Source: an uncultured Pirellulaceae bacterium
Lineage (GTDB): Bacteria > Planctomycetota > Planctomycetia > Pirellulales > Pirellulaceae
Reading direction: 5' to 3'
Length of the DNA stretch: 64,000 nt
NCBI GenBank assembly: GCA_937981585.1
Contig: CALJOA010000073.1
Location: forward strand, 811-64,810
Positions within the stretch are counted from its first letter, which is position 1. Each line of letters opens with the position of its first letter. Below are positions 1-64,000 of this stretch, piece by piece. Both the position numbers and the translations under genes were made by a program. The notes beneath the pieces are model-generated. The model made no database searches, was not told where the DNA came from, and saw only the letters and a list, made by a program, of their open reading frames with translations.

Positions 1-6
1 TGGGAC

Positions 7-858
7 ATGCAGCACGAGTATCTGGAACAACAAGGCCTCAACGGAACTCGAATTTACACGCCCCGTGGCATCAAATCATTGCTGGTTCGAAGTGCGCTTC
101 ACTATATCCGCATGTGGGATCGCAGTACGGCAGATCGAGTCGATGTCTACATTGCCAACTCTGGTTATGTCGCCAACCGTATCAAAAAAACATACAACCG
201 TGACGCCCACGTCATCTATCCGCCATGTGACGTTCACAAGATGAACGTTCGCCGGACCAAAGAGGACTTTTTCCTCGCGGCGGGGAGACTTGTTCCCTAC
301 AAGCGTTTTGACTTGATCGTCGAAGCGATGAAGCACTTGCCCGATCAGAAACTCATCGTCATTGGCGATGGCTCGGAGATGAAGAAGCTTAAATCCCTAG
401 CCGGCGACAACGTCGAGTTTCTGGGATACCAAAGCGACGAAGTTCTCTACGATCACATGGAGCGAGCCAAAGCGTTCGTGTTCGGCGCGATCGAAGACTT
501 TGGAATCATGCCCGTCGAAGCTCAGGCTTGCGGTACTCCAGTCGTCGCAATGAGCCGAGGTGGAACAGCCGAAACCGTACAGCACAAAAACACAGGCTAC
601 CACTTCGACGACCAAACGCCCGAGTGTATCGCCGATGCCATGCAAGTCGTTGCCGACCTACCAAGAGGATACTTCGACGCCGACCACATTCGCGCGCATG
701 CAGAAACGTTTGGGCGTGACAAATTTCGCGAGAACTTTCAGTCTCTGGTTGAATCAACCATCGCAGCGAAAAAGCAAGCTTACGGAAAACGTCAACCAAT
801 CCTCATTCCTTGTGTTGAAACCGGCTCAGGCGCCTCCGACTCCCTGACAACCGCTTGA
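7..858 (+). CDS. GT4 family glycosyltransferase (C-terminal part; gene probably starts upstream of window)
   Basis: GRLVPYKR and EDFGIMPVEAQACGTPV (E-x7-E) GT-B/GT4 motifs; N-terminal domain incomplete at window edge. Confidence 0.9.
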   Translation: MQHEYLEQQGLNGTRIYTPRGIKSLLVRSALHYIRMWDRSTADRVDVYIANSGYVANRIKKTYNRDAHVIYPPCDVHKMNVRRTKEDFFLAAGRLVPYKRFDLIVEAMKHLPDQKLIVIGDGSEMKKLKSLAGDNVEFLGYQSDEVLYDHMERAKAFVFGAIEDFGIMPVEAQACGTPVVAMSRGGTAETVQHKNTGYHFDDQTPECIADAMQVVADLPRGYFDADHIRAHAETFGRDKFRENFQSLVESTIAAKKQAYGKRQPILIPCVETGSGASDSLTTA

Positions 859-908
859 ACCCACGCACAAAATTGGCAACCTAACTCACGATCCAATCCA
901 GAACTGAC

Positions 909-2543
909 ATGAGCACTTCGTCCGATACATCAAACCACTCCAGCGGATTGGCACGCCTTTTCACGGCGCTGCGAACCCTCGATGTGGATGCGATCGGTCA
1001 AGCAGCCTTCAAACATTGCACGTCTCCCAAGGCACTTTATGTAACATTGATTGAGCGTTGGTGGGTGATTGCAGTTTGTGCGATTGCCGGCGCGTGCATC
1101 GGTGCGTTTACGATCAAGACTTCGGTCAAACAGTTTGAGTCTCACGGCAAGATTCTGGTTTACCAAAAACTGCCAACATTCATGGACGACAGCACCCGGC
1201 TGCCAGATCCGAAAGCCTACGACAGCCTGTTCGCAACTCACGTTGCGCTCATCGGAAGTCCGCTGATTCTTGAAAAAGCTGTCAAGGATCATGACCTGGT
1301 CAATCGCTGCCCCGAGATTGAACCAGAACTCGAAGAGAACCGTGAGTACGCCCACTACATCCAAAAACACCTGAAAACTACTCGAGCCGGATCAGGCGAC
1401 TCCAAGGGCGCCTTCGTTATCTCCGTAGGATTCGAACACATCGCCGCCAATGAATGCCCGATCGTTGTCGAAGCGATTTTGGAAACCTATCGAGATTACA
1501 CCAACTCTTCAATTCTCGATGACCAAACCCGGGCCGTCGAAGTGATGAGTGACATCCGCTCGACTCTGGAGGCAGACGTCAAAGCCAAAGGGCTGGCCTA
1601 TCGCGAGTTCATGAAAACTGCGACCGGAGTTTGGGATCGCGACACCGAAAATAACACCCATCAAAAACGAATTGAAGCTCTACAAGTCGAGCTCACCACG
1701 CTTGAACTCAAAAGAGCCGCAACCGAATCTCGGATTCGAATCATGTCGCGAACACACGACGACACGACCGGCGAAAAACTCAGCGACCTCGACCGCCTGG
1801 CGTTGATCGATGAAACACACATTTCCCGATTGGAAATGCTGCTTTCGGTCAAAGGCGAGGCGATCGCTGAACTCTACCAGAACGCTTATCCGGAACTGCA
1901 AGAGCATGCCAATGCTCGGTTCAGGCAGTTGAGCGAGTTGCTATTGGAGCGAGAAGAACTCGTCAAAAACATCGGGCAAAGACATCCGAAAGTCCAGGAT
2001 CTTGATTCGAAAATTCAAATGCTTCGGTCGATTCTCGACAAAAGCCAGAAAAAACTCGCCGCACCCGCTAAACCAAGCGGACTAGAGCCAGCTGACATCG
2101 TATCGGCGTACGTGAGAATGCTGGACGAAGAACTCAACGATGCCAACGATCGCATTGCAGCCCTCAACAAATCAATCGAAGAACAGCTTGCGGCAGCAAA
2201 ATCGTTGACCGACTTTACCATTCACGCCACTCAGCTCGAAGATGATTACCAGCGATCAAAAGATCTCTACACCGCTTTGATCGACAAAGCACAAAAGCAA
2301 CAAGTCCTCAGCCAGTTTGGAAGCTATGTCGCCGAAGTCATCGCCTACCCGCACTTCAAAGGCCAACTGACATGGCCCAAGAAGCCCGTCATTCTAGCGC
2401 TTTGCACCATCCTGGGAATCTTCGTCGGTTCATTTTTGGCGCTCGCTCTCGACTTGATCGCCTTTACGCCACTAAAGCAGGCGTTCTGGTTCGTTCCACA
2501 ATGGCTCGTCTGGTCCGGGCGTAGCCCAGCCGGATCTGCTTAA
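909..2543 (+). CDS. polysaccharide chain-length determinant / co-polymerase (GumC/Wzz-like, no kinase domain)
   Basis: Two TM segments (WWVIAVCAIAG..., PKKPVILALCTILGIFVG) flanking a long coiled coil with HPKV motif; EPS context. Confidence 0.8.
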   Translation: MSTSSDTSNHSSGLARLFTALRTLDVDAIGQAAFKHCTSPKALYVTLIERWWVIAVCAIAGACIGAFTIKTSVKQFESHGKILVYQKLPTFMDDSTRLPDPKAYDSLFATHVALIGSPLILEKAVKDHDLVNRCPEIEPELEENREYAHYIQKHLKTTRAGSGDSKGAFVISVGFEHIAANECPIVVEAILETYRDYTNSSILDDQTRAVEVMSDIRSTLEADVKAKGLAYREFMKTATGVWDRDTENNTHQKRIEALQVELTTLELKRAATESRIRIMSRTHDDTTGEKLSDLDRLALIDETHISRLEMLLSVKGEAIAELYQNAYPELQEHANARFRQLSELLLEREELVKNIGQRHPKVQDLDSKIQMLRSILDKSQKKLAAPAKPSGLEPADIVSAYVRMLDEELNDANDRIAALNKSIEEQLAAAKSLTDFTIHATQLEDDYQRSKDLYTALIDKAQKQQVLSQFGSYVAEVIAYPHFKGQLTWPKKPVILALCTILGIFVGSFLALALDLIAFTPLKQAFWFVPQWLVWSGRSPAGSA

Positions 2544-2567
2544 CTCGAGCCAGCTACGGGGGCCGAA

Positions 2568-3896
2568 ATGAGCTCGATCCAGATTTCCAATCCAGCCGAA
2601 ATCGAAACCAAGAACTTTCTTGAGCGCGGTTATCAACAGCTTGCCGAGACACCGTGGTACTTCTATCTGGTGATGGCCTATGGATTTCTTATTCCCGTCG
2701 TCGCGATGAACCTGCCCGGCGTAGGCGGCGTGGGAGCGGCCGACCTCCTGATGCCATTTGGGTTTCTGGTGCTGTTTTGTTTTAAAAAGTGCGGGCGGAT
2801 CATGTTGCCTCACATCGCGCTGACTTGCTTTGTTTTTGCGGCGCTGATGTCGCTTCAACAAATTGACGAATTCAAACCGGCTGTCGATTGTACGATCCGC
2901 TGGGTACGACTGTTTGGAATTCTGATTCCATTCTTCTTCGGACTTTTTATTCCAGTGAATAATCGCTTACTCGACCGAGCGTTTGGCGCCTGGATGGTCG
3001 GTGGCCTGGTGGCAATTCTGATCGGCATCTTCCTCCATTCGTTTCAAATCGAAGTCCGAGAAGGCCAACAGCGATTGTGGATGGACGGTGCTTCGATACT
3101 CCGCGCTGGTGGTCTGATCGGAAACTCGGGAGCGTTTGGCCACATGACGTCGACTTGGGCCGTGATCAGCATGTGTTATCTGTTGGCGGTTTCGAAAACG
3201 AAGTATCGCTTCGTCCTTGCCGGTGGAGTCGTCTTTTTTACGCTTTACGTCATCTTCATTTCGTCTTCGCGCGCCGCGATGTTGCACCTGTTTTCAGCCG
3301 GGGCTGTTTTCTTCCTCCTATTTCGCATCCCGAGAGTCCTCAGACAGTGGGGAGTTCTGACAACAATGTACGGTGTACTGGGAATCATCATGATGGCTTG
3401 CATCATGCAGTGCATGCCATCAGACAACAGCGGCGGAAATTCCAATGCGCTTGAGACCAATCTGAAACGATTCGTTCCCGGATACGGCGGAACAAGCGCC
3501 GGAGAGTTTACCTCCAACAGAGCAGGGAACTGGCCAGAGTATATCGAAATGATGAACGAGAAAATTCTTTTCGGCTGGGGCTACAAGATGGGCGTGCGGT
3601 TACACGAAGAATCACCAGACAACTCTTACCTCTCAGTGATGCTCGAAACGGGCGCAATCGGTTTCACTTGCATGTCGTTTTTCGTGATCGGGATCTTCTA
3701 TTGCCTTGGAACGCTATATTTTGCGCGCGATCCCTACGCCTGCGTTTTGATTCCGGCCTGCGTGGGGCAGTTGTTTAATTGCTTTACATCAGACATCTAT
3801 ACGTTTTGGATAACCATGCCAGTCGTGTTTATGCTGCTAGGGTTGGTCGTTCAGAAAAAGCCGACTCCGCCCCTGGAGCTCCAGCCAAAACTCTAG
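2568..3896 (+). CDS. O-antigen ligase / Wzy polymerase family membrane protein
   Basis: Roughly 11-12 hydrophobic segments; RAGGLIGNSG, SSSRAA, FGWG and DNSYLSVMLETG motifs typical of Wzy_C. Confidence 0.8.
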   Translation: MSSIQISNPAEIETKNFLERGYQQLAETPWYFYLVMAYGFLIPVVAMNLPGVGGVGAADLLMPFGFLVLFCFKKCGRIMLPHIALTCFVFAALMSLQQIDEFKPAVDCTIRWVRLFGILIPFFFGLFIPVNNRLLDRAFGAWMVGGLVAILIGIFLHSFQIEVREGQQRLWMDGASILRAGGLIGNSGAFGHMTSTWAVISMCYLLAVSKTKYRFVLAGGVVFFTLYVIFISSSRAAMLHLFSAGAVFFLLFRIPRVLRQWGVLTTMYGVLGIIMMACIMQCMPSDNSGGNSNALETNLKRFVPGYGGTSAGEFTSNRAGNWPEYIEMMNEKILFGWGYKMGVRLHEESPDNSYLSVMLETGAIGFTCMSFFVIGIFYCLGTLYFARDPYACVLIPACVGQLFNCFTSDIYTFWITMPVVFMLLGLVVQKKPTPPLELQPKL

Positions 3897-3921
3897 CTAC
3901 TAAAACTGAGCGTTCATCTAT

Positions 3922-3984
3922 AGTAGCACGGCTGTCCCAGCCGTGATTTTGCAGCTTGTTCACGGCTGGGACAGCCGAGCTACT
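3922..3984. repeat. REP-like inverted repeat pair
   Basis: AGTAGCACGGCTGTCCCAGCCGTGA ... TCACGGCTGGGACAGCCGAGCTACT, about 25-bp arms with 1 mismatch, each arm itself a hairpin; intergenic between convergent genes. Confidence 0.8.
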
Positions 3985-4005
3985 CAACGAATCCAAAAAA
4001 ATGGA

Positions 4006-4070
4006 AGCCCGACCCGTTAGCGAGGGCGAACTCAAATGTAGCTTCGCCTCGCTCACGCGTCGGGTTACCA
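4006..4070. repeat. second REP-like imperfect inverted repeat
   Basis: AGCCCGACCCGTTAGCGAGG ... CCTCGCTCACGCGTCGGGTT imperfect arms. Confidence 0.65.
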
Positions 4071-4195
4071 GTTCAGGAGCTTTTGCGTCTAAAGTGAGTG
4101 CCATTGGGCGATAGCCAAAACGGCTGACGTGGCCAACTCGTATTGTTAGCTGTAAAGCTGGTGATATGAGGAAGGTTTTACGAAAACCAAGGACC

Positions 4196-7100
4196 CTACT
4201 TAATTATGGCAACACAGTCATCCTTGCCGGCTTCGATAACGCCTTTGGGTTTTCCGTCTATGGAAATAACGAAACGATGGCCGACCTGGGTGTCGGCGGA
4301 GATTTCACCCCACGGCTGAATCTTGCTAAGCACGGTTCGTTTGCCGCCTTCGCCGACCCACTCAAGATCGTAAACCCGGTTCGAGCGGTTGACGAAACGA
4401 ATGTTGACGTTGGGCGATTTTTCGGGTGAGGGTACGGCAAGGTTATCTTTGGTCGCTGGCAAGATTTCGACTTTCGCAATCTTTTCTCTTTTTCGAGGAG
4501 GAGCAGGCCAGCGGAAATTCGGCTCGCGGCCATGCCGGTATCCTTCCAGATGGGTGCCTGTCAGATCCTCACGATCCATCGTGGGACAGAATCGCCACTC
4601 GCCGTCGCCAAACGCCTGCTTCAACAAGGCCGCCAACGCCGGGTCGTAGTCTTTGACTTCTTCGCGCGTGTTAACGTGATTGTGATCCTCAACGTTTTGC
4701 AAGTTGGCGTCGAACCATGACTGAGCACCTTCGGCCCAGTACTCCATGCGGTTGGTCGCTGCGTAGGTGCCTTTCCACAATCCCTTTTTCATCGCATCGT
4801 TAAAAGCCTTGTCCAGCTTCGCATCAAATTTTGGATCGAGCTTTTCCATACCGGGACGATGAACCGTGTGAGCAAATTCGTGAATCAAAATCGACTCGTC
4901 CATGTGTGGATCGCCTCGATAATCCAGCAAGTTTTCTTCACCGCACGCACAGGCGACACGAGTCCCGGTCGGCCCGATTCCACGAGCCTTGCTGTCCCAA
5001 TAGTGTTTTGGTTTCAAGTCAGAATTTTCGGGAACGTCGGTGATGTATTCCCTGGTCGACATGATGACGACGCGGACCTTGCTGTCGGCGATACCTTGGA
5101 CGACCCCGGGATTTTCCGCCATCATGTTTTTGATTAAGTACTTGGCTTCCCGAAAAGCGTAGGGCGAAACATTGCTCGACGCTAAAACCGGCACGCCCAT
5201 CACATCGGTATGCCGCTTATAAAAATCTGTGTCCAATTCCAGTCGCTTGACAACTTGATCGGGTATCGACAAGTCATCTTCGTCAATCGACTTTGGTTTG
5301 GATCGTGAAATCTCGGTGACTTTGAGATCGTCGATCCAGACTTCTTTATGAATCGACAGCCGCAAACGGCTTTTAGTCGGATGGGCAATACCGTTGGACG
5401 TGAACTCAGCGGCTGGCTGGCCGTCGATCTCGATCGTCAAAGTAGGTCCGTCGATGCGAATGGCCAGGTCGTGCCAAGCACCGACGGTTGTCTCAAAAGG
5501 AACGAGCTTTTGCTTGCTGTCGATGATCGCCCGAATTTCGTCGGTCATCTTTTCAGATTTGCGAAGCTCTTGGTACTCCGTCTTCATATTGCCAGTTTTC
5601 AAGTCGCGAATTTGAACTTTATCAGGATGAATCCTAGCCACGCAGAGGTGCCCCGCGCTGACACTTTTCTCGATCATGTCGGCAAAGTTCACGCCGAGGT
5701 CAGAACCTTCTGTCAATTTGAAACGCATCTCAACCAGAACATCGCGATACGCGAGATCGTGTCGAATACTGACGGCATGGCTGGCTGTATCGGCCATCGT
5801 GACATGCAAAGTTCCGTTGTCCAGATCGACTTGCTTTTTGCCTTGTGCCTTGCTGTTGGTCGACCAGCCGTTACCGATCATTTCGACATCAGGGGAAGGT
5901 TCATCACGTTCAAAGTCATCGAACAACAAAATGTTCTTGTCCTCCCCCATCGGTTTTGACTGCGGCACAAAGTTCTCACCGTATTTGACCGCGAACTCTT
6001 TCACTGGATCGTAGTCGGGGTTCGAATAGACTTCACGCTGCCGCTCAATGTTGACGTTGGGATACGAATCGAAAATATCGCCATCGCCAAACATCCGCGG
6101 GTCGCCTTGATCACGAAGGGCTTTTTCCATTTTGGCGCGAAGCCGTCTTTTTTCTATCAGGAACTGCGGGTCGTCAGCCAAATTTTTGAGGCACTCGAAA
6201 TCGGAAGCCGAGTAAAACTCTTCGTTAGGTCGCTTGCCAAAGCTAAGTCGATAGTAGTAATCTTCTGGATCCTTTTTGGCTCGCTTGACCAGTTCCGTCT
6301 TGGTGGGCGATTTGTCAGTATTGAGCAAGCCAAGTTCCGGATCGCCTGCTGGCCAACGGTCCTTGTTATAGTTGCGGACATACAGAAACTCATCCGTGCG
6401 AATCGCGCGAACCGGGTAACCAACTGAGACTTGATCACCATCAGTCCGGCCGATGTCGTGCCGCTCTTTGCCCAGCAGCGTAAAATTTCGATCCTCGTCG
6501 ATACGGCCTTCTTTTTCGGACTTTAGCTGCTTGAGGAAACTCCTGCCGGTGAACTGTTGCGGTGCTTCGATGCCGGCCGCCTCCAAAATCGTCGGCGCGA
6601 CATCGGGGAACGTCACGAAGTCCGAAACACCTCGCCCTGCTTTCTTGATACCGGCCGGCCAGCGCACAACCAGCGGTACGTGAAAGCCGTGCGCGTAAAC
6701 CTGTCCTTTGACTCTCGGAAACGGCATGCCATGATCGGAGGTGGCGATGACGATCGTGTTGTCGAGCATCGCGCGGTCTTCAAGGTGCTTCAAGGCGCGA
6801 CCGACATGCGTGTCAAACCATTCGACTTCGATCGCATAATCCGCCAGATCGCCACGAACCTTTTCGTTGTCGGGAAAATACTTTGGGACGATGACGTCGT
6901 CGAGGTTGCGGCCGTCAAGCTTCCAGTTGTTTTTGCCGTATCCGCGATGCGGTTCGCGGGTTCCGAGCCAGAAACAGAACGGTTTGTCGTCAGGGCGTGC
7001 GTCGAGAAAGTCCTTGAAGTTCGCCGCATAGTCCTGTTTGGAAATACCTTTGAACGGTGGATCGGCAACTCGATCGAGCCACGGGCGACCGGCTGGATTG

Positions 7101-7612
7101 TCTTCCTTGTCCGGGTTGCCGCCTGCGTTAATGCCTCGCCAAATACCAGGCCCCCAGCCCTTGCCGGTGTAGCCCATGAAGTAGCCAGCGTCTTCCATCA
7201 GGTACGGATAAAACTTCCATCGGTCAGAAAGAAACGGGCCGTGATTACAGGCTTCTTGAAGTTGCCAGGAGTAACGACCCGTCAGCAAACAAGCGCGAGC
7301 CGGGGCACATTTTGGGTTGCAGTTAAAGGCATTTGTGAACTTGACTCCTTCGCGGGCGATGCGATCAAAGTTCGGCGTTTTGACGTAGGCGCTGCCATAA
7401 ATCCCCATGCTATCGCGCGAAGCATCGTCGGCAATAATGAACAAAACGTTGGGGCGCTCTGTGGCAGCGGACGCGTTGGCAGCAGACCCGTTGGTCGCTG
7501 CGATTGATGAAAGCCTCTCAATAGGCTCCGTTTGGGCAAAGACGATGCAAGAGAAAGCCAACAACCAGGTAACTACGAGACTGATTTTTACGATTGCGGA
7601 AGCGTATTTCAT
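4196..7612 (-). CDS. secreted multidomain sulfatase: FGly-sulfatase + beta-sandwich (lectin/ConA-like) + HExxH zinc metallopeptidase + VHL-beta-like domain
   Basis: Signal peptide from ATG 7612 (MKYASAIVK...VFA); PNVLFIIADD, CAPAR...LLTGRY, SDHG sulfatase motifs; ILIHEFAH...EYWAE zincin motif; C-terminal IRFVN...LEWV...TQVGHRF. Confidence 0.85.
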   Translation of the reverse strand: MKYASAIVKISLVVTWLLAFSCIVFAQTEPIERLSSIAATNGSAANASAATERPNVLFIIADDASRDSMGIYGSAYVKTPNFDRIAREGVKFTNAFNCNPKCAPARACLLTGRYSWQLQEACNHGPFLSDRWKFYPYLMEDAGYFMGYTGKGWGPGIWRGINAGGNPDKEDNPAGRPWLDRVADPPFKGISKQDYAANFKDFLDARPDDKPFCFWLGTREPHRGYGKNNWKLDGRNLDDVIVPKYFPDNEKVRGDLADYAIEVEWFDTHVGRALKHLEDRAMLDNTIVIATSDHGMPFPRVKGQVYAHGFHVPLVVRWPAGIKKAGRGVSDFVTFPDVAPTILEAAGIEAPQQFTGRSFLKQLKSEKEGRIDEDRNFTLLGKERHDIGRTDGDQVSVGYPVRAIRTDEFLYVRNYNKDRWPAGDPELGLLNTDKSPTKTELVKRAKKDPEDYYYRLSFGKRPNEEFYSASDFECLKNLADDPQFLIEKRRLRAKMEKALRDQGDPRMFGDGDIFDSYPNVNIERQREVYSNPDYDPVKEFAVKYGENFVPQSKPMGEDKNILLFDDFERDEPSPDVEMIGNGWSTNSKAQGKKQVDLDNGTLHVTMADTASHAVSIRHDLAYRDVLVEMRFKLTEGSDLGVNFADMIEKSVSAGHLCVARIHPDKVQIRDLKTGNMKTEYQELRKSEKMTDEIRAIIDSKQKLVPFETTVGAWHDLAIRIDGPTLTIEIDGQPAAEFTSNGIAHPTKSRLRLSIHKEVWIDDLKVTEISRSKPKSIDEDDLSIPDQVVKRLELDTDFYKRHTDVMGVPVLASSNVSPYAFREAKYLIKNMMAENPGVVQGIADSKVRVVIMSTREYITDVPENSDLKPKHYWDSKARGIGPTGTRVACACGEENLLDYRGDPHMDESILIHEFAHTVHRPGMEKLDPKFDAKLDKAFNDAMKKGLWKGTYAATNRMEYWAEGAQSWFDANLQNVEDHNHVNTREEVKDYDPALAALLKQAFGDGEWRFCPTMDREDLTGTHLEGYRHGREPNFRWPAPPRKREKIAKVEILPATKDNLAVPSPEKSPNVNIRFVNRSNRVYDLEWVGEGGKRTVLSKIQPWGEISADTQVGHRFVISIDGKPKGVIEAGKDDCVAIIK

Positions 7613-7812
7613 TGTATCTTTCTCTTGGGTTTCCAATGCTCTAGATCATTAAAAGTCCTATAAAGTTAGAAGCTTGTGTTTCCGAGCATGACGAAAACTC
7701 ATTGTCACTTTTGAAGAATAAGTGTGCAATAGTATGCAACCAACGTCGGCATCGACTATTCGAATCACTTCCGCCAAAGAAATAGCAAAGCTTGTGTCGA
7801 TTATAATCCCGG

Positions 7813-9291
7813 CTAAAAGATAAATCCTCGGTCCGTCACAACGTTAAAGTTGAACAGATTCAGCGCCACGTTACCGAACAGTTCGTGCGGTTTGTAACGC
7901 ATAATGATGAGGTCGCCGCGCATAATTTTGACGCGATGAGCAGGATCGTTTGCCGCCGTTTTAAGATCGACCATGATCTTGACTTGCTTATTCTCATTCA
8001 AATGGCGAATGATAATAACTTCTGTTGGCGCGATGATTCCTCCGGGACCATTTTGAAAGTTCGGAGTCTTTGACCCCGCAACAATGCCGTGTGAGCTGCC
8101 CGTGGCGATCGCAATCGCTTCAAAAATGTCGGTGTCGCGATCGCGAGCTAAGGGGAAACGACCGCCGGGCAACAAACCACCTGTCATGAAAACATCGCCA
8201 TCGCGCCGAGGCAGGAACACTATATCGTCGTCGCCAAGAATCACGTCGTCCCGCTCGAAAGGAAGCGGCTGGCCAACAGGATGGGTTAAAGGAATTCGAA
8301 CCAGCTTCGAATTTTCTTTCGGAAGCATCATCGGAAATTCGCCAGTCAATTTGGAAACGAACGGATCCACAAGTTCGTCAACTTCTCCTGGGCTTACTCG
8401 CTTCATCACCCAAATCTCATTCATCGCGTCGATGCCAGGCAATCCGCCGGTTCGATTGATTGCGGTCAATACACTTGCTTCTTTAGGTTCCAAATACAAC
8501 GTCGTCCCTGACCAACGTCGTGAAATTTCAAACTGAGACGGCGTCTGGAGCCCAGGCAAGTTGTATCGCGTGTCTTGTCGCAGTACGTTGATTCGAACAA
8601 AACTTGGGGTGATCAAGTTGACTTGAATATTGTCTCTGCCTGGCTGAATTAGCTTGGCGTGTTCGACGTACTGATTTCGAATCAAATTGCGAACTTGTGG
8701 AATCGTCATGCCAGCGACATGGATTGGTTTGATGTAGGGCAGGGCCATCGTCCCATCAGAATCGACCTTAACCGGTTGCCCGACAAACGGCTCGACAGGG
8801 GCGTTTCTCAAACGAAAACCGGGATAGTCAACCGACGGTAACTCGTCACGATTGCCCATGATGTCGGCAATGTAGATTCCCAGAACATCGCCCTTGCCCA
8901 CGGTGTGTTCTTCGGGGACTGGAGCTCCCAACAATCTGAGATCCAATGGAACTTTGTCGGTGCGTCGCTCAGCAAGATACTCAGGGGGAATCTGATCAGG
9001 CGAACAGCAATTTTTGCGCAGCGATTGACAGCCACATGACATGCATAAGGCAACAATCAGAACGCAGATAAAGACGAGCTTTTGGATGATGAGTTCGATA
9101 TTGGAGCCGCCCCGTAACCAGCAATCTGAGGTTAATGAAACAGAGATGTTTTTGGGTGCAGAGAGATAGGATCTTATTCGGATTGTGTCAATATCATTGG
9201 TATTTCCCAGGGAAAAGCTGACGCAGGACGTCAAAATCGTCGCAAATTCCCAGCGTAATTGGCGGGGTGACATAGCTTTATATAGACCCAC
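7813..9291 (-). CDS. polysaccharide export protein (Wza/Poly_export-SLBB family)
   Basis: GDVLGIYI, VDSDGTMALPYIKPIHVAGMT Poly_export motif, SLBB-like repeats; lipobox-like CMSCGC. True start uncertain, probably about 9040-9100. Confidence 0.8.
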   Translation of the reverse strand: MGLYKAMSPRQLRWEFATILTSCVSFSLGNTNDIDTIRIRSYLSAPKNISVSLTSDCWLRGGSNIELIIQKLVFICVLIVALCMSCGCQSLRKNCCSPDQIPPEYLAERRTDKVPLDLRLLGAPVPEEHTVGKGDVLGIYIADIMGNRDELPSVDYPGFRLRNAPVEPFVGQPVKVDSDGTMALPYIKPIHVAGMTIPQVRNLIRNQYVEHAKLIQPGRDNIQVNLITPSFVRINVLRQDTRYNLPGLQTPSQFEISRRWSGTTLYLEPKEASVLTAINRTGGLPGIDAMNEIWVMKRVSPGEVDELVDPFVSKLTGEFPMMLPKENSKLVRIPLTHPVGQPLPFERDDVILGDDDIVFLPRRDGDVFMTGGLLPGGRFPLARDRDTDIFEAIAIATGSSHGIVAGSKTPNFQNGPGGIIAPTEVIIIRHLNENKQVKIMVDLKTAANDPAHRVKIMRGDLIIMRYKPHELFGNVALNLFNFNVVTDRGFIF

Positions 9292-9316
9292 CTCCTCCCT
9301 TTTCCCCCGTTATCCC

Positions 9317-10864
9317 GTGAACTCAAACACAACAACCAGCCCCTCGGGGTCGATGGATTTGACCGGAACGCTGGCACCATCATCTGCGCCTTCGCTTTCT
9401 CAAAAGCTCTCTGAACGAGTCATCAGCAACCGTGAAGTCGACCCCGTATCGTTGGTCGAAGAATACATCGGCAAAGCATACGGCTGGCAGTTTTTCGGCC
9501 AGATCGTAAAGACCGGTGCTCCACTTTTGCTTGGCGACATCACATCGTTTGTCTTGTGCTTTTGGGCCGGACTCGGTGTTGCGTCAATTCTTGGATTCCC
9601 AATCGCTGCGGCCTATTCGTATGTATTTGTGGTACTGATGGTAGCCATGGTTGGCACGTTCCTGTTGATGGGACTTTACAACGGCGGAGGAATGCATCCG
9701 ATCTATGAGTTTCGCCAAACGATGGTGAGCACGTCGTTGGTGTTTGTCCTGGTCGCGGCCGTCATGATTACGACTTCGACTGGACTGGCAGTACTGGTTG
9801 CTTATCCAATGTTGTTGGCGGCCGTACCGTTATTGCGCACGTTCTTGCGAGCCAAACTGGTCAACTGCAATTGGTGGGGCGTCCGTTGCATCATTGTCGA
9901 CAGTCACCGCCGAATTAACAGTCACTATGCGCTCCATAAAAAGCACGCGGTCTCAGGGATCCGCCCTGTGGGCTTCATCCAAAAGAGCGTTCCCGAAAAC
10001 CTCAAACCTGAATTCAAAGACGAGTATCTCGGAACGGTTGCCAATGTTCGCAACTCGATCTCAAGCCTCAGAGCCCATTGCGCACTTGTCCACCGCTGTG
10101 GCCGACCTGACCACGAAATCTTTGCATACGTTGCCAAGCACCTTTCGAGCTTCAGTCGAATCATCATCATCCCGGACGACGACCGCTTGCCGTCGCTTTG
10201 GTCGCTAGGACGAAATGGTGGCATTTGTCTTGAAGACCGATTGATGAGACCCTTCTCTCAATTCGTAAAACGAACGATGGACGTGGTTTTGTCGTTGGGG
10301 GGCATGATCACATTGTTTCCTCTGTTCATCATTATTGCGATCTGGACCAAAGTCACCGCTCCCGGGCCATTGTTTTTCGGCCACGAGAGAATTGGAAAGC
10401 ACGGCAGACGATTCAAAGCCTGGAAGTTTCGCACCATGGTTGTCAACTCACAGGAAGTCCTAGAAAAGACGTTGGCCGAGAATCCCGAAATGCGGGAAGA
10501 ATGGGAAGCAACCTACAAACTTCAGAACGACCCACGTATCACCGGGCCTGGTCATTTCCTGAGAAAGTCAAGCCTCGATGAACTGCCGCAACTCTGGAAT
10601 GTTCTCAAAGGCGAAATGTCACTCGTGGGACCACGTCCGATCGTTGTCGGTGAAGTCGATCGTTACAAAGACACATTCCGCAACTACTTACGAGTCACTC
10701 CAGGAGTAACCGGATTCTGGCAAGTCTCTGGGCGAAACCTGACGACTTACGATCGCCGAGTCGAACTGGATGACTACTATGTCATGAACTGGTCGATCTG
10801 GTTCGATCTTTACATTCTGGTCCGCACGGTCAAGACAGTCGTCTTCCGCGAAGGCGCGTTTTAG
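9317..10864 (+). CDS. wbaP: initiating undecaprenyl-phosphate sugar phosphotransferase (WbaP/WcaJ family)
   Basis: N-terminal TMs; [51 protein letters not shown]. Start GTG 9317 or ATG 9353. Confidence 0.92.
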
Positions 10865-10877
10865 AACTGCGGTCGAA

Positions 10878-12335
10878 GTGTCAAAGCAAGACTCAATCTC
10901 GAAGCGGTTCTTTCGCAGCGCTTTCAGCGTACTCATGGCTCGAGTACTGGCGTTTGTTGCCGTGTTCGGATTCAACGCCCTGCTGGCACGGGCACTGGCC
11001 CCGAGCGATTTCGGACTATTTCTGCTGATGTTCAGCCTCGCAGGACTGGCATCTCTATTTGGTTGTGCCGGCCTTAACCGCGCGCTGGTCAAACGAATTG
11101 CTGAACTCGACGAAGACTCCAACCCCAAAGAAGTACGACGACTGGTCAACATCGGGTTTACTACGGGGCTGATCGGCGGAGCGCTTATTGGCTTGATTGC
11201 CGGGATTGCGACCTGCTTGCTTTTCCCCGCAGCCTCCGATGGAAGTGTTGCACCGTGGGTCATTGGAACTTTGCTGGCGGGAATCATTTGGCTCAGAACG
11301 ATTCACCTAGTGATGGCCGAAACAGCACGCGGGTTCCACGAGAAAACATGGTCCAACCTGTTCGGTAGCCCGGCAGGAGGCCCACTGCCTCACCTGGTAT
11401 TTCTGATTCTGCTGTTGCCCGCTTGGTACTGGCTTGAGCTCTCAACACTCGCCGGCGCATTGACGCTGTACCTTGTTTCGTTCGCTGTAACACTGCCGCC
11501 ACTGGTGATGCGTGTTTACTCAATGCGGATTCAAAACGATGAAAACTCAAACTCAAATCAAAACCTGAGCCGTTTGGGCGCTAGCCCCGGTTCCTCGAAC
11601 CCAACCGTGGCTAGCGCCAATACGGCTCAGGACTCGCTGATGTTGTTAGCGCTGCCGCTGATGTTCACCCAAACATTTGGGCTGACGATGTCGCAAGCCG
11701 ATGTTTGGTTAGCCGGTGCGTTGGCAATACCGGCTTCGCTGGCGATCTACTGCGCGGCCCAGCGGATGCTCGCGTTCCTAACGATTCCGCTGCAAATCGC
11801 CGGAACCGGAATCGTTTCGTTTGTTCCCGAACTGGTCGCAAAAAAAGAAACAAAACGGCTTCAAGAACTCGTCGGTTTAGCCGCAACGTTGGCAGGCATT
11901 CCGGGAATTCTCATCGGCATCGGGTTCCTGGTTTTTCCAGAATCAGTACTAACGTTCGCGTTTGGTGAGTATTACGCCGGTGGCGCAAACCTGCTTCGCA
12001 TTCTCGCCATCGGCCAGATCATTTGCATCTTCACTGGCCCTTGTGAAATCGTCTTGATGATGGCCGGGCACCAAAACAGAACACTGATCGTCAACATGGT
12101 TGCCGCCATCGCAATTTTTACGCTTGGCCCACTGGGGATCATCTACTTCGGCATGACCGGGCTGGCCGTGACCATCGCGACGATTACATCGTGCCAGAAT
12201 TTGGTGAACTGGTTCCTGGCCAAACGTTTGCTCGGTATCTCAACTCATGTCGGGGCGGTCGACCGTGCCGCCATCGCATCCACAGTTCAAAAGCTTCAAT
12301 CAATCCGGTCAGTCTCATCAACTCCAACTCACTAA
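10878..12335 (+). CDS. oligosaccharide flippase (Wzx/MOP family)
   Basis: About 12-14 TMs; LLARALAPSDFG N-terminal motif; EPS context. Confidence 0.85.
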   Translation: MSKQDSISKRFFRSAFSVLMARVLAFVAVFGFNALLARALAPSDFGLFLLMFSLAGLASLFGCAGLNRALVKRIAELDEDSNPKEVRRLVNIGFTTGLIGGALIGLIAGIATCLLFPAASDGSVAPWVIGTLLAGIIWLRTIHLVMAETARGFHEKTWSNLFGSPAGGPLPHLVFLILLLPAWYWLELSTLAGALTLYLVSFAVTLPPLVMRVYSMRIQNDENSNSNQNLSRLGASPGSSNPTVASANTAQDSLMLLALPLMFTQTFGLTMSQADVWLAGALAIPASLAIYCAAQRMLAFLTIPLQIAGTGIVSFVPELVAKKETKRLQELVGLAATLAGIPGILIGIGFLVFPESVLTFAFGEYYAGGANLLRILAIGQIICIFTGPCEIVLMMAGHQNRTLIVNMVAAIAIFTLGPLGIIYFGMTGLAVTIATITSCQNLVNWFLAKRLLGISTHVGAVDRAAIASTVQKLQSIRSVSSTPTH

Positions 12336-12351
12336 TTCGCTCGGATCTAAC

Positions 12352-13368
12352 ATGCTTACAACTCCAAGTCTATTCATTACCGGAGCGCCCAAATCAGGCA
12401 CCAGCGCCTTGGCTGCCTACTTGGCCAAGCATCCTGAGGTTTTCTTTTGCCAACCCAAAGAACCGTTCTACTGGTCATTCGATTATCCGGAAATGAAACG
12501 GAATCTGAACCTCGAAACGCTCAATGACTACTTGAACCTGTTCGCCGAAGCGACGGATCAACACACAGTCACCGGCGAAGGCTCAACCAACTACTTACGA
12601 TCAAACTGTGCAATTGAGAACATCCTCGAGTTCAACCCACAGGCGAAGATGATTGCGATGCTTCGAAACCCAGTCGAAGTCGTCCACGCCTACCATTCGG
12701 AAAACCTGTTTGCTCACTGGGAAGACGAACCCGATTTTGAAACGGCGTGGCGATTACAAGACGATCGTCTTCAGGGACGTCGCATTCCACGAGGCTGCCC
12801 TGCCATGCAGTTGTTGCAGTATCGTGAGATCGCGTCTTACTCAGAGCAAATCGAACGGCTGTTCAAACTCGTTCCGGCTCACCAGCGAAAGGTCATCATT
12901 TTTGACGACTTCAAGTCCGACACTCGTGCGGTGTTCAATCAAACCGTTGAGTTTCTGGACCTGCCTCCATTCGAAATGGAAACATTCGAGCGGGTCAACG
13001 CAGCCCACGGCCACAAAAGCAAACTGCTCGCCAAGCTCGTCTTGGATCCACCCGCTCCATTGAAACCAGTCGTCGAATCGCTGCGACATTTCTTGCGAAA
13101 GTTTCAGGGTGGAGTGATCGAGAAAGCCAAAATGGCAATGCGTTCCAAAGAACAGCGCAAACCAATGCGCCCAGAATTCAAATCCGAACTGGAAACCTAT
13201 TTTGCAGACGACGTCGAAAAGCTCTCGTCGTTGCTGGGCCGAGACCTGATGCACTGGGTCAACGCTGGGACATCGCCAAAGGCGGCCAATCGCCAACCTG
13301 TCTCCGAATCGCACGACACACAAACAAGCGACGCATGTGAAATAGTTGTCGCGGGAGGAAAGAACTGA
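12352..13368 (+). CDS. PAPS-dependent sulfotransferase
   Basis: GAPKSGTS 5'-PSB loop, KEP, EGST.YL, LRNP 3'-PB motif; ATG at 12352. Confidence 0.9.
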   Translation: MLTTPSLFITGAPKSGTSALAAYLAKHPEVFFCQPKEPFYWSFDYPEMKRNLNLETLNDYLNLFAEATDQHTVTGEGSTNYLRSNCAIENILEFNPQAKMIAMLRNPVEVVHAYHSENLFAHWEDEPDFETAWRLQDDRLQGRRIPRGCPAMQLLQYREIASYSEQIERLFKLVPAHQRKVIIFDDFKSDTRAVFNQTVEFLDLPPFEMETFERVNAAHGHKSKLLAKLVLDPPAPLKPVVESLRHFLRKFQGGVIEKAKMAMRSKEQRKPMRPEFKSELETYFADDVEKLSSLLGRDLMHWVNAGTSPKAANRQPVSESHDTQTSDACEIVVAGGKN

Positions 13369-14426
13369 TGAAAGTCTTACAAGTAGTCGCCGACGGTGCG
13401 CCTGGTGGCGGCACCAATCATGTGATGCAACTGTTGCGCGGAATGCGCAATGTCGATTGCGGTCTAGTAACCCAGAACGGTTCGTATTTGTTTCAGCAAG
13501 CATCAAAGCTGGGCATCCCGGTAATCGGCGGCGAGTTCTTTCGCAGTCGCCTCGACCGAAAAGCCGTCTCGACGATCAAGTCGGCGATTGGAAATTTTTC
13601 TCCCGATCTTGTGCATTGCCACGGCGGACGCGCGGCTTTCTTTCGTTCGTTCATCTCCAGCGCAATTCCGACAGTCTATACCGTTCACGGATTTCACTAC
13701 GCCAGGAAAGCGTTGATGCAAAAGTTCGTTGGTTGGGCGGCTGAATATTGGTCTATCCGAAGAACCGGACGAATCCTGTTCGTTTGTGACCACGACAAAC
13801 AGTTGGCCGACGATTCATACCTAATGCCATCAGACAAACAGTACAAAGTCGTTTACAACGGGATCAAAGCGCTTCAGCCACGCCCCAAAACCAAGGATTA
13901 CGGTATCGGTTTCGTTGGCAGGTTTGTGTATCAGAAGCATCCGGAGCTGTTCGTCAAAATGATGGAGCAGCTTCCCGGCATGAGAGCCGTCATGGTTGGC
14001 GGTGGAGATTTGGATGATGTTGTCCGAGACGAAATCAAGAATCGCGGTCTGGCAGATCGCATCACGTTGCTGGGTTCACTGGATCACGAATCCGCTTTGG
14101 AGGTTCTTTCGCAATTGGACATGCTTGTCATGACGCCGCGATGGGAAGGGCTTCCCTTGCTTCCTCTGGAATCAATGTTCATGAACGTGCCTGTCGTTTC
14201 CACTGCGACCGGTGGCATTCCAGAAGTCATCACTCATCGAGAGACTGGTTTACTTTCACAGAACGAAGACGCCGATGAACTGGCGGCATTGGTCAAAGAG
14301 TTGTCGTCCGATGATGAGCTTCGCAACTCCATCATCACCAACGCCAATCGTATCGCTCACGAACGATTTTCTCAGGAAGCGATGCTCGCCCAAATCGAGC
14401 AGTGCTACGAAGAACTGCACGCGTAG
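13368..14426 (+). CDS. GT4 family glycosyltransferase
   Basis: MKVLQV..GGG, HCH, TVHG, GRFVYQK, WEGLPLLPLESM motifs; start overlaps upstream stop. Confidence 0.9.
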   Translation: MKVLQVVADGAPGGGTNHVMQLLRGMRNVDCGLVTQNGSYLFQQASKLGIPVIGGEFFRSRLDRKAVSTIKSAIGNFSPDLVHCHGGRAAFFRSFISSAIPTVYTVHGFHYARKALMQKFVGWAAEYWSIRRTGRILFVCDHDKQLADDSYLMPSDKQYKVVYNGIKALQPRPKTKDYGIGFVGRFVYQKHPELFVKMMEQLPGMRAVMVGGGDLDDVVRDEIKNRGLADRITLLGSLDHESALEVLSQLDMLVMTPRWEGLPLLPLESMFMNVPVVSTATGGIPEVITHRETGLLSQNEDADELAALVKELSSDDELRNSIITNANRIAHERFSQEAMLAQIEQCYEELHA

Positions 14427-14464
14427 TAGACCTGCGTTTCAGTTGAAGTAAGTTTAGCCTCAAT

Positions 14465-14572
14465 GGTAAACCGACACGTAAGCCGATAACCCATGCTGAC
14501 GCATGGGGCTACATCCTGTCGCCTCTTCGAGGCTGGCAATGTGCAACTTCAAAACGCACGCGTCAGGTTACC
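14465..14572. repeat. composite REP-like element
   Basis: Outer imperfect IR GGTAAACCGACACGT/ACGCGTCAGGTTACC with inner hairpins CCCATGC-TGAC-GCATGGG and GCCTC-TTC-GAGGC; inner 49 bp recurs inverted at 17421. Confidence 0.6.
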
Positions 14573-14653
14573 AGTCATTGAATACCAATTGCCGCTGTTC
14601 GCTGGCCAGTCATTGAATCCCGACGCCACCGACAAGCAAGCTCAATCCCAACC

Positions 14654-14696
14654 AAAAAAGCCCGTCAGCAATTCAATTGCCGACGGGCTTTGTTTT
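14654..14696. terminator. bidirectional rho-independent terminator
   Basis: AAAAAAGCCCGTCAGCAATT-C-AATTGCCGACGGGCTTTGTTTT hairpin with A/T tails, between convergent GT4 and katG. Confidence 0.8.
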
Positions 14697-14741
14697 CTCT
14701 CCACTGGTTTAGAAACCAGCAGTTGCCTTCAATCGAAGTGA

Positions 14742-17237
<2,496 letters not shown>

Positions 17238-17420
17238 TTAATTTGTCGGATCTCAGGAGCGCAAAGGTTACACCATTGATAAGCATTTGTGAAGCATAAA
17301 GCCGTCAGCGATAAGTGAAACGAATGACTGATATCCGCGATTCAAATACCAATCTCAGCAAACCTGAATTACGGTTGTCGATCCGCCCCAAATCAGGCAA
17401 CCGTTGATCCGAGGAGCAAG

Positions 17421-17466
17421 GTTTTGAAGTCACACTATTGGCCTCAAAGAGGCAAAGGATGTAGCC
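17421..17466. repeat. inverted copy of the 14507-14555 repeat
   Basis: Reverse complement GGCTACATCCTTTGCCTCTTTGAGGCCAATAGTGTGACTTCAAAAC aligns with GGCTACATCCTGTCGCCTCTTCGAGGCTGGCAATGTGCAACTTCAAAAC. Confidence 0.7.
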
Positions 17467-17490
17467 ACCGTAGAATGAAACCAGAATTTC

Positions 17491-17521
17491 TATTCGCGTT
17501 TATTAGCGTTCATTCGCGGTT
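17491..17521. repeat. 3 x 10-bp tandem repeat (YATTMGCGTT type)
   Basis: TATTCGCGTT TATTAGCGTT CATTCGCGGTT; related array at 37313-37343. Confidence 0.6.
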
Positions 17522-17686
17522 AAAAATTCGGCAATCATTTTCACGCGAGCGGGCACCTCGATAACGATGCACCTCACGAAACCCTAGAACGCTTATCAAT
17601 GGAACATCTCGACTCACGTCAAAGACATTTCAAATGACGAAATGGAAAAACGTGCGCAACGATGGCACGAGTCGATGGGCCAATCG

Positions 17687-19168
17687 CTAGGCTAGAATCT
17701 CTTCAATCACGTGCGCTTCTTTCACACCGGTTAGCTTTTGATTGAGGCCCTGGAACGGCACGAAGAACTTTTTGTGATCAAATCCGAGCAAGTGCAACAG
17801 TGTCGCATGAAAGTCGCGTAGTTGGACCGGATTGGTCACCGCGTTGTAGCCGACTTCGTCAGTTTCGCCGTACGTCATCCCGGGTTTGATTCCGGCACCC
17901 GCCATCCAGATCGTAAAGGCAGATGGGTTGTGATCCCGGCCGACAAATTTCATTTCTGTACCACCACGATTCTCACGCATTGGCGTGCGGCCAAATTCGC
18001 CGCTCCAAACGACCAAGGTGTCGTCCAGCAGATTGTGATCTTTCAAATCGGCAAGCAACGCCGCGACAGGCTTGTCCATGTCGCTGCACTTCTTTTTGAA
18101 CCCTTCATTGATTGCTTCGCTTTTACTCGCCCCGTGAGAGTCCCAACCCCAATCGTACAACTGAATGAAACGAACGCCTTCTTGCGCCATTCGCCGGGCG
18201 AGCAAACAATTGTTGGCCAGCGAAGTTTTACCCGGTTTGGCACCGTACATTTCAAGCGTTTTTTTCGACTCCTTCGTGATGTCCATCGCTTCAGGGACCG
18301 CAGCCTGCATTTTGAAGGCCATCTCGTACTGCTCAATCCGCGTCAGAGTTTCAGGATCACCAAACTGATCATAAGACTTTTTATTCATCCGCCTGAGCGT
18401 ATCGAGCATCGCGCGTCGATGATCGCGAGTCGTCCCTTTCGGGTCGGCGATGTTAAGGATCGGGCTTCCTTTGGACCGGCATTGCACTCCCTGGTATACC
18501 GACGGCAAGAAACCGCCACTCCAAAGCGCCTTACCAACTCGCGGCAGTCGTCCTCCTGACAACAGGACCATAAACCCGGGCAAGTTCTCATTCTCGGTTC
18601 CCATTCCATAGGTCACCCATGATCCGATCGACGGATATCCCAACCGTGGCTGCCCCGTGTGCACCATCAACTGAGCCGGACCATGATTGAACTGATCGGT
18701 TTGCATTGACTTGATAAAGCAAATATCGTCAGCATGCTTAGCAAGATGAGGCAAGCGATCCGAAAACCAGGCACCACTTTCGCCATGTTGCTTGAACGGA
18801 AACTGGTGCCCAAGCATCTTTGGCGTGCCTTGAATAAACGCAAATCGCTTGCCTTCGAGAAAACTCTGCGGACAGTTTTCCCCGTCAAGCCGCTTTAAAT
18901 CAGGTTTGAAATCGAAGAGCTCTAACTGGCTTGGCGCACCGATCATGTGAAGAAAGATGACCCGCTTCACCTTGGCGGGAATTCGAACCGAATGCGGGTC
19001 GTCGTCTGTTGCCAACAACGGAACTGATGCGGACGCCTGATTCTGTCCGCTTTGCATTCCCAGCCACATAGCGCCTAGGCCCGTTGCGCAGCCTTGCAAG
19101 AAATGACGGCGGGTCGTCTGTGCAAGCTGCCGCGAGAACATTTCAGTTGAAAGTGATCGACGATTCAT
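17687..19168 (-). CDS. DUF1501 domain protein (Tat-exported, planctomycete-typical)
   Basis: TRRHFL Tat motif; GAPSQLELFDFKP, WDSH, GEFGRTP, GRDH motifs. Confidence 0.92.
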   Translation of the reverse strand: MNRRSLSTEMFSRQLAQTTRRHFLQGCATGLGAMWLGMQSGQNQASASVPLLATDDDPHSVRIPAKVKRVIFLHMIGAPSQLELFDFKPDLKRLDGENCPQSFLEGKRFAFIQGTPKMLGHQFPFKQHGESGAWFSDRLPHLAKHADDICFIKSMQTDQFNHGPAQLMVHTGQPRLGYPSIGSWVTYGMGTENENLPGFMVLLSGGRLPRVGKALWSGGFLPSVYQGVQCRSKGSPILNIADPKGTTRDHRRAMLDTLRRMNKKSYDQFGDPETLTRIEQYEMAFKMQAAVPEAMDITKESKKTLEMYGAKPGKTSLANNCLLARRMAQEGVRFIQLYDWGWDSHGASKSEAINEGFKKKCSDMDKPVAALLADLKDHNLLDDTLVVWSGEFGRTPMRENRGGTEMKFVGRDHNPSAFTIWMAGAGIKPGMTYGETDEVGYNAVTNPVQLRDFHATLLHLLGFDHKKFFVPFQGLNQKLTGVKEAHVIEEILA

Positions 19169-22100
19169 TTTGTAAGTACCTCATCAAGATTCAACAGAAC
19201 ACTGGCAAGCGTCTGGTAACCCCTGGTTTTGTCATCGGCATAAGAATCCAGCAACATGACCAACTCGTTAACCTCAGATTCAGTTGGCTCGCGGCAAGTC
19301 GCAGACGTAAAAGCCAGTTTAACCTGCTGCTGCGGTTCTTTTGCCGATTCCTGAATTTGTTTGGCAAACGCCTCAAAACACTCAACGAACGTTTCGTCGT
19401 TGAGTGTCGTCAAGGCATGAGTCGGAGTGTTGGACCGCAATCGACGCGGCGCGTTCACTTCTCGCGATGGGCAATCAAAGGCCGCAAACATCGGATAGGG
19501 AATACTTCGCTTGGTATAAGTGTAAATCGACTTGCGATAGCGATCTTCTGAATCACGCTTTGGCGTCTCCCACTTGTCTTTACCTGAAAATGGAGTCCAG
19601 ACACCGGCAGGGATCGGGGGATGGACGGGCTTGCCGTACATTTTAGTCTGCAACAATCCAGAAATCGCAAGCGCCTGATCGCGAATCGTTTCGGCTGGCA
19701 ACCGATGTCGCGGCCCTCGCGCGAGCAGACGGTTGTTAGGATCTCGCTCCAGCAACTCGGGACGTACAACGGAGCTTTGACGATACGTTCGAGATAGTAC
19801 CAATTCTTTCAAAAGCTCTTTTTGCTTCCATCCAAAATCACCTTGAAACTTTACCGCCAAATGATCGAGCAGCTTTGGATGAGACGGAAGATCACCTGAT
19901 GAACCAAAATCCTCTTCGGTAGCAACCAAACCAACCCCGAACAACCTGGCCCATACGCGATTGACCGCCACGCGCGACGTCAACGGATTCTCACCGCTGA
20001 CTAACCACTTCGCCATCGCCAAGCGGTTCGCCGGGAGGTTTTTGGGCATTGGCGCAAACGACGCCGGAGTGCTCGGCTGGACTTGTTTGTCTTTGGTCAA
20101 AAACAGACCGCGAATAAAAACGTGCTGCGGTCTTGAAAGATGTTCCGGTCGCTCTCGCAAGACCGGCACGGAAGTCGATTTGATCTTCCTCCGATTTGCT
20201 TTCAATTTCGAAAGCTTGCCTTTGAGACTATTCAACTGCTTGTCGGTCAGCAGATCTGAAAAGTCTTTCGAATCCGAAACCGCCAAGTGGCCGCGGCGAG
20301 CAATGAGGGGAAACGCACCCAAAGCAAGAATCCGATGCTTGAGCACAACCTGCAGCTTTGCCCCGGCAGGCACCTCAAGTGGCTCTTTGAGAATCAAAGC
20401 CGCCGATCGAGCTGCAAAAATTCGAGTGTAGGCCGAAAAACCGACATTGGATTTCGGGTTCAAACTTCCATTGGGGTCGTGAAATGGCATTGGCTCATCA
20501 CCGACTATTCTCCCTATCTCAATTGGCTGCGGCGTTTTGTTATCCGGCAAAATCAAGCGAGCTTCGAGATGCGAAACCACGAATCCCCACTCAGAATCGG
20601 TCGCGGCCTTTTCCGAATCCAACGGCAAAGCCGTAAAACGAATCGCCGTCAACTGCTTGAGACCATCTGGAACAGGTGCAGTCAAAGTAAATTGAGTACC
20701 CTTGGTCACCGTGTCCACGGTTCGGTACTCATCTCGATTGGCAACCGTTTTTACGACAACTTTGGTCTGATTGTTGGTCTTTGCCATCAGACCAGTCAGC
20801 GGTTGCCAATTCTTGTCCTTGGACACGGCTGAAAATTGCCGCTCCCAAATTTCAGTCTTCACCGATTCGAATTCGCGGTCGAGCTTGGCCGCACTTTCGT
20901 ACTGCGACGAATCAATCGGTGCGCTAACAACAGGCCATTCTTCGTTGAGATCGCTGTCCTGAGTGTTATTAAAAAATCCAGCGAACTGATAAAACTCCTC
21001 ATGCCGAATTGGATCGTAAGGATGGGCGTGACACTGAGTGCACCCAAATGTTATTCCCTGCCACGCTTGCCAAGTCGTATTGACGCGATCAAGCACAGCA
21101 GCCACGCGAAACTCCTCGTCATCAGTGCCCCCCTCTTCATTGGACTGTGTCAAACGATGAACTGCCGTGGCGATTAAGTCTTCCATCTCGGCGTCGGGCA
21201 ACAGGTCGCCGGCAATCTGCTTGACCGTAAACTCATCGTAAGCCAAATCTTTATTGAGCGCGTCGATGACCCAATCGCGATACTTCCAGATATTCCGCCG
21301 TCCATCGACGCCCAGGCCTTTTGAATCGGCATAGCGCACTTGGTCCAGCCAAACACTGGCCCACCGCTCGCCGTAGGCGGGTAGCGCTAGCAAACGATCG
21401 ACTTCATCGGCGTAGACTGAGTTCTTCTGCCCCGCTGTCTTACTCTCTGCAATACGACTGAGAAAGTCTTCCCGCTCCTGAAGCGTCGGAGGCAAGCCCG
21501 TCAAATCCAGGCTCACCCGCCGCAACCAACGCGCCGGCTGAGCATCGGGAGACGGTTTGATATTTTCCTTTTCCAGTCGACTCAGAACGAACGGATCAAT
21601 CGACGTTGTAGCCCATTTCGGATCACTTACCTTCGGAACGTCAGCGTTCTTAGGTTTCTCGAACGCCCAGTGTGTTTTCCAATCCGCTCCCTGCTCGATC
21701 CACTTTTTCAGCGTCTCAATTTCCTGTTTTGACAACGGCGGCCCATGTTCAGGAGGCGGCATTCGCTCGTCAGGATCGTCGGAGATAACACGCTCAAACA
21801 GGACTGAATCTTCGAGATCGCCGGCTTCAGCAGTCCAACTTGCCTCCTCCGGATAGACGAACGACAGACCTGCGGCTTGCTTTACCCCGCCATGACATCC
21901 GGTGCAATGCTTGGTCAAAATCGGACGAACGTCACGATTGAACATGACGACACCTTCTTCGCCGACAACGTCACCAACTTGAACCGCATTGAGCTGACCG
22001 ACGCAATCCAGACAACAGTAAATAGTTGCCAGTGCAATGAACGAAAATAATCTTGAATGAAGCATGCTCGGTAATTTGATGGTCATAGCTGCCGAGGAAA

Positions 22101-22170
22101 TGTGATAGATCGTAGAAAACGAATTGGAAATCAATGTGCTCTTTGGCCCGTCTCGAAAATGTTTTTGCAC
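19165..22170 (-). CDS. PSD1/planctomycete cytochrome c domain protein (DUF1549 + DUF1553)
   Basis: FNRDVRPIL..HCTGCH, HWAF, LRRVSLDLTGLPPT, YGERWA, CTQCH, NPLTSRVAVNRVW, SHPKLLDHLA. Start may be ATG 22086. Confidence 0.92.
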   Translation of the reverse strand: MQKHFRDGPKSTLISNSFSTIYHISSAAMTIKLPSMLHSRLFSFIALATIYCCLDCVGQLNAVQVGDVVGEEGVVMFNRDVRPILTKHCTGCHGGVKQAAGLSFVYPEEASWTAEAGDLEDSVLFERVISDDPDERMPPPEHGPPLSKQEIETLKKWIEQGADWKTHWAFEKPKNADVPKVSDPKWATTSIDPFVLSRLEKENIKPSPDAQPARWLRRVSLDLTGLPPTLQEREDFLSRIAESKTAGQKNSVYADEVDRLLALPAYGERWASVWLDQVRYADSKGLGVDGRRNIWKYRDWVIDALNKDLAYDEFTVKQIAGDLLPDAEMEDLIATAVHRLTQSNEEGGTDDEEFRVAAVLDRVNTTWQAWQGITFGCTQCHAHPYDPIRHEEFYQFAGFFNNTQDSDLNEEWPVVSAPIDSSQYESAAKLDREFESVKTEIWERQFSAVSKDKNWQPLTGLMAKTNNQTKVVVKTVANRDEYRTVDTVTKGTQFTLTAPVPDGLKQLTAIRFTALPLDSEKAATDSEWGFVVSHLEARLILPDNKTPQPIEIGRIVGDEPMPFHDPNGSLNPKSNVGFSAYTRIFAARSAALILKEPLEVPAGAKLQVVLKHRILALGAFPLIARRGHLAVSDSKDFSDLLTDKQLNSLKGKLSKLKANRRKIKSTSVPVLRERPEHLSRPQHVFIRGLFLTKDKQVQPSTPASFAPMPKNLPANRLAMAKWLVSGENPLTSRVAVNRVWARLFGVGLVATEEDFGSSGDLPSHPKLLDHLAVKFQGDFGWKQKELLKELVLSRTYRQSSVVRPELLERDPNNRLLARGPRHRLPAETIRDQALAISGLLQTKMYGKPVHPPIPAGVWTPFSGKDKWETPKRDSEDRYRKSIYTYTKRSIPYPMFAAFDCPSREVNAPRRLRSNTPTHALTTLNDETFVECFEAFAKQIQESAKEPQQQVKLAFTSATCREPTESEVNELVMLLDSYADDKTRGYQTLASVLLNLDEVLTK

Positions 22171-22399
22171 CTAGCTCTTCTAAGTGATGTCGAAATCGGC
22201 GATTTTCCAGCAATCTATTATAGCTCAAAGCCATCCAATGGCAGAGGCAAATTAAAGGCGAACGGAAAATGGACTCGTGATTATGAGGTTCATCGCACCA
22301 AAACATGAACGTTCTTGAATTCTAGATAGCTGTCACACTGAGATTGGATAAACTAAGGATCGGCTGGAAACCGGTCCCGTTTTGCTGGCGAGCTACGAA

Positions 22400-22657
22400 A
22401 TGAAGAAACACCAATGGCGCGAAAAAACCGAAGAAGGCGAGACTCGTTTGGTGACCGCCACGCGACACGGCGGAAAATGGAGGCTTCAGTCTCGTCTCAA
22501 ATCTGAATCCGAATGGACTGACTTTCCCGTCATTGAACTCGACGATCTCGAAACCCTTCACGATGTCATCTCCAGAAAGTATCAGCGCAACCGCGTGCCC
22601 CACAGTCATATCAAAGAAATCGAAGACCTGATCGCTGCCGCGCAACCCCCTCAATAG
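22400..22657 (+). CDS. small hypothetical protein
   Basis: Protein-like composition (WRLQS..W, RKYQR.R.P); co-oriented with the nitroreductase. Confidence 0.65.
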   Translation: MKKHQWREKTEEGETRLVTATRHGGKWRLQSRLKSESEWTDFPVIELDDLETLHDVISRKYQRNRVPHSHIKEIEDLIAAAQPPQ

Positions 22658-22711
22658 GTCGGTCCACTCAAACCTGAGCGGCGGACAATCTATCAATCTC
22701 CGAATCCCCAC

Positions 22712-23500
22712 ATGTCCGAAATCGAAAATTCTAGCGACAACATTTTTGAAAAGATCCCCGAGACAAAGTACGTTGAACCGGGAATCCAAACCAACGCTGC
22801 TGAATTCGAGAAAGTGGTGCGGTCGCGGCGAAGCACACGGGTCTATTCGGACGAGCAAATTCCCGAGTCGGTCATGCGAAAATGCCTGGAACTGGCTACG
22901 CTCGCTCCCAATTCTTCAAACTTGCAATGCTGGGAGTTTTACTGGGTCCGTGAGGCAACCAGAAAAAAGGAACTGGTCAAACTGTGTCTTGGACAACCCG
23001 CTGCGGCAACAGCTCAAGAGTTGATCGTCTGCGTGGCCAGACTCGATACTTGGAAGCGAAATTCAAAGATGATGCTGAAACATCTGGTCGCCAACCAAGC
23101 CGATGTGCCAGAATCAAAACTGCACTATCACCGCAAGATCGTCCCTCTGGCCTACGGGCACGGCCCGTTTTACATTCTTGGTCCGCTGAAGAAACTGTTG
23201 ATTGCGGTCATGGGCATCGCTCGTATCGTACCGCGAGGACCGGCGGGTAAAGCCGACATGCGCGTTTGGGCTCACAAGTCCACGGCGCTGGCTTGCGAGA
23301 ATCTCATGCTCTCATTTCGAGCTTTTGGATTCGATAGCTGCCCAATGGAAGGCATGGACGAGCGAAGAATTCAAAAGCTTCTCCGCCTTCCACGTTCAGC
23401 AGAAGTTTGCATGGTCGTTTCGGCAGGCAAGCGTGCCAAGCATGGAGTCTACGACAAGCAATTTCGTTTCGACCAGTCGCTAATGGTCTTTGAAGTCTGA
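22712..23500 (+). CDS. nitroreductase family protein
   Basis: RRSTRVY, LAPNSSNLQCWEF, GFDSCPMEG motifs. Confidence 0.92.
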   Translation: MSEIENSSDNIFEKIPETKYVEPGIQTNAAEFEKVVRSRRSTRVYSDEQIPESVMRKCLELATLAPNSSNLQCWEFYWVREATRKKELVKLCLGQPAAATAQELIVCVARLDTWKRNSKMMLKHLVANQADVPESKLHYHRKIVPLAYGHGPFYILGPLKKLLIAVMGIARIVPRGPAGKADMRVWAHKSTALACENLMLSFRAFGFDSCPMEGMDERRIQKLLRLPRSAEVCMVVSAGKRAKHGVYDKQFRFDQSLMVFEV

Positions 23501-23559
23501 GCCGATCAATGCAGAGACAATGCGGAGATCATCTTTTTCGAAACCACAGTTTAGCGCCT

Positions 23560-26055
23560 TCAATCGAAAAGAAACGTTTGATTTGCCTGCTTGCTTGCGA
23601 CCGGCGAAATCGTTCCAAGAACTCGGCCAGCCGCTGCCATGCCGCTGAGGAATGCTCCTTCGACACGCGAGCCGCTGGCCCAGTCACCGCAAGCAACCAC
23701 GACTGAAGATTCATCTGTGAAACAACGAGCCTCTATTGGCGCGATCGGAATCGCATACTTCCAGCGGTGAGATTGAAGATGAATATGAGGTTGTGGCGGA
23801 ACCCCGGTAACCCTGAAAAATTCGGCCAGCATTGTTTCAGCGACTTTTGCCGAATCGTACTCCCAGTGCTGGGCAGTCCAATCTGGATTGGCGTGAATGA
23901 CAAAGTGTTCGACATCCTGCTTGCGACCGGGTTTGGTGTTGTTTCGCGATGCCCAGGAAAGAAAACTATCGTGCAAAAAAGCCCCAGCCCACTGATCTGT
24001 GATCGGTTTGTGTTTGTCAAACGCAACCATCGTGGCCCAACACGGATTCATTTTGATCTTGGAAATCGACTGGCCCAAATCGGGAAACTCCTCCAGCAAC
24101 TCGACCGTTTGCTCCGCAGGTGCAGAGACAATCAAGCGGTCAAATTGCCCGAGAGAATTACCGCTTTCGTCGAACAGCTCAATCGCTTGAGCACCTAGCT
24201 GAACGCTGCTTCGGCCAGCAGGGGAGACCTTCGCGACTCGGGTTTGAACTTGGACGTTGATCCCGTGGGCCAAATGTTTCGCGATCGCATTCATCGTTGG
24301 CGCGGCAACGAACCGATCGTTGGAGTTGGACTGCGATTTGATCATGCCGTTCTCCAGAACGACGATTTTCTGATCGGTTCCACGCTTTGGGTCTGGCCAC
24401 TTTGCCACCAGCCCTTGTTCCATCCACGAATCAACGTAACGAATGAATCGCTGATCGCGCGCGGTAAAGTACTGAGCACCATGGTCGAAAGTCATTCCGC
24501 AATCGACGCGCCGAGTCGACATGCGACCGCCGACGCCGCGACCTTTCTCGAAAACGGTGACTTGCAATCCATGGTCTTGCAACGTTCTTGCTGCAAACAG
24601 TCCTGAGATTCCTGCGCCAATCACGGCAACATGTGGAACCGGATCGAACCGCGGGTTAATCACTTTGGCCAAGTACTTCTTCGGCTCAAGCCGACTGGCG
24701 TGTTGCGACGTCGTTCGAGGGCGCACCGTTCCGACAATCTTTTGTTCCGGATCAAACGGACGATCGAACTGACCAAGACACCACAGAATGCCGCCATACG
24801 AAGCCGGATCTCGACCGTCGAGCGCGTAGCGATGATTGAGGTCGATGATGGTATTGAGTGCTTCTCTTGGATCCTGTTTCCAGTTCAAAATCGCTTTCCC
24901 CCACGTCATCCGCACGTTGTTATGCAGTTCGCCGTGCATCAACAGAGATTTCTGGGCTGCGTTCCAAAAATCGTCTTGCGTTTCACCACGTGCCAATTGC
25001 TCCCACGAATAAGTCTGCTCTCGAGGATCGGAGGCATGTAACTCCAACGTTCTCTGGGCCCACTCTGGTAGCGCTGACCATTGGTTGTGATCCTCGCGAT
25101 AGAAGCAAAAAGCATACGCCAACTCTCGCCAAATCAAGAGCTCGTCCAGATACTTTTGTGCTCCGGCGTTCTCGATCCGTGCGGCTTCGCGGGCAATCCG
25201 AAACGGCGAAACCATGCCGTAGTGCAAATACGGCGACATGCGACTGACCCCATCGAGCAGCGCGTCGTTCCGTTGTTTCGCGTATCGGCTTAGCCGCGTT
25301 TCTTTGAATGTGTTCCAGCGTTGATAGCCTGCCGCGCTGCCGCCGGTGGTATCGACGACCGGCCCAACCGCATGGTCAATTTCACATCTCGCGACCAATT
25401 CTGAAAGCTCAACGGATTGCAAATCAAGCGGCTTAAACGGCAAACCTTCAACGGCAAAAGCTTTGGAATCTACGTCGAGCTCCGGCCAAAACCGTGTTAG
25501 ACGCTCTTCGTATATCTGCTTGGTCGCCGAACGAAACTTGAAGGCCCGCGTGTAAGGCTTCTTCAATAACGCCATTGGGGCAACACAAGCGGTGTCGACA
25601 CAAAGAACCTGAGTTTTAGTTTGCCGCTGCAACGCATTCAAAAATCTTCGTGGCGGGTCGACTGGCATGTCTTCGGTGACAACAATGCTGGCCATATTTG
25701 CCAGCGTAACCAAGTGCGGCCGTCGATCCTCCCGAGTTGCCAGATGAAACGCGTAGCTCAATCCAGCTTTCGCAAACTGTCGTTGCACATCACGAGCCCC
25801 TTGCAACATGAAAGTGTGATGCCGATCCGATGCGTACTGGTAGTGCTCAGAGATCGCGTGATAGACCAGCAACGGCAAACACAGTTGATCAGCAATGAGT
25901 CTTGCCAGATCCAACGCCGGATTCTCTTTGCTTCGAACCGCCGTTGCCATCCAATACAACACGAACTGGCCATTTTGCATTTTCTCGTCAAACTCGTTTC
26001 CACCGGCGACTCGAGTACGATCTGCAAGATGTTGGGGCAGTGAATCTATCATCAA
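23560..26055 (-). CDS. class II photolyase-like protein fused to renalase-like FAD-dependent oxidoreductase
   Basis: VLYWM..R..NPAL, SRMSPYLHYG, LHNNVRMTWGK, YALDGRDP..YGGILWCLG; then GAGISG, EKGRGVGGRMSTRR, FDHGAQYFT, CGDW...VEGAFLSG. Confidence 0.88.
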   Translation of the reverse strand: MMIDSLPQHLADRTRVAGGNEFDEKMQNGQFVLYWMATAVRSKENPALDLARLIADQLCLPLLVYHAISEHYQYASDRHHTFMLQGARDVQRQFAKAGLSYAFHLATREDRRPHLVTLANMASIVVTEDMPVDPPRRFLNALQRQTKTQVLCVDTACVAPMALLKKPYTRAFKFRSATKQIYEERLTRFWPELDVDSKAFAVEGLPFKPLDLQSVELSELVARCEIDHAVGPVVDTTGGSAAGYQRWNTFKETRLSRYAKQRNDALLDGVSRMSPYLHYGMVSPFRIAREAARIENAGAQKYLDELLIWRELAYAFCFYREDHNQWSALPEWAQRTLELHASDPREQTYSWEQLARGETQDDFWNAAQKSLLMHGELHNNVRMTWGKAILNWKQDPREALNTIIDLNHRYALDGRDPASYGGILWCLGQFDRPFDPEQKIVGTVRPRTTSQHASRLEPKKYLAKVINPRFDPVPHVAVIGAGISGLFAARTLQDHGLQVTVFEKGRGVGGRMSTRRVDCGMTFDHGAQYFTARDQRFIRYVDSWMEQGLVAKWPDPKRGTDQKIVVLENGMIKSQSNSNDRFVAAPTMNAIAKHLAHGINVQVQTRVAKVSPAGRSSVQLGAQAIELFDESGNSLGQFDRLIVSAPAEQTVELLEEFPDLGQSISKIKMNPCWATMVAFDKHKPITDQWAGAFLHDSFLSWASRNNTKPGRKQDVEHFVIHANPDWTAQHWEYDSAKVAETMLAEFFRVTGVPPQPHIHLQSHRWKYAIPIAPIEARCFTDESSVVVACGDWASGSRVEGAFLSGMAAAGRVLGTISPVASKQANQTFLFD

Positions 26056-26128
26056 TTTATTTCTTCAGAACGCGTTTTAGCTACTCGATTGAGCACAAGA
26101 ATGTACGTTGATTTCATTATTCCGTGCC

Positions 26129-26215
26129 AATACCAGCCCGAAGAATACCAGCCCGAAGCGCCAGCTAGGGAGCGTCTACAGGAGGAACCCTAGCTCATGC
26201 TCTCGCCGGGCTGCA
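26129..26215. repeat. REP-like element with 15-bp tandem duplication
   Basis: AATACCAGCCCGAAG twice, followed by imperfect inverted arm ...CCCTAGCT...CGGGCTG. Confidence 0.55.
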
Positions 26216-26267
26216 CTACTTAATTTAGACATTGTCAGAACATCAACCAACGTTTTACCAACAACGA

Positions 26268-26717
26268 CTACTGCCACGGCTGAACAACGCTCCATTTGTT
26301 GATCCACTTGACGACCTGTGGATCAACGGGCTGATCATCAGATGTTGCACCCTGACAAACTTCGGCAGCTGTCAACCATTGGCGGGTAGCGGATGCCGTT
26401 TGCAAACCCGGCATGGCTCGCTGATAAATGTGAACGTTGTAGAAAGCTACCGCAACGTGCTGATGCGATCCATCAGGCCGAGTTTCAACGTACTCCATTG
26501 AAAGCTGAGCCATGCTGGAAACGATAAAATCTGACTTCCTGTCGAGGTCAAGTTGCCACGCGACTTCACGAGTGACAGACTCCCGAAAGCTCTCTTGGTT
26601 AAGCCGGTCCGCGACAACAAATTCCCAACAGTCGCTGCCGGCTTTTCTACTTAACAAGAAGTGATAGTTGCCTTCGATTTTCTTGACCAAAGCTACGGAT
26701 CGAAAGATTTTGTCCAT
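26268..26717 (-). CDS. NUDIX-fold protein with degenerate Nudix box
   Basis: FLLSRK...WEF...ESFRESVTREVAWQL resembles the Nudix box but lacks the EE pair; ATG 26717. Confidence 0.6.
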   Translation of the reverse strand: MDKIFRSVALVKKIEGNYHFLLSRKAGSDCWEFVVADRLNQESFRESVTREVAWQLDLDRKSDFIVSSMAQLSMEYVETRPDGSHQHVAVAFYNVHIYQRAMPGLQTASATRQWLTAAEVCQGATSDDQPVDPQVVKWINKWSVVQPWQ

Positions 26718-26769
26718 GCCTAAAGTTTCCAGCTCACCCATCGCGAAGCATGAGAATCTGCGAGACCAA

Positions 26770-27018
26770 TTATCCGCGTTGGCTTTTGCAGCGAAAACGG
26801 CCGACAGAAAAAGACCGCTTCGCAAGGTGCTTGGTGTTGCGCCCCGTAGTTCGCTTTCGCCACAGCCGAAATGATGACGCCTTCAAATTCTTGCGCATTA
26901 GCTTGATGACTTGTCCAGGCTCAAGGCCGAACTGTTCACGAATCGCTTCGAAAGTCGTGCGGTCTTCCCAAGCCATTTGAATAACTCGATCGGTTTGAGC
27001 GTCGGTTAGATTTAGCAT
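26770..27018 (-). CDS. TIGR03643/DUF2805 family protein
   Basis: DRVIQMAWEDRTTFEAI..QFGL...VIKLMR..LK.SSFRLWRKR..GR.TKH signature. Confidence 0.88.
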   Translation of the reverse strand: MLNLTDAQTDRVIQMAWEDRTTFEAIREQFGLEPGQVIKLMRKNLKASSFRLWRKRTTGRNTKHLAKRSFSVGRFRCKSQRG

Positions 27019-27543
27019 GTCTCAAGCTTCAAACTTTGGTTGACTCTTTGCACGTTCATCGCAGGGCCAATTCCTACGCCTGCGACAACGCTCACTACAG
27101 TGCTTGACTTCATCCCAAACTTTGGACCAACGCTTCCGCCAAGTCATTGGTCTACCGCAGGTCTTGCAGGTTTTCCGAGGAAGGTCTTCTTTTCTCATTG
27201 CTCTCTGATGAATCTGAGGATCTAGATCGGATTTTCAGCGGCCATCAAGGTTTAGGAAAAAACTTGTCAGCACGGGTTCAGGGACCCTTGGGAAAACCGC
27301 AACCTTCGGGTTTTGATAACGCGAAATGGCCTAAAATACGGCTTCACAAACTAGCTGTTCCGTTGCCGAGAACGTTTTTCTTCGGTTCCTCCAATGCAAC
27401 TAAAGCACGCTCGGCGCTATTGTGTCGGCGACAAGAACGAAGCCGACTTCATGATTGCGATGGTCGAGACACCATTTTCACTTCAATCAGAACGGTGGCT
27501 TGGCGTTGCCCAACAGAACCATTTTTAGCTCAAAGGTATAACC

Positions 27544-27699
27544 ATGTTTGGCATGAAATCAAAAAAAGAAAAGCTTGAAGCAAAGTTGGCAAAGCTTCTC
27601 GAGGAAGCTTATAAACTGTCGCACACTAATCGTACCAAGAGCGATCAAAAGACGTTTGAAGCAGAAGAACTGAGAAAGAAAATTGATGCGATGGATTGA
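27544..27699 (+). CDS. Lacal_2735-like small protein (51 aa; absent from ORF track)
   Basis: Manual translation MFGMKSKKEKLEAKLAKLLEEAYKLSHTNRTKSDQKTFEAEELRKKIDAMD; LLEEA..LS..NR..SD pattern; usual neighbour of TIGR03643. Confidence 0.75.
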   Translation: MFGMKSKKEKLEAKLAKLLEEAYKLSHTNRTKSDQKTFEAEELRKKIDAMD

Positions 27700-29225
27700 A
27701 ACAATTCCATCTTCAAGATCTCGCGGAAAACCTCGTTCAAGCAATCCGCAAAATTCAGCAAAGGCAATCTAAATTGGAGAATGACAAATCGCTGCGGATT
27801 TTGCTGACCGGAGCAACCGGTTACGTGGGTGGACGCCTACTGCCTCTGCTTTTGGAGAGGGGTCATCGTGTCAGGTGCCTGGTTCGAAGGTCATCCAGTA
27901 AGAGAAGTCTCGGCGGTGAAGGGGTTGACGTCGCGGTAGGCAATGCGCTGGACATTGGATCACTCAATCAGGCGCTTGTTGGAATCGAGACAGCCTACTA
28001 CTTGATCCACTCGATGGCTGACAATGAAGACTTCGAACAAACCGATCGCCGTGCTGCAGAGAACTTTGCAAAAGCCTGCACCGAGCAGAACGTTAAGCGG
28101 ATTGTCTACCTCGGCGGACTTGGCGACCCTTCGGATGATTTGTCCAAGCACTTACGAAGTCGTCAAGAGATCGGAGACATCCTACGTACATCGACAGCGT
28201 CGGTAACAGAGTTTCAGGCTTCGATCATCATCGGCTCGGGAAGCCTTTCATTCGAAATGATCCGGGCTCTGGTTGAACGGTTACCGCTGATGATTTGCCC
28301 AAAGTGGGTACGAGTGTTGGCTCAACCCATTTCAATCGAGGACATGCTTGGCTACTTGGTCGAAGTCCTTGAACACCCCGTGGGTCAATCGGAACTTTAT
28401 GAGATCGGCGGGCCTGAGCAAGTCTCGTACGGTCAAATCATGCAGCGATATGCGAAACAACGAAACCTTCGCCGATTCATGATTCCAGTGCCTTTGCTCA
28501 CCCCTTACCTTTCAAGTCTTTGGCTTGGCCTGGTCACGCCACTCTACTCTCGCGTGGGCCGCAAGCTTGTGGACAGCCTGCGAAACCCAACGTTAGTTGG
28601 CAACAAGAAGGCTCAAGATTCGTTTTCAATTGTCCCCCGGACCGTCGATCAAGCGATCGCAAGAGCACTCGTTCACGAGGACAACGAATTTGCGCAAACC
28701 CGATGGTCAGATGCATTTTCCGCAGGCAGCGAAGAAAAAAGCTGGGGGGGTGTCCGGTTTGGGTCTCGGCTTGTTGACTCTCGCACTCGCACGGTCAACT
28801 TGCCTGCCGAGCAAGCGTTTGCGCCGATTCGGCGGATCGGTGGCCAGACGGGCTGGTACTACGGAAATTGGCTTTGGAAGGTTCGCGGTTTTCTAGATTT
28901 GCTAGTCGGCGGAGTAGGGGTCCGTCGAGGCAGGCGCGATCCGAACTACGTTCGAGCAGGTGACACCGTTGATTTTTGGCGAGTTGAACAAATCGTCGAG
29001 AACAAGATTTTGCGTTTGGCGGCCGAAATGAAAGTCCCCGGCCGAGCTTGGCTTGAGTTCGAAGTAACGGAGATTGATGGCGTCAGCACCGTACGCCAAA
29101 CTGCCATTTTTGACCCAGTCGGTTTGTTCGGCATCGTCTATTGGTATTCGCTTTTTCCGCTTCACGAATTCGTATTTAGCGGAATGCTACGCAACATTTG
29201 CAAAACCGCCCAGAAGGCCTCGTAA
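27696..29225 (+). CDS. YbjT-like extended SDR oxidoreductase with DUF2867 domain
   Basis: GATGYVG Rossmann motif, YYLIHSM, HLRSR, GSGSLSFEM; C-terminal GG..GWYY, DFWRV, LRLAAEMKVPGRAWLEF. Start may be TTG 27774. Confidence 0.88.
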   Translation: MKQFHLQDLAENLVQAIRKIQQRQSKLENDKSLRILLTGATGYVGGRLLPLLLERGHRVRCLVRRSSSKRSLGGEGVDVAVGNALDIGSLNQALVGIETAYYLIHSMADNEDFEQTDRRAAENFAKACTEQNVKRIVYLGGLGDPSDDLSKHLRSRQEIGDILRTSTASVTEFQASIIIGSGSLSFEMIRALVERLPLMICPKWVRVLAQPISIEDMLGYLVEVLEHPVGQSELYEIGGPEQVSYGQIMQRYAKQRNLRRFMIPVPLLTPYLSSLWLGLVTPLYSRVGRKLVDSLRNPTLVGNKKAQDSFSIVPRTVDQAIARALVHEDNEFAQTRWSDAFSAGSEEKSWGGVRFGSRLVDSRTRTVNLPAEQAFAPIRRIGGQTGWYYGNWLWKVRGFLDLLVGGVGVRRGRRDPNYVRAGDTVDFWRVEQIVENKILRLAAEMKVPGRAWLEFEVTEIDGVSTVRQTAIFDPVGLFGIVYWYSLFPLHEFVFSGMLRNICKTAQKAS

Positions 29226-29506
29226 TTCAATGCCTACAGAATTGAGGTTACGCCTCCGCCCGGAGGTTGATTCGAAGATCATCCATTCGCTCCTTCGCTC
29301 CGGTGTAGCCCGGCTCTTTTGGAGCCTCGGCCATTCCGGCTCTTTTGAAGCTTCTTTCCCCGCTCGCCGCTGTCCCCGCTGGTTCCTCAACGCTTCAAGA
29401 GATTACCAATGTTTTGAAAGCACGAGCCTTGATCCGGTGCTGTTGTCACCGCAAGCGGCGCAAATCAGTTATTTGTCGTTCAACTTGACGCGGTTAGAAT
29501 AGAAGC

Positions 29507-30118
29507 ATGTCACCTGAAGAGTACAATTCGTTAGCTACCCAGCAGCAGTCGTCTGTTTTTGACAGGATGTTTTGTGCCGTGGAAAAAGTTCGCGAAAGAC
29601 TGGAACGATCCTGCAAAGCGCTCGCAAATGCTGGCGTGCCATACGCGGTGATCGGTGGCAATGCGGTTGCGGCCTGGGTAGCAACGATTGATGACGGAGC
29701 CGTTCGCAACACGCGCGATGTCGATTTGCTTTTACGAGAAGAAGATCTTGATGCAGCAACGGTAGCATTGCAGGCGGTCGGTTTCGTTCGTGGCAAAGTG
29801 ATGGATGTCGTTGTGTTTCTTGATGGAGATGATGGAAAGCCCTCGCAAGGCATCCATATCTTGATCGCTGGCAGGAAAGTCAAAGAGAGCTATGTCTCCG
29901 CAACTCCGGTTCCAGAACAAGCGATTGATATCGACGGCAAGCGAATTGTTGACCTTGTTGAATTGGTGCGGATGAAGCTTAATAGCTTTCGCGACAAAGA
30001 CAGAACTCACTTGCGTGACATGATTCAGGTTGGCCTCATTGACGAAAGTTGGCCAATTAAATTTGAGCCCGAACTGGGCGAGCGATTGCAGGAACTGCTT
30101 GACGATCCAGACGGTTGA
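29507..30118 (+). CDS. nucleotidyltransferase-fold protein (AbiEii/DUF6036-like)
   Basis: YAVIGGNAV, RNTRDVDLL (GG...DxD), C-terminal MKL..FRDKD. Confidence 0.7.
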   Translation: MSPEEYNSLATQQQSSVFDRMFCAVEKVRERLERSCKALANAGVPYAVIGGNAVAAWVATIDDGAVRNTRDVDLLLREEDLDAATVALQAVGFVRGKVMDVVVFLDGDDGKPSQGIHILIAGRKVKESYVSATPVPEQAIDIDGKRIVDLVELVRMKLNSFRDKDRTHLRDMIQVGLIDESWPIKFEPELGERLQELLDDPDG

Positions 30119-30149
30119 TGGAATGCACACGCTTGCCGCTTGGCCGGAT

Positions 30150-31307
30150 TTACAAGCCCTTGAAAATCCTGTTCACAAATGACTGCAGAATTTTCTCTTG
30201 TTCAAGCCGGCAGTTTTCAATCCTGCAATGCTCAAATGCCGACTTTTCCTCGTTGGCCAAATTGGTTGGTGTTGTTGCGGAGTTGCCGTTGCCTTCGACG
30301 CACCAGCGACGATGGGCGTCAATTGTCTGCAGATCCATCATGATGCTTTCGACGTGCGGAAAGATGTTGCGAAGACGCGAAAGAATCAGAAACCCGTCGA
30401 CGTCATTGTCGCCCCAGTAGACGATTCGATTTCCATTGAGCCATTTGATGCCCTCCAGTCGGTTGACGGCGTTACCCGCACCCTCAATGCCAATCCCGCG
30501 CGAAAAATCGGGAAGCGTCAAAAGGTTCAATCTGTTCTCCACGACAAAAATGGTCGCGTTGGTGACGCCTAGCCGGGTCAGGCTTCGAATCGGCAAAGAC
30601 ATTTCGTCGTGAGACAGACCAACTTCCCTCATCAATGCTTCATCCAGAAAACGAATGCCGCGATGCGTTTGGAGATCTCGCAACCCGAACCGATGCGCAA
30701 ACTTTGATTCGCTCGGGTCAATCGCCGTGTCTGGCAGAAGTAGATCCAGCCATTGTTTAAGCACACGCGAATTGCGACTAATGAATTTTGTATCGACTTC
30801 AACAGGGATCTGCCGGGCATAACAATCTGGCCATGGATTTTGCAGAAAGAAGTTGGTTACCGCCAAGAGTCCATCCAGCGACTCGTGAAAGTTGTGCAGT
30901 GACTTCACGTTCCGTTTCACCCACTCGTCAAGCGATGGATACTGGCTCCGTAAGCGCTCGGCGACATTTCGGGTCATCTCGAATTGAGTCTTGACGTCTG
31001 CCAGTCGAACCAGATCATCCAACGATTCAATCCAAATGGATTCGGGAATCAGGTTTTTGCCAAAGTCCCGTGACCGCGTTTCAGTGCGGTGAACCGAGTA
31101 GCCCCAGCCACGGTTTGATTTGGACTTGTTCATCAAAGTCTCAATTGCGGCGATCGAAGCCGTCGGATTACCTGGATCAAGTCTCAGATTTGCTCGCACG
31201 CGATAAGGAAAAAAGCCTGCGTCTTCTCCGGTGACCCACTGGCCAAGGAATTTGGCGTAAGCGTTTTTCGCTTTTCTCGAAATGTCTGCCGGAGTGATGA
31301 ACGTCAT
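30150..31307 (-). CDS. jetD: Wadjet JetD Toprim nuclease (DUF3322+DUF2220)
   Basis: RQIPVEVDTKF, VVEN (catalytic E), YWGDNDVDGF (DxD), RLEQE. Confidence 0.9.
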   Translation of the reverse strand: MTFITPADISRKAKNAYAKFLGQWVTGEDAGFFPYRVRANLRLDPGNPTASIAAIETLMNKSKSNRGWGYSVHRTETRSRDFGKNLIPESIWIESLDDLVRLADVKTQFEMTRNVAERLRSQYPSLDEWVKRNVKSLHNFHESLDGLLAVTNFFLQNPWPDCYARQIPVEVDTKFISRNSRVLKQWLDLLLPDTAIDPSESKFAHRFGLRDLQTHRGIRFLDEALMREVGLSHDEMSLPIRSLTRLGVTNATIFVVENRLNLLTLPDFSRGIGIEGAGNAVNRLEGIKWLNGNRIVYWGDNDVDGFLILSRLRNIFPHVESIMMDLQTIDAHRRWCVEGNGNSATTPTNLANEEKSAFEHCRIENCRLEQEKILQSFVNRIFKGL

Positions 31308-31351
31308 TTATGACATCGTTCCTGTCTAGTGGTTCTTCAGAGTTGATTGAC

Positions 31352-31409
31352 GGGTGCCATGCTTACGCGAAGCTTAAGCATGCTCATGCTGCGCGTGAAC
31401 ATGGCACCC
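31352..31409. repeat. REP-like inverted repeat within the Wadjet operon
   Basis: GGGTGCCATGCTTACGCG ... CGCGTGAACATGGCACCC between jetC and jetD. Confidence 0.7.
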
Positions 31410-31451
31410 ATAACTTGGAAAACGACTATTCTTTTCAGCTCTGTCGGACCA

Positions 31452-34400
31452 TTAGTTCATTCCGGGCAGATTTTTGATGACTTCTTCGTACTCTCGCGCG
31501 GTCATGCTGTACAACTGCGATTTGTGGGATTCAGCGTCCTTGACGACATGCAGAAACCGGTCGACGAACGGTTCCGTGATCCGAGCTTTAGCATCCAACG
31601 GCGCGACGATCAGAAGTTGCAGTCCGAATTGCCGGAATAACTCCAGCGCGAAAGTTGCATTCTGGTCGTCAACTTTGGAGAACATTTCATCGACCACCAC
31701 GAACTGAAACCTGCCCGGCGTTTCGCCTGATGGGTCGATGTCGAACTGATACGAAATAGCCGCGACAAGGATCGTAAACGCCAGTTTCGCTTTCTCACCA
31801 CCCGACTTGCTGGCTCCACCTTCGTAGACGCTGAGCGTTTCCTTTGTCTCGCGATTTATCTCCAGCGCCGCAAAGTTGTACCAGTTGCGCACGTCGATAA
31901 CTTTGTTTCGCCAGTTGGTTTTCTCCTTGTCGCCGAGTTTTTCAACCAAAGATTTGATACGCAGAAACCTCGCCTCGTTCGCTTCCTTGGAAGACTCCAG
32001 TGACTCGTCCATACACTCGCGCAGCGAACGGCGAAACAATTCAATCTCACCATCGTTGATCCTGCGAGGATCGAGCTGCATGAATGTGCCGCGCAGGCGA
32101 TCATACTCGACGTCCGCCAAGGCATCATTGAGTTGGTCAATTTTCTCTTCGATCTCCTGGCACTCCAATCGAAGCGACGTGTTGAACTGAGCAATTTCAG
32201 AAGTCACCTGATCGTTGAGCCGCTCCTCAAATCGCTTTAGATATTGAGGCAGGTCTTCCCTTTCCAGTTGCTGAAGCAAGGCAATAAAACTGTCCGTGGC
32301 TGCAAGTGAAGCCGAAAGATCATCGGCCTCGTCAGGAAACTGGCGAAGAAATTTGTTTTGCGCTTCGAGCAGCTTTTCCGTCAGCCGTTCGAGCGGTTCG
32401 CGAATCTCCGAAAGTTGTTTTTTGGTCGAAGCTTCCCACGTCTGTTTGCGCTGGGTGAAGTCAATCATCGACGGTGCGGGCTCGCCTTGGGTGTCGCGAA
32501 TGGCTGCGAAGACGGTCGAAAGTTGACCGTGTGTGCCGTTCTTGATTGCCGATTCGATTTTGGCTTTTTCTACATCCAGATTTTGCTGCCAGCCGTCAAT
32601 CTCTTTCTTTAACTCGCCTCGCTGACCAATGGTCGTATCGCGTTTGGTGGAAGTCGAGCCAAGTTCTGACTTTGCCTGAACAAGCCGTCCCTTCAATGCT
32701 TTGACAATATCATTTGACTCTTCGAGCTCGCGTTTTTCTGCTTCCAGTTGCTCAAGATTTTTCTTTCGAGCGTCAGTGTCTATCCAATCGAAGGAACGGA
32801 ATTGGCTTGCCTCTTCACAAGCTCGCGAGATTTCCTGCTCCCCGGCCAGCAGTTGACTGACTTTGGTGACTATTGTTTCCGCATCCGATAATTCGGTTTT
32901 GAGTTGTTCGATGTGAGCCGCAACCCGTTTTCGCTTTTCGGCATTGTCCCAGCCAAGGACAAAATACCGTGGATCTACTGTCCGTCGCCGATCATCTTTT
33001 TTGTGAAGTCGATGGTTGAATTTCACATGACGATTGGCCGTCAATGCCATCTTGGGCGCGTCATTGAATTCGTTGAGGTTGTTGCAGCAAGTAAAGTTGA
33101 ATCGGCGAATGACTTCACCTCGAACCCAAGGCGACAAACCGTGTCGCGGCTTGAAGTTCAATTTGTTCACCAGCGATCGCGGATCCTGTCGGTCACCCGA
33201 CTGTTCCAGCGCCTTGCCGACCTGAATATAGTCGATACGCGAACCTTGGCCGCGATCGTCACGAATGCGGTTGGATTCCAGATAGGCTCTTACTCGTGAG
33301 TAGTACCGCTCCGGAGTCAACAGGCTCAGAGAGAATGAATTCAAAACCATCTCGATGGATGATTCCCACCCGGCTGCATCATTGGAGACTTCGATCAGTT
33401 CGGCAGCGAACGGAAGCTCGGCTTCGTCGATGTTCAAGTCGCCGCAGATTTGCGAACGCATGGCAATGAACTTGGGCGGCAAGTTGGTTCTGCGACTTTG
33501 CAACAATTCCAACTCAGCTTGTTCCCCGTGCAATTCGGACTTGATTCGCGACTGGTCACCAATCGCAGCCGCTTGTCTTTCAAACAGCTCCGCAATCGCA
33601 GTGGTGGAGCGCTGGCGAATTTCCATCAATTGGTTTTGGCACTGCTCTAGCGATTCCGCCGATTTGATCTCGGTCTGCAGATGGCACTTCGATAACAGGT
33701 TTTCAAACAAATGCCGCTTTTCGTTGGCACTTTGTAAACGCAGTTTTTCATTTTCAATCAACTGTGGAAGCTGCTTAAGCCGATCACCGCCGGCTTGGTC
33801 GATTTCGTTTTGTAGTTGCCGTGCCGTATCACCAAGCTGCTCCAGTCGCATGCCCAATTGCTCAATCTCTTCCGACATTTGGGCGAGCCTGACACGTTGA
33901 CTTTCCAGTTCCGGCTCAAAAATGGAAACAAATTGATCGGCGAAGAAAAGATCCGCTGCCTTCAAGCGAAGCTCGAGGTCACGAAGCGTGGCGACTTTCT
34001 GGCGGTGTTCTTCACCAGTCGAGCGTACCGGTTTGAGCAAGTCAATTTGCTTGCGAGCCCGTTCCAATTGCTGATGTGCTTGGCTCAAGTCATTGAAGTG
34101 CGTCAGCAGCGACTGAACTTTCTCGCGCCAATTGGTGGCTTCGAGCATGTGGTCGCGGACGAATCGGGTCAGGCTGTCGATGTTCTTGACCGCAACCGTC
34201 TGGTTGAACATGTCGATCGCCTTGCTTTGCATCCCTGTGCGCTTTGCAATCCAGCCAAGGTACTCGGTTGGTTTCTTCGTCGTTTGAAAACCAAGCGACT
34301 TCAGGTGTTTTCGGATCTCATCGGACTTGTTCAGCCCGTTTAGACTCTTTGAAAGCTCGCAACCTCCATCAAAGATCGCGTAAACGCGGTCGTCCGAATC

Positions 34401-34823
34401 GCCGTTGCGCAGATACAGAATCTGCAGCAACGTAAACGACTTATTGAGCTTTTCATCGGCGAACTGTGCCGACAATGCCGTTAGTTTGTCGCCCTTGGGT
34501 CGCAAGAACATCGAAACACTCTTGTTGGACTCATCGGCGATCTGATCGTAAGCGCCTTTGATATAAGTCTTGGTGGTGCGCTCGCGACTTTTGGCACCGG
34601 CAGCAAGGTTGTAGTTGCGGTTGCAACTAAGCAGTGTCGTAACGGCATCGACCAACGTCGATTTTCCCGAACCATTGTGTCCGACCAGCAAGGAAGTCCT
34701 TCCTTCGGGACGAAACTGAAACACCTTGTGGTTTGCGCTGTCGAAAGTTCCCCAGTTGTAAATCTCCAACAACTGTAGCCGATAGCCGGGACGATCCGGT
34801 CGCGTATCAAACAATTGCTTCAA
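31452..34823 (-). CDS. jetC: Wadjet JetC SMC-like ATPase
   Basis: YNWGTF, Walker A GHNGSGKST, long coiled coils, signature SGGEK, Walker B VVVDEMF. Confidence 0.93.
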   Translation of the reverse strand: MKQLFDTRPDRPGYRLQLLEIYNWGTFDSANHKVFQFRPEGRTSLLVGHNGSGKSTLVDAVTTLLSCNRNYNLAAGAKSRERTTKTYIKGAYDQIADESNKSVSMFLRPKGDKLTALSAQFADEKLNKSFTLLQILYLRNGDSDDRVYAIFDGGCELSKSLNGLNKSDEIRKHLKSLGFQTTKKPTEYLGWIAKRTGMQSKAIDMFNQTVAVKNIDSLTRFVRDHMLEATNWREKVQSLLTHFNDLSQAHQQLERARKQIDLLKPVRSTGEEHRQKVATLRDLELRLKAADLFFADQFVSIFEPELESQRVRLAQMSEEIEQLGMRLEQLGDTARQLQNEIDQAGGDRLKQLPQLIENEKLRLQSANEKRHLFENLLSKCHLQTEIKSAESLEQCQNQLMEIRQRSTTAIAELFERQAAAIGDQSRIKSELHGEQAELELLQSRRTNLPPKFIAMRSQICGDLNIDEAELPFAAELIEVSNDAAGWESSIEMVLNSFSLSLLTPERYYSRVRAYLESNRIRDDRGQGSRIDYIQVGKALEQSGDRQDPRSLVNKLNFKPRHGLSPWVRGEVIRRFNFTCCNNLNEFNDAPKMALTANRHVKFNHRLHKKDDRRRTVDPRYFVLGWDNAEKRKRVAAHIEQLKTELSDAETIVTKVSQLLAGEQEISRACEEASQFRSFDWIDTDARKKNLEQLEAEKRELEESNDIVKALKGRLVQAKSELGSTSTKRDTTIGQRGELKKEIDGWQQNLDVEKAKIESAIKNGTHGQLSTVFAAIRDTQGEPAPSMIDFTQRKQTWEASTKKQLSEIREPLERLTEKLLEAQNKFLRQFPDEADDLSASLAATDSFIALLQQLEREDLPQYLKRFEERLNDQVTSEIAQFNTSLRLECQEIEEKIDQLNDALADVEYDRLRGTFMQLDPRRINDGEIELFRRSLRECMDESLESSKEANEARFLRIKSLVEKLGDKEKTNWRNKVIDVRNWYNFAALEINRETKETLSVYEGGASKSGGEKAKLAFTILVAAISYQFDIDPSGETPGRFQFVVVDEMFSKVDDQNATFALELFRQFGLQLLIVAPLDAKARITEPFVDRFLHVVKDAESHKSQLYSMTAREYEEVIKNLPGMN

Positions 34824-35443
34824 GATTCGGCTCTCCCGTTCTGCGTTTCGCCTTCCTCGCTAATTCCATTGACATGCTCCGTCATGCGTTGATTCAATTG
34901 TTCCAACTGTTCGATGGGTACCCGCGCCTTGATGGCTCGTCGAACTTCCCACATCTCTGATTCAGATTTCAGTTTCTTCACAAGCTTGAACTTCTCCAGA
35001 TGGCCAAGGCAGGTTGTCAGTTTTTTTCGCAGAGCAACATCGTCTTCTTCTGGCGGAAAAAACGACTTCCAGTTGTCAAAAAGTGTCTCCGTCTCTACGA
35101 CACACCTTTCGTTCTCGAGATCTTCATCTTCAAATCGTCGATAAGCGTCTCGCAGCAAGACACAGCCCAATGTCACCTGATAACTGAGCGGAGTCCGCGT
35201 CACCAATCGAGGCAGACGCTCGTAGCCATTGACCCGTTGGTCGTCACTGAACTGTTTTAGATAGGCAAGTCCGTTGGAGCGATCAACGACGACGCTGGTT
35301 CCTATTCGGCAAAAGTAACTTTCGATTTCCGACTCATTGGCCAGCAAGATCGCCCAGACATCTTTGTCTTCCTCGTAGACGACTCCCTGCAGAAGCTTGA
35401 TCGCAGCAATTCCAAACTCGGAAAATTCAGGCAACTCATCCAT
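34820..35443 (-). CDS. jetB: Wadjet JetB (DUF4194)
   Basis: LLQGVVY..W..L, AYLKQ, LPRL..R.PLSY; ATG 35443 with GGAGG RBS; lies between jetA and jetC. Confidence 0.88.
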   Translation of the reverse strand: MDELPEFSEFGIAAIKLLQGVVYEEDKDVWAILLANESEIESYFCRIGTSVVVDRSNGLAYLKQFSDDQRVNGYERLPRLVTRTPLSYQVTLGCVLLRDAYRRFEDEDLENERCVVETETLFDNWKSFFPPEEDDVALRKKLTTCLGHLEKFKLVKKLKSESEMWEVRRAIKARVPIEQLEQLNQRMTEHVNGISEEGETQNGRAES

Positions 35444-36920
35444 TTGCCAGTGCCTCCTGTTCCGAATTTGAGTTGTCACAAAAACGAACCAGCGGAACTT
35501 CGATGAAGCTGACTTCTTCGTTGTCACCAGAGCGGACTTGAATGACTTCCGTCAAAGTGTCGTCGACTTGGTGGCCTTGATCGTGTGCCAACTGAATGTA
35601 ACCCAGAGCCTCGACGGCCCCACTTTCGATCGGAAACTGCTCCGTCAACTGGCCCAACGTAAATTCCCCTAGCTGCGTCTGCATTTGGCCGATGTTGGTT
35701 CGCATTGTTGACCAGTCCAACCTCTGCAGTTGAGCCAGTTGGCGAAAGGCCAGCAGCCGTTCGTCTTCGTCAGGTTCGGCAGACGAAATCTCTGACGTTT
35801 CGAATTGAACCGGAGCTGTCCATGTCGGACGATCCATGAAGTTTGAAATCGTCGGCTCGCCGGGCAGTTCGATGCCAATATCAGGTGGAACGTCAGATGC
35901 ACGGACGGCACTGGCCTGAATTTCGCGAAGCAGATTCGCCAAATGCATCCGGGAAGAATTCGTGCGTTGATCCAGCAACCGGCGCAACGTTGAACTGAGT
36001 CTGCGAGTTGTGCGTTGTACTTTTTCGGCTTCTGCTGACAGGCTGGCGATCATTCTTTTGATTCGCTTTTTGCCATCGACCTGATTGGCAAGCTCTTCGA
36101 TTTCGTCCAACTGACGGATCATGCTTTCGAGATCGTCTTGCTGATTCTGGGAAAGCAAAAGTCTGACAAAGGCCCGAAAGCTTGTGCCTTGGTCGCCTTC
36201 ATTCAGCTCGTCTTCGGCTTCCAGTGCAAAACCAAGGATGGAGCCACGTTCGTCGCCTTGTTCGTTTTGCCGCTTTTGCACATCACGTGTGATCGTTTTG
36301 AAGCTTTCCTCGACTGCACGAAAATCTCCTTGCAACGAAACCAGATCAGATACGACATCTGAAAAACGCTCACGAAGCGCCGTGGGCGAATGAGTTTGGA
36401 CTTTGTCGCCCGATTGAATGGAGTTGATTTCGTTTACGATTCGCTCTTTCTCACTTTCCAGATAGGCCAGTCGCCTAACAGGATCGTTGGATCCTCGCAC
36501 GACAATATCCGAAAGCGTTTCAATGATGCGGGTCAGTCGCGACTCGGTTCCGACGAACCCCAGCGAACGATCAAGGGCCTCCATTAGAAATTTGAACACG
36601 TCTTCCGTATGGGGCGTGAGTTCGTAAATCGGCTCATCAAACTGAGTGTCAAAATTTCTGCGCAGCCAACGCGAATCACCGGTTGACCATTTGGTCAAAT
36701 AGTTTTGCGCTTTGTCACAAAGAACGTCCGGTTCAGTTTCATGGACATACTCCTGAAAACGGACAAGACGAGCCTGAAGCTCAGATTGCGGGAGGCTCAG
36801 ATTGGATTCGACTTTGTAGTTTTGATTCAGAAAGTAAATGACGTACGCCGCGTGGTCCGCCCTAAGCAGTTTTGCCGAAGGGTCACTGGAAAAAAACAGG
36901 ATGAGGCGTTCGAGTTTCAA
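35436..36920 (-). CDS. jetA: Wadjet JetA (DUF3375)
   Basis: KLLRADHA, YL..W, YELTP, FVGTESRL, DFRAVE, DQG.SFRAF motifs; first gene of the operon (TTG start). Confidence 0.88.
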   Translation of the reverse strand: MKLERLILFFSSDPSAKLLRADHAAYVIYFLNQNYKVESNLSLPQSELQARLVRFQEYVHETEPDVLCDKAQNYLTKWSTGDSRWLRRNFDTQFDEPIYELTPHTEDVFKFLMEALDRSLGFVGTESRLTRIIETLSDIVVRGSNDPVRRLAYLESEKERIVNEINSIQSGDKVQTHSPTALRERFSDVVSDLVSLQGDFRAVEESFKTITRDVQKRQNEQGDERGSILGFALEAEDELNEGDQGTSFRAFVRLLLSQNQQDDLESMIRQLDEIEELANQVDGKKRIKRMIASLSAEAEKVQRTTRRLSSTLRRLLDQRTNSSRMHLANLLREIQASAVRASDVPPDIGIELPGEPTISNFMDRPTWTAPVQFETSEISSAEPDEDERLLAFRQLAQLQRLDWSTMRTNIGQMQTQLGEFTLGQLTEQFPIESGAVEALGYIQLAHDQGHQVDDTLTEVIQVRSGDNEEVSFIEVPLVRFCDNSNSEQEALANG

Positions 36921-37312
36921 TTTCGCGGTCTATCTATTTAATACCATGCGGTTAAAAAACAGACCACCAATATAGACGCTTTTCATGAGACACCAAAATG
37001 TTTAGGAGCCCAAACGAGCACAAACCTTCACCAATCCGCCAAGTCGTTTACGCGGCTGACAGGTCGCATAGCTTTTGATGATTGAGAAGACTTTGATTCC
37101 GAAAACTCACCCGAAACATGACGCGAAGCGGTCAGTCGAGAACTCCTGCTTTCTAAAGGGTCCGTTCAATCGAGTCAGCGTTGGATGTTTGTTGACGGAA
37201 TGCGTCCACGAGCAGCGTTTCAGTTTCGGTCGATGAGACCGTGTGCTTCAACAAAGCCCCATTCGCACCCTGATTGCGATCGAAATCTCCAGACTTCAAG
37301 CTTCGAGCCTTT

Positions 37313-37343
37313 CATTAACGTTCATTCACGTCCATTTGCGGTT
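37313..37343. repeat. 3 x 10-bp tandem repeat directly downstream of the GxxExxY gene
   Basis: CATTAACGTT CATTCACGTC CATTTGCGGTT; same pattern as 17491-17521. Confidence 0.55.
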
Positions 37344-37345
37344 CT

Positions 37346-37675
37346 TTAATTCTCTTGCAAAATAACGCGTCTCCATTCGAGTTTCGCGTGCTTGAAATTA
37401 ATCAGCAAGCCAACTTGTAGCTTTGTGACTTTCAGGTAGTTCAGCATTTGCCCGATCTCATGGTCAGTGATCTGCTCGATTGTCTTCGCGTCAACAATGA
37501 CTTGTTCGAAACAGATCAAGTCCGGGATGTACTTTCCCAGTTCGACGTTCTTGTATGTGATTGGGAATTCTGGCTGTTGTACCGCAGGGATGTTTTGAAT
37601 TCTGAACTCAACCACCAAGCCGTTTTCATAGATCTTTTCGTGAAACCCGTGCCCTACAGAGTTCAATACCTCCAT
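37346..37675 (-). pseudogene. GxxExxY (PD-(D/E)xK-like) protein, apparently 5'-truncated
   Basis: GHGFHEKIYE, YIPDL, IVDAK, QMLNYLK, GLLINF. Homology continues upstream (QIVGCV) but an in-frame TAG lies a few codons further with no ATG. Confidence 0.6.
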
Positions 37676-37953
37676 GACACAGCCAACGATTTGGTTCCCA
37701 GCAGCGAGACCCTAGCGAGACTGGATGAGCCAATTTTGAATGTTGATTTAGCGCGTTAACTCACGTGAGCATCGGAGGGGATCGTCGTTTTCTGTCAGTG
37801 TCCCTAGATTTGCCAGGCGGCAAACAGAGAAATTAGGATCAAATGCGACCTCGAATTTGTCGCATGGAAAAAAAAGCTGGTAGAATTCCGGGCAACCCCT
37901 TCCTCTTGCCCGCGTAAAATTATGGACGTTCAACAGCGTCCTCATGACATCAA

Positions 37954-39846
37954 TTGAAAGCCAGTCAGCAAAAAACATCGGTGCCATCGCCAATTCAGTT
38001 GGCAATGGATCATGTGCCCAGTGCTGTACTGTGGATCGCAAGGGATGGCTCGATAACGCATGTCAACGACCAGGCGACGAAGTTACTCGGGTTCTCGCAT
38101 GACGAAATGCTCGGCAAGTCCGTTTCTCAAATCGATCTTGGCTTCTTGACCGAGCCGCAGTCTCTTGATCGCTATTTACCACCAGCGGAAGACTTATCTG
38201 AATTTTCGACTCGATTCGCGCATCGAGACGGTACCGAGATCAGCGTTGAGGTCGCCAACAGACTGATTGAAGTCAACGGCACCATGATGTGCTGTGCGTT
38301 TGTCCGCGACGTTAGCAAACTCAAGCAGAATCAACGAGAGCTTCGATTGGTCAGTGCCGGCATGCGGCATTCAATTGACGCGACTTTGATCGCGGAGGTC
38401 GACCTTCGCGATACGACCAAGAAGCCAAAAGTGCTATATGTCAACGACGCCTTCAAGCTGATGTCGAGCTACGACGACAGCGTTGGAATCGAAAATACAC
38501 CGGCGATTTTGTCGGGGCCAGAAACAAGCCAGGGGCTGCTTCGACTGATTCAAGATCAGATCGATCAACGTCAACCCTTGCGGCACGAAATCCTGGCATA
38601 CACCAAACACGGATCCAAATTTTGGGCAGAGCTTTGCCTTTCACCCATTTCAGGATGGCTGGACGAGAGCTCTTACTGGATGATTGTCTATCGAGACATC
38701 ACCAATCGAAAGCTCGACGAAAAACGATTGGCTGCTCTTCGAGATAGCCTCAAAGTGATGGTCCAGCTATTCGCAACAACCGACGGCGTTTGGGATTGGG
38801 ACATCGCACAAAACAAAGTCGAGTTTCAATCGGGATACCGAAAACTGCTTGGTTATGACGGAGACGATTTGATCGGCATCCCCAACGCCATGGAGAGCCT
38901 TGGAAGTAATATTCATCCGGATGACCGAGAGCGCGTCCTAACTTCTCGGCGAAACTCTCTCGAATCAAGAACACCGTTCGAGGAAGAGTTTCGGCTGCGC
39001 TGCAAAGACGGATCCTATTTGTGGGTGCATGATCGCGCAACTGTAATTTACAACGAGTCTGGCGATCCGATTCGAATGGCGGGTTCGATTTATGACATTT
39101 CACAGAGGAAAATTACCGAGGCGGCGCTCGATCTTGAACGTGAAATGCTCAAACGAAGCAATGCTGATCTAGAGCAGTTTGCATACGCTGCGTCACACGA
39201 TTTGCAAGAACCATTGCGTGCCGTTTCGGGGTTTATGGAATTGCTTAGGCAGCGGCACTCTCGGCAACTGGACGAGCAAGCTCAAGGGTATATCAAAAAG
39301 TCAATTGACGGTGCTGCGAGACTGAATCAGCTGATTACTGACCTGCTGCATTTCTCACGTGTTACACGTGACGAATCACGCTTCGTAAATGTTGACCTCA
39401 ACGTATGCGTTGCGAATGTAAAGAAGAACCTGGAGAGGTTGGCGCGAGAAACATCGGCGTCAATCCAAGTCGAGCCGCTTCCCACAATCATGGGCATTGA
39501 ATCTTTGCTGATGCAGTTGCTTCAGAATCTGATTGAGAACGGAATCAAGTATCGCGGTGAGAACCCGCCAACTGTCAAAGTCAGTAGCAACGACGCGGGC
39601 AAATTTGTCGAAATCCGAATCGCTGATAACGGGATTGGCATCCCACCCGAGTTTCATCAGCAAGTGTTCACGCTTTTCAAACGCTTGCATCACCGAGAAG
39701 AGTATCAAGGGACGGGAATCGGTTTGGCCATTTGCCAGCGAGTTGCCGAGCGACATGGTGGCTCCATCACCATAGAAGACAAACAAGACGGCGGTACCTG
39801 TTTCGTGGTCAGATTGTTGAAGCAGATTGAATCGCAGTTCCTTTGA
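37954..39846 (+). CDS. multi-PAS sensor histidine kinase (Cph1-type HisKA)
   Basis: Three PAS/PAC domains; FAYAASHDLQEPLR H-box, QNLIEN, DNGIGI, GTGIGLAIC. Confidence 0.92.
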   Translation: MKASQQKTSVPSPIQLAMDHVPSAVLWIARDGSITHVNDQATKLLGFSHDEMLGKSVSQIDLGFLTEPQSLDRYLPPAEDLSEFSTRFAHRDGTEISVEVANRLIEVNGTMMCCAFVRDVSKLKQNQRELRLVSAGMRHSIDATLIAEVDLRDTTKKPKVLYVNDAFKLMSSYDDSVGIENTPAILSGPETSQGLLRLIQDQIDQRQPLRHEILAYTKHGSKFWAELCLSPISGWLDESSYWMIVYRDITNRKLDEKRLAALRDSLKVMVQLFATTDGVWDWDIAQNKVEFQSGYRKLLGYDGDDLIGIPNAMESLGSNIHPDDRERVLTSRRNSLESRTPFEEEFRLRCKDGSYLWVHDRATVIYNESGDPIRMAGSIYDISQRKITEAALDLEREMLKRSNADLEQFAYAASHDLQEPLRAVSGFMELLRQRHSRQLDEQAQGYIKKSIDGAARLNQLITDLLHFSRVTRDESRFVNVDLNVCVANVKKNLERLARETSASIQVEPLPTIMGIESLLMQLLQNLIENGIKYRGENPPTVKVSSNDAGKFVEIRIADNGIGIPPEFHQQVFTLFKRLHHREEYQGTGIGLAICQRVAERHGGSITIEDKQDGGTCFVVRLLKQIESQFL

Positions 39847-39912
39847 TACGGAATTGCCGGACGGTCAACGGGATACAGGTCTAGCATTTAGCGTTTAGCA
39901 AACTTAGGTAGA

Positions 39913-40503
39913 GTGATGAATACACGCGATCGACTTCGAACAGAAACAAAAGCGATTCATGAGACGCTCGATGAAATCGTCGCCTCGCTGGAGCCTTTTT
40001 CATCGGCGCAGCGTTATCGAGTCTATCTCTCGGCAATGGATCAGCTCTACGATGTTTTTGCAGAGGATATCGATAGCGCATCAGAAGCCGCCGGGCTCCC
40101 TTGCTCGGTTCTAAGCTTGAGATCGGCGATCCGAGTCGACCTCGACGGCAATATTCTTGAGTCCGCGGCTGTTGAGCGAGATAAACTGACGAGCGACGAC
40201 TTGAAAAAAGTCAGCTCTCACCAGTGGGCGGTTGGCTACGTGATGGAAGGCTCAGCGATGGGAGCCCGATACATGGCGAAAATGGCAAAGGTGCTGGTTG
40301 AAAAATCGGACGAGAAAATTGGAAACTCGTATTTGGACAAACTTGCGGCGGACTCTTATGAACGCTGGCCGGCCTTTGTAGAGAAGCTCAACCAAGCCCA
40401 GTGTGACGATGAATTTGCAGTAGCTGCCGCGAGTTCCGTGTTTGAAACAGCGGTGACGATTTTCAACGGTTTCAAAAGAGAGTTAGTCTTGGACTCGAAA
40501 TAA
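39913..40503 (+). CDS. bphO: biliverdin-producing heme oxygenase
   Basis: LRTETKAIH (heme-ligand His), YVMEGSAMG; immediately upstream of the bacteriophytochrome. Confidence 0.88.
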   Translation: MMNTRDRLRTETKAIHETLDEIVASLEPFSSAQRYRVYLSAMDQLYDVFAEDIDSASEAAGLPCSVLSLRSAIRVDLDGNILESAAVERDKLTSDDLKKVSSHQWAVGYVMEGSAMGARYMAKMAKVLVEKSDEKIGNSYLDKLAADSYERWPAFVEKLNQAQCDDEFAVAAASSVFETAVTIFNGFKRELVLDSK

Positions 40504-40560
40504 CGGTTATGCTTAGCTCTCTTCTCTTCCCCAAATTTTTTTCTTGACACAGTATTATCT

Positions 40561-43098
40561 ATGAAACCAGAGGAAAAGCTCGCACTATCGAATTGCGATC
40601 GAGAGCCAGTTCATATTCCAGGGCGAATTCAGTCTTTTGGTTCGCTGATCGGATTTGATCTACAGACGAGCGAGCTACGTTATTTCAGCGACAACCTAAA
40701 GTCTCAGTTTCCTGACTTGCCAGAATTCTCACTCGGTGATTCTTTTGAAAATCTGTTTGCCAATCGAGAAATCACCCATGCAATTCGCGGTGGTTTAGGG
40801 CTTCCCTCGATTGGGACACAACGCGACCGTGTCGGAACATTTGAAATTGGAGCGACCGAAGCGGACATCGCGCTTTTCACGGCTAACGGGACCGGTATTG
40901 TCGAACTAGAGCCCAGCAGCTCAACCCGTTCGCGTCCGCAGGCGCCTGTTGCAGTCGTAAAGTCGATGATTTCGGTTTTGAAAACTGGCAGTGGTGTCGA
41001 GGAACTATTGGACAGCGCCGTAAAAGCGCTGCGTCACCTCACTGGGTTCGACAGAGTGATGGGATATCAATTTTTGCGAAATGGAGATGGTGAAATTACT
41101 GCGGAGGCAAAAGGGAATGGAATTGAGCCGTTTCTCGGACTCCGCTATCCAGCCTCGGACATTCCACAACAGGTTCGGGCTCTTATGCTGCGATCACAGT
41201 TTCGTTTGATTGAAACGATTGACGATCCACATGCAACGATCATGGCTAAAGATGGCGCACCACCGCTGGATTTGACTCTTTCTCAGTTACGTGGGATCTC
41301 GCCGATTTATGTTGAGTATCTCCAGAACATGGGCGTCGCCGCAACCATGAACACCTCGATTGTCGTTCGTGGCGAACTTTGGGGGATGTTTGCATTTCAC
41401 CATTACCGACCCAAGCGTATTGCTCCGGATTCGCGATCTGTGTGCGAGTTATTCAGTCAATTGATTTCGATGCAAATTCAGCAGGAAATCGAACAAGCGA
41501 CTTTCGACCGTCGGGCGCGTGCGCAAAGCTCGATGATGCAATTGGAATCTGGTTCCTATTCAGTGGAGGAGGTTTTCACTCATACCGCTTCGGAGTTAAT
41601 GGAAATCGTCAAATGCTCCGGAACCGCTTTGGTTGACGGAACATCAATCACGACGGTGGGTGAAACACCGCCGGATGAATCGATTAAGAACATAATTGAC
41701 TTGATGACTGTTGAGTTTGTCGCCTTGAATGAATTATCGGCAACTGCGCTGCCAAACCCGGAATCACTTGGCAACGTAGCCGGGGCGTTGGCGATCAGGC
41801 TTGCTCAAGACGCAAGTATCATCTTTTTCAGAAACGAAATTAAAAAAGAGATTCGCTGGGCCGGCGGGACAGAGAAAGACATCACCTACGGTCCTAATGG
41901 GCCTCGATTGACACCGCGAGGTTCGTTTGCGGAATACCTTGAATCTGTTTCGGGTTGTTGTGAACCGTGGAGCAATGACGACGTTTCGGCAGCGCATGAG
42001 ATTAGCACCAAGTTACAGAAACTACTGCATTCGGCATCCGGAAAACTCAGTCAGCATCTTGAAAAACAAAAACGGTATCAGGACTTGCTGATTGCCGAAT
42101 TGAACCACAGGGTTCGAAATACGCTTGCGCTGGTGCGTTCAATCGCCCGGCAAACGATGACTTCGACAGATTCGCTGGACCAATACATCGAAGCGCTTGA
42201 ACAGCGTATCAGCGCGCTCTCAAAGGCTCATGACTTAATCGGCGGCAGCGGATTGCAATGGGCACGTATCGAGGATCTCGTAACCGCTGAGCTCAAACCC
42301 TTTATCGATGCCAAGGCGTCAGTCGAGCTCGATGGCCCCAAGATCGCGGTCCGCGCGGACATCGCCCCGATCGTTTCTCTACTGTTTCATGAAATGACAT
42401 CCAATGCGGTTAAACATGGAGCCCTTTCGAGTAAGGGCAAAGCGTTGAGGGTGAGCTGGCAGGAACGCCAGGGAGGCGTCGCGATTGATTGGGTTGAGGA
42501 ATTGGATCAGGAGATGAACGAACCAGACCGGCAAGGGTTTGGTTTTGCACTGATCAAGCGCGCCATTCCTTACGAATGCAAAGGGAAATCGGAAATTCAC
42601 TTTCGCGGCAAGCAACTCGTGATCAACTTTTGGTTGCCCCCCGAAACGGTCCATCGGCTCTCTACCGCTCAGGAAAACCTGCCTGCAAAAACAAAGCATG
42701 ACTCTGAATCAGATGCCCAGGGAAACATAGCCGACTCAGTCCAGTCCATTATGATTGTCGAGGACAATATGGTGTTGGCAATGGAAATGGAGAGGTTACT
42801 ACTGGATATCGGAGCCAAGAGCGTAGACGCGTATCCTGACAAAAATTTGGCCGTCACTGAGCTAGATCAAAAGACGTACGACGCGGCGATTTTGGATATC
42901 AACCTTGGACCTGAGACCAGCTTCGACCTTGCGATCAAGTTACACCAAGCCGGAACGCCCGTCGTGTTTGTGAGTGGATATGATTCGAAATACGATTTAC
43001 CTGAACAGTTGATCAGATCACCACGATTGACCAAGCCCGTTAATCGTACTGAACTGATTCACGCGCTTGAGACTGCACGCGATATGGTAAAGGAATGA
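40561..43098 (+). CDS. bphP: bacteriophytochrome with HWE kinase and C-terminal receiver (PAS2-GAF-PHY-HWE-REC)
   Basis: NCDREPVHIPG (Cys12), GFDRVMGY, YPASDIP, WAG..LTPRGSF tongue, ELNHRVRNTL, HEMTSNAVKHGAL, REC AILDINL. Confidence 0.95.
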   Translation: MKPEEKLALSNCDREPVHIPGRIQSFGSLIGFDLQTSELRYFSDNLKSQFPDLPEFSLGDSFENLFANREITHAIRGGLGLPSIGTQRDRVGTFEIGATEADIALFTANGTGIVELEPSSSTRSRPQAPVAVVKSMISVLKTGSGVEELLDSAVKALRHLTGFDRVMGYQFLRNGDGEITAEAKGNGIEPFLGLRYPASDIPQQVRALMLRSQFRLIETIDDPHATIMAKDGAPPLDLTLSQLRGISPIYVEYLQNMGVAATMNTSIVVRGELWGMFAFHHYRPKRIAPDSRSVCELFSQLISMQIQQEIEQATFDRRARAQSSMMQLESGSYSVEEVFTHTASELMEIVKCSGTALVDGTSITTVGETPPDESIKNIIDLMTVEFVALNELSATALPNPESLGNVAGALAIRLAQDASIIFFRNEIKKEIRWAGGTEKDITYGPNGPRLTPRGSFAEYLESVSGCCEPWSNDDVSAAHEISTKLQKLLHSASGKLSQHLEKQKRYQDLLIAELNHRVRNTLALVRSIARQTMTSTDSLDQYIEALEQRISALSKAHDLIGGSGLQWARIEDLVTAELKPFIDAKASVELDGPKIAVRADIAPIVSLLFHEMTSNAVKHGALSSKGKALRVSWQERQGGVAIDWVEELDQEMNEPDRQGFGFALIKRAIPYECKGKSEIHFRGKQLVINFWLPPETVHRLSTAQENLPAKTKHDSESDAQGNIADSVQSIMIVEDNMVLAMEMERLLLDIGAKSVDAYPDKNLAVTELDQKTYDAAILDINLGPETSFDLAIKLHQAGTPVVFVSGYDSKYDLPEQLIRSPRLTKPVNRTELIHALETARDMVKE

Positions 43099-44630
43099 AA
43101 AAAGTCCTGATCGTTGAAGACAATCAGCAACTTGCATCGCACTGGATTGCGTTGCTTGAGCGTGAAGGTTTGCAAGTCATTCACGAGGTTTCGACACCAG
43201 CAGCGTTAGATTATTTGAAATCGAACGAGGTTGATCTGGTTATCTCTGACATGGTCATACCCGATGCGTCAGGTGTACCATCTCCGCACGGCGGATTGCT
43301 TATCCTGGCATTCATCGCGCTCAACGTTGACAACCCACCTAAGGTCCTGGCCGTCAGTGGCCTCGACACCGAGTCAACTTTTTTCGCTACTTTCAAATTG
43401 CTCGACCCCGGAAAGGCATTGCTCAAGCCAGTTGCTGACGAAACGTTGCTCGAACGAACACGCACATTGCTCGCCGAACGTGAGCAAGAACTTGCTCAGC
43501 TCGCAGCCGCAAAATTGTTCCAACGTGAACTTTTGCAGAATAAGTTTGCGACCGACCATGCTTCGCACGGAGTGTTTTGGGTCGGCAAGGACGCGTCGAT
43601 TCTTTATGCAAACCTGGAAGCACAAAGGTTGTTGGGGTATTCGATCGAAGAACTTTGCCAAATGTCGGTCTTTGATATTGATGCCGAAATTTCCGAGTCA
43701 GACTGGGAGCTTGTTTGGGCAAGGTTTAGCCAGCCGGGGCCTCATCAGTTAAAGACCATTCATCAGCGACGCAATGATTCAGCGTATCCCTGCGAAGTTA
43801 CGATCTCGCATTTAAGTTTCGAGTGCGAAGAGTTTTTGCTTGCTTCCTTCCAAGACATCACAGAACGTTTGGCTCAGCAAAAAAGACTTATCGAATATGC
43901 CGAGCAAAAAAGGCACTCCGAGGAGCTTGAATCAATCAATACCCAACTTACACTCAGCAATCAGGACCTTGGCCAGTTCGCTTATGTGGCTTCGCATGAC
44001 TTGCAGGAACCACTTCGAGCGATCAGCGGTTTTTTGCAACTCCTGAAAGAGCGCTACCCCAATCAATTGGATGAAAAAGCGATCGGGTATATCGATAAGT
44101 CAGTTGATGGAGCGGCCCGAATGAATCAGCTGATCAATGACCTTCTGCATTATTCACAGGTCACCCGAGACGAATCAGGTTTTGTTCGTGTTGAACTGGG
44201 GAAGTGTGTTGAGCTGGCCTGTGAAAAACTTGATCAGTTAATTCTCGATTCCGACGCCGAAATTGAAATTGCAGAACTGCCTTCGATAGGTGGGATCGAG
44301 TCACTGTTAGTTCAAATGTTTCAGAATTTAATTGAGAACGCAATTAAGTATCGCAGCGATGGGTCGCTAAGGATAAAAGTGTTTTCGGGACAGGACTCCT
44401 CAGGATTTTTAGTTCACGTTCAAGACAACGGGATTGGCATCGCGCCAGAGTATCAAGAGCAAGTCTTTGCCTTGTTCAAGCGATTGCACCACCGGGAAGA
44501 ACATTCAGGGACCGGGATTGGGTTGACGATCTGCCAGCGGGTCGCTGAGCGACATGGCGGAACGATTTCAGTGAAATCTTCAGAGGGAAGCGGGAGTTGC
44601 TTCACGGTCCGGTTTCCCAAACCTTCTTAG
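43095..44630 (+). CDS. REC-PAS-histidine kinase (Cph1-type HisKA)
   Basis: N-terminal VLIVEDN..ISDM receiver, one PAS, FAYVASHDLQEPLR, DNGIGI, GTGIGL; 4-bp overlap with bphP. Confidence 0.92.
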   Translation: MKKVLIVEDNQQLASHWIALLEREGLQVIHEVSTPAALDYLKSNEVDLVISDMVIPDASGVPSPHGGLLILAFIALNVDNPPKVLAVSGLDTESTFFATFKLLDPGKALLKPVADETLLERTRTLLAEREQELAQLAAAKLFQRELLQNKFATDHASHGVFWVGKDASILYANLEAQRLLGYSIEELCQMSVFDIDAEISESDWELVWARFSQPGPHQLKTIHQRRNDSAYPCEVTISHLSFECEEFLLASFQDITERLAQQKRLIEYAEQKRHSEELESINTQLTLSNQDLGQFAYVASHDLQEPLRAISGFLQLLKERYPNQLDEKAIGYIDKSVDGAARMNQLINDLLHYSQVTRDESGFVRVELGKCVELACEKLDQLILDSDAEIEIAELPSIGGIESLLVQMFQNLIENAIKYRSDGSLRIKVFSGQDSSGFLVHVQDNGIGIAPEYQEQVFALFKRLHHREEHSGTGIGLTICQRVAERHGGTISVKSSEGSGSCFTVRFPKPS

Positions 44631-44845
44631 TTGTTTGCTAAGCTTGTCGGATTAGGTTGACAGCGACCCCGTCGAATTAACGTTTCGCGGCCAAAACCAT
44701 TTGGATCGCAAGAGAATTAGGTTGCTGCTACTTAATTTTCGTCGAAAAAACGTTAGAATTTTGGCTTCCAATGCATTAGCGAAGGATCTCTCTGCCATTG
44801 GCCTATGTCCTCCACGGACTCCCTTCCTTTCAAAAATGGCCGTCC

Positions 44846-45286
44846 ATGAGCAACGCTGAAAAGATAATCGACATTTTACTTGTCGAAGACAGTGAGACAG
44901 ACGCCGAGCTCACGCTTGAAGCGCTTCGGCAAGGCAAACTCCAAAACACTGTGCATCACGTCAAAGATGGCGTTGAGGCCCTGAAGTACTTGCGCCGTGA
45001 AGGCGAGTACTCTGAAATGCTTCGTCCAGATTTGATTCTGCTGGATCTGAACATGCCCAAGCTCGATGGCCGGGAAGTGTTGAGGCGAATCAGAGACGAC
45101 AAAGAGCTTAACGTGATCCCAATCGTTGTATTGACAACCTCTAACAGCGACAAAGACATCCTCGAATCATATGGGCTTTCAGCCAACAGCTACATCGTCA
45201 AACCGGTTGACCTCAAGAACTTTTTTGAGGTGATCAAGGAGATTAACAATTTTTGGGTTCGGGTAGTTGCGCTTCCCCCCAAGTAG
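44846..45286 (+). CDS. single-domain response regulator, Rcp1-like
   Basis: ILLVED...PDLILLDLNMPKLDG...LTTS...ANSYIVKP...FW pattern of phytochrome-partner receivers. Confidence 0.92.
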   Translation: MSNAEKIIDILLVEDSETDAELTLEALRQGKLQNTVHHVKDGVEALKYLRREGEYSEMLRPDLILLDLNMPKLDGREVLRRIRDDKELNVIPIVVLTTSNSDKDILESYGLSANSYIVKPVDLKNFFEVIKEINNFWVRVVALPPK

Positions 45287-45360
45287 CAACTCGCAAGAAT
45301 GCCGTTTCCATTTGTCCTTTCAAGTCATTGCACAAATAACCAGACGTTCCGGAGAGACGA

Positions 45361-48300
45361 TTGACTAAGCAGACCCCTTCTTTAGTTGTTGGAATTGGCG
45401 CCTCAGCTGGTGGACTAAAACCGATTGAAGAGTTCTTTGACAACATGCCCGTCGATAGTGGCATGTCTTTTGTTGTTGTGCAGCATTTGTCACCGGACTT
45501 TAAGAGTTTGATGGATGAGTTATTGGCTCGGCATACGAAAATGGCGATCCACAAAGTGAGTGACGGTGTCACGATTGAGCCTAACTCGATCTATCTGATT
45601 CCACCCAAGAAGAGCATGAAGATGTCTGAAGGTAGGCTTCTGCTGACCGACAAGGACGAAAGCACCGGGCTGAATCTGCCGATTGATATCTTCTTTCGTT
45701 CATTGGCTGAGGATGCTGGAGATCGAGCTGTGGCGATCATTCTCTCAGGCACTGGTAGCGATGGTTCGCGCGGCGTCAAAGACGTACATGAGCGTGGCGG
45801 TCTGGTGCTCGTCCAATCACTCGAAACAGTTGGGTTCGACGGAATGCCCAGGGCCGCGATCAGTTCAGGGGTCGTTGATCTAATCTGCAACCCAGATGAA
45901 ATGCCCGAACGGATCATTGAATACAGCAGTAGCTATGACCGAAAAGCACTACAGCAAACTGAGTTTCAAGACGATGCCAAGGAGGGTGGTGGAAAGTCGG
46001 GAGAGACCGCGGTCTTTCGCATTTTCCGGATGTATCGTCAGCAACACAACCTTGACTTTTCGCTGTATAAACCCGCAACCATCAATCGGCGGATCGAACG
46101 TCGAATGCAACTTTGTGCGATCAGTGACATCGATGAGTACGTCGACCGCTTGGAGAACGATGAAGAAGAAGCCGACGTGCTCTACCGGGACCTACTTGTC
46201 GAAGTAACGCACTTCTTCAGAGACCCCGAGGCATTTCAACGAATGCGCGAGACGGTCATTCCGGACATGATCAGCCGCAGCGACCCTGACATTGAGATTC
46301 GGGTTTGGGTTTGCGGCTGTGCGACGGGCGAAGAGGCTTACTCAGTGGCAATTCTTCTGGCAGAAGCAATTAAACGCGCTGGCCGAAAGCAGACTTTTAA
46401 AGTTTTCGCCACCGATGTTCACCGCAAGTCCCTTGAGATTGCCAGTGCAGGGTTCTATCCGCTGCATTCACTCGACAGTGTGCCGCATGATTTGCAGATC
46501 TACTTTGTCAAGAATAATGGCATTTGCACTGTCACCCGTGAGATTCGGCAGAGCGTTATTTTTGCTGCCAACGATTTGACCAGAGATCCACCCTTTACCC
46601 GGATTGACTTGATCACCTGTCGCAATGTTCTGATCTATCTCAAACCAAAAATTCAAAAACGTGTTCTTTCGATGTTTCACTTTGGTTTGCGGGTGAAAGG
46701 GATTTTGTTTCTTGGCCCAAGTGAAACAGTTGGCGAGTTGGCAACCGAGTTTGAGCGAGTCGATCGGCATTGGCGAATCTACAGTAAACTTCGCGATGTT
46801 CGATTGCCTGACTCTTCTCGGATGCCTCTGACGCCTGTTTTAGGCTCTGTTGTGCACGAGCCTGCCAACAATTTCGTTGCGCAAAACTACAATAATCGAA
46901 CTCAAGTTTGGTTGTCATCCGCTTACGAGGACCTGCTCGCCAAGCACGTTCCACCGAGTTTGCTCGTCGATGAATTTAACGAGTTGGTTCATTGCTTTGG
47001 TTCTGCGCGCAAGTTGCTAACGCCCCCCGAGGGAAAGCCTTGCAATGATGTTTTAAAAATGCTTGAAAAGGATTTGAGCGTTGCCGTTAGTTCGGCCCTT
47101 CATCGTGCCAAGCATGAAGGAATTCCCGTGACATACAAAGGGATTCGAGTTTCTATCTCGAATTCTGAACAGCGGTTGTATCGCGTAACAGTAGAGCCCT
47201 ACAAAAAAACAGACCGTTCGTTGTATTTGATTTCGCTTGAAGAGACCGAGAAGGTTCAAAAAACAGAACAGGTAATCGAGGATTTTGTCACGGGTGAAAG
47301 CGGCAACCAGCGGGTTGGTCAGCTTGAGCGCGAGTTGAGCTACACGCGGGAAACACTACAGGCGACAGTTGAAGAGTTGGAGTCAAGCAACGAAGAGCTT
47401 CAAGCGACCAACGAAGAGTTGATCGCTTCTAACGAAGAACTTCAGTCAACCAATGAAGAGCTTCACAGCGTCAATGAAGAGCTCTACACCGTCAACACAG
47501 AACACAAAGAAAAGATTGAAGAGTTGACCGTATTGAGTAGCGATATGGATAACTTGCTGCGCAACACAGAAATTGGCACGATCTTTCTGAATCGGGACTT
47601 TACGATTCGTATGTTCACGCCGTCAATCACCGCCGGCTTTAACGTTCTTGATCACGACATCGGTCGGCCGATCAGCCACATTGCCTACAAGCTGGACAAC
47701 TCGAATTTGCTGGCAGATGCAGCAAATGTTCTTGAAACCGGTGAACCAATGGAAATGGAAGTTCGAGGTAAAGACGGGCTTACTTACTTGCAACGGATTC
47801 AACCCTACCGAGTCGATAATCTCATTGAAGGCATCGTGCTTACTTTGACTGACATTTCAGCGATCAAAGAAGCAGAGATGGCGCGAACAACGATGCAGTC
47901 GCTTAGTGAAATCAGCCAGGAGCTTCCCGATTTCGCGTATGCGGTGTCTCACGACCTCCAGGCTCCATTGCGCCACATTAGTCAGTACACTCAGATTTTA
48001 GAGACCGCATTGGAGGCTGGAAAAGATACCGACATCGTAAAAGCGACGCGCGTAATTCGAAATAGCTCGTCGGCTTTGCGGTCGATGCTTGATGGACTGC
48101 TGGCCTATTCAAGAATCAACACACTTGGAAAGCCGCTTCAAAAGGTCAAAGTGTCTGTGCCGCTGCAAGGGGCAATTCGCGAGTTGCAATCGGCCATCGA
48201 TGCCATCGACGCAGAGATCGTCGTCGAAAAAGACTTGCCAGAAGTTTTGGGGGACACCGATCAGCTCAAGCTGCTTTTCTTTCATTTAATCGATAATGCT

Positions 48301-48648
48301 CTTAAATATCGTTCGGAGCGAGATCCTCGAATTGAGATCAGCTGCGACTTCGTTGATGGAATGGCTCAGTTTTCGGTTTCGGACAATGGCATCGGGATCG
48401 AGTCACATCATGCCGACAATGTTTTCACCATCTTCAATCGCAGTCAGATGGCGGACGACGTACCTGGTGCCGGTGTCGGTCTGGCAATTTGTCGCCGGAT
48501 CACATTGCGTCATCGAGGCCGAATTTGGCTTGAACGCACTGTGGCCAACGGCTCAACCTTTCGATTCACTCTTCTCCTTCCTGCCGCCCATGAGTCTCCT
48601 CGTCAATCGACGCAACCAACTCGTCAACTTTCGTCTCAGGATGTCTAA
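45361..48648 (+). CDS. CheB-CheR-PAS-histidine kinase fusion
   Basis: CheB triad [17 protein letters not shown]; Che[28 protein letters not shown]; NEEL heptads; SHDLQAPLR kinase; TTG start with GGAGAG RBS. Confidence 0.92.
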   Translation: MTKQTPSLVVGIGASAGGLKPIEEFFDNMPVDSGMSFVVVQHLSPDFKSLMDELLARHTKMAIHKVSDGVTIEPNSIYLIPPKKSMKMSEGRLLLTDKDESTGLNLPIDIFFRSLAEDAGDRAVAIILSGTGSDGSRGVKDVHERGGLVLVQSLETVGFDGMPRAAISSGVVDLICNPDEMPERIIEYSSSYDRKALQQTEFQDDAKEGGGKSGETAVFRIFRMYRQQHNLDFSLYKPATINRRIERRMQLCAISDIDEYVDRLENDEEEADVLYRDLLVEVTHFFRDPEAFQRMRETVIPDMISRSDPDIEIRVWVCGCATGEEAYSVAILLAEAIKRAGRKQTFKVFATDVHRKSLEIASAGFYPLHSLDSVPHDLQIYFVKNNGICTVTREIRQSVIFAANDLTRDPPFTRIDLITCRNVLIYLKPKIQKRVLSMFHFGLRVKGILFLGPSETVGELATEFERVDRHWRIYSKLRDVRLPDSSRMPLTPVLGSVVHEPANNFVAQNYNNRTQVWLSSAYEDLLAKHVPPSLLVDEFNELVHCFGSARKLLTPPEGKPCNDVLKMLEKDLSVAVSSALHRAKHEGIPVTYKGIRVSISNSEQRLYRVTVEPYKKTDRSLYLISLEETEKVQKTEQVIEDFVTGESGNQRVGQLERELSYTRETLQATVEELESSNEELQATNEELIASNEELQSTNEELHSVNEELYTVNTEHKEKIEELTVLSSDMDNLLRNTEIGTIFLNRDFTIRMFTPSITAGFNVLDHDIGRPISHIAYKLDNSNLLADAANVLETGEPMEMEVRGKDGLTYLQRIQPYRVDNLIEGIVLTLTDISAIKEAEMARTTMQSLSEISQELPDFAYAVSHDLQAPLRHISQYTQILETALEAGKDTDIVKATRVIRNSSSALRSMLDGLLAYSRINTLGKPLQKVKVSVPLQGAIRELQSAIDAIDAEIVVEKDLPEVLGDTDQLKLLFFHLIDNALKYRSERDPRIEISCDFVDGMAQFSVSDNGIGIESHHADNVFTIFNRSQMADDVPGAGVGLAICRRITLRHRGRIWLERTVANGSTFRFTLLLPAAHESPRQSTQPTRQLSSQDV

Positions 48649-48650
48649 CC

Positions 48651-51236
48651 ATGTCGATCACGCCCACATACGATAACAACCGATCCCGGCGGCTTTCGGG
48701 TCGAGCGTCCAAACAAGATGATTCGGCAATCCGGTTCGTGGTGGGAATCGGGGCATCGGCTGGTGGGCTGCAGTCTATTGAACGACTGCTAAAGTCAATG
48801 GAGCCAGTTCCAACAGATAGCGCGTTTATAATCGTGCAGCACATGTCGCCGGACGTTGAAAGCAGCATGGAAGAGATTTTGCAACGATTCACCGACATGG
48901 GCGTAGTTTCAGTAAAAGATGGAATGACACTTGAGCCGAACACGATTTTTCTGATTCCGCCGGCAAAAGAAATGCGACTTCAAGGCCAGTCGTTTACCTT
49001 GGCAGATTTGGATCGCGATCAAATCGCGCGACCAATCGACATCTTCTTTGAATCGCTCGCTGAAAATTATGGCAAGCAGGCGATCGGCATGGTCCTTTCA
49101 GGAACAGGCAGCGACGGCGCTGATGGCATTGAGACGATTCACCAACGCGGCGGGTACACGATTGTTGAATCGTTGGAGACCGCTCAATTCGACGGGATGC
49201 CGAGAAACGCAATTGGCAAAGACTGCATTGACAAAGTACTTTCTCCTGAGGAAATCGGACAGTGGCTTTCCGCCAAGTTCAGTGATTCAGAATTTGAAGT
49301 TGAACTATCGACCCCTCTCGATCGTGACGAGCTGTCGGGAATCAACTTGATCTTTTCGCTTTTGGCAGAAAAGCACGAGAACGATTTCTCCTGCTACAAG
49401 CCGGAAACCGTAGCTCGTCGAATCGAGCGGCGTCAGAAAATGAATCGCAGTAAATCTCTGCTTGAGTATGCCGAGCTGCTTCGTGGCAACGATGAAGAAT
49501 TGGAGTTGCTCTACCATGACCTTCTTATTGGAGTTACCAAGTTTTTTCGTGACACCGAAGCTTTTGAACGCTTGGCAAAACACTTAAACGAGCAGATCCA
49601 ATCACTTCCCGTCGGCGACGAGTTTCGCGTCTGGGTAGCTGGCTGTGCAACGGGCGAAGAGGCGTATTCAATCGCAATGCTTTGCCATGAAGCTTTTGAT
49701 TTTGCGAACAAGCCTGCCTCCTTTAAAATTTTTGCAACCGACATTCACGGTGGCAGTCTTGAACATGCGTCACGTGGAGTCTATTCGCCGGACTCCATGG
49801 AGTTTGTGGGGCTCGACCGCCAGCAGAAGTATTTTGATCAAGAGGACTCTCAGCGCTTTCAGGTTGGATCGGTTTTGAGGAAGCACTTGGTCTTTGCCAG
49901 ACACAATGTTGTTCAGGATCCCCCATTTACCAAAATGGATGTTGTGACTTGTCGCAACCTTCTGATCTATTTGCAAACTGATGCACAGGCTCAAGCGATT
50001 TCTTCATTCCATTTTGCACTTAGGCGCGGTGGGTTGATGATGATGGGAGCCAGCGAATCTCCTGGTCGACTGAGCGATGAATTTGAGGTCGTGGATGAGA
50101 AATGGAAGTTCTACAGCAAGCTCCGAAACCTTCCGGCCAGTAGTCGCGGAGAGAAACTCGACGTCATGAAAGCTTCGATGGCGCGGCCACGGCGGCTTAT
50201 CAATTTGCTCAATAACGATCGCCCGGAAACGCTCAGCTTTACTGGGCTTCTTGAAAGTTACGATCTCGTTTTGCAGGAGTTTGTGACGTCGGGAATTCTT
50301 CTCGATGATCAACGTAACGTGATGCATATTTTTGGTGACGCTTGCCGTTATTTGAGTAGCAAATCGGGAAGGTTTACTGGAAGTATTACTGGGTTCCTTC
50401 TCGGCGATGCGAAGGTTTCAATTGCCTCTGCGCTGATTCGTGCGGCGAAAGAACCAGGAAAGCAGGTCGTTCTTGAAGGGCTCAAATTGCCTGTCGGTGA
50501 CACAACCGAAGTCACCGATGTATACGTTAAATCTATCAAAGGCCAAGCGACATCGACCCATGTCTGGTTTGTTGTATTCGAACCGTCGCAAAATTCGAAA
50601 TCCAAAGAGCAAGCGGAAAAGGACGAGACTGACATCATCCGTGTCAACCTTTCCAATGACGCTTATGCTGCGATGGAGTCGGAGCTGATGTATACCAAAG
50701 AGAGCCTCAGCGCGACGATCGAGCAAGTAGAAAGAAGCAACGAAGAATTGCAGGCGGCAAATGAACAATTGGTCGCAGCCAATGAGGAACTGCAAAGCAC
50801 CAACGAAGAATTGCACAGTGTTAACGAAGAGCTCTATTCAGTTAATGCAGAAAACCAACGGAAGATTCTGGCGCTTGAAGAAATGACAGACGATGTCGAC
50901 AACCTGCTCGCCAGCACAGATATCGGAACCATCTTTCTTGATGAGAAATTGCAAATCCGACGATTCACCCGCGCTGCTGCCAATTACGTTAAACTTCTCC
51001 CGAGTGATATCGGGCGAGAAATTACTGACTTTGCCCTGCATATTGACTTGCCGGATTTTTTCGAAAAAATCAAAAGCGTCTTCGCCAACGCTGAGCCTTT
51101 TTCGGAACACGCCACCGCAAAAAATTTGAACCGGGTTATGGTTCGTGTTACGCCTTACTTCAGCCAAAAAAAGATGAAAGGAGCGATTGTGAACTTCATT
51201 GACATGGGCGACGTAAAACCGCCAGCGGACTCTTGA
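48651..51236 (+). CDS. CheB-CheR-PAS fusion without kinase
   Basis: GASAGG/VQHM/SGTGSDG; [23 protein letters not shown]; NEEL heptads; ends after the PAS domain. Confidence 0.92.
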
Positions 51237-51326
51237 GAGTTTCACTTCCTCCCCGACGAAAAAAAATCTCTCTAAAACGATGGTTCAGAACTCGATTTAG
51301 AGCCCTCCCCAAACTAATGGATTGAC

Positions 51327-54300
51327 ATGAACCTGCCCGATGGAAATGTAGGCGGAACCTCAGAAGTAGCCGACAAACATCAAACCGACCCCTCAAAGAA
51401 CAACGAGTCGGACATGATTGTTGTTGGCATCGGTTCATCGGCCGGTGGCGTTGAAGCACTGGAAGCGATGTTTTCAGTGATGCCAGACAAGTTGGGGATG
51501 GCCTTCATCGTCGTGCAACACTTGTCACCTGACTTTGAGAGTTTGATGCCTCAGATTCTTGCGCGCAAGACAGTGATGCCAGTGAGCGCCATTGAGAATC
51601 AACAGACTCTTGAGCCAAATCGTGTCTATGTGCTGCCCAGCGGAAAAGACTTGATCATTTCTGATCGTGTCCTTTATACCCGAGCCCAAGACGACAAACG
51701 TTCATTGAACAAGCCGATCGACCAGTTCTTTTTCTCTCTGGCCAATGACGTCGGGCAATCAGCAGTCGGTGTGGTGCTGTCGGGGACTGGAAATGATGGC
51801 TCACGCGGCATTCGGGAAATTCACGATGCGGGTGGCTTGGTTATTGTGCAAAGCGAAAAGTCCGCCAAGTTCAACGGCATGCCGCGTTCTGCAATTAACA
51901 CAGGGATTGTGGATTCGATTGCCACCATTGATGACATCCCAAATTCATTGATTCGATTTAGTGAACTCGGAAGCAGTGATTCAAAAGGATCAAGGCTTGA
52001 TCAATTTGCCGACTCAATGGAAACAGAGAGTCGAATTCTCCACTTGCTCCACGTTCATTTTGGCATCGACTTTGAACAGTATAAGAACGATATGTTCGGC
52101 AGGAGAGTTGAGCGGCGAATTTGCCTGACTAAGGAGTCGTCAACAGAAAACTACCTGATGCGGCTGGAGAATGACCCGCAAGAATTAAAACAGCTTTACT
52201 CAGACCTATTGATCGGCGTGACAGAGTTCTTTCGGGACCGAGAGGCTTTTGACGAACTGCAGATGCGAGTCTTGCCGGCGCTACTTGATGCCGCCGCTCC
52301 AACTGGCGAGTTTCGCGTTTGGGTAGCGCCATGTGCCTCCGGCGAGGAGGCGTACTCATTGGCGATCATTATTGATGAGCTCTTGAAGAAACGAGACTAT
52401 GAGCTCGACGTGAAAATTTTCGCTACCGATGTCAACTCAGATTGTATTGAGTTTGCCGGGCGAGGCGTCTATCCCGAAGAGTGCCTTGGCAATGTCAGTC
52501 CGCAAAGGATCGAGAACTATTTTGAACACGGCGACGAAGGCTTTCTTGTATCCCGAGAGCTCAGGAAGCAAATTGTTTTCGCAACGCATAACGTTCTACA
52601 GGACGCGCCATTTACGAAACTTAACTTGGTCTCATGTCGGAACTTGCTGATCTACCTTAAGGCCGATGCAAAAAGGAAGATCCTCTCCTTATTCAACTTT
52701 AGCCTCATCAAGAACGGAATCTTGTTTCTCGGACCAAGTGAATCACTCGCGGAGTTGGCGCACGAATTTCGCACCGTCAATGACCGTTGGAGAATTTTTC
52801 GAAAAGTTGCCAAAGTGCGGATTTCGGCGGTCAATTTGCCCAACAACCTTCCGCTACGCCCCAGCAAGTCGACGCCGGAAGATCGAATTGGCATGCCCCA
52901 TTCGGAGTTAATGAATGTCTACGACTCTCTTCTGGGTGAGTTCATGCCGCCAGGATTGTTGATCGATGAAAATCATCAGATCGTCCACATCTTTGGCGCG
53001 GCGACCAAATATTTGGAGTTTAAACCAGGTCGACCCACGAGCGATTTTCTTGAGCTGCTGCCACCGACGTTTCGCATTGCGGTTTCCAATGGCCTCAAGC
53101 GGGTGAAAGTGGATTCCAAGCCTGTGGTATATCCGGGCTTAAAGTTTGAACTTGGCGACGACAAAGTCACTTCGATCCGCATCTCCATCAAGTCGGCAGA
53201 GGCGGCATTGAGTCCAAAGTTCCTGGTGATCTTCGAGGACGAAAGCGACAGCTTGGCACATTCATTTGCAGACGTCATTCCGATCGACGGTGGAGCAGCA
53301 AGTGTTGAACGGATCCAGTTTCTCGAAGAACAACTGCAAAGCACTCGCGAGAGTCTGCATGACTCAATCCTTGATCTGAAGTCAGCCAACGAAGAGATGC
53401 AGTCGACAAACGAGGAGCTGATCGCATCCAATGAAGAGCTTCAGTCGACCAATGAAGAGCTGCACAGCGTCAACGAAGAACTGTACACAGTCAACTCAGA
53501 GCATCAGCGAAAAATTACCGAGTTGACTGAGATGACCGACGACATGGAAAATCTGCTTGACAGTATCCAGGTCGATACGATTTTCCTAGACCGAGAATTG
53601 AAGGTTCGAAAATTTACTCTGGGCATCGCGAAAACATTCCGTTTGATCCCTCAGGACTTGGGGCGCCACATTGATTCATTTAACCACGAGCTTCAGTGTA
53701 AGGACATTGTTGAGCTGGTTGAGAAAGTTCTCGAATCCGAATTGCTGTTTGAGGAAGAAGTTCAAGACAACGATCAAAATTGGTATTTGATGCGGTTATT
53801 GCCCTATAACTCGCGTGGGAAAGTCGACGGTGTGTTGCTTACATTGATCGACATCACCAAGATCAAGGAGACGGAGCAGAAACTCGCCGAGCTTTCAGAA
53901 ATCGTCCAGTCTTCTGATGACGCGATCTTCCGAATTTCGCTTGACGGTACCATCCGAACCTGGAATCACGGATCGGAGCGACTCTTTTCGCACACGGCCA
54001 AATATATGATCGGCAAAAACGTCAGTGTGCTGATGCTCTACGAAGAAGGGCAAAATGCCCTGACAAGTGCGCTCGCTACGATCGAGCGCGGTGAGCGGAT
54101 CGACCACATCAAGATGAAAGCCGTGCGCCGAAACGGCGAAGAGGTCGACGTGCAAATGTCCGTTTCGCCAATCCGAGGCGCCGACAATGAATTGGTAGCC
54201 GCCTCGATTGTTCTTCGGGATTTCACAAAAGAGAAACAAGCCGAAGACGCAAACCTCGAAGCCGTTCGTCGACGCGATCAATTTTTAGCGATGCTGTCTC

Positions 54301-55403
54301 ACGAGTTGCGCAATCCAATCGCAGCGATCATGAATGCATTGGCAGTTTTGAAAGTTCAGGAAACTGTCAACCAAAGCGATGCTGCCGCTCGAAATGTAAT
54401 CCTTGGGCAATCGAAACAGTTGGCTAAACTACTGGACGATCTGCTTGATGTCTCACGAATTACACATGACAAGATCAAGCTCGATATGAAACCAGTTAAC
54501 TTGGTACAGTTCTCCAGCCAAGTTACCGAGTGCATCGAAAGTCGAATTCAAGAGAAAAACCAAAGCCTGACTTTGGAGATGCCAAACAAACCGGTATTCA
54601 TTCACGCAGACGCCACCAGAATCATTCAGGCGCAGGTGAACCTGATGGTCAACGCGACCAAATACACGCCCGTTGGTGGCAATATCAAGTATTCGATTTC
54701 TATAGTCGGCAAAGACGCCGTTATCGAAGTTGAAGATGATGGCGAGGGAATGAGCCCCGAACTGCTGAAAAAGGTATTTGAGGTTTTTGTCCAAGCCGAC
54801 CAGCCGTTGGATCGAAACGTCGGTGGAATGGGACTGGGTTTACCACTTGTCAAAATGATTGCTACTGCCCATTCAGGGGAAGTTCGAGCCTTTAGCAGAG
54901 GACTCGGTAAGGGTAGCAGGTTCTCCCTGATTTTCCCGACCACCGAGGAATGTGGACTTCCTCAAACTCCCATAACCCGACCACCGATCGAATCTCTCTC
55001 TTGCAAAAAACTTTTGCTTGTCGAAGACAACGATGGAGCCCGCAAGATGTTAGCGGAGTATCTTTCAATCGAAGGGTTTGAAGTACATTCTGCAGCCAAC
55101 GGAAGAGAGGCTATCGACTCATATGGAACTTTCTGCCCCTCAATTTGTATTGTTGACATCGGATTACCAGATCTCAATGGCTTCGAAGTGGTAACTCAAA
55201 TTGGAACACATGAACATCAACCCCGTTTGACGATCGCATTGACTGGTTACGGGCAGGAAAACGATCGCCGCGAAATTCTCGAAGCGGGATTTGATCTGCA
55301 CATCGTCAAGCCTGTTGCGCCAGACGAGTTGATCGATACGATTATGATGAAACTTGGCACCATGGAATCCCAGTCAGATTCAACATCTTCCAAACCTGTT
55401 TGA
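51327..55403 (+). CDS. CheB-CheR-PAS-PAS-histidine kinase-REC hybrid
   Basis: GSSAGG/VQHL/SGTGNDG; CASGEEAYS; NEEL heptads; LSHELRNP, DDGEGM, GMGLGL; REC IVDIGLP. Confidence 0.92.
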   Translation: MNLPDGNVGGTSEVADKHQTDPSKNNESDMIVVGIGSSAGGVEALEAMFSVMPDKLGMAFIVVQHLSPDFESLMPQILARKTVMPVSAIENQQTLEPNRVYVLPSGKDLIISDRVLYTRAQDDKRSLNKPIDQFFFSLANDVGQSAVGVVLSGTGNDGSRGIREIHDAGGLVIVQSEKSAKFNGMPRSAINTGIVDSIATIDDIPNSLIRFSELGSSDSKGSRLDQFADSMETESRILHLLHVHFGIDFEQYKNDMFGRRVERRICLTKESSTENYLMRLENDPQELKQLYSDLLIGVTEFFRDREAFDELQMRVLPALLDAAAPTGEFRVWVAPCASGEEAYSLAIIIDELLKKRDYELDVKIFATDVNSDCIEFAGRGVYPEECLGNVSPQRIENYFEHGDEGFLVSRELRKQIVFATHNVLQDAPFTKLNLVSCRNLLIYLKADAKRKILSLFNFSLIKNGILFLGPSESLAELAHEFRTVNDRWRIFRKVAKVRISAVNLPNNLPLRPSKSTPEDRIGMPHSELMNVYDSLLGEFMPPGLLIDENHQIVHIFGAATKYLEFKPGRPTSDFLELLPPTFRIAVSNGLKRVKVDSKPVVYPGLKFELGDDKVTSIRISIKSAEAALSPKFLVIFEDESDSLAHSFADVIPIDGGAASVERIQFLEEQLQSTRESLHDSILDLKSANEEMQSTNEELIASNEELQSTNEELHSVNEELYTVNSEHQRKITELTEMTDDMENLLDSIQVDTIFLDRELKVRKFTLGIAKTFRLIPQDLGRHIDSFNHELQCKDIVELVEKVLESELLFEEEVQDNDQNWYLMRLLPYNSRGKVDGVLLTLIDITKIKETEQKLAELSEIVQSSDDAIFRISLDGTIRTWNHGSERLFSHTAKYMIGKNVSVLMLYEEGQNALTSALATIERGERIDHIKMKAVRRNGEEVDVQMSVSPIRGADNELVAASIVLRDFTKEKQAEDANLEAVRRRDQFLAMLSHELRNPIAAIMNALAVLKVQETVNQSDAAARNVILGQSKQLAKLLDDLLDVSRITHDKIKLDMKPVNLVQFSSQVTECIESRIQEKNQSLTLEMPNKPVFIHADATRIIQAQVNLMVNATKYTPVGGNIKYSISIVGKDAVIEVEDDGEGMSPELLKKVFEVFVQADQPLDRNVGGMGLGLPLVKMIATAHSGEVRAFSRGLGKGSRFSLIFPTTEECGLPQTPITRPPIESLSCKKLLLVEDNDGARKMLAEYLSIEGFEVHSAANGREAIDSYGTFCPSICIVDIGLPDLNGFEVVTQIGTHEHQPRLTIALTGYGQENDRREILEAGFDLHIVKPVAPDELIDTIMMKLGTMESQSDSTSSKPV

Positions 55404-55582
55404 TTGCTCAGCAGGCATAAGATTCTTGCTAGCGACGGGATCAATTTTTAGTAACCAGCGGGATTGACAGTATTTTATGAATCAAAATAATCGAACCTGA
55501 CATGATGTCTTCTCTTTTAAGCATGGATGCTCCCCCGTCGGCTCGGATTGCCGGCTCACCCCAACAACAGTACGGAGACGCC

Positions 55583-56323
55583 ATGTTAGTTCTTTCAAGA
55601 AAAGTTAAAGATACGATTCGATTTCCGGAACTGGACATCACCATTGAAATTCTCAAGGTGAAAGGGGCAAGCACTCGGATTGGAATTGACGCGCCCCTGG
55701 AAATTCAAGTCCTCCGCGGTGAGCTTGAAACAGAGCCGACTGTCGCTCGGAAAATTCTAGTCGACGCCGATACCGAGCACGACACACGAAACAAGCTCAA
55801 CAAACTCTCGATTGCCGCAGCTCTTGCGAAAAAATTGATCGAGCGAGGCGAGTTCAATCTGGCAGCAGAGAAATTGGAGAAAACAATTTCTGAAATGGGC
55901 GTGCCTTCCCAAACGACTTCCGGTCTCCAAGCCCTTTTGGTTGAAGACGCCGAGAATGAAAGAGAAATGCTCGCGGGATTTCTGAGGCTTCACGGATACA
56001 ACGTCACCACTGTGGCAGATGGCGTTGAAGCGATGGAGTTCTTGGAGTCAAACGAAAAACCCGATTTGATTCTCATTGACATGAACATGCCGCGGCTGGA
56101 CGGGCCTTCCACAATTCACTTGATTCGCGCCAATGTTGCCTTCGATAAGGTCGAGATTTTTGCGATCAGTGGTCAGTCTGCGAAATCCGCCAAAGTCGAT
56201 GTTGGTAAGAATCGAGTCGCACATTGGTTTCAAAAACCCCTCAGACCAAGCGACCTGGTCGATGCCATCAACAAAAGATGCGTTTCGGCCGAACTTGCCA
56301 GCGCTGGCTATTCAAACAACTAG
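55583..56323 (+). CDS. CsrA-domain / receiver-domain fusion
   Basis: MLVLSRK...RIGIDAP..VLRGEL CsrA fold; middle helix EHDTRNKLN; REC LLVED..LIDMNMP..KP; ATG 55583 after GGAG. Confidence 0.88.
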   Translation: MLVLSRKVKDTIRFPELDITIEILKVKGASTRIGIDAPLEIQVLRGELETEPTVARKILVDADTEHDTRNKLNKLSIAAALAKKLIERGEFNLAAEKLEKTISEMGVPSQTTSGLQALLVEDAENEREMLAGFLRLHGYNVTTVADGVEAMEFLESNEKPDLILIDMNMPRLDGPSTIHLIRANVAFDKVEIFAISGQSAKSAKVDVGKNRVAHWFQKPLRPSDLVDAINKRCVSAELASAGYSNN

Positions 56324-56605
56324 CCTGCCCGCTAGAGCTGAGACATTGTTGTCGAATTTTAATGAATACCGCAGCACCTGACCCTTGTTGAGTGCATCTT
56401 AACTTTCTGGCGCGCCTTCATGCCTACTACCTCTGCATGCTTCAAACGATCTTGGGTTTCTCAAAAATATCAAGGACGATTAAGATTGTGACATGATGTC
56501 GTAATAATCGATCATCGCTCTGCAAACGGATGCGGAACGTGCTTGAGGCCCAGAGGGGTTGAGCGTTGCTACAGGGATTGTGGCCTTGCTGCCAAGAGCG
56601 ATTAC

Positions 56606-56642
56606 AACGGAGGTGGTTTCAAAACCACCTCCGTTTCCTTTT
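56606..56642. terminator. 14-bp hairpin, probable terminator between convergent units
   Basis: AACGGAGGTGGTTT-CA-AAACCACCTCCGTT followed by TCCTTTT. Confidence 0.6.
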
Positions 56643-56656
56643 GCGCATTCGGCAAA

Positions 56657-57289
56657 CTACAACTCCTCTCGAATGCTAAGCACCCCATCGCGGGCCATGA
56701 CAATATGGTCGAGAACATCGATGCCTACCGTCTTGCCCACTTCCGTAAGCCGATCCGTCACGGCAAAGTCCTCTCGGCTTGGCTTGGGATCGCCGGAAGG
56801 GTGGTTGTGTGCGAGGATAATTGAGCTGGCAGCGTCTCGAATCGCTGGGCGAAACACTTCGCGCGGATGAACAAGCGACGCATCCAGCGTGCCGGTGGTA
56901 ATGTGATGCGAATTGAGGACATGGTTCTTCGTATCAAGCGTGACAATATGGAACTGTTCCTGAAGGCTATCGGTGATCAAACGTTTGAAATGCATCCGGC
57001 AAAAATCAATCGCGTCGCAGCTACTGGAGATCTTGGTAACCAACCGGTACTTGGTTTTCGCTTCTTGGATCCTTCGGCCCAACTCAATCCCCGCCCGCAA
57101 TCGTTTGAATGCCGCTGGCGTCAGATTTGCTTCGCGCTGGCCGAGGTCAGCTAACGACTCAAGACGAAATGACTTGGCAATGGTTGCAGCCTTTTCGGCA
57201 GATCTCAGTAGCGTCTCAAGCAATTGCTCGTTTGTTTGCTGCTCAATATCGGATTCTCGTTCTGGCATTGCTTCTAGCTTGCCATGCAA
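56657..57289 (-). CDS. radC: RadC/JAB-domain protein
   Basis: E.F...LD, GTLDASLVHPREVF, HNHPSGDPKPSRED, VLDHIV. Confidence 0.9.
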   Translation of the reverse strand: MHGKLEAMPERESDIEQQTNEQLLETLLRSAEKAATIAKSFRLESLADLGQREANLTPAAFKRLRAGIELGRRIQEAKTKYRLVTKISSSCDAIDFCRMHFKRLITDSLQEQFHIVTLDTKNHVLNSHHITTGTLDASLVHPREVFRPAIRDAASSIILAHNHPSGDPKPSREDFAVTDRLTEVGKTVGIDVLDHIVMARDGVLSIREEL

Positions 57290-57415
57290 CCTACCGTGTG
57301 CGCAAGAAGCCAGACGGCAAACCAGCCCAGCCTGTCAATCGAATTTTGTTTCCTGGTTGGCTCCAGTGTTTGAAATCTCTTTGTTCTATGTGAACATCTC
57401 TGATATTGTTCTCGC

Positions 57416-57916
57416 GTGCAGACGATCACATCCAACAATTTCGGCTTTCTGGTCGCCTATTTGATCCCAGGCTTTTTGGTGTTCTCGCAGCTCAACGTTG
57501 GATCAGCAGGAATCGGACCAAGCACCGAGACAACCGTAGGTGGATTCCTGATCCTGACAATTTGGTCCGCAATGGCCGGAATGATCCTGAGCCTGTTTCG
57601 CTGGTTGCTGGTGGATACGCTTCACCATGCCACGGGAGTAAAGCCTGCTAGGCTGGAGTTCTCCAGGTTGGAAGAAAACATCAACGCATTTCAACTTGTC
57701 GTTGAACACCAGTACCACTACTACCAGTTCTACTCAAACCTTTTGATCGCGTTGCTTGTCGTCGGAACAAAGCGACTATTTGACGGCACGCTCACGCTCG
57801 GGACGGCTTTGCTGGGACTAGTTCTACTGGCAACGCTATGGATTGCCTCACGACAAACACTCTCCAAATACTACCAAAGAGCCGGAGAAATCCTTCGTTG
57901 CGAGCACTCTACCTAA
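57416..57916 (+). CDS. hypothetical membrane protein (about 4 TM)
   Basis: GTG start; hydrophobic segments; YHYYQFYSN. Confidence 0.7.
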   Translation: MQTITSNNFGFLVAYLIPGFLVFSQLNVGSAGIGPSTETTVGGFLILTIWSAMAGMILSLFRWLLVDTLHHATGVKPARLEFSRLEENINAFQLVVEHQYHYYQFYSNLLIALLVVGTKRLFDGTLTLGTALLGLVLLATLWIASRQTLSKYYQRAGEILRCEHST

Positions 57917-57928
57917 AGCATCGCGTGG

Positions 57929-58168
57929 TCAAACATCCAGGCCCGCGTCGGCCAGGAATTCGGCCAGCGAAAGCTTATAGATTTTGCAGAACTCGGCGAG
58001 CTCGATCACATCAAGTCTCCGCTCCCCCGACTCCACCTTTGAGATAAAAGAGGCGTGAGCTCCAAACTTGGCCCCAACTTGCGTCTGTGTAAGTCCAGCA
58101 GCCTTGCGTTTGGCTTTGAGCGTCACTAACAGTTTCTTGTATTTTCGACTGAACTTGGTCTTTTTCAT
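57929..58168 (-). CDS. XRE-family HTH regulator
   Basis: RKAAGLTQTQVG...SFISKVESGERRLDVIE; ATG 58168. Confidence 0.9.
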   Translation of the reverse strand: MKKTKFSRKYKKLLVTLKAKRKAAGLTQTQVGAKFGAHASFISKVESGERRLDVIELAEFCKIYKLSLAEFLADAGLDV

Positions 58169-58212
58169 GGCAACCTGAATAGATGGTTGCCTTACGCTAC
58201 AGATCTGCCTAT

Positions 58213-58250
58213 AATTTCCCAAAACCGGAAATTCCCAATTTAGGAAAATT
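58213..58250. promoter_or_regulatory. tandem operator-like palindromes upstream of the XRE gene
   Basis: AATTTCC-n7-GGAAATT overlapping a second imperfect AATTCCC...GGAAAATT. Confidence 0.5.
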
Positions 58251-58252
58251 CA

Positions 58253-58360
58253 ATGACAAACGGCTCACATCCAAAACCATCTACCCAGACCCCAAAACCA
58301 GTCAAGCAAACCGGCAAAGACATTGGAAACAATGAAAAGCCAAAAGACAGCAAGCGATAA
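58253..58360 (+). CDS. putative 35-aa peptide
   Basis: MTNGSHPKPSTQTPKPVKQTGKDIGNNEKPKDSKR; AGGA upstream; divergent from the XRE gene. Confidence 0.35.
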   Translation: MTNGSHPKPSTQTPKPVKQTGKDIGNNEKPKDSKR

Positions 58361-58750
58361 ATGCATCGGTCATGGCTTGGTTCCGACTTTAGCTTGACAA
58401 AGCGTCGCTCGATTGAATCGTTTTCCAATTCAGCAGCAAGCCAAAGTCAATTTCAAAGAATTGCCAACCGCTGTCAATCCAAACTCAGGCTCAAAAGCTG
58501 TAACATAAGGCTCCTATTTCCAGTGACCGCTTGATTTGGCCCGAGTCACCGTACCGGAAGCCGAGCTCACTGAAGGTCGTCCCCGGCATTGCGAAGTAAC
58601 CGAGATCGACCGTATCGGATCTGCGATGCAACGCCGCCGTTTTGCCGTCAGGCGAACGAGGAAATCAGCTGAGTCCTACATGCGATCGCTCAAGTAGGCC
58701 GTCCCGATGGCGGCAAACAAAAAGCGTCTCGGGACGGAAACCCCAAAGCC

Positions 58751-60910
58751 TTGTTGTTTCAGTTCTCCACAACCGGCGCCATGGAACGCGAGCACAGTTG
58801 TGAATCGTTTGATCTGCTACTTCAAACACTGCATCAGGTCCTCTTGCACGAGCAAAGTCCCCTTTCGCTTGAACTTGGTGTTCACAACAACCAAGTCATC
58901 CAGGCATTTCGGACGCACGATGACCATTCCCGCAGAGCCATAAAAAACGCCCTCAGAAACGTTTACCCGACGTCTCGGCTATCAACGCTGCCGGATGATT
59001 CGTTTCGGCCTCCTACGGCAACCTCGATGTATTTTGCTGATGTTGGTTTGAGTAACGATCTTTATTCCATCAAGCGTTGGCAACAACTGCTCACCCAAAG
59101 CGATCCCCTCTCAACGCTACTCGGTTCACTGGTCGTCAACCAACACTCACGGTTCTTTGGTCATGTTTCGATGGCGCTGGTTCCACTGGCTCCAAATCTG
59201 CAACGGATTCATCGCCGAGCGTTTGAAGGTCTGCAATCCGATGTGATGCAGGATCACAAACTTATCGCCCGAATGTTTGAAGCCTCCGCCCGTTCGCACT
59301 ATCTGGTTGGCCGGCTTCCCGCTTGTTTGTTAAGGAAACTCTATCGCAGTGAAACTCCGGACGACAAAACGATGAATCTCGGATCGGCAAGACACCACGA
59401 GCGTGAAACCGATGTCCAATCAGGATCGAACAAGTTAAGCGGCTCGTGTTTTCAAACTCGTATCCGGATTCGTGTTTTCGGCCCTCCGCACGAGACAAAC
59501 CTGGCGACAAGCCTAATCCATCAGATATTTGCACCATTGGCTCAGTTCAACGCTCCACGACTCGGTCAATTCCACCTCTCCGAAGTCCGCACCAAAGACA
59601 ACAAGAAGCGGTCGTCGTTCTTGTTGAGTTGCCATGAAGTCAGTTCCATCTTCCACCCACCGGCACAGAAAACCGAATCGTTGGCGGTATCACGCTTTAT
59701 TCAGCTGGAAGCACCAAAAGACCTCCCGCGAGTCAGCGCAAACAAGAACCTGATGAGTGTGGGGCAGACCTGTTTTCATTCGACTAGGAACCGGTTTGGT
59801 TTGTTGGATAAAGACGCTTCCCTGCACGGTTTCGTGGTCGGGTCATCCGGTTCGGGAAAGACGACGCTACTTACGACCGCGATCATGAGTCTGATCAACC
59901 GCGGACAAGGAATAACGCTTGTCGATTTTCATGGAGACTTTGCCAGGTCAATTGAAGAAGCCATTCCAGGACGCGAAAGACATCGAGTTGTCAGTTTCAC
60001 TCCCCTCTCGGAATCTCCAATCGCCTTCAATCCCCTATCGTGCCCGGATCCAAAGCGCTGGCCAATCGTTACCGATTCAGTTCTCTCCGGGATGAAAAAC
60101 TTGTTTGGCCATTCATGGGGACCACGACTCGAACAAATACTTCAAATGGCTTTGTCCGCAGCAATCGCCGCTGGCGATACAACGCTTGCTGATGTTCGCC
60201 GAATGCTTTCCGACGAACCAACACGAATGAAGATCCTTGCACGAGTCACGGATCCAATCGTCAGGCAGTTCTGGTTTGAGACGTACGCAAGTTGGGATAA
60301 GCGATATCGCACCGAAGCGATTCAAAGTGTAGTCAACAAACTCGATGCTTTGTTAACCCCCAAGCTTCGCTCGATGCTCTGTCAGAACGGACGCTCATTC
60401 GACTTCCGTACAGCTTTCGATGAACGCAAGATCGTGATCGTTAACCTTGCTCGTGGTGAGATGGGGCAAACAGCAGCAAGCACGTTGGGCAGTCTAGTGC
60501 TCAGCGCGATTCAAAACGCAGCTCTGTCGCGAGCAGAGATTTCTGAATCTCAGCGACTCCCCCATTCCGTGTTTCTAGATGAGCTCCAGCTCTACAGCAA
60601 CCCGCAAGCTCTAACCAGCTTGCTTGCCGAAGCCCGCAAATACCGCGTCGCTGTTTGGTCAGCCACTCAATCACTCGCCAGTATCGACAGCGACGAAGTT
60701 CTTCCAATCGTGCTTTCCAATGCGGCCAACTTTATTTCCTTTCGCGTCAGCCAAAAAGATGCCGTCGAAATTGCGCCGATGCTTGACGATGCAGTCACGC
60801 CGCGAGACATCGTCTCACTCCCCCGCTTTCATGCCTACGCTCGGGTCATGGTAAACGGCGAAGTCCAACCTCCGTTTTCGTTCACCACAATCAAACCACC
60901 AACGAAATAA
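58751..60910 (+). CDS. VirD4/TraD-like coupling-protein ATPase (FtsK-HerA superfamily)
   Basis: H...GSSGSGKTT Walker A, VDFHGD, FNPL, WGPRLE, VFLDELQ Walker B, LAEARKY, ATQ. Start may be ATG 58781. Confidence 0.85.
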   Translation: MLFQFSTTGAMEREHSCESFDLLLQTLHQVLLHEQSPLSLELGVHNNQVIQAFRTHDDHSRRAIKNALRNVYPTSRLSTLPDDSFRPPTATSMYFADVGLSNDLYSIKRWQQLLTQSDPLSTLLGSLVVNQHSRFFGHVSMALVPLAPNLQRIHRRAFEGLQSDVMQDHKLIARMFEASARSHYLVGRLPACLLRKLYRSETPDDKTMNLGSARHHERETDVQSGSNKLSGSCFQTRIRIRVFGPPHETNLATSLIHQIFAPLAQFNAPRLGQFHLSEVRTKDNKKRSSFLLSCHEVSSIFHPPAQKTESLAVSRFIQLEAPKDLPRVSANKNLMSVGQTCFHSTRNRFGLLDKDASLHGFVVGSSGSGKTTLLTTAIMSLINRGQGITLVDFHGDFARSIEEAIPGRERHRVVSFTPLSESPIAFNPLSCPDPKRWPIVTDSVLSGMKNLFGHSWGPRLEQILQMALSAAIAAGDTTLADVRRMLSDEPTRMKILARVTDPIVRQFWFETYASWDKRYRTEAIQSVVNKLDALLTPKLRSMLCQNGRSFDFRTAFDERKIVIVNLARGEMGQTAASTLGSLVLSAIQNAALSRAEISESQRLPHSVFLDELQLYSNPQALTSLLAEARKYRVAVWSATQSLASIDSDEVLPIVLSNAANFISFRVSQKDAVEIAPMLDDAVTPRDIVSLPRFHAYARVMVNGEVQPPFSFTTIKPPTK

Positions 60911-60970
60911 TCAACGTCGATCGTCAAGTCAATTTGATGGCTTATTCGAGCGCTTTGTGGCACTATGCAT

Positions 60971-61540
60971 TGACTACTCACCTTACTCACTGCCTATGAC
61001 AAATGACTTTCTCACCATCAAACAAGCCGCCAAGCTTACCGGCAAGTCCGAAGTGACTATTCGCCGCCTAATCAAACGCCTACTCAAGAATCGCACTGCA
61101 CAGACTGATCAAATGATCAACCTGACTAATCGCCATGGTTCTTCGGTTTATAGGATTGAAAGGCGGTTTCTGATTGAACACGTCAATCTGCCCGAAGATC
61201 GCAAACAAGAATTGCTTAGTGCAACTAGTCATTCGTCTACCCAAACGAATAGCCAAAATGTTGATGACCACGGCTTGAGTAATCAAACGCCAAGCCCAAC
61301 TGATCAAACGACCAGCGGATCAGATCGTAAATCTGAGCAGTCAGCCTACTCATCAAACCCGTTGCATAGTCAACCGACTAATCAATCGCCCAGCCAGACT
61401 ACTCAGGCTGATCCAACCAGCGCTGACAGAGCCGAAAGAGGGGATAGTCAACCTGATCATTCGCCTACTCAAACGACTGGTCACTTTTCGGAAGAAGGCT
61501 TGCAACTGCTTAAAACGACGCTTGATCAACTGACTAGGCA
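60971..61540. repeat. dispersed array of about 20 degenerate 10-bp quasi-palindromes (TGACTAGTCA-like)
   Basis: e.g. TGACTACTCA 60971, CGCCTAATCA 61065, CGCCTACTCA 61077, TGAGTAATCA 61276, CGACTAATCA 61375, CGACTGGTCA 61474. Confidence 0.65.
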
Positions 61541-61862
61541 GCTTGATAAAAAGGATGATCAAATCGCCGCCAAAGACGATCAACTTTCCAAGCTCGACAA
61601 GCAACTTTCGGTCGAACGAGAACGCAACGAAAAATTGACACAGATCATTGAACAAGGTAACGTCCTTGTCCATTCGGCCCAGCAACGAATTCCGCTTCCC
61701 GACGAAGACTCAAAAGGGGAGTTGATCGAGTCGTCAATCGAAGCAAACGACATTGCCGATGCACCTGTCGCAAATGCCATCGTAGAAGACGACTCTGAAC
61801 CAGCCGAGAACAGGGGAGTCATCTCTCGACTCTTCAGCCGATTTGGCCGCTCCGACTCTTAA
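60996..61862 (+). CDS. HTH + coiled-coil protein, candidate single-protein plasmid partition factor
   Basis: LTIKQAAKLTGKSEVTIRR HTH; S/T/Q linker; coiled coil QLDKKDDQI..KDDQL; amphipathic tail RGVISRLFSRF; directly upstream of rep. Confidence 0.65.
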   Translation: MTNDFLTIKQAAKLTGKSEVTIRRLIKRLLKNRTAQTDQMINLTNRHGSSVYRIERRFLIEHVNLPEDRKQELLSATSHSSTQTNSQNVDDHGLSNQTPSPTDQTTSGSDRKSEQSAYSSNPLHSQPTNQSPSQTTQADPTSADRAERGDSQPDHSPTQTTGHFSEEGLQLLKTTLDQLTRQLDKKDDQIAAKDDQLSKLDKQLSVERERNEKLTQIIEQGNVLVHSAQQRIPLPDEDSKGELIESSIEANDIADAPVANAIVEDDSEPAENRGVISRLFSRFGRSDS

Positions 61863-61866
61863 CCAA

Positions 61867-63315
61867 ATGGATCTCGACGCACCCACCAAAATCGAGCCGC
61901 TTGAACAGACTGTTTCACCACAGATCGTACGAGCCGAAACCAACTTCCTTCGGTTCCCTTTGTTTGCTTTAGGAACCAAAAACCTCAAGCGAATTGATTT
62001 CCGCGAATACCAGGGGGCTCGCCATATCAAAACCAAGTCCGGTGAGAAACAGAAAGTCGCTTTCACCTATCGCGTCTCGCGCAACACCGACCAACAATAC
62101 CCCGGCCCACTCGCACGCAAGATCCACTTTGCACTGCTCGCCATGATGCAGCGGCAATCGCACCCGTTCCAAAACCCAGTCAAATTCAAATGGCGGGAAC
62201 TTGCACGAGAAATGGGCATCTCGTTTTCTGGCAGCAAGGTCCAGCGAATGAAAGACGCAATCAAGTCAATTCACGGCGTCTTGATTCTTTCAGAGCACGC
62301 TTTGATCGACGGCGAGTCGCGGAACGCAGTCCGACGCGAAAGGGGACTGCACCTTTACAGCCAATACATATTTCAATCCGAGTTTCTTCCAAACGGAGAA
62401 ATTGCCGATCGCAACTACGTTTACTTTGCCGACTGGTATCTCAACAACTTGAACGCATTCTATTCGGTGCGACTGGACTACGAACTATGGCAACGACTGG
62501 AGCAGCAGTCGCGAAGCGCCAGCCGTCTGCTTGAGTTTGTCACGTTCCTGTTTGGCTCGCAGAACATTCGCCAGATCGGCTACCGAAAACTGGTCCGCTG
62601 CTTGCCAGTCGAGGAATACAAACGAGCCAGCCACGCGGTAAAGCAATTCGATGTTCCACTCAAGCTGCTCACGAAAGAGGGAATTTTTTCATCGTTTGCT
62701 TGGAAGAGGGGAGTCGACGACTTGATTCTCGAACTTCGGCGAAGCAAGGCGAAAACAACAAGCCAGGTTGCAGATCATTTCGGAGAAGACGAAGTAATCA
62801 CTTCAGCCACTGAATCCGTAGCCCAGAATTCACCATCAGAAAAGTTGTTGCAAGACTTCTACCGGCGCTGGCTGAAGATTGAAAAGCCAATCCTGAGTGA
62901 GAAAGACATGCAGCTTGCCAAAGAGCTTGTTGAAATCTACGGCTACGAAACACTGAATTCAGTTTTGCGAAAAGTCATCTCGACTCTCAAAGTCAGCTTT
63001 CCCGACGCCCGATCGTTTTCCGCTGCTCAGCGGATCTTTGAACAGTTGGCTTCTAAAGCAAAAACTAGCCAAGCCGAATCAATCAAAGTCCCATTGTTCG
63101 AAAAAGCCGAAGAAGAATCGCAGCGGCGGAAAATTGAAAACCGCAAACGCATGAAACAGCGTTGGCAAAATCTGTCTTCAACAGAAAAAGCCGAAATCGA
63201 AACGATCGTCAGAAATCGCTCACGATCCCGCAAGCCAAAACCATCAGTTTTTCAACTTCATTGTTGGATGGAAATGGAGCTTCGTCGTCGCGACGATCTT
63301 TCTTCTGAGTCGTAA
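61867..63315 (+). CDS. repA: plasmid-type replication initiator protein A
   Basis: AETNFLRFPLFAL N-terminal motif, F.WRELAREMG wHTH, WY..NL; iterons directly downstream; ATG 61867. Confidence 0.75.
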   Translation: MDLDAPTKIEPLEQTVSPQIVRAETNFLRFPLFALGTKNLKRIDFREYQGARHIKTKSGEKQKVAFTYRVSRNTDQQYPGPLARKIHFALLAMMQRQSHPFQNPVKFKWRELAREMGISFSGSKVQRMKDAIKSIHGVLILSEHALIDGESRNAVRRERGLHLYSQYIFQSEFLPNGEIADRNYVYFADWYLNNLNAFYSVRLDYELWQRLEQQSRSASRLLEFVTFLFGSQNIRQIGYRKLVRCLPVEEYKRASHAVKQFDVPLKLLTKEGIFSSFAWKRGVDDLILELRRSKAKTTSQVADHFGEDEVITSATESVAQNSPSEKLLQDFYRRWLKIEKPILSEKDMQLAKELVEIYGYETLNSVLRKVISTLKVSFPDARSFSAAQRIFEQLASKAKTSQAESIKVPLFEKAEEESQRRKIENRKRMKQRWQNLSSTEKAEIETIVRNRSRSRKPKPSVFQLHCWMEMELRRRDDLSSES

Positions 63316-63409
63316 ATCCTTAACGAATCCTTCCATTGAGGAATTTGTAAATCTTGTAAGACTTGCAGATTCCGAATCTGGCTTATCCAAGCCGTCCAGC
63401 GACCAAGTC

Positions 63410-63519
63410 CGTGGTTCGAGGGTCTCAAAAGCGTGGTTCCATGGTCTCACTTTTGGAAATTGATGGTCTCAGAGTCGGAAGTCCATGGTCTCAACAACGT
63501 GGTTTCAGGGTCTCACTTA
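63410..63519 (+). repeat. five 22-bp iterons (putative replication origin)
   Basis: Invariant GGTCTCA at 63421, 63443, 63465, 63487, 63509 (exact 22-bp period); units such as CGTGGTTCCATGGTCTCACTTT. Confidence 0.85.
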
Positions 63520-63662
63520 AGCTGTACCGAAAGGTGTACCAAAGGGTGGGCACGGAAGGCCCACTTTCAAACATTGCGATCGGCAGGAGCCATCGCCCGC
63601 AAATAGCTGTCACCAGCCAACAACTTCTTGGTAGGCGACGGCACGTGGCGCGGGGTGGAACC

Positions 63663-63732
63663 CCCGCCCCCGAGGTTTCGACTATTGTCATTGAGGCACA
63701 CGCCATCCATGACGCTCAACCTCGGGGGCGGG
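63663..63732. repeat. perfect 15-bp inverted repeat with 40-nt spacer
   Basis: CCCGCCCCCGAGGTT ... AACCTCGGGGGCGGG followed by a T-rich run. Confidence 0.7.
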
Positions 63733-64000
63733 ACTTCCTTTTTGTTTTCGAATGAAGTTCCTGTCCCGCCACGGCCGTCGCAGACGGCGTCGTTTGCTTA
63801 CGGCAAACGACCACGGCGCTTAGCGATGTCAAACTTCAGTCGTTGGACCTACTATACTTTGTCTCGTTTCCAAGCAATTCATTTAAACGTCTACCTGCTA
63901 GTTCGGCTCTAGCTACCGTACTACGCGTTACAACCGTGTCCCACTCCAACCCCAAAACCACCTTCACTTTTGTCCCCGAGCCTAACTCTGGCGCCTTGAT

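What the first reader, a model, noticed from the sequence alone, without database searches (positions are those of the whole stretch)
37954..56323. Candidate new signalling system: bacteriophytochrome, three receptor-less CheB-CheR fusions and a CsrA-REC output
Seen: nine co-oriented genes over 18 kb (PAS-HK, bphO, HWE-bphP-REC, REC-PAS-HK, Rcp1-like RR, CheBR-HK, CheBR, CheBR-HK-REC, CsrA-REC). There is no MCP, CheA, CheW or DNA-binding regulator among them. Known: BphO/BphP sense red/far-red light; CheR/CheB normally give chemoreceptors methylation memory; CsrA controls translation. Inference: this is a light-gated phosphorelay with methylation-based adaptation whose only visible effector is an RNA-binding protein, for example controlling a surface or biofilm lifestyle switch. 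I know of no characterised system with this combination.
Basis: partly seen in the sequence, partly recalled or inferred. Interest (0 to 1): 0.85.

Follow-up and report, generated by a model that had tools for sequence, protein, structure and literature searches.

The report
Self-methylating kinase relay into CsrA
A planctomycete gene cassette pairs kinases that carry their own chemotaxis-type methylation enzymes with an RNA-binding CsrA protein that hides an unannotated histidine-bearing domain, so the kinase likely hands phosphate through that domain to switch translational control, while the neighbouring red-light sensor is likely a recent add-on, found beside it in only one other genome.

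Summary
The nine genes are real and intact. They are better read as two modules than as one system.

The three CheB-CheR fusions are MAC1 proteins, a known but untested class. They are not substrate-less: each carries its own methyl-accepting coiled coil.

The 'CsrA-REC' gene is really CsrA-(DHp-like)-REC. An unannotated helical hairpin carries an H-box histidine kept in 113 of 120 homologues, and a model docks the hybrid MAC1 receiver on it. Across Planctomycetia, 39 of 72 such genes lie beside a MAC1 or another hybrid kinase. Their leaders are enriched in CsrA-type GGA hairpins, and a new structured GGA RNA follows the gene in 5 loci.

Best reading (0.5): hybrid MAC1 kinase to its receiver, to the built-in histidine, to the receiver of an RNA-binding regulator, which is a ChpT/Spo0B-like relay ending in translation control.

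The bphO-bphP module is linked only here and in one 80%-identical copy. None of 24 other phytochrome loci has MAC1 or CsrA nearby, and this strain's phytochrome has Tyr in place of a conserved bilin-pocket His. Light control of CsrA is possible (about 0.15) but unsupported. Nothing biochemical is shown.

The parts
37954..39846 (+). PAS-PAS-PAS histidine kinase (p1); part of the phytochrome-free cassette in relatives, absent from G126
   Evidence: Pfam; orthologues 50-54% identical beside csrA-DHp-REC in L187/L188; only about 117 nt of its start match G126
39913..40503 (+). bphO heme oxygenase (likely biliverdin supply)
   Evidence: PF01126, E 2.6e-8
40561..43098 (+). PAS-GAF-PHY-HWE-REC bacteriophytochrome; Cys12, DIP and PRxSF kept, conserved pocket His replaced by Tyr250 (41308-41310)
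   Evidence: the G126 orthologue keeps His; a contig of a second sample of the same study agrees with Tyr
43095..44630 (+). REC-PAS histidine kinase (p4), overlapping the bphP stop by 4 nt; likely receives the phytochrome signal
   Evidence: a REC-led kinase follows bphP in many other phytochrome loci
44798..45286 (+). Single-domain receiver (p5), likely the partner of the SHDLQxPL-type kinases p1, p4 and MAC-A
   Evidence: homologues 40-93% identical in MAC cassettes L001, L024, L164, L168, L188; the pairing is inferred
45361..48648 (+). MAC1-A: CheB-CheR-methyl-accepting coiled coil (47362-47487)-PAS_10-histidine kinase
   Evidence: catalytic motifs intact; 6 heptads
48651..51236 (+). MAC1-B: CheB-CheR-coiled coil (50712-50837)-PAS_10, no kinase
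51327..55403 (+). MAC1-C: CheB-CheR-coiled coil (53382-53486)-PAS-PAS-hybrid kinase-REC; likely phosphodonor to the CsrA regulator
55464..55509 (+). Sigma-70-like promoter match (11 of 12) plus palindrome GACATGATGTC (55499-55509) in front of the csrA fusion
   Evidence: best site in the region; 14 sites found vs 16.3 in shuffles, so not proof
55520..55577 (+). Leader with a CsrA-type CANGGANG hairpin (55520-55531) and a second ANGGAN over the Shine-Dalgarno (55572-55577)
   Evidence: conserved in G126
55583..56323 (+). CsrA (res 1-50) - DHp-like hairpin (res 52-104; His66 at 55778-55780) - REC (Asp166 at 56078-56080)
56480..56642 (+). Conserved non-coding RNA candidate: promoter-like site with the same palindrome (56490-56500), GGA-bearing multi-stem element (56514-56606), 13-bp terminator (56606-56635)

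Best explanation
The core is a planctomycete cassette in which a hybrid MAC1 kinase likely tunes itself by methylating its own coiled coil and is predicted to pass phosphate from its C-terminal receiver to His66 of a DHp-like hairpin built into the CsrA protein and on to that protein's Asp166, which would switch CsrA binding to GGA-hairpin RNAs, likely including its own leader and the downstream RNA. Shown: domain content, intact catalytic motifs, the conserved histidine, the genomic linkage and the RNA motifs. Inferred: methylation, each phosphotransfer step, the direction of control and which CsrA binds the RNAs. A parallel branch (p1, p4, MAC-A to receiver p5) is inferred from shared H-boxes. 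bphO-bphP-p4 was likely inserted into that branch in one lineage, so light probably reaches p5 at most.
For: Domain: the hairpin aligns to 57 HisKA domains at 96.5% probability, E 8.6e-10, while decoys give 0.3 and 0.7%. HisKA is the top Pfam match, in 19 of 54 members, weak, best E 2.7e-4. His/Arg/Asn are kept in 113/115/112 of 120 homologues and His in 62 of 67. There is no ATPase domain. Docking: score 0.61 vs best control 0.00 (mark reached by 116 of 157 solved complexes and 2 of 215 mismatched pairs; those counts hold only roughly here); runs agree in at least 94% of contacts, partner pLDDT at least 82; the interface is helix residues 69-84 on REC alpha1, the kinase-regulator geometry. 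Context: 39 of 72 loci have a MAC (25) or other hybrid kinase (14) within 3 kb, and 1 a simple kinase only. The His is kept in 40 of 40 copies whose nearest kinase is hybrid vs 42 of 50 others (kin not independent). Receivers of adjacent non-MAC hybrid kinases resemble the CsrA-side receiver at docking positions (6.4 vs 0.2 for non-adjacent); in the window MAC-C scores 10.8, p5 0.9, BphP -8.5. RNA: CsrA Arg6 and Arg45 in 120 of 120; CANGGANG in 17 of 74 de-replicated leaders, vs shuffle mean 2.5 (max 9) and 0 on the opposite strand.
Against: No solved kinase, ChpT or Spo0B was matched by the hairpin profile; the weak PDB hits were TPR-like, and TPR families match up to 7 of 54 members. The docking pass may only reflect likeness to solved kinase-regulator complexes, any receiver might dock, and His66 is not among the confidently placed contacts. 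28 of 72 loci have no signalling gene within 3 kb, and 10 of 47 genomes with the fusion gave no MAC match. The genome has one Hpt domain elsewhere, six other CsrA matches and FliW, so other routes and other RNA binders exist. The conserved H+4 Asn also fits a phosphatase role (recalled rule).
Confidence: 0.5

Rival explanations
1. The hairpin is DHp-derived but is not a forward phosphocarrier: it acts as a built-in phosphatase or phosphate drain, or as a dimerising lever that couples REC to CsrA, and kinases phosphorylate Asp166 directly.
For: H+4 Asn in 112 of 120 while the H+1 acid is kept in only 74 of 120 (46 of 48 in true kinases). 8 of 90 copies lack the His yet persist, and a His-less paralogue exists in this genome. 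Weak TPR-like matches.
Against: His retention tracks with hybrid-kinase neighbours, and adjacent hybrid receivers share docking residues with the terminal receiver, as expected if both use one DHp surface.
Confidence: 0.2
2. One reading: all nine genes form one light-gated circuit in which the phytochrome signal reaches CsrA, for example BphP to p4 to p5 and then to His66 (p5 acting like Spo0F).
For: bphO-bphP-p4 sit inside the cassette, co-oriented with short gaps, and are kept at 79-87% identity in a second genus with different flanks. Close relatives L187/L188 keep His66 beside only a simple kinase.
Against: 0 of 24 other phytochrome loci have MAC1 or CsrA-REC in the fetched stretch. p5 and the BphP receiver do not match the docking profile. 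This phytochrome has Tyr at the conserved His. The csrA fusion has its own promoter-like site.
Confidence: 0.15
3. The region is a collection of unrelated signalling genes on a mobile island, and the MAC1 proteins are not wired to the CsrA fusion.
For: Flanked by Wadjet, RadC and a coupling-protein gene; low GC; not found in the same-genus genome G120.
Against: The MAC-CsrA linkage is about 100-fold above chance, occurs in all three orientations (11 convergent, 10 co-directional, 4 divergent) and in two families.
Confidence: 0.08
4. The CheB/CheR domains modify ordinary chemoreceptors encoded elsewhere rather than their own coiled coil.
For: All 5 other triple-MAC genomes tested have at least one MCP.
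Against: No MCP or CheW was found in this genome (80% complete). The in-register glutamate heptads are near-invariant across 47 MAC proteins.
Confidence: 0.05

Closest known systems
MAC1 (methyl-accepting coiled-coil) proteins (Wuichet and Zhulin 2010, not readable here; passages of bioRxiv 10.1101/2022.05.07.491037 and PMC6943060 seen)
   Same: CheB and CheR fused to a receptor-like coiled coil and a kinase; no CheW needed.
   Different: Three paralogues in one cassette, one without a kinase; a conserved partner gene gives a candidate output. The 2022 paper knew of no experimental characterisation of MAC proteins.
CckA-ChpT-CtrA and Spo0F-Spo0B-Spo0A phosphorelays (PMC9981736 passages; sporulation relay details recalled)
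   Same: A hybrid kinase receiver docks on a DHp-type histidine carrier through REC alpha1.
   Different: The carrier is a bare hairpin with no degenerate ATPase domain, is fused inside the terminal regulator, and the output is RNA binding rather than DNA binding.
Response regulators with a CsrA output domain (listed category, PMC2222644 passage) and Csr/Rsm systems
   Same: CsrA domain with RNA-binding arginines; GGA hairpins in the leader over the Shine-Dalgarno (PMC13443453 passages describe such sites).
   Different: Known control is indirect, by BarA-UvrY-driven sRNAs or by FliW (PMC4682653 passages, which suggest FliW for Planctomycetes); here control would be direct phosphorylation. The middle domain is unannotated in 120 of 120 homologues.
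bphO-bphP operons with HWE-REC phytochromes (best PDB match 6G1Y/9RN8; recalled as Agrobacterium Agp2)
   Same: PAS-GAF-PHY-HWE-REC architecture, heme oxygenase upstream, N-terminal Cys.
   Different: Tyr replaces the conserved pocket His in this strain; embedded in a MAC1 cassette.

Membership tests
MAC1 | CheB and CheR domains in one chain | tested here: met
   All three proteins; catalytic motifs intact
MAC1 | Methyl-accepting coiled coil | tested here: met
   5-6 heptads at 7-residue spacing, out of 6-7 motif matches in each whole protein; the motif used is recalled from MCP methylation sites
MAC1 | Kinase in the same chain | tested here: met
   Met for MAC-A and MAC-C; MAC-B has none, so it is a kinase-less variant
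MAC1 | Match to the MiST MAC1 profile; actual methylation | not testable with these tools
   Profile not held; no biochemistry
DHp-type histidine phosphotransferase (ChpT/Spo0B kind) | Two-helix hairpin homologous to HisKA with a conserved His | tested here: met
   all Pfam matches are weak (best E 2.7e-4)
DHp-type histidine phosphotransferase (ChpT/Spo0B kind) | Similarity to solved ChpT, Spo0B or kinase structures | tested here: inconclusive
   No sequence hit; Foldseek of the 51-residue model gave nothing at E <= 0.001; SPOB_a weak in 3 of 54
DHp-type histidine phosphotransferase (ChpT/Spo0B kind) | Degenerate ATPase-like domain; stand-alone protein | tested here: not met
   CsrA and REC flank the hairpin directly. 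Not filed as ChpT or Spo0B; it is claimed only to work like them
DHp-type histidine phosphotransferase (ChpT/Spo0B kind) | Receiver docks on the helix after the His | tested here: inconclusive
   Model passes but may reflect likeness to solved complexes
CsrA/RsmA RNA-binding domain | PF02599 above cut-off and RNA-binding arginines | tested here: met
   52 bits vs cut-off 27; Arg6 and Arg45 in 120 of 120 (their role is recalled); below the NCBIfam full-length csrA cut-off
Csr/Rsm sponge sRNA | Several GGA motifs in loops, terminator, about 120 nt | tested here: inconclusive
   One conserved GGA-loop hairpin plus further GGA motifs, and a terminator; fewer motifs than RsmY/Z (recalled); no Rfam match; could be a 3' UTR element
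Bacteriophytochrome | PAS-GAF-PHY, N-terminal Cys, DIP, PRxSF | tested here: met
Bacteriophytochrome | Conserved bilin-pocket His | tested here: not met
   Tyr250 here; His in the G126 orthologue and 5 more and in 17 of 18 further loci, the remaining ORF giving no motif match
Canonical chemosensory system | MCP, CheW, CheA | tested here: not met
   None in the cluster; MCP and CheW not found in the 80%-complete genome; CheA not searched genome-wide

The most novel reading that the evidence does not exclude
A complete post-transcriptional phosphorelay with no transcription factor: self-methylating MAC1 kinases with adaptation memory phosphorylate an RNA-binding CsrA through a histidine carrier fused inside it, the protein represses its own leader and is buffered by an adjacent new sponge RNA, and in this lineage an inserted phytochrome feeds red/far-red light into the same output.
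Probability: 0.13. Interest if true: 0.88.

Novelty: new variant of a known kind. Interest (0 to 1): 0.66.

Why it matters
As of the 2022 paper read, MAC proteins, proposed precursors or remnants of chemotaxis systems, had no experimental characterisation. This work supplies a conserved candidate output, a specific residue path (MAC-C Asp, His66, Asp166) and a ready reporter (the gene's own GGA leader), so the question of what MAC1 kinases do becomes directly testable. It would also be a case of CsrA controlled by phosphorylation of its own chain, a phosphotransferase fused inside a response regulator, and a candidate CsrA-binding RNA outside the gamma-proteobacteria. I found none of these described in 10 literature searches; that library lacks most subscription journals.

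Tried and rejected
Expression: no RNA holder was listed for the region, so co-transcription was not tested.

Phytochrome relatives in metagenomes: none confirmed.

Hairpin fold: Foldseek of the whole protein returned only receiver domains, and the hairpin alone gave no significant hit. The wider structural search and the Atlas search gave no result.

RNA element: no Rfam match. It was not found beyond the five seed loci among 94 sources, nor beyond G000 and G126 among 150 family genomes. A 10-codon reading inside it changes non-synonymously at both differing sites between the window and G126 (read), so I rejected coding.

Division of labour among the three MACs: rejected as unshown. All catalytic motifs are kept; the MAC-C copies in triple cassettes form a clade (SH-aLRT 96, quick tree, careful search unfinished) with only a small change beside the TGEE motif.

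CsrA regulon scan: 29 genes with leader hairpins, too unspecific to interpret.

GACAT-N-ATGTC palindrome: 8 sites in the genome and not general in other loci, so no regulator was assigned.

Flagellin: not found in the incomplete genome, so no motility claim is made.

Papers: Wuichet and Zhulin 2010 and the Galperin response-regulator census were not readable; they or their supplements may already note the MAC1-CsrA neighbourhood or the middle domain. No supplements were read.
Full report
Observation. The nine ORFs and their domains are as described. The host is a planctomycete: the window carries PSCyt/PSD1/DUF1501 genes, and the 17 full-length homologues among the 80 loci are titled Pirellulales, Planctomycetaceae, Isosphaera or Planctomycetota (one only 'bacterium'). 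The genome is 80% complete; it gave no MCP or CheW match and has 3 CheB, all here, 1 PHY and 7 CsrA matches. The cluster lies between a Wadjet operon and RadC/coupling-protein genes and has 49.2% GC against 51.4 +/- 0.7% (1 of 199 windows as low). Its CheB, PHY and CsrA-REC genes were not found in the same-genus genome G120. It is probably a mobile island (inference). A copy 80.5% identical over 16.7 kb exists in another genus (G126), with other flanks and without p1.

The CheB-CheR fusions. Each has the esterase S-H-D motifs, the CheR motifs and 5-6 glutamate heptads at 7-residue spacing. This is the MAC1 class, described in passages of bioRxiv 10.1101/2022.05.07.491037 as holding receptor and kinase functions with CheB and CheR in one chain and as not experimentally characterised (also PMC6943060). 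The likely substrate is the protein's own coiled coil (inferred). The other 5 triple-MAC genomes tested do have MCPs, so action in trans is not excluded. The A/B/C triplet with a CsrA fusion occurs in six genomes of two families (window, L001, L024, L032, L164, L168).

The hidden domain. Between CsrA and REC, AlphaFold places two helices (residues 52-87 and 91-104) carrying H-x-x-R-N-x-L. The profile aligns with 57 kinase HisKA domains at 96.5% probability, against 0.3 and 0.7% for a coiled-coil and a reversed decoy. Pfam HisKA is the commonest weak match (19 of 54). His66 is kept in 113 of the 120 listed homologues (of 242 found; 4 identical to seed rows); the H+1 acid and H+5 Pro of active kinases are relaxed, and there is no ATPase domain. 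All 120 are annotated only as CsrA plus REC. Against: no solved kinase or phosphotransferase was hit by sequence or fold, and TPR-like matches occur. A model of the CsrA-hairpin dimer with the MAC-C receiver scored 0.61 against a best control of 0.00 (mark reached by 116 of 157 solved and 2 of 215 mismatched pairs; the counts hold only roughly here; contacts agree at least 94%, partner pLDDT at least 82). The receiver's alpha1 sits on the helix after the His, which agrees with the DHp/REC geometry in passages of PMC9981736. The pass may come from that likeness, and His66 is not among the confident contacts.

Conserved linkage. The query matched 51 of 151 family genomes; I counted 55 matches in 47 genomes as full or near-full fusions and left out 11 mostly receiver-only matches. 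18 of the 55 lie within 6 kb of a MAC coiled coil, about 0.2 expected; 37 of 47 genomes with the fusion have a MAC, against 32 of 104 without (kin are not independent). Of 72 distinct loci, 25 have a MAC within 3 kb, 14 another hybrid kinase, 1 only a simple kinase, 4 only a receiver and 28 nothing. Orientation varies, so the pairing survived rearrangement. In the 90-sequence set, all 40 copies nearest a hybrid kinase keep the His, and the 8 His-less copies are all elsewhere (p 0.008, uncorrected). At the eight docking positions, receivers of adjacent non-MAC hybrid kinases resemble the terminal receiver (6.4, n=14) more than non-adjacent ones do (0.2, n=25); in the window MAC-C scores 10.8, p5 0.9 and BphP -8.5, and p4 was not scored. 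In a phylum sample the family was found in 8 of 301 genomes, all in the same class.

RNA side. The CsrA domain keeps Arg6 and Arg45 in 120 of 120. The leader has a CANGGANG hairpin and a second ANGGAN over the Shine-Dalgarno. The motif is in 17 of 76 leaders against 5 of 259 control genes whose starts were guessed, and in 17 of 74 after de-replication, against a shuffle mean of 2.5, 0 on the other strand and 4 of 50 MAC leaders. This is the layout of CsrA-repressed leaders (PMC13443453 passages), though any of the genome's CsrAs could be the binder. Downstream, a segment of about 180 nt is 94% identical in G126 while its flanks diverge, folds well (z -4.4), ends in a 13-bp terminator and has no Rfam match. 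A two-sequence profile found a homologue just after the fusion gene in metagenome locus L190 (E 0.0014) and a weak one in L194; L192 was seen by eye. The five align to an 8-bp closing stem with inner hairpins, one with a conserved GGA loop; 94% of cells pair and 2 of 21 pairs show compensatory change (8 of 500 shuffles reach the score; only five related rows). It was not found elsewhere. I put about 0.4 on a sponge sRNA; a 3' UTR element is the alternative.

The light module. PHY occurs in 9 of 151 family genomes, and phytochromes in 29 of 401 order genomes. Of 24 other phytochrome loci fetched (some cut short by contig ends), none has a MAC or CsrA fusion, including the two closest HWE-type orthologues. 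Close relatives carry csrA fusion, p1 orthologue, p5 orthologue, MAC-A and MAC-B with no phytochrome (L188). So bphO-bphP-p4 was probably inserted between p1 and p5. p1, p4 and MAC-A share an SHDLQxPL H-box and likely all address p5; light could enter through p4's N-terminal receiver (inference). This strain's phytochrome has Tyr250 where its orthologue and nearly all others have His, confirmed in a contig of a second sample of the same study. That His is recalled as important for bilin photochemistry, so the sensor may be altered or decaying.

Verdict. The nine-gene light circuit is not a conserved system. The conserved and new unit is a hybrid, often self-methylating MAC1 kinase plus a CsrA-(DHp-like)-REC regulator with GGA RNA elements. 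It most likely works like a ChpT/Spo0B relay compressed into an RNA-binding protein, but it is not a member of those families. Its parts are known categories (PMC2222644 passage). I found the middle domain, the linkage and the RNA in none of 10 searches (listings only, except passages of the papers cited plus PMC12471899, PMC6829392 and PMC4682653). Two key older papers were not readable.

Noticed in passing
window 30150-36920 (-): Wadjet-type jetABCD defence operon directly left of the cluster.
   Followed up: no
window 56657-63755: RadC/JAB gene, a type IV coupling-protein-like ATPase (58751-60910), an HTH protein and unannotated ORFs: likely the remains of an integrative conjugative element.
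   Followed up: no
G000:C111:15364-16218 (-): Second, degenerate CsrA-hairpin paralogue in the same genome, lacking the His and with no receiver match; it could form mixed dimers.
   Followed up: partly
L191:6096-6350, L192:399-638, L194:408-659: Small stand-alone His-less DHp-like ORFs (79-84 aa) just upstream of csrA-DHp-REC, in L191 between it and the hybrid MAC1; possible inhibitors or adaptors.
   Followed up: partly
L024:4514, L170:5321, L180:1867: CsrA-REC copies upstream of the non-hybrid MAC-A have lost the His; L024 and the L032/L180 genome also keep a His-bearing copy beside hybrid MAC-C.
   Followed up: partly
window 55499-55509 and 56490-56500: The same palindrome GACATGATGTC precedes the csrA fusion and the RNA element; 8 such sites in the genome; binder unknown.
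   Followed up: partly
G000:C54:20959-22003: A plain csrA next to fliW, although no flagellin match was found in the assembly.
   Followed up: no
window 7-14426: Exopolysaccharide gene cluster (Wzz, Wzy, export, glycosyl- and sulfotransferases) about 24 kb left of the cassette; no evidence of a link.
   Followed up: no
window ~31350-31415: Short repeated element between jetD and jetC with several matches in G126.
   Followed up: no
L057-L060, L148-L160: A common stand-alone planctomycete cassette of bphO, bphP kinase, single receiver and REC-kinase-REC, with no visible output gene recognised by my domain profiles.
   Followed up: no
window 37346-37675 (-): Small PD-(D/E)XK-family (PDDEXK_3) gene at the left edge of the cassette.
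   Followed up: no
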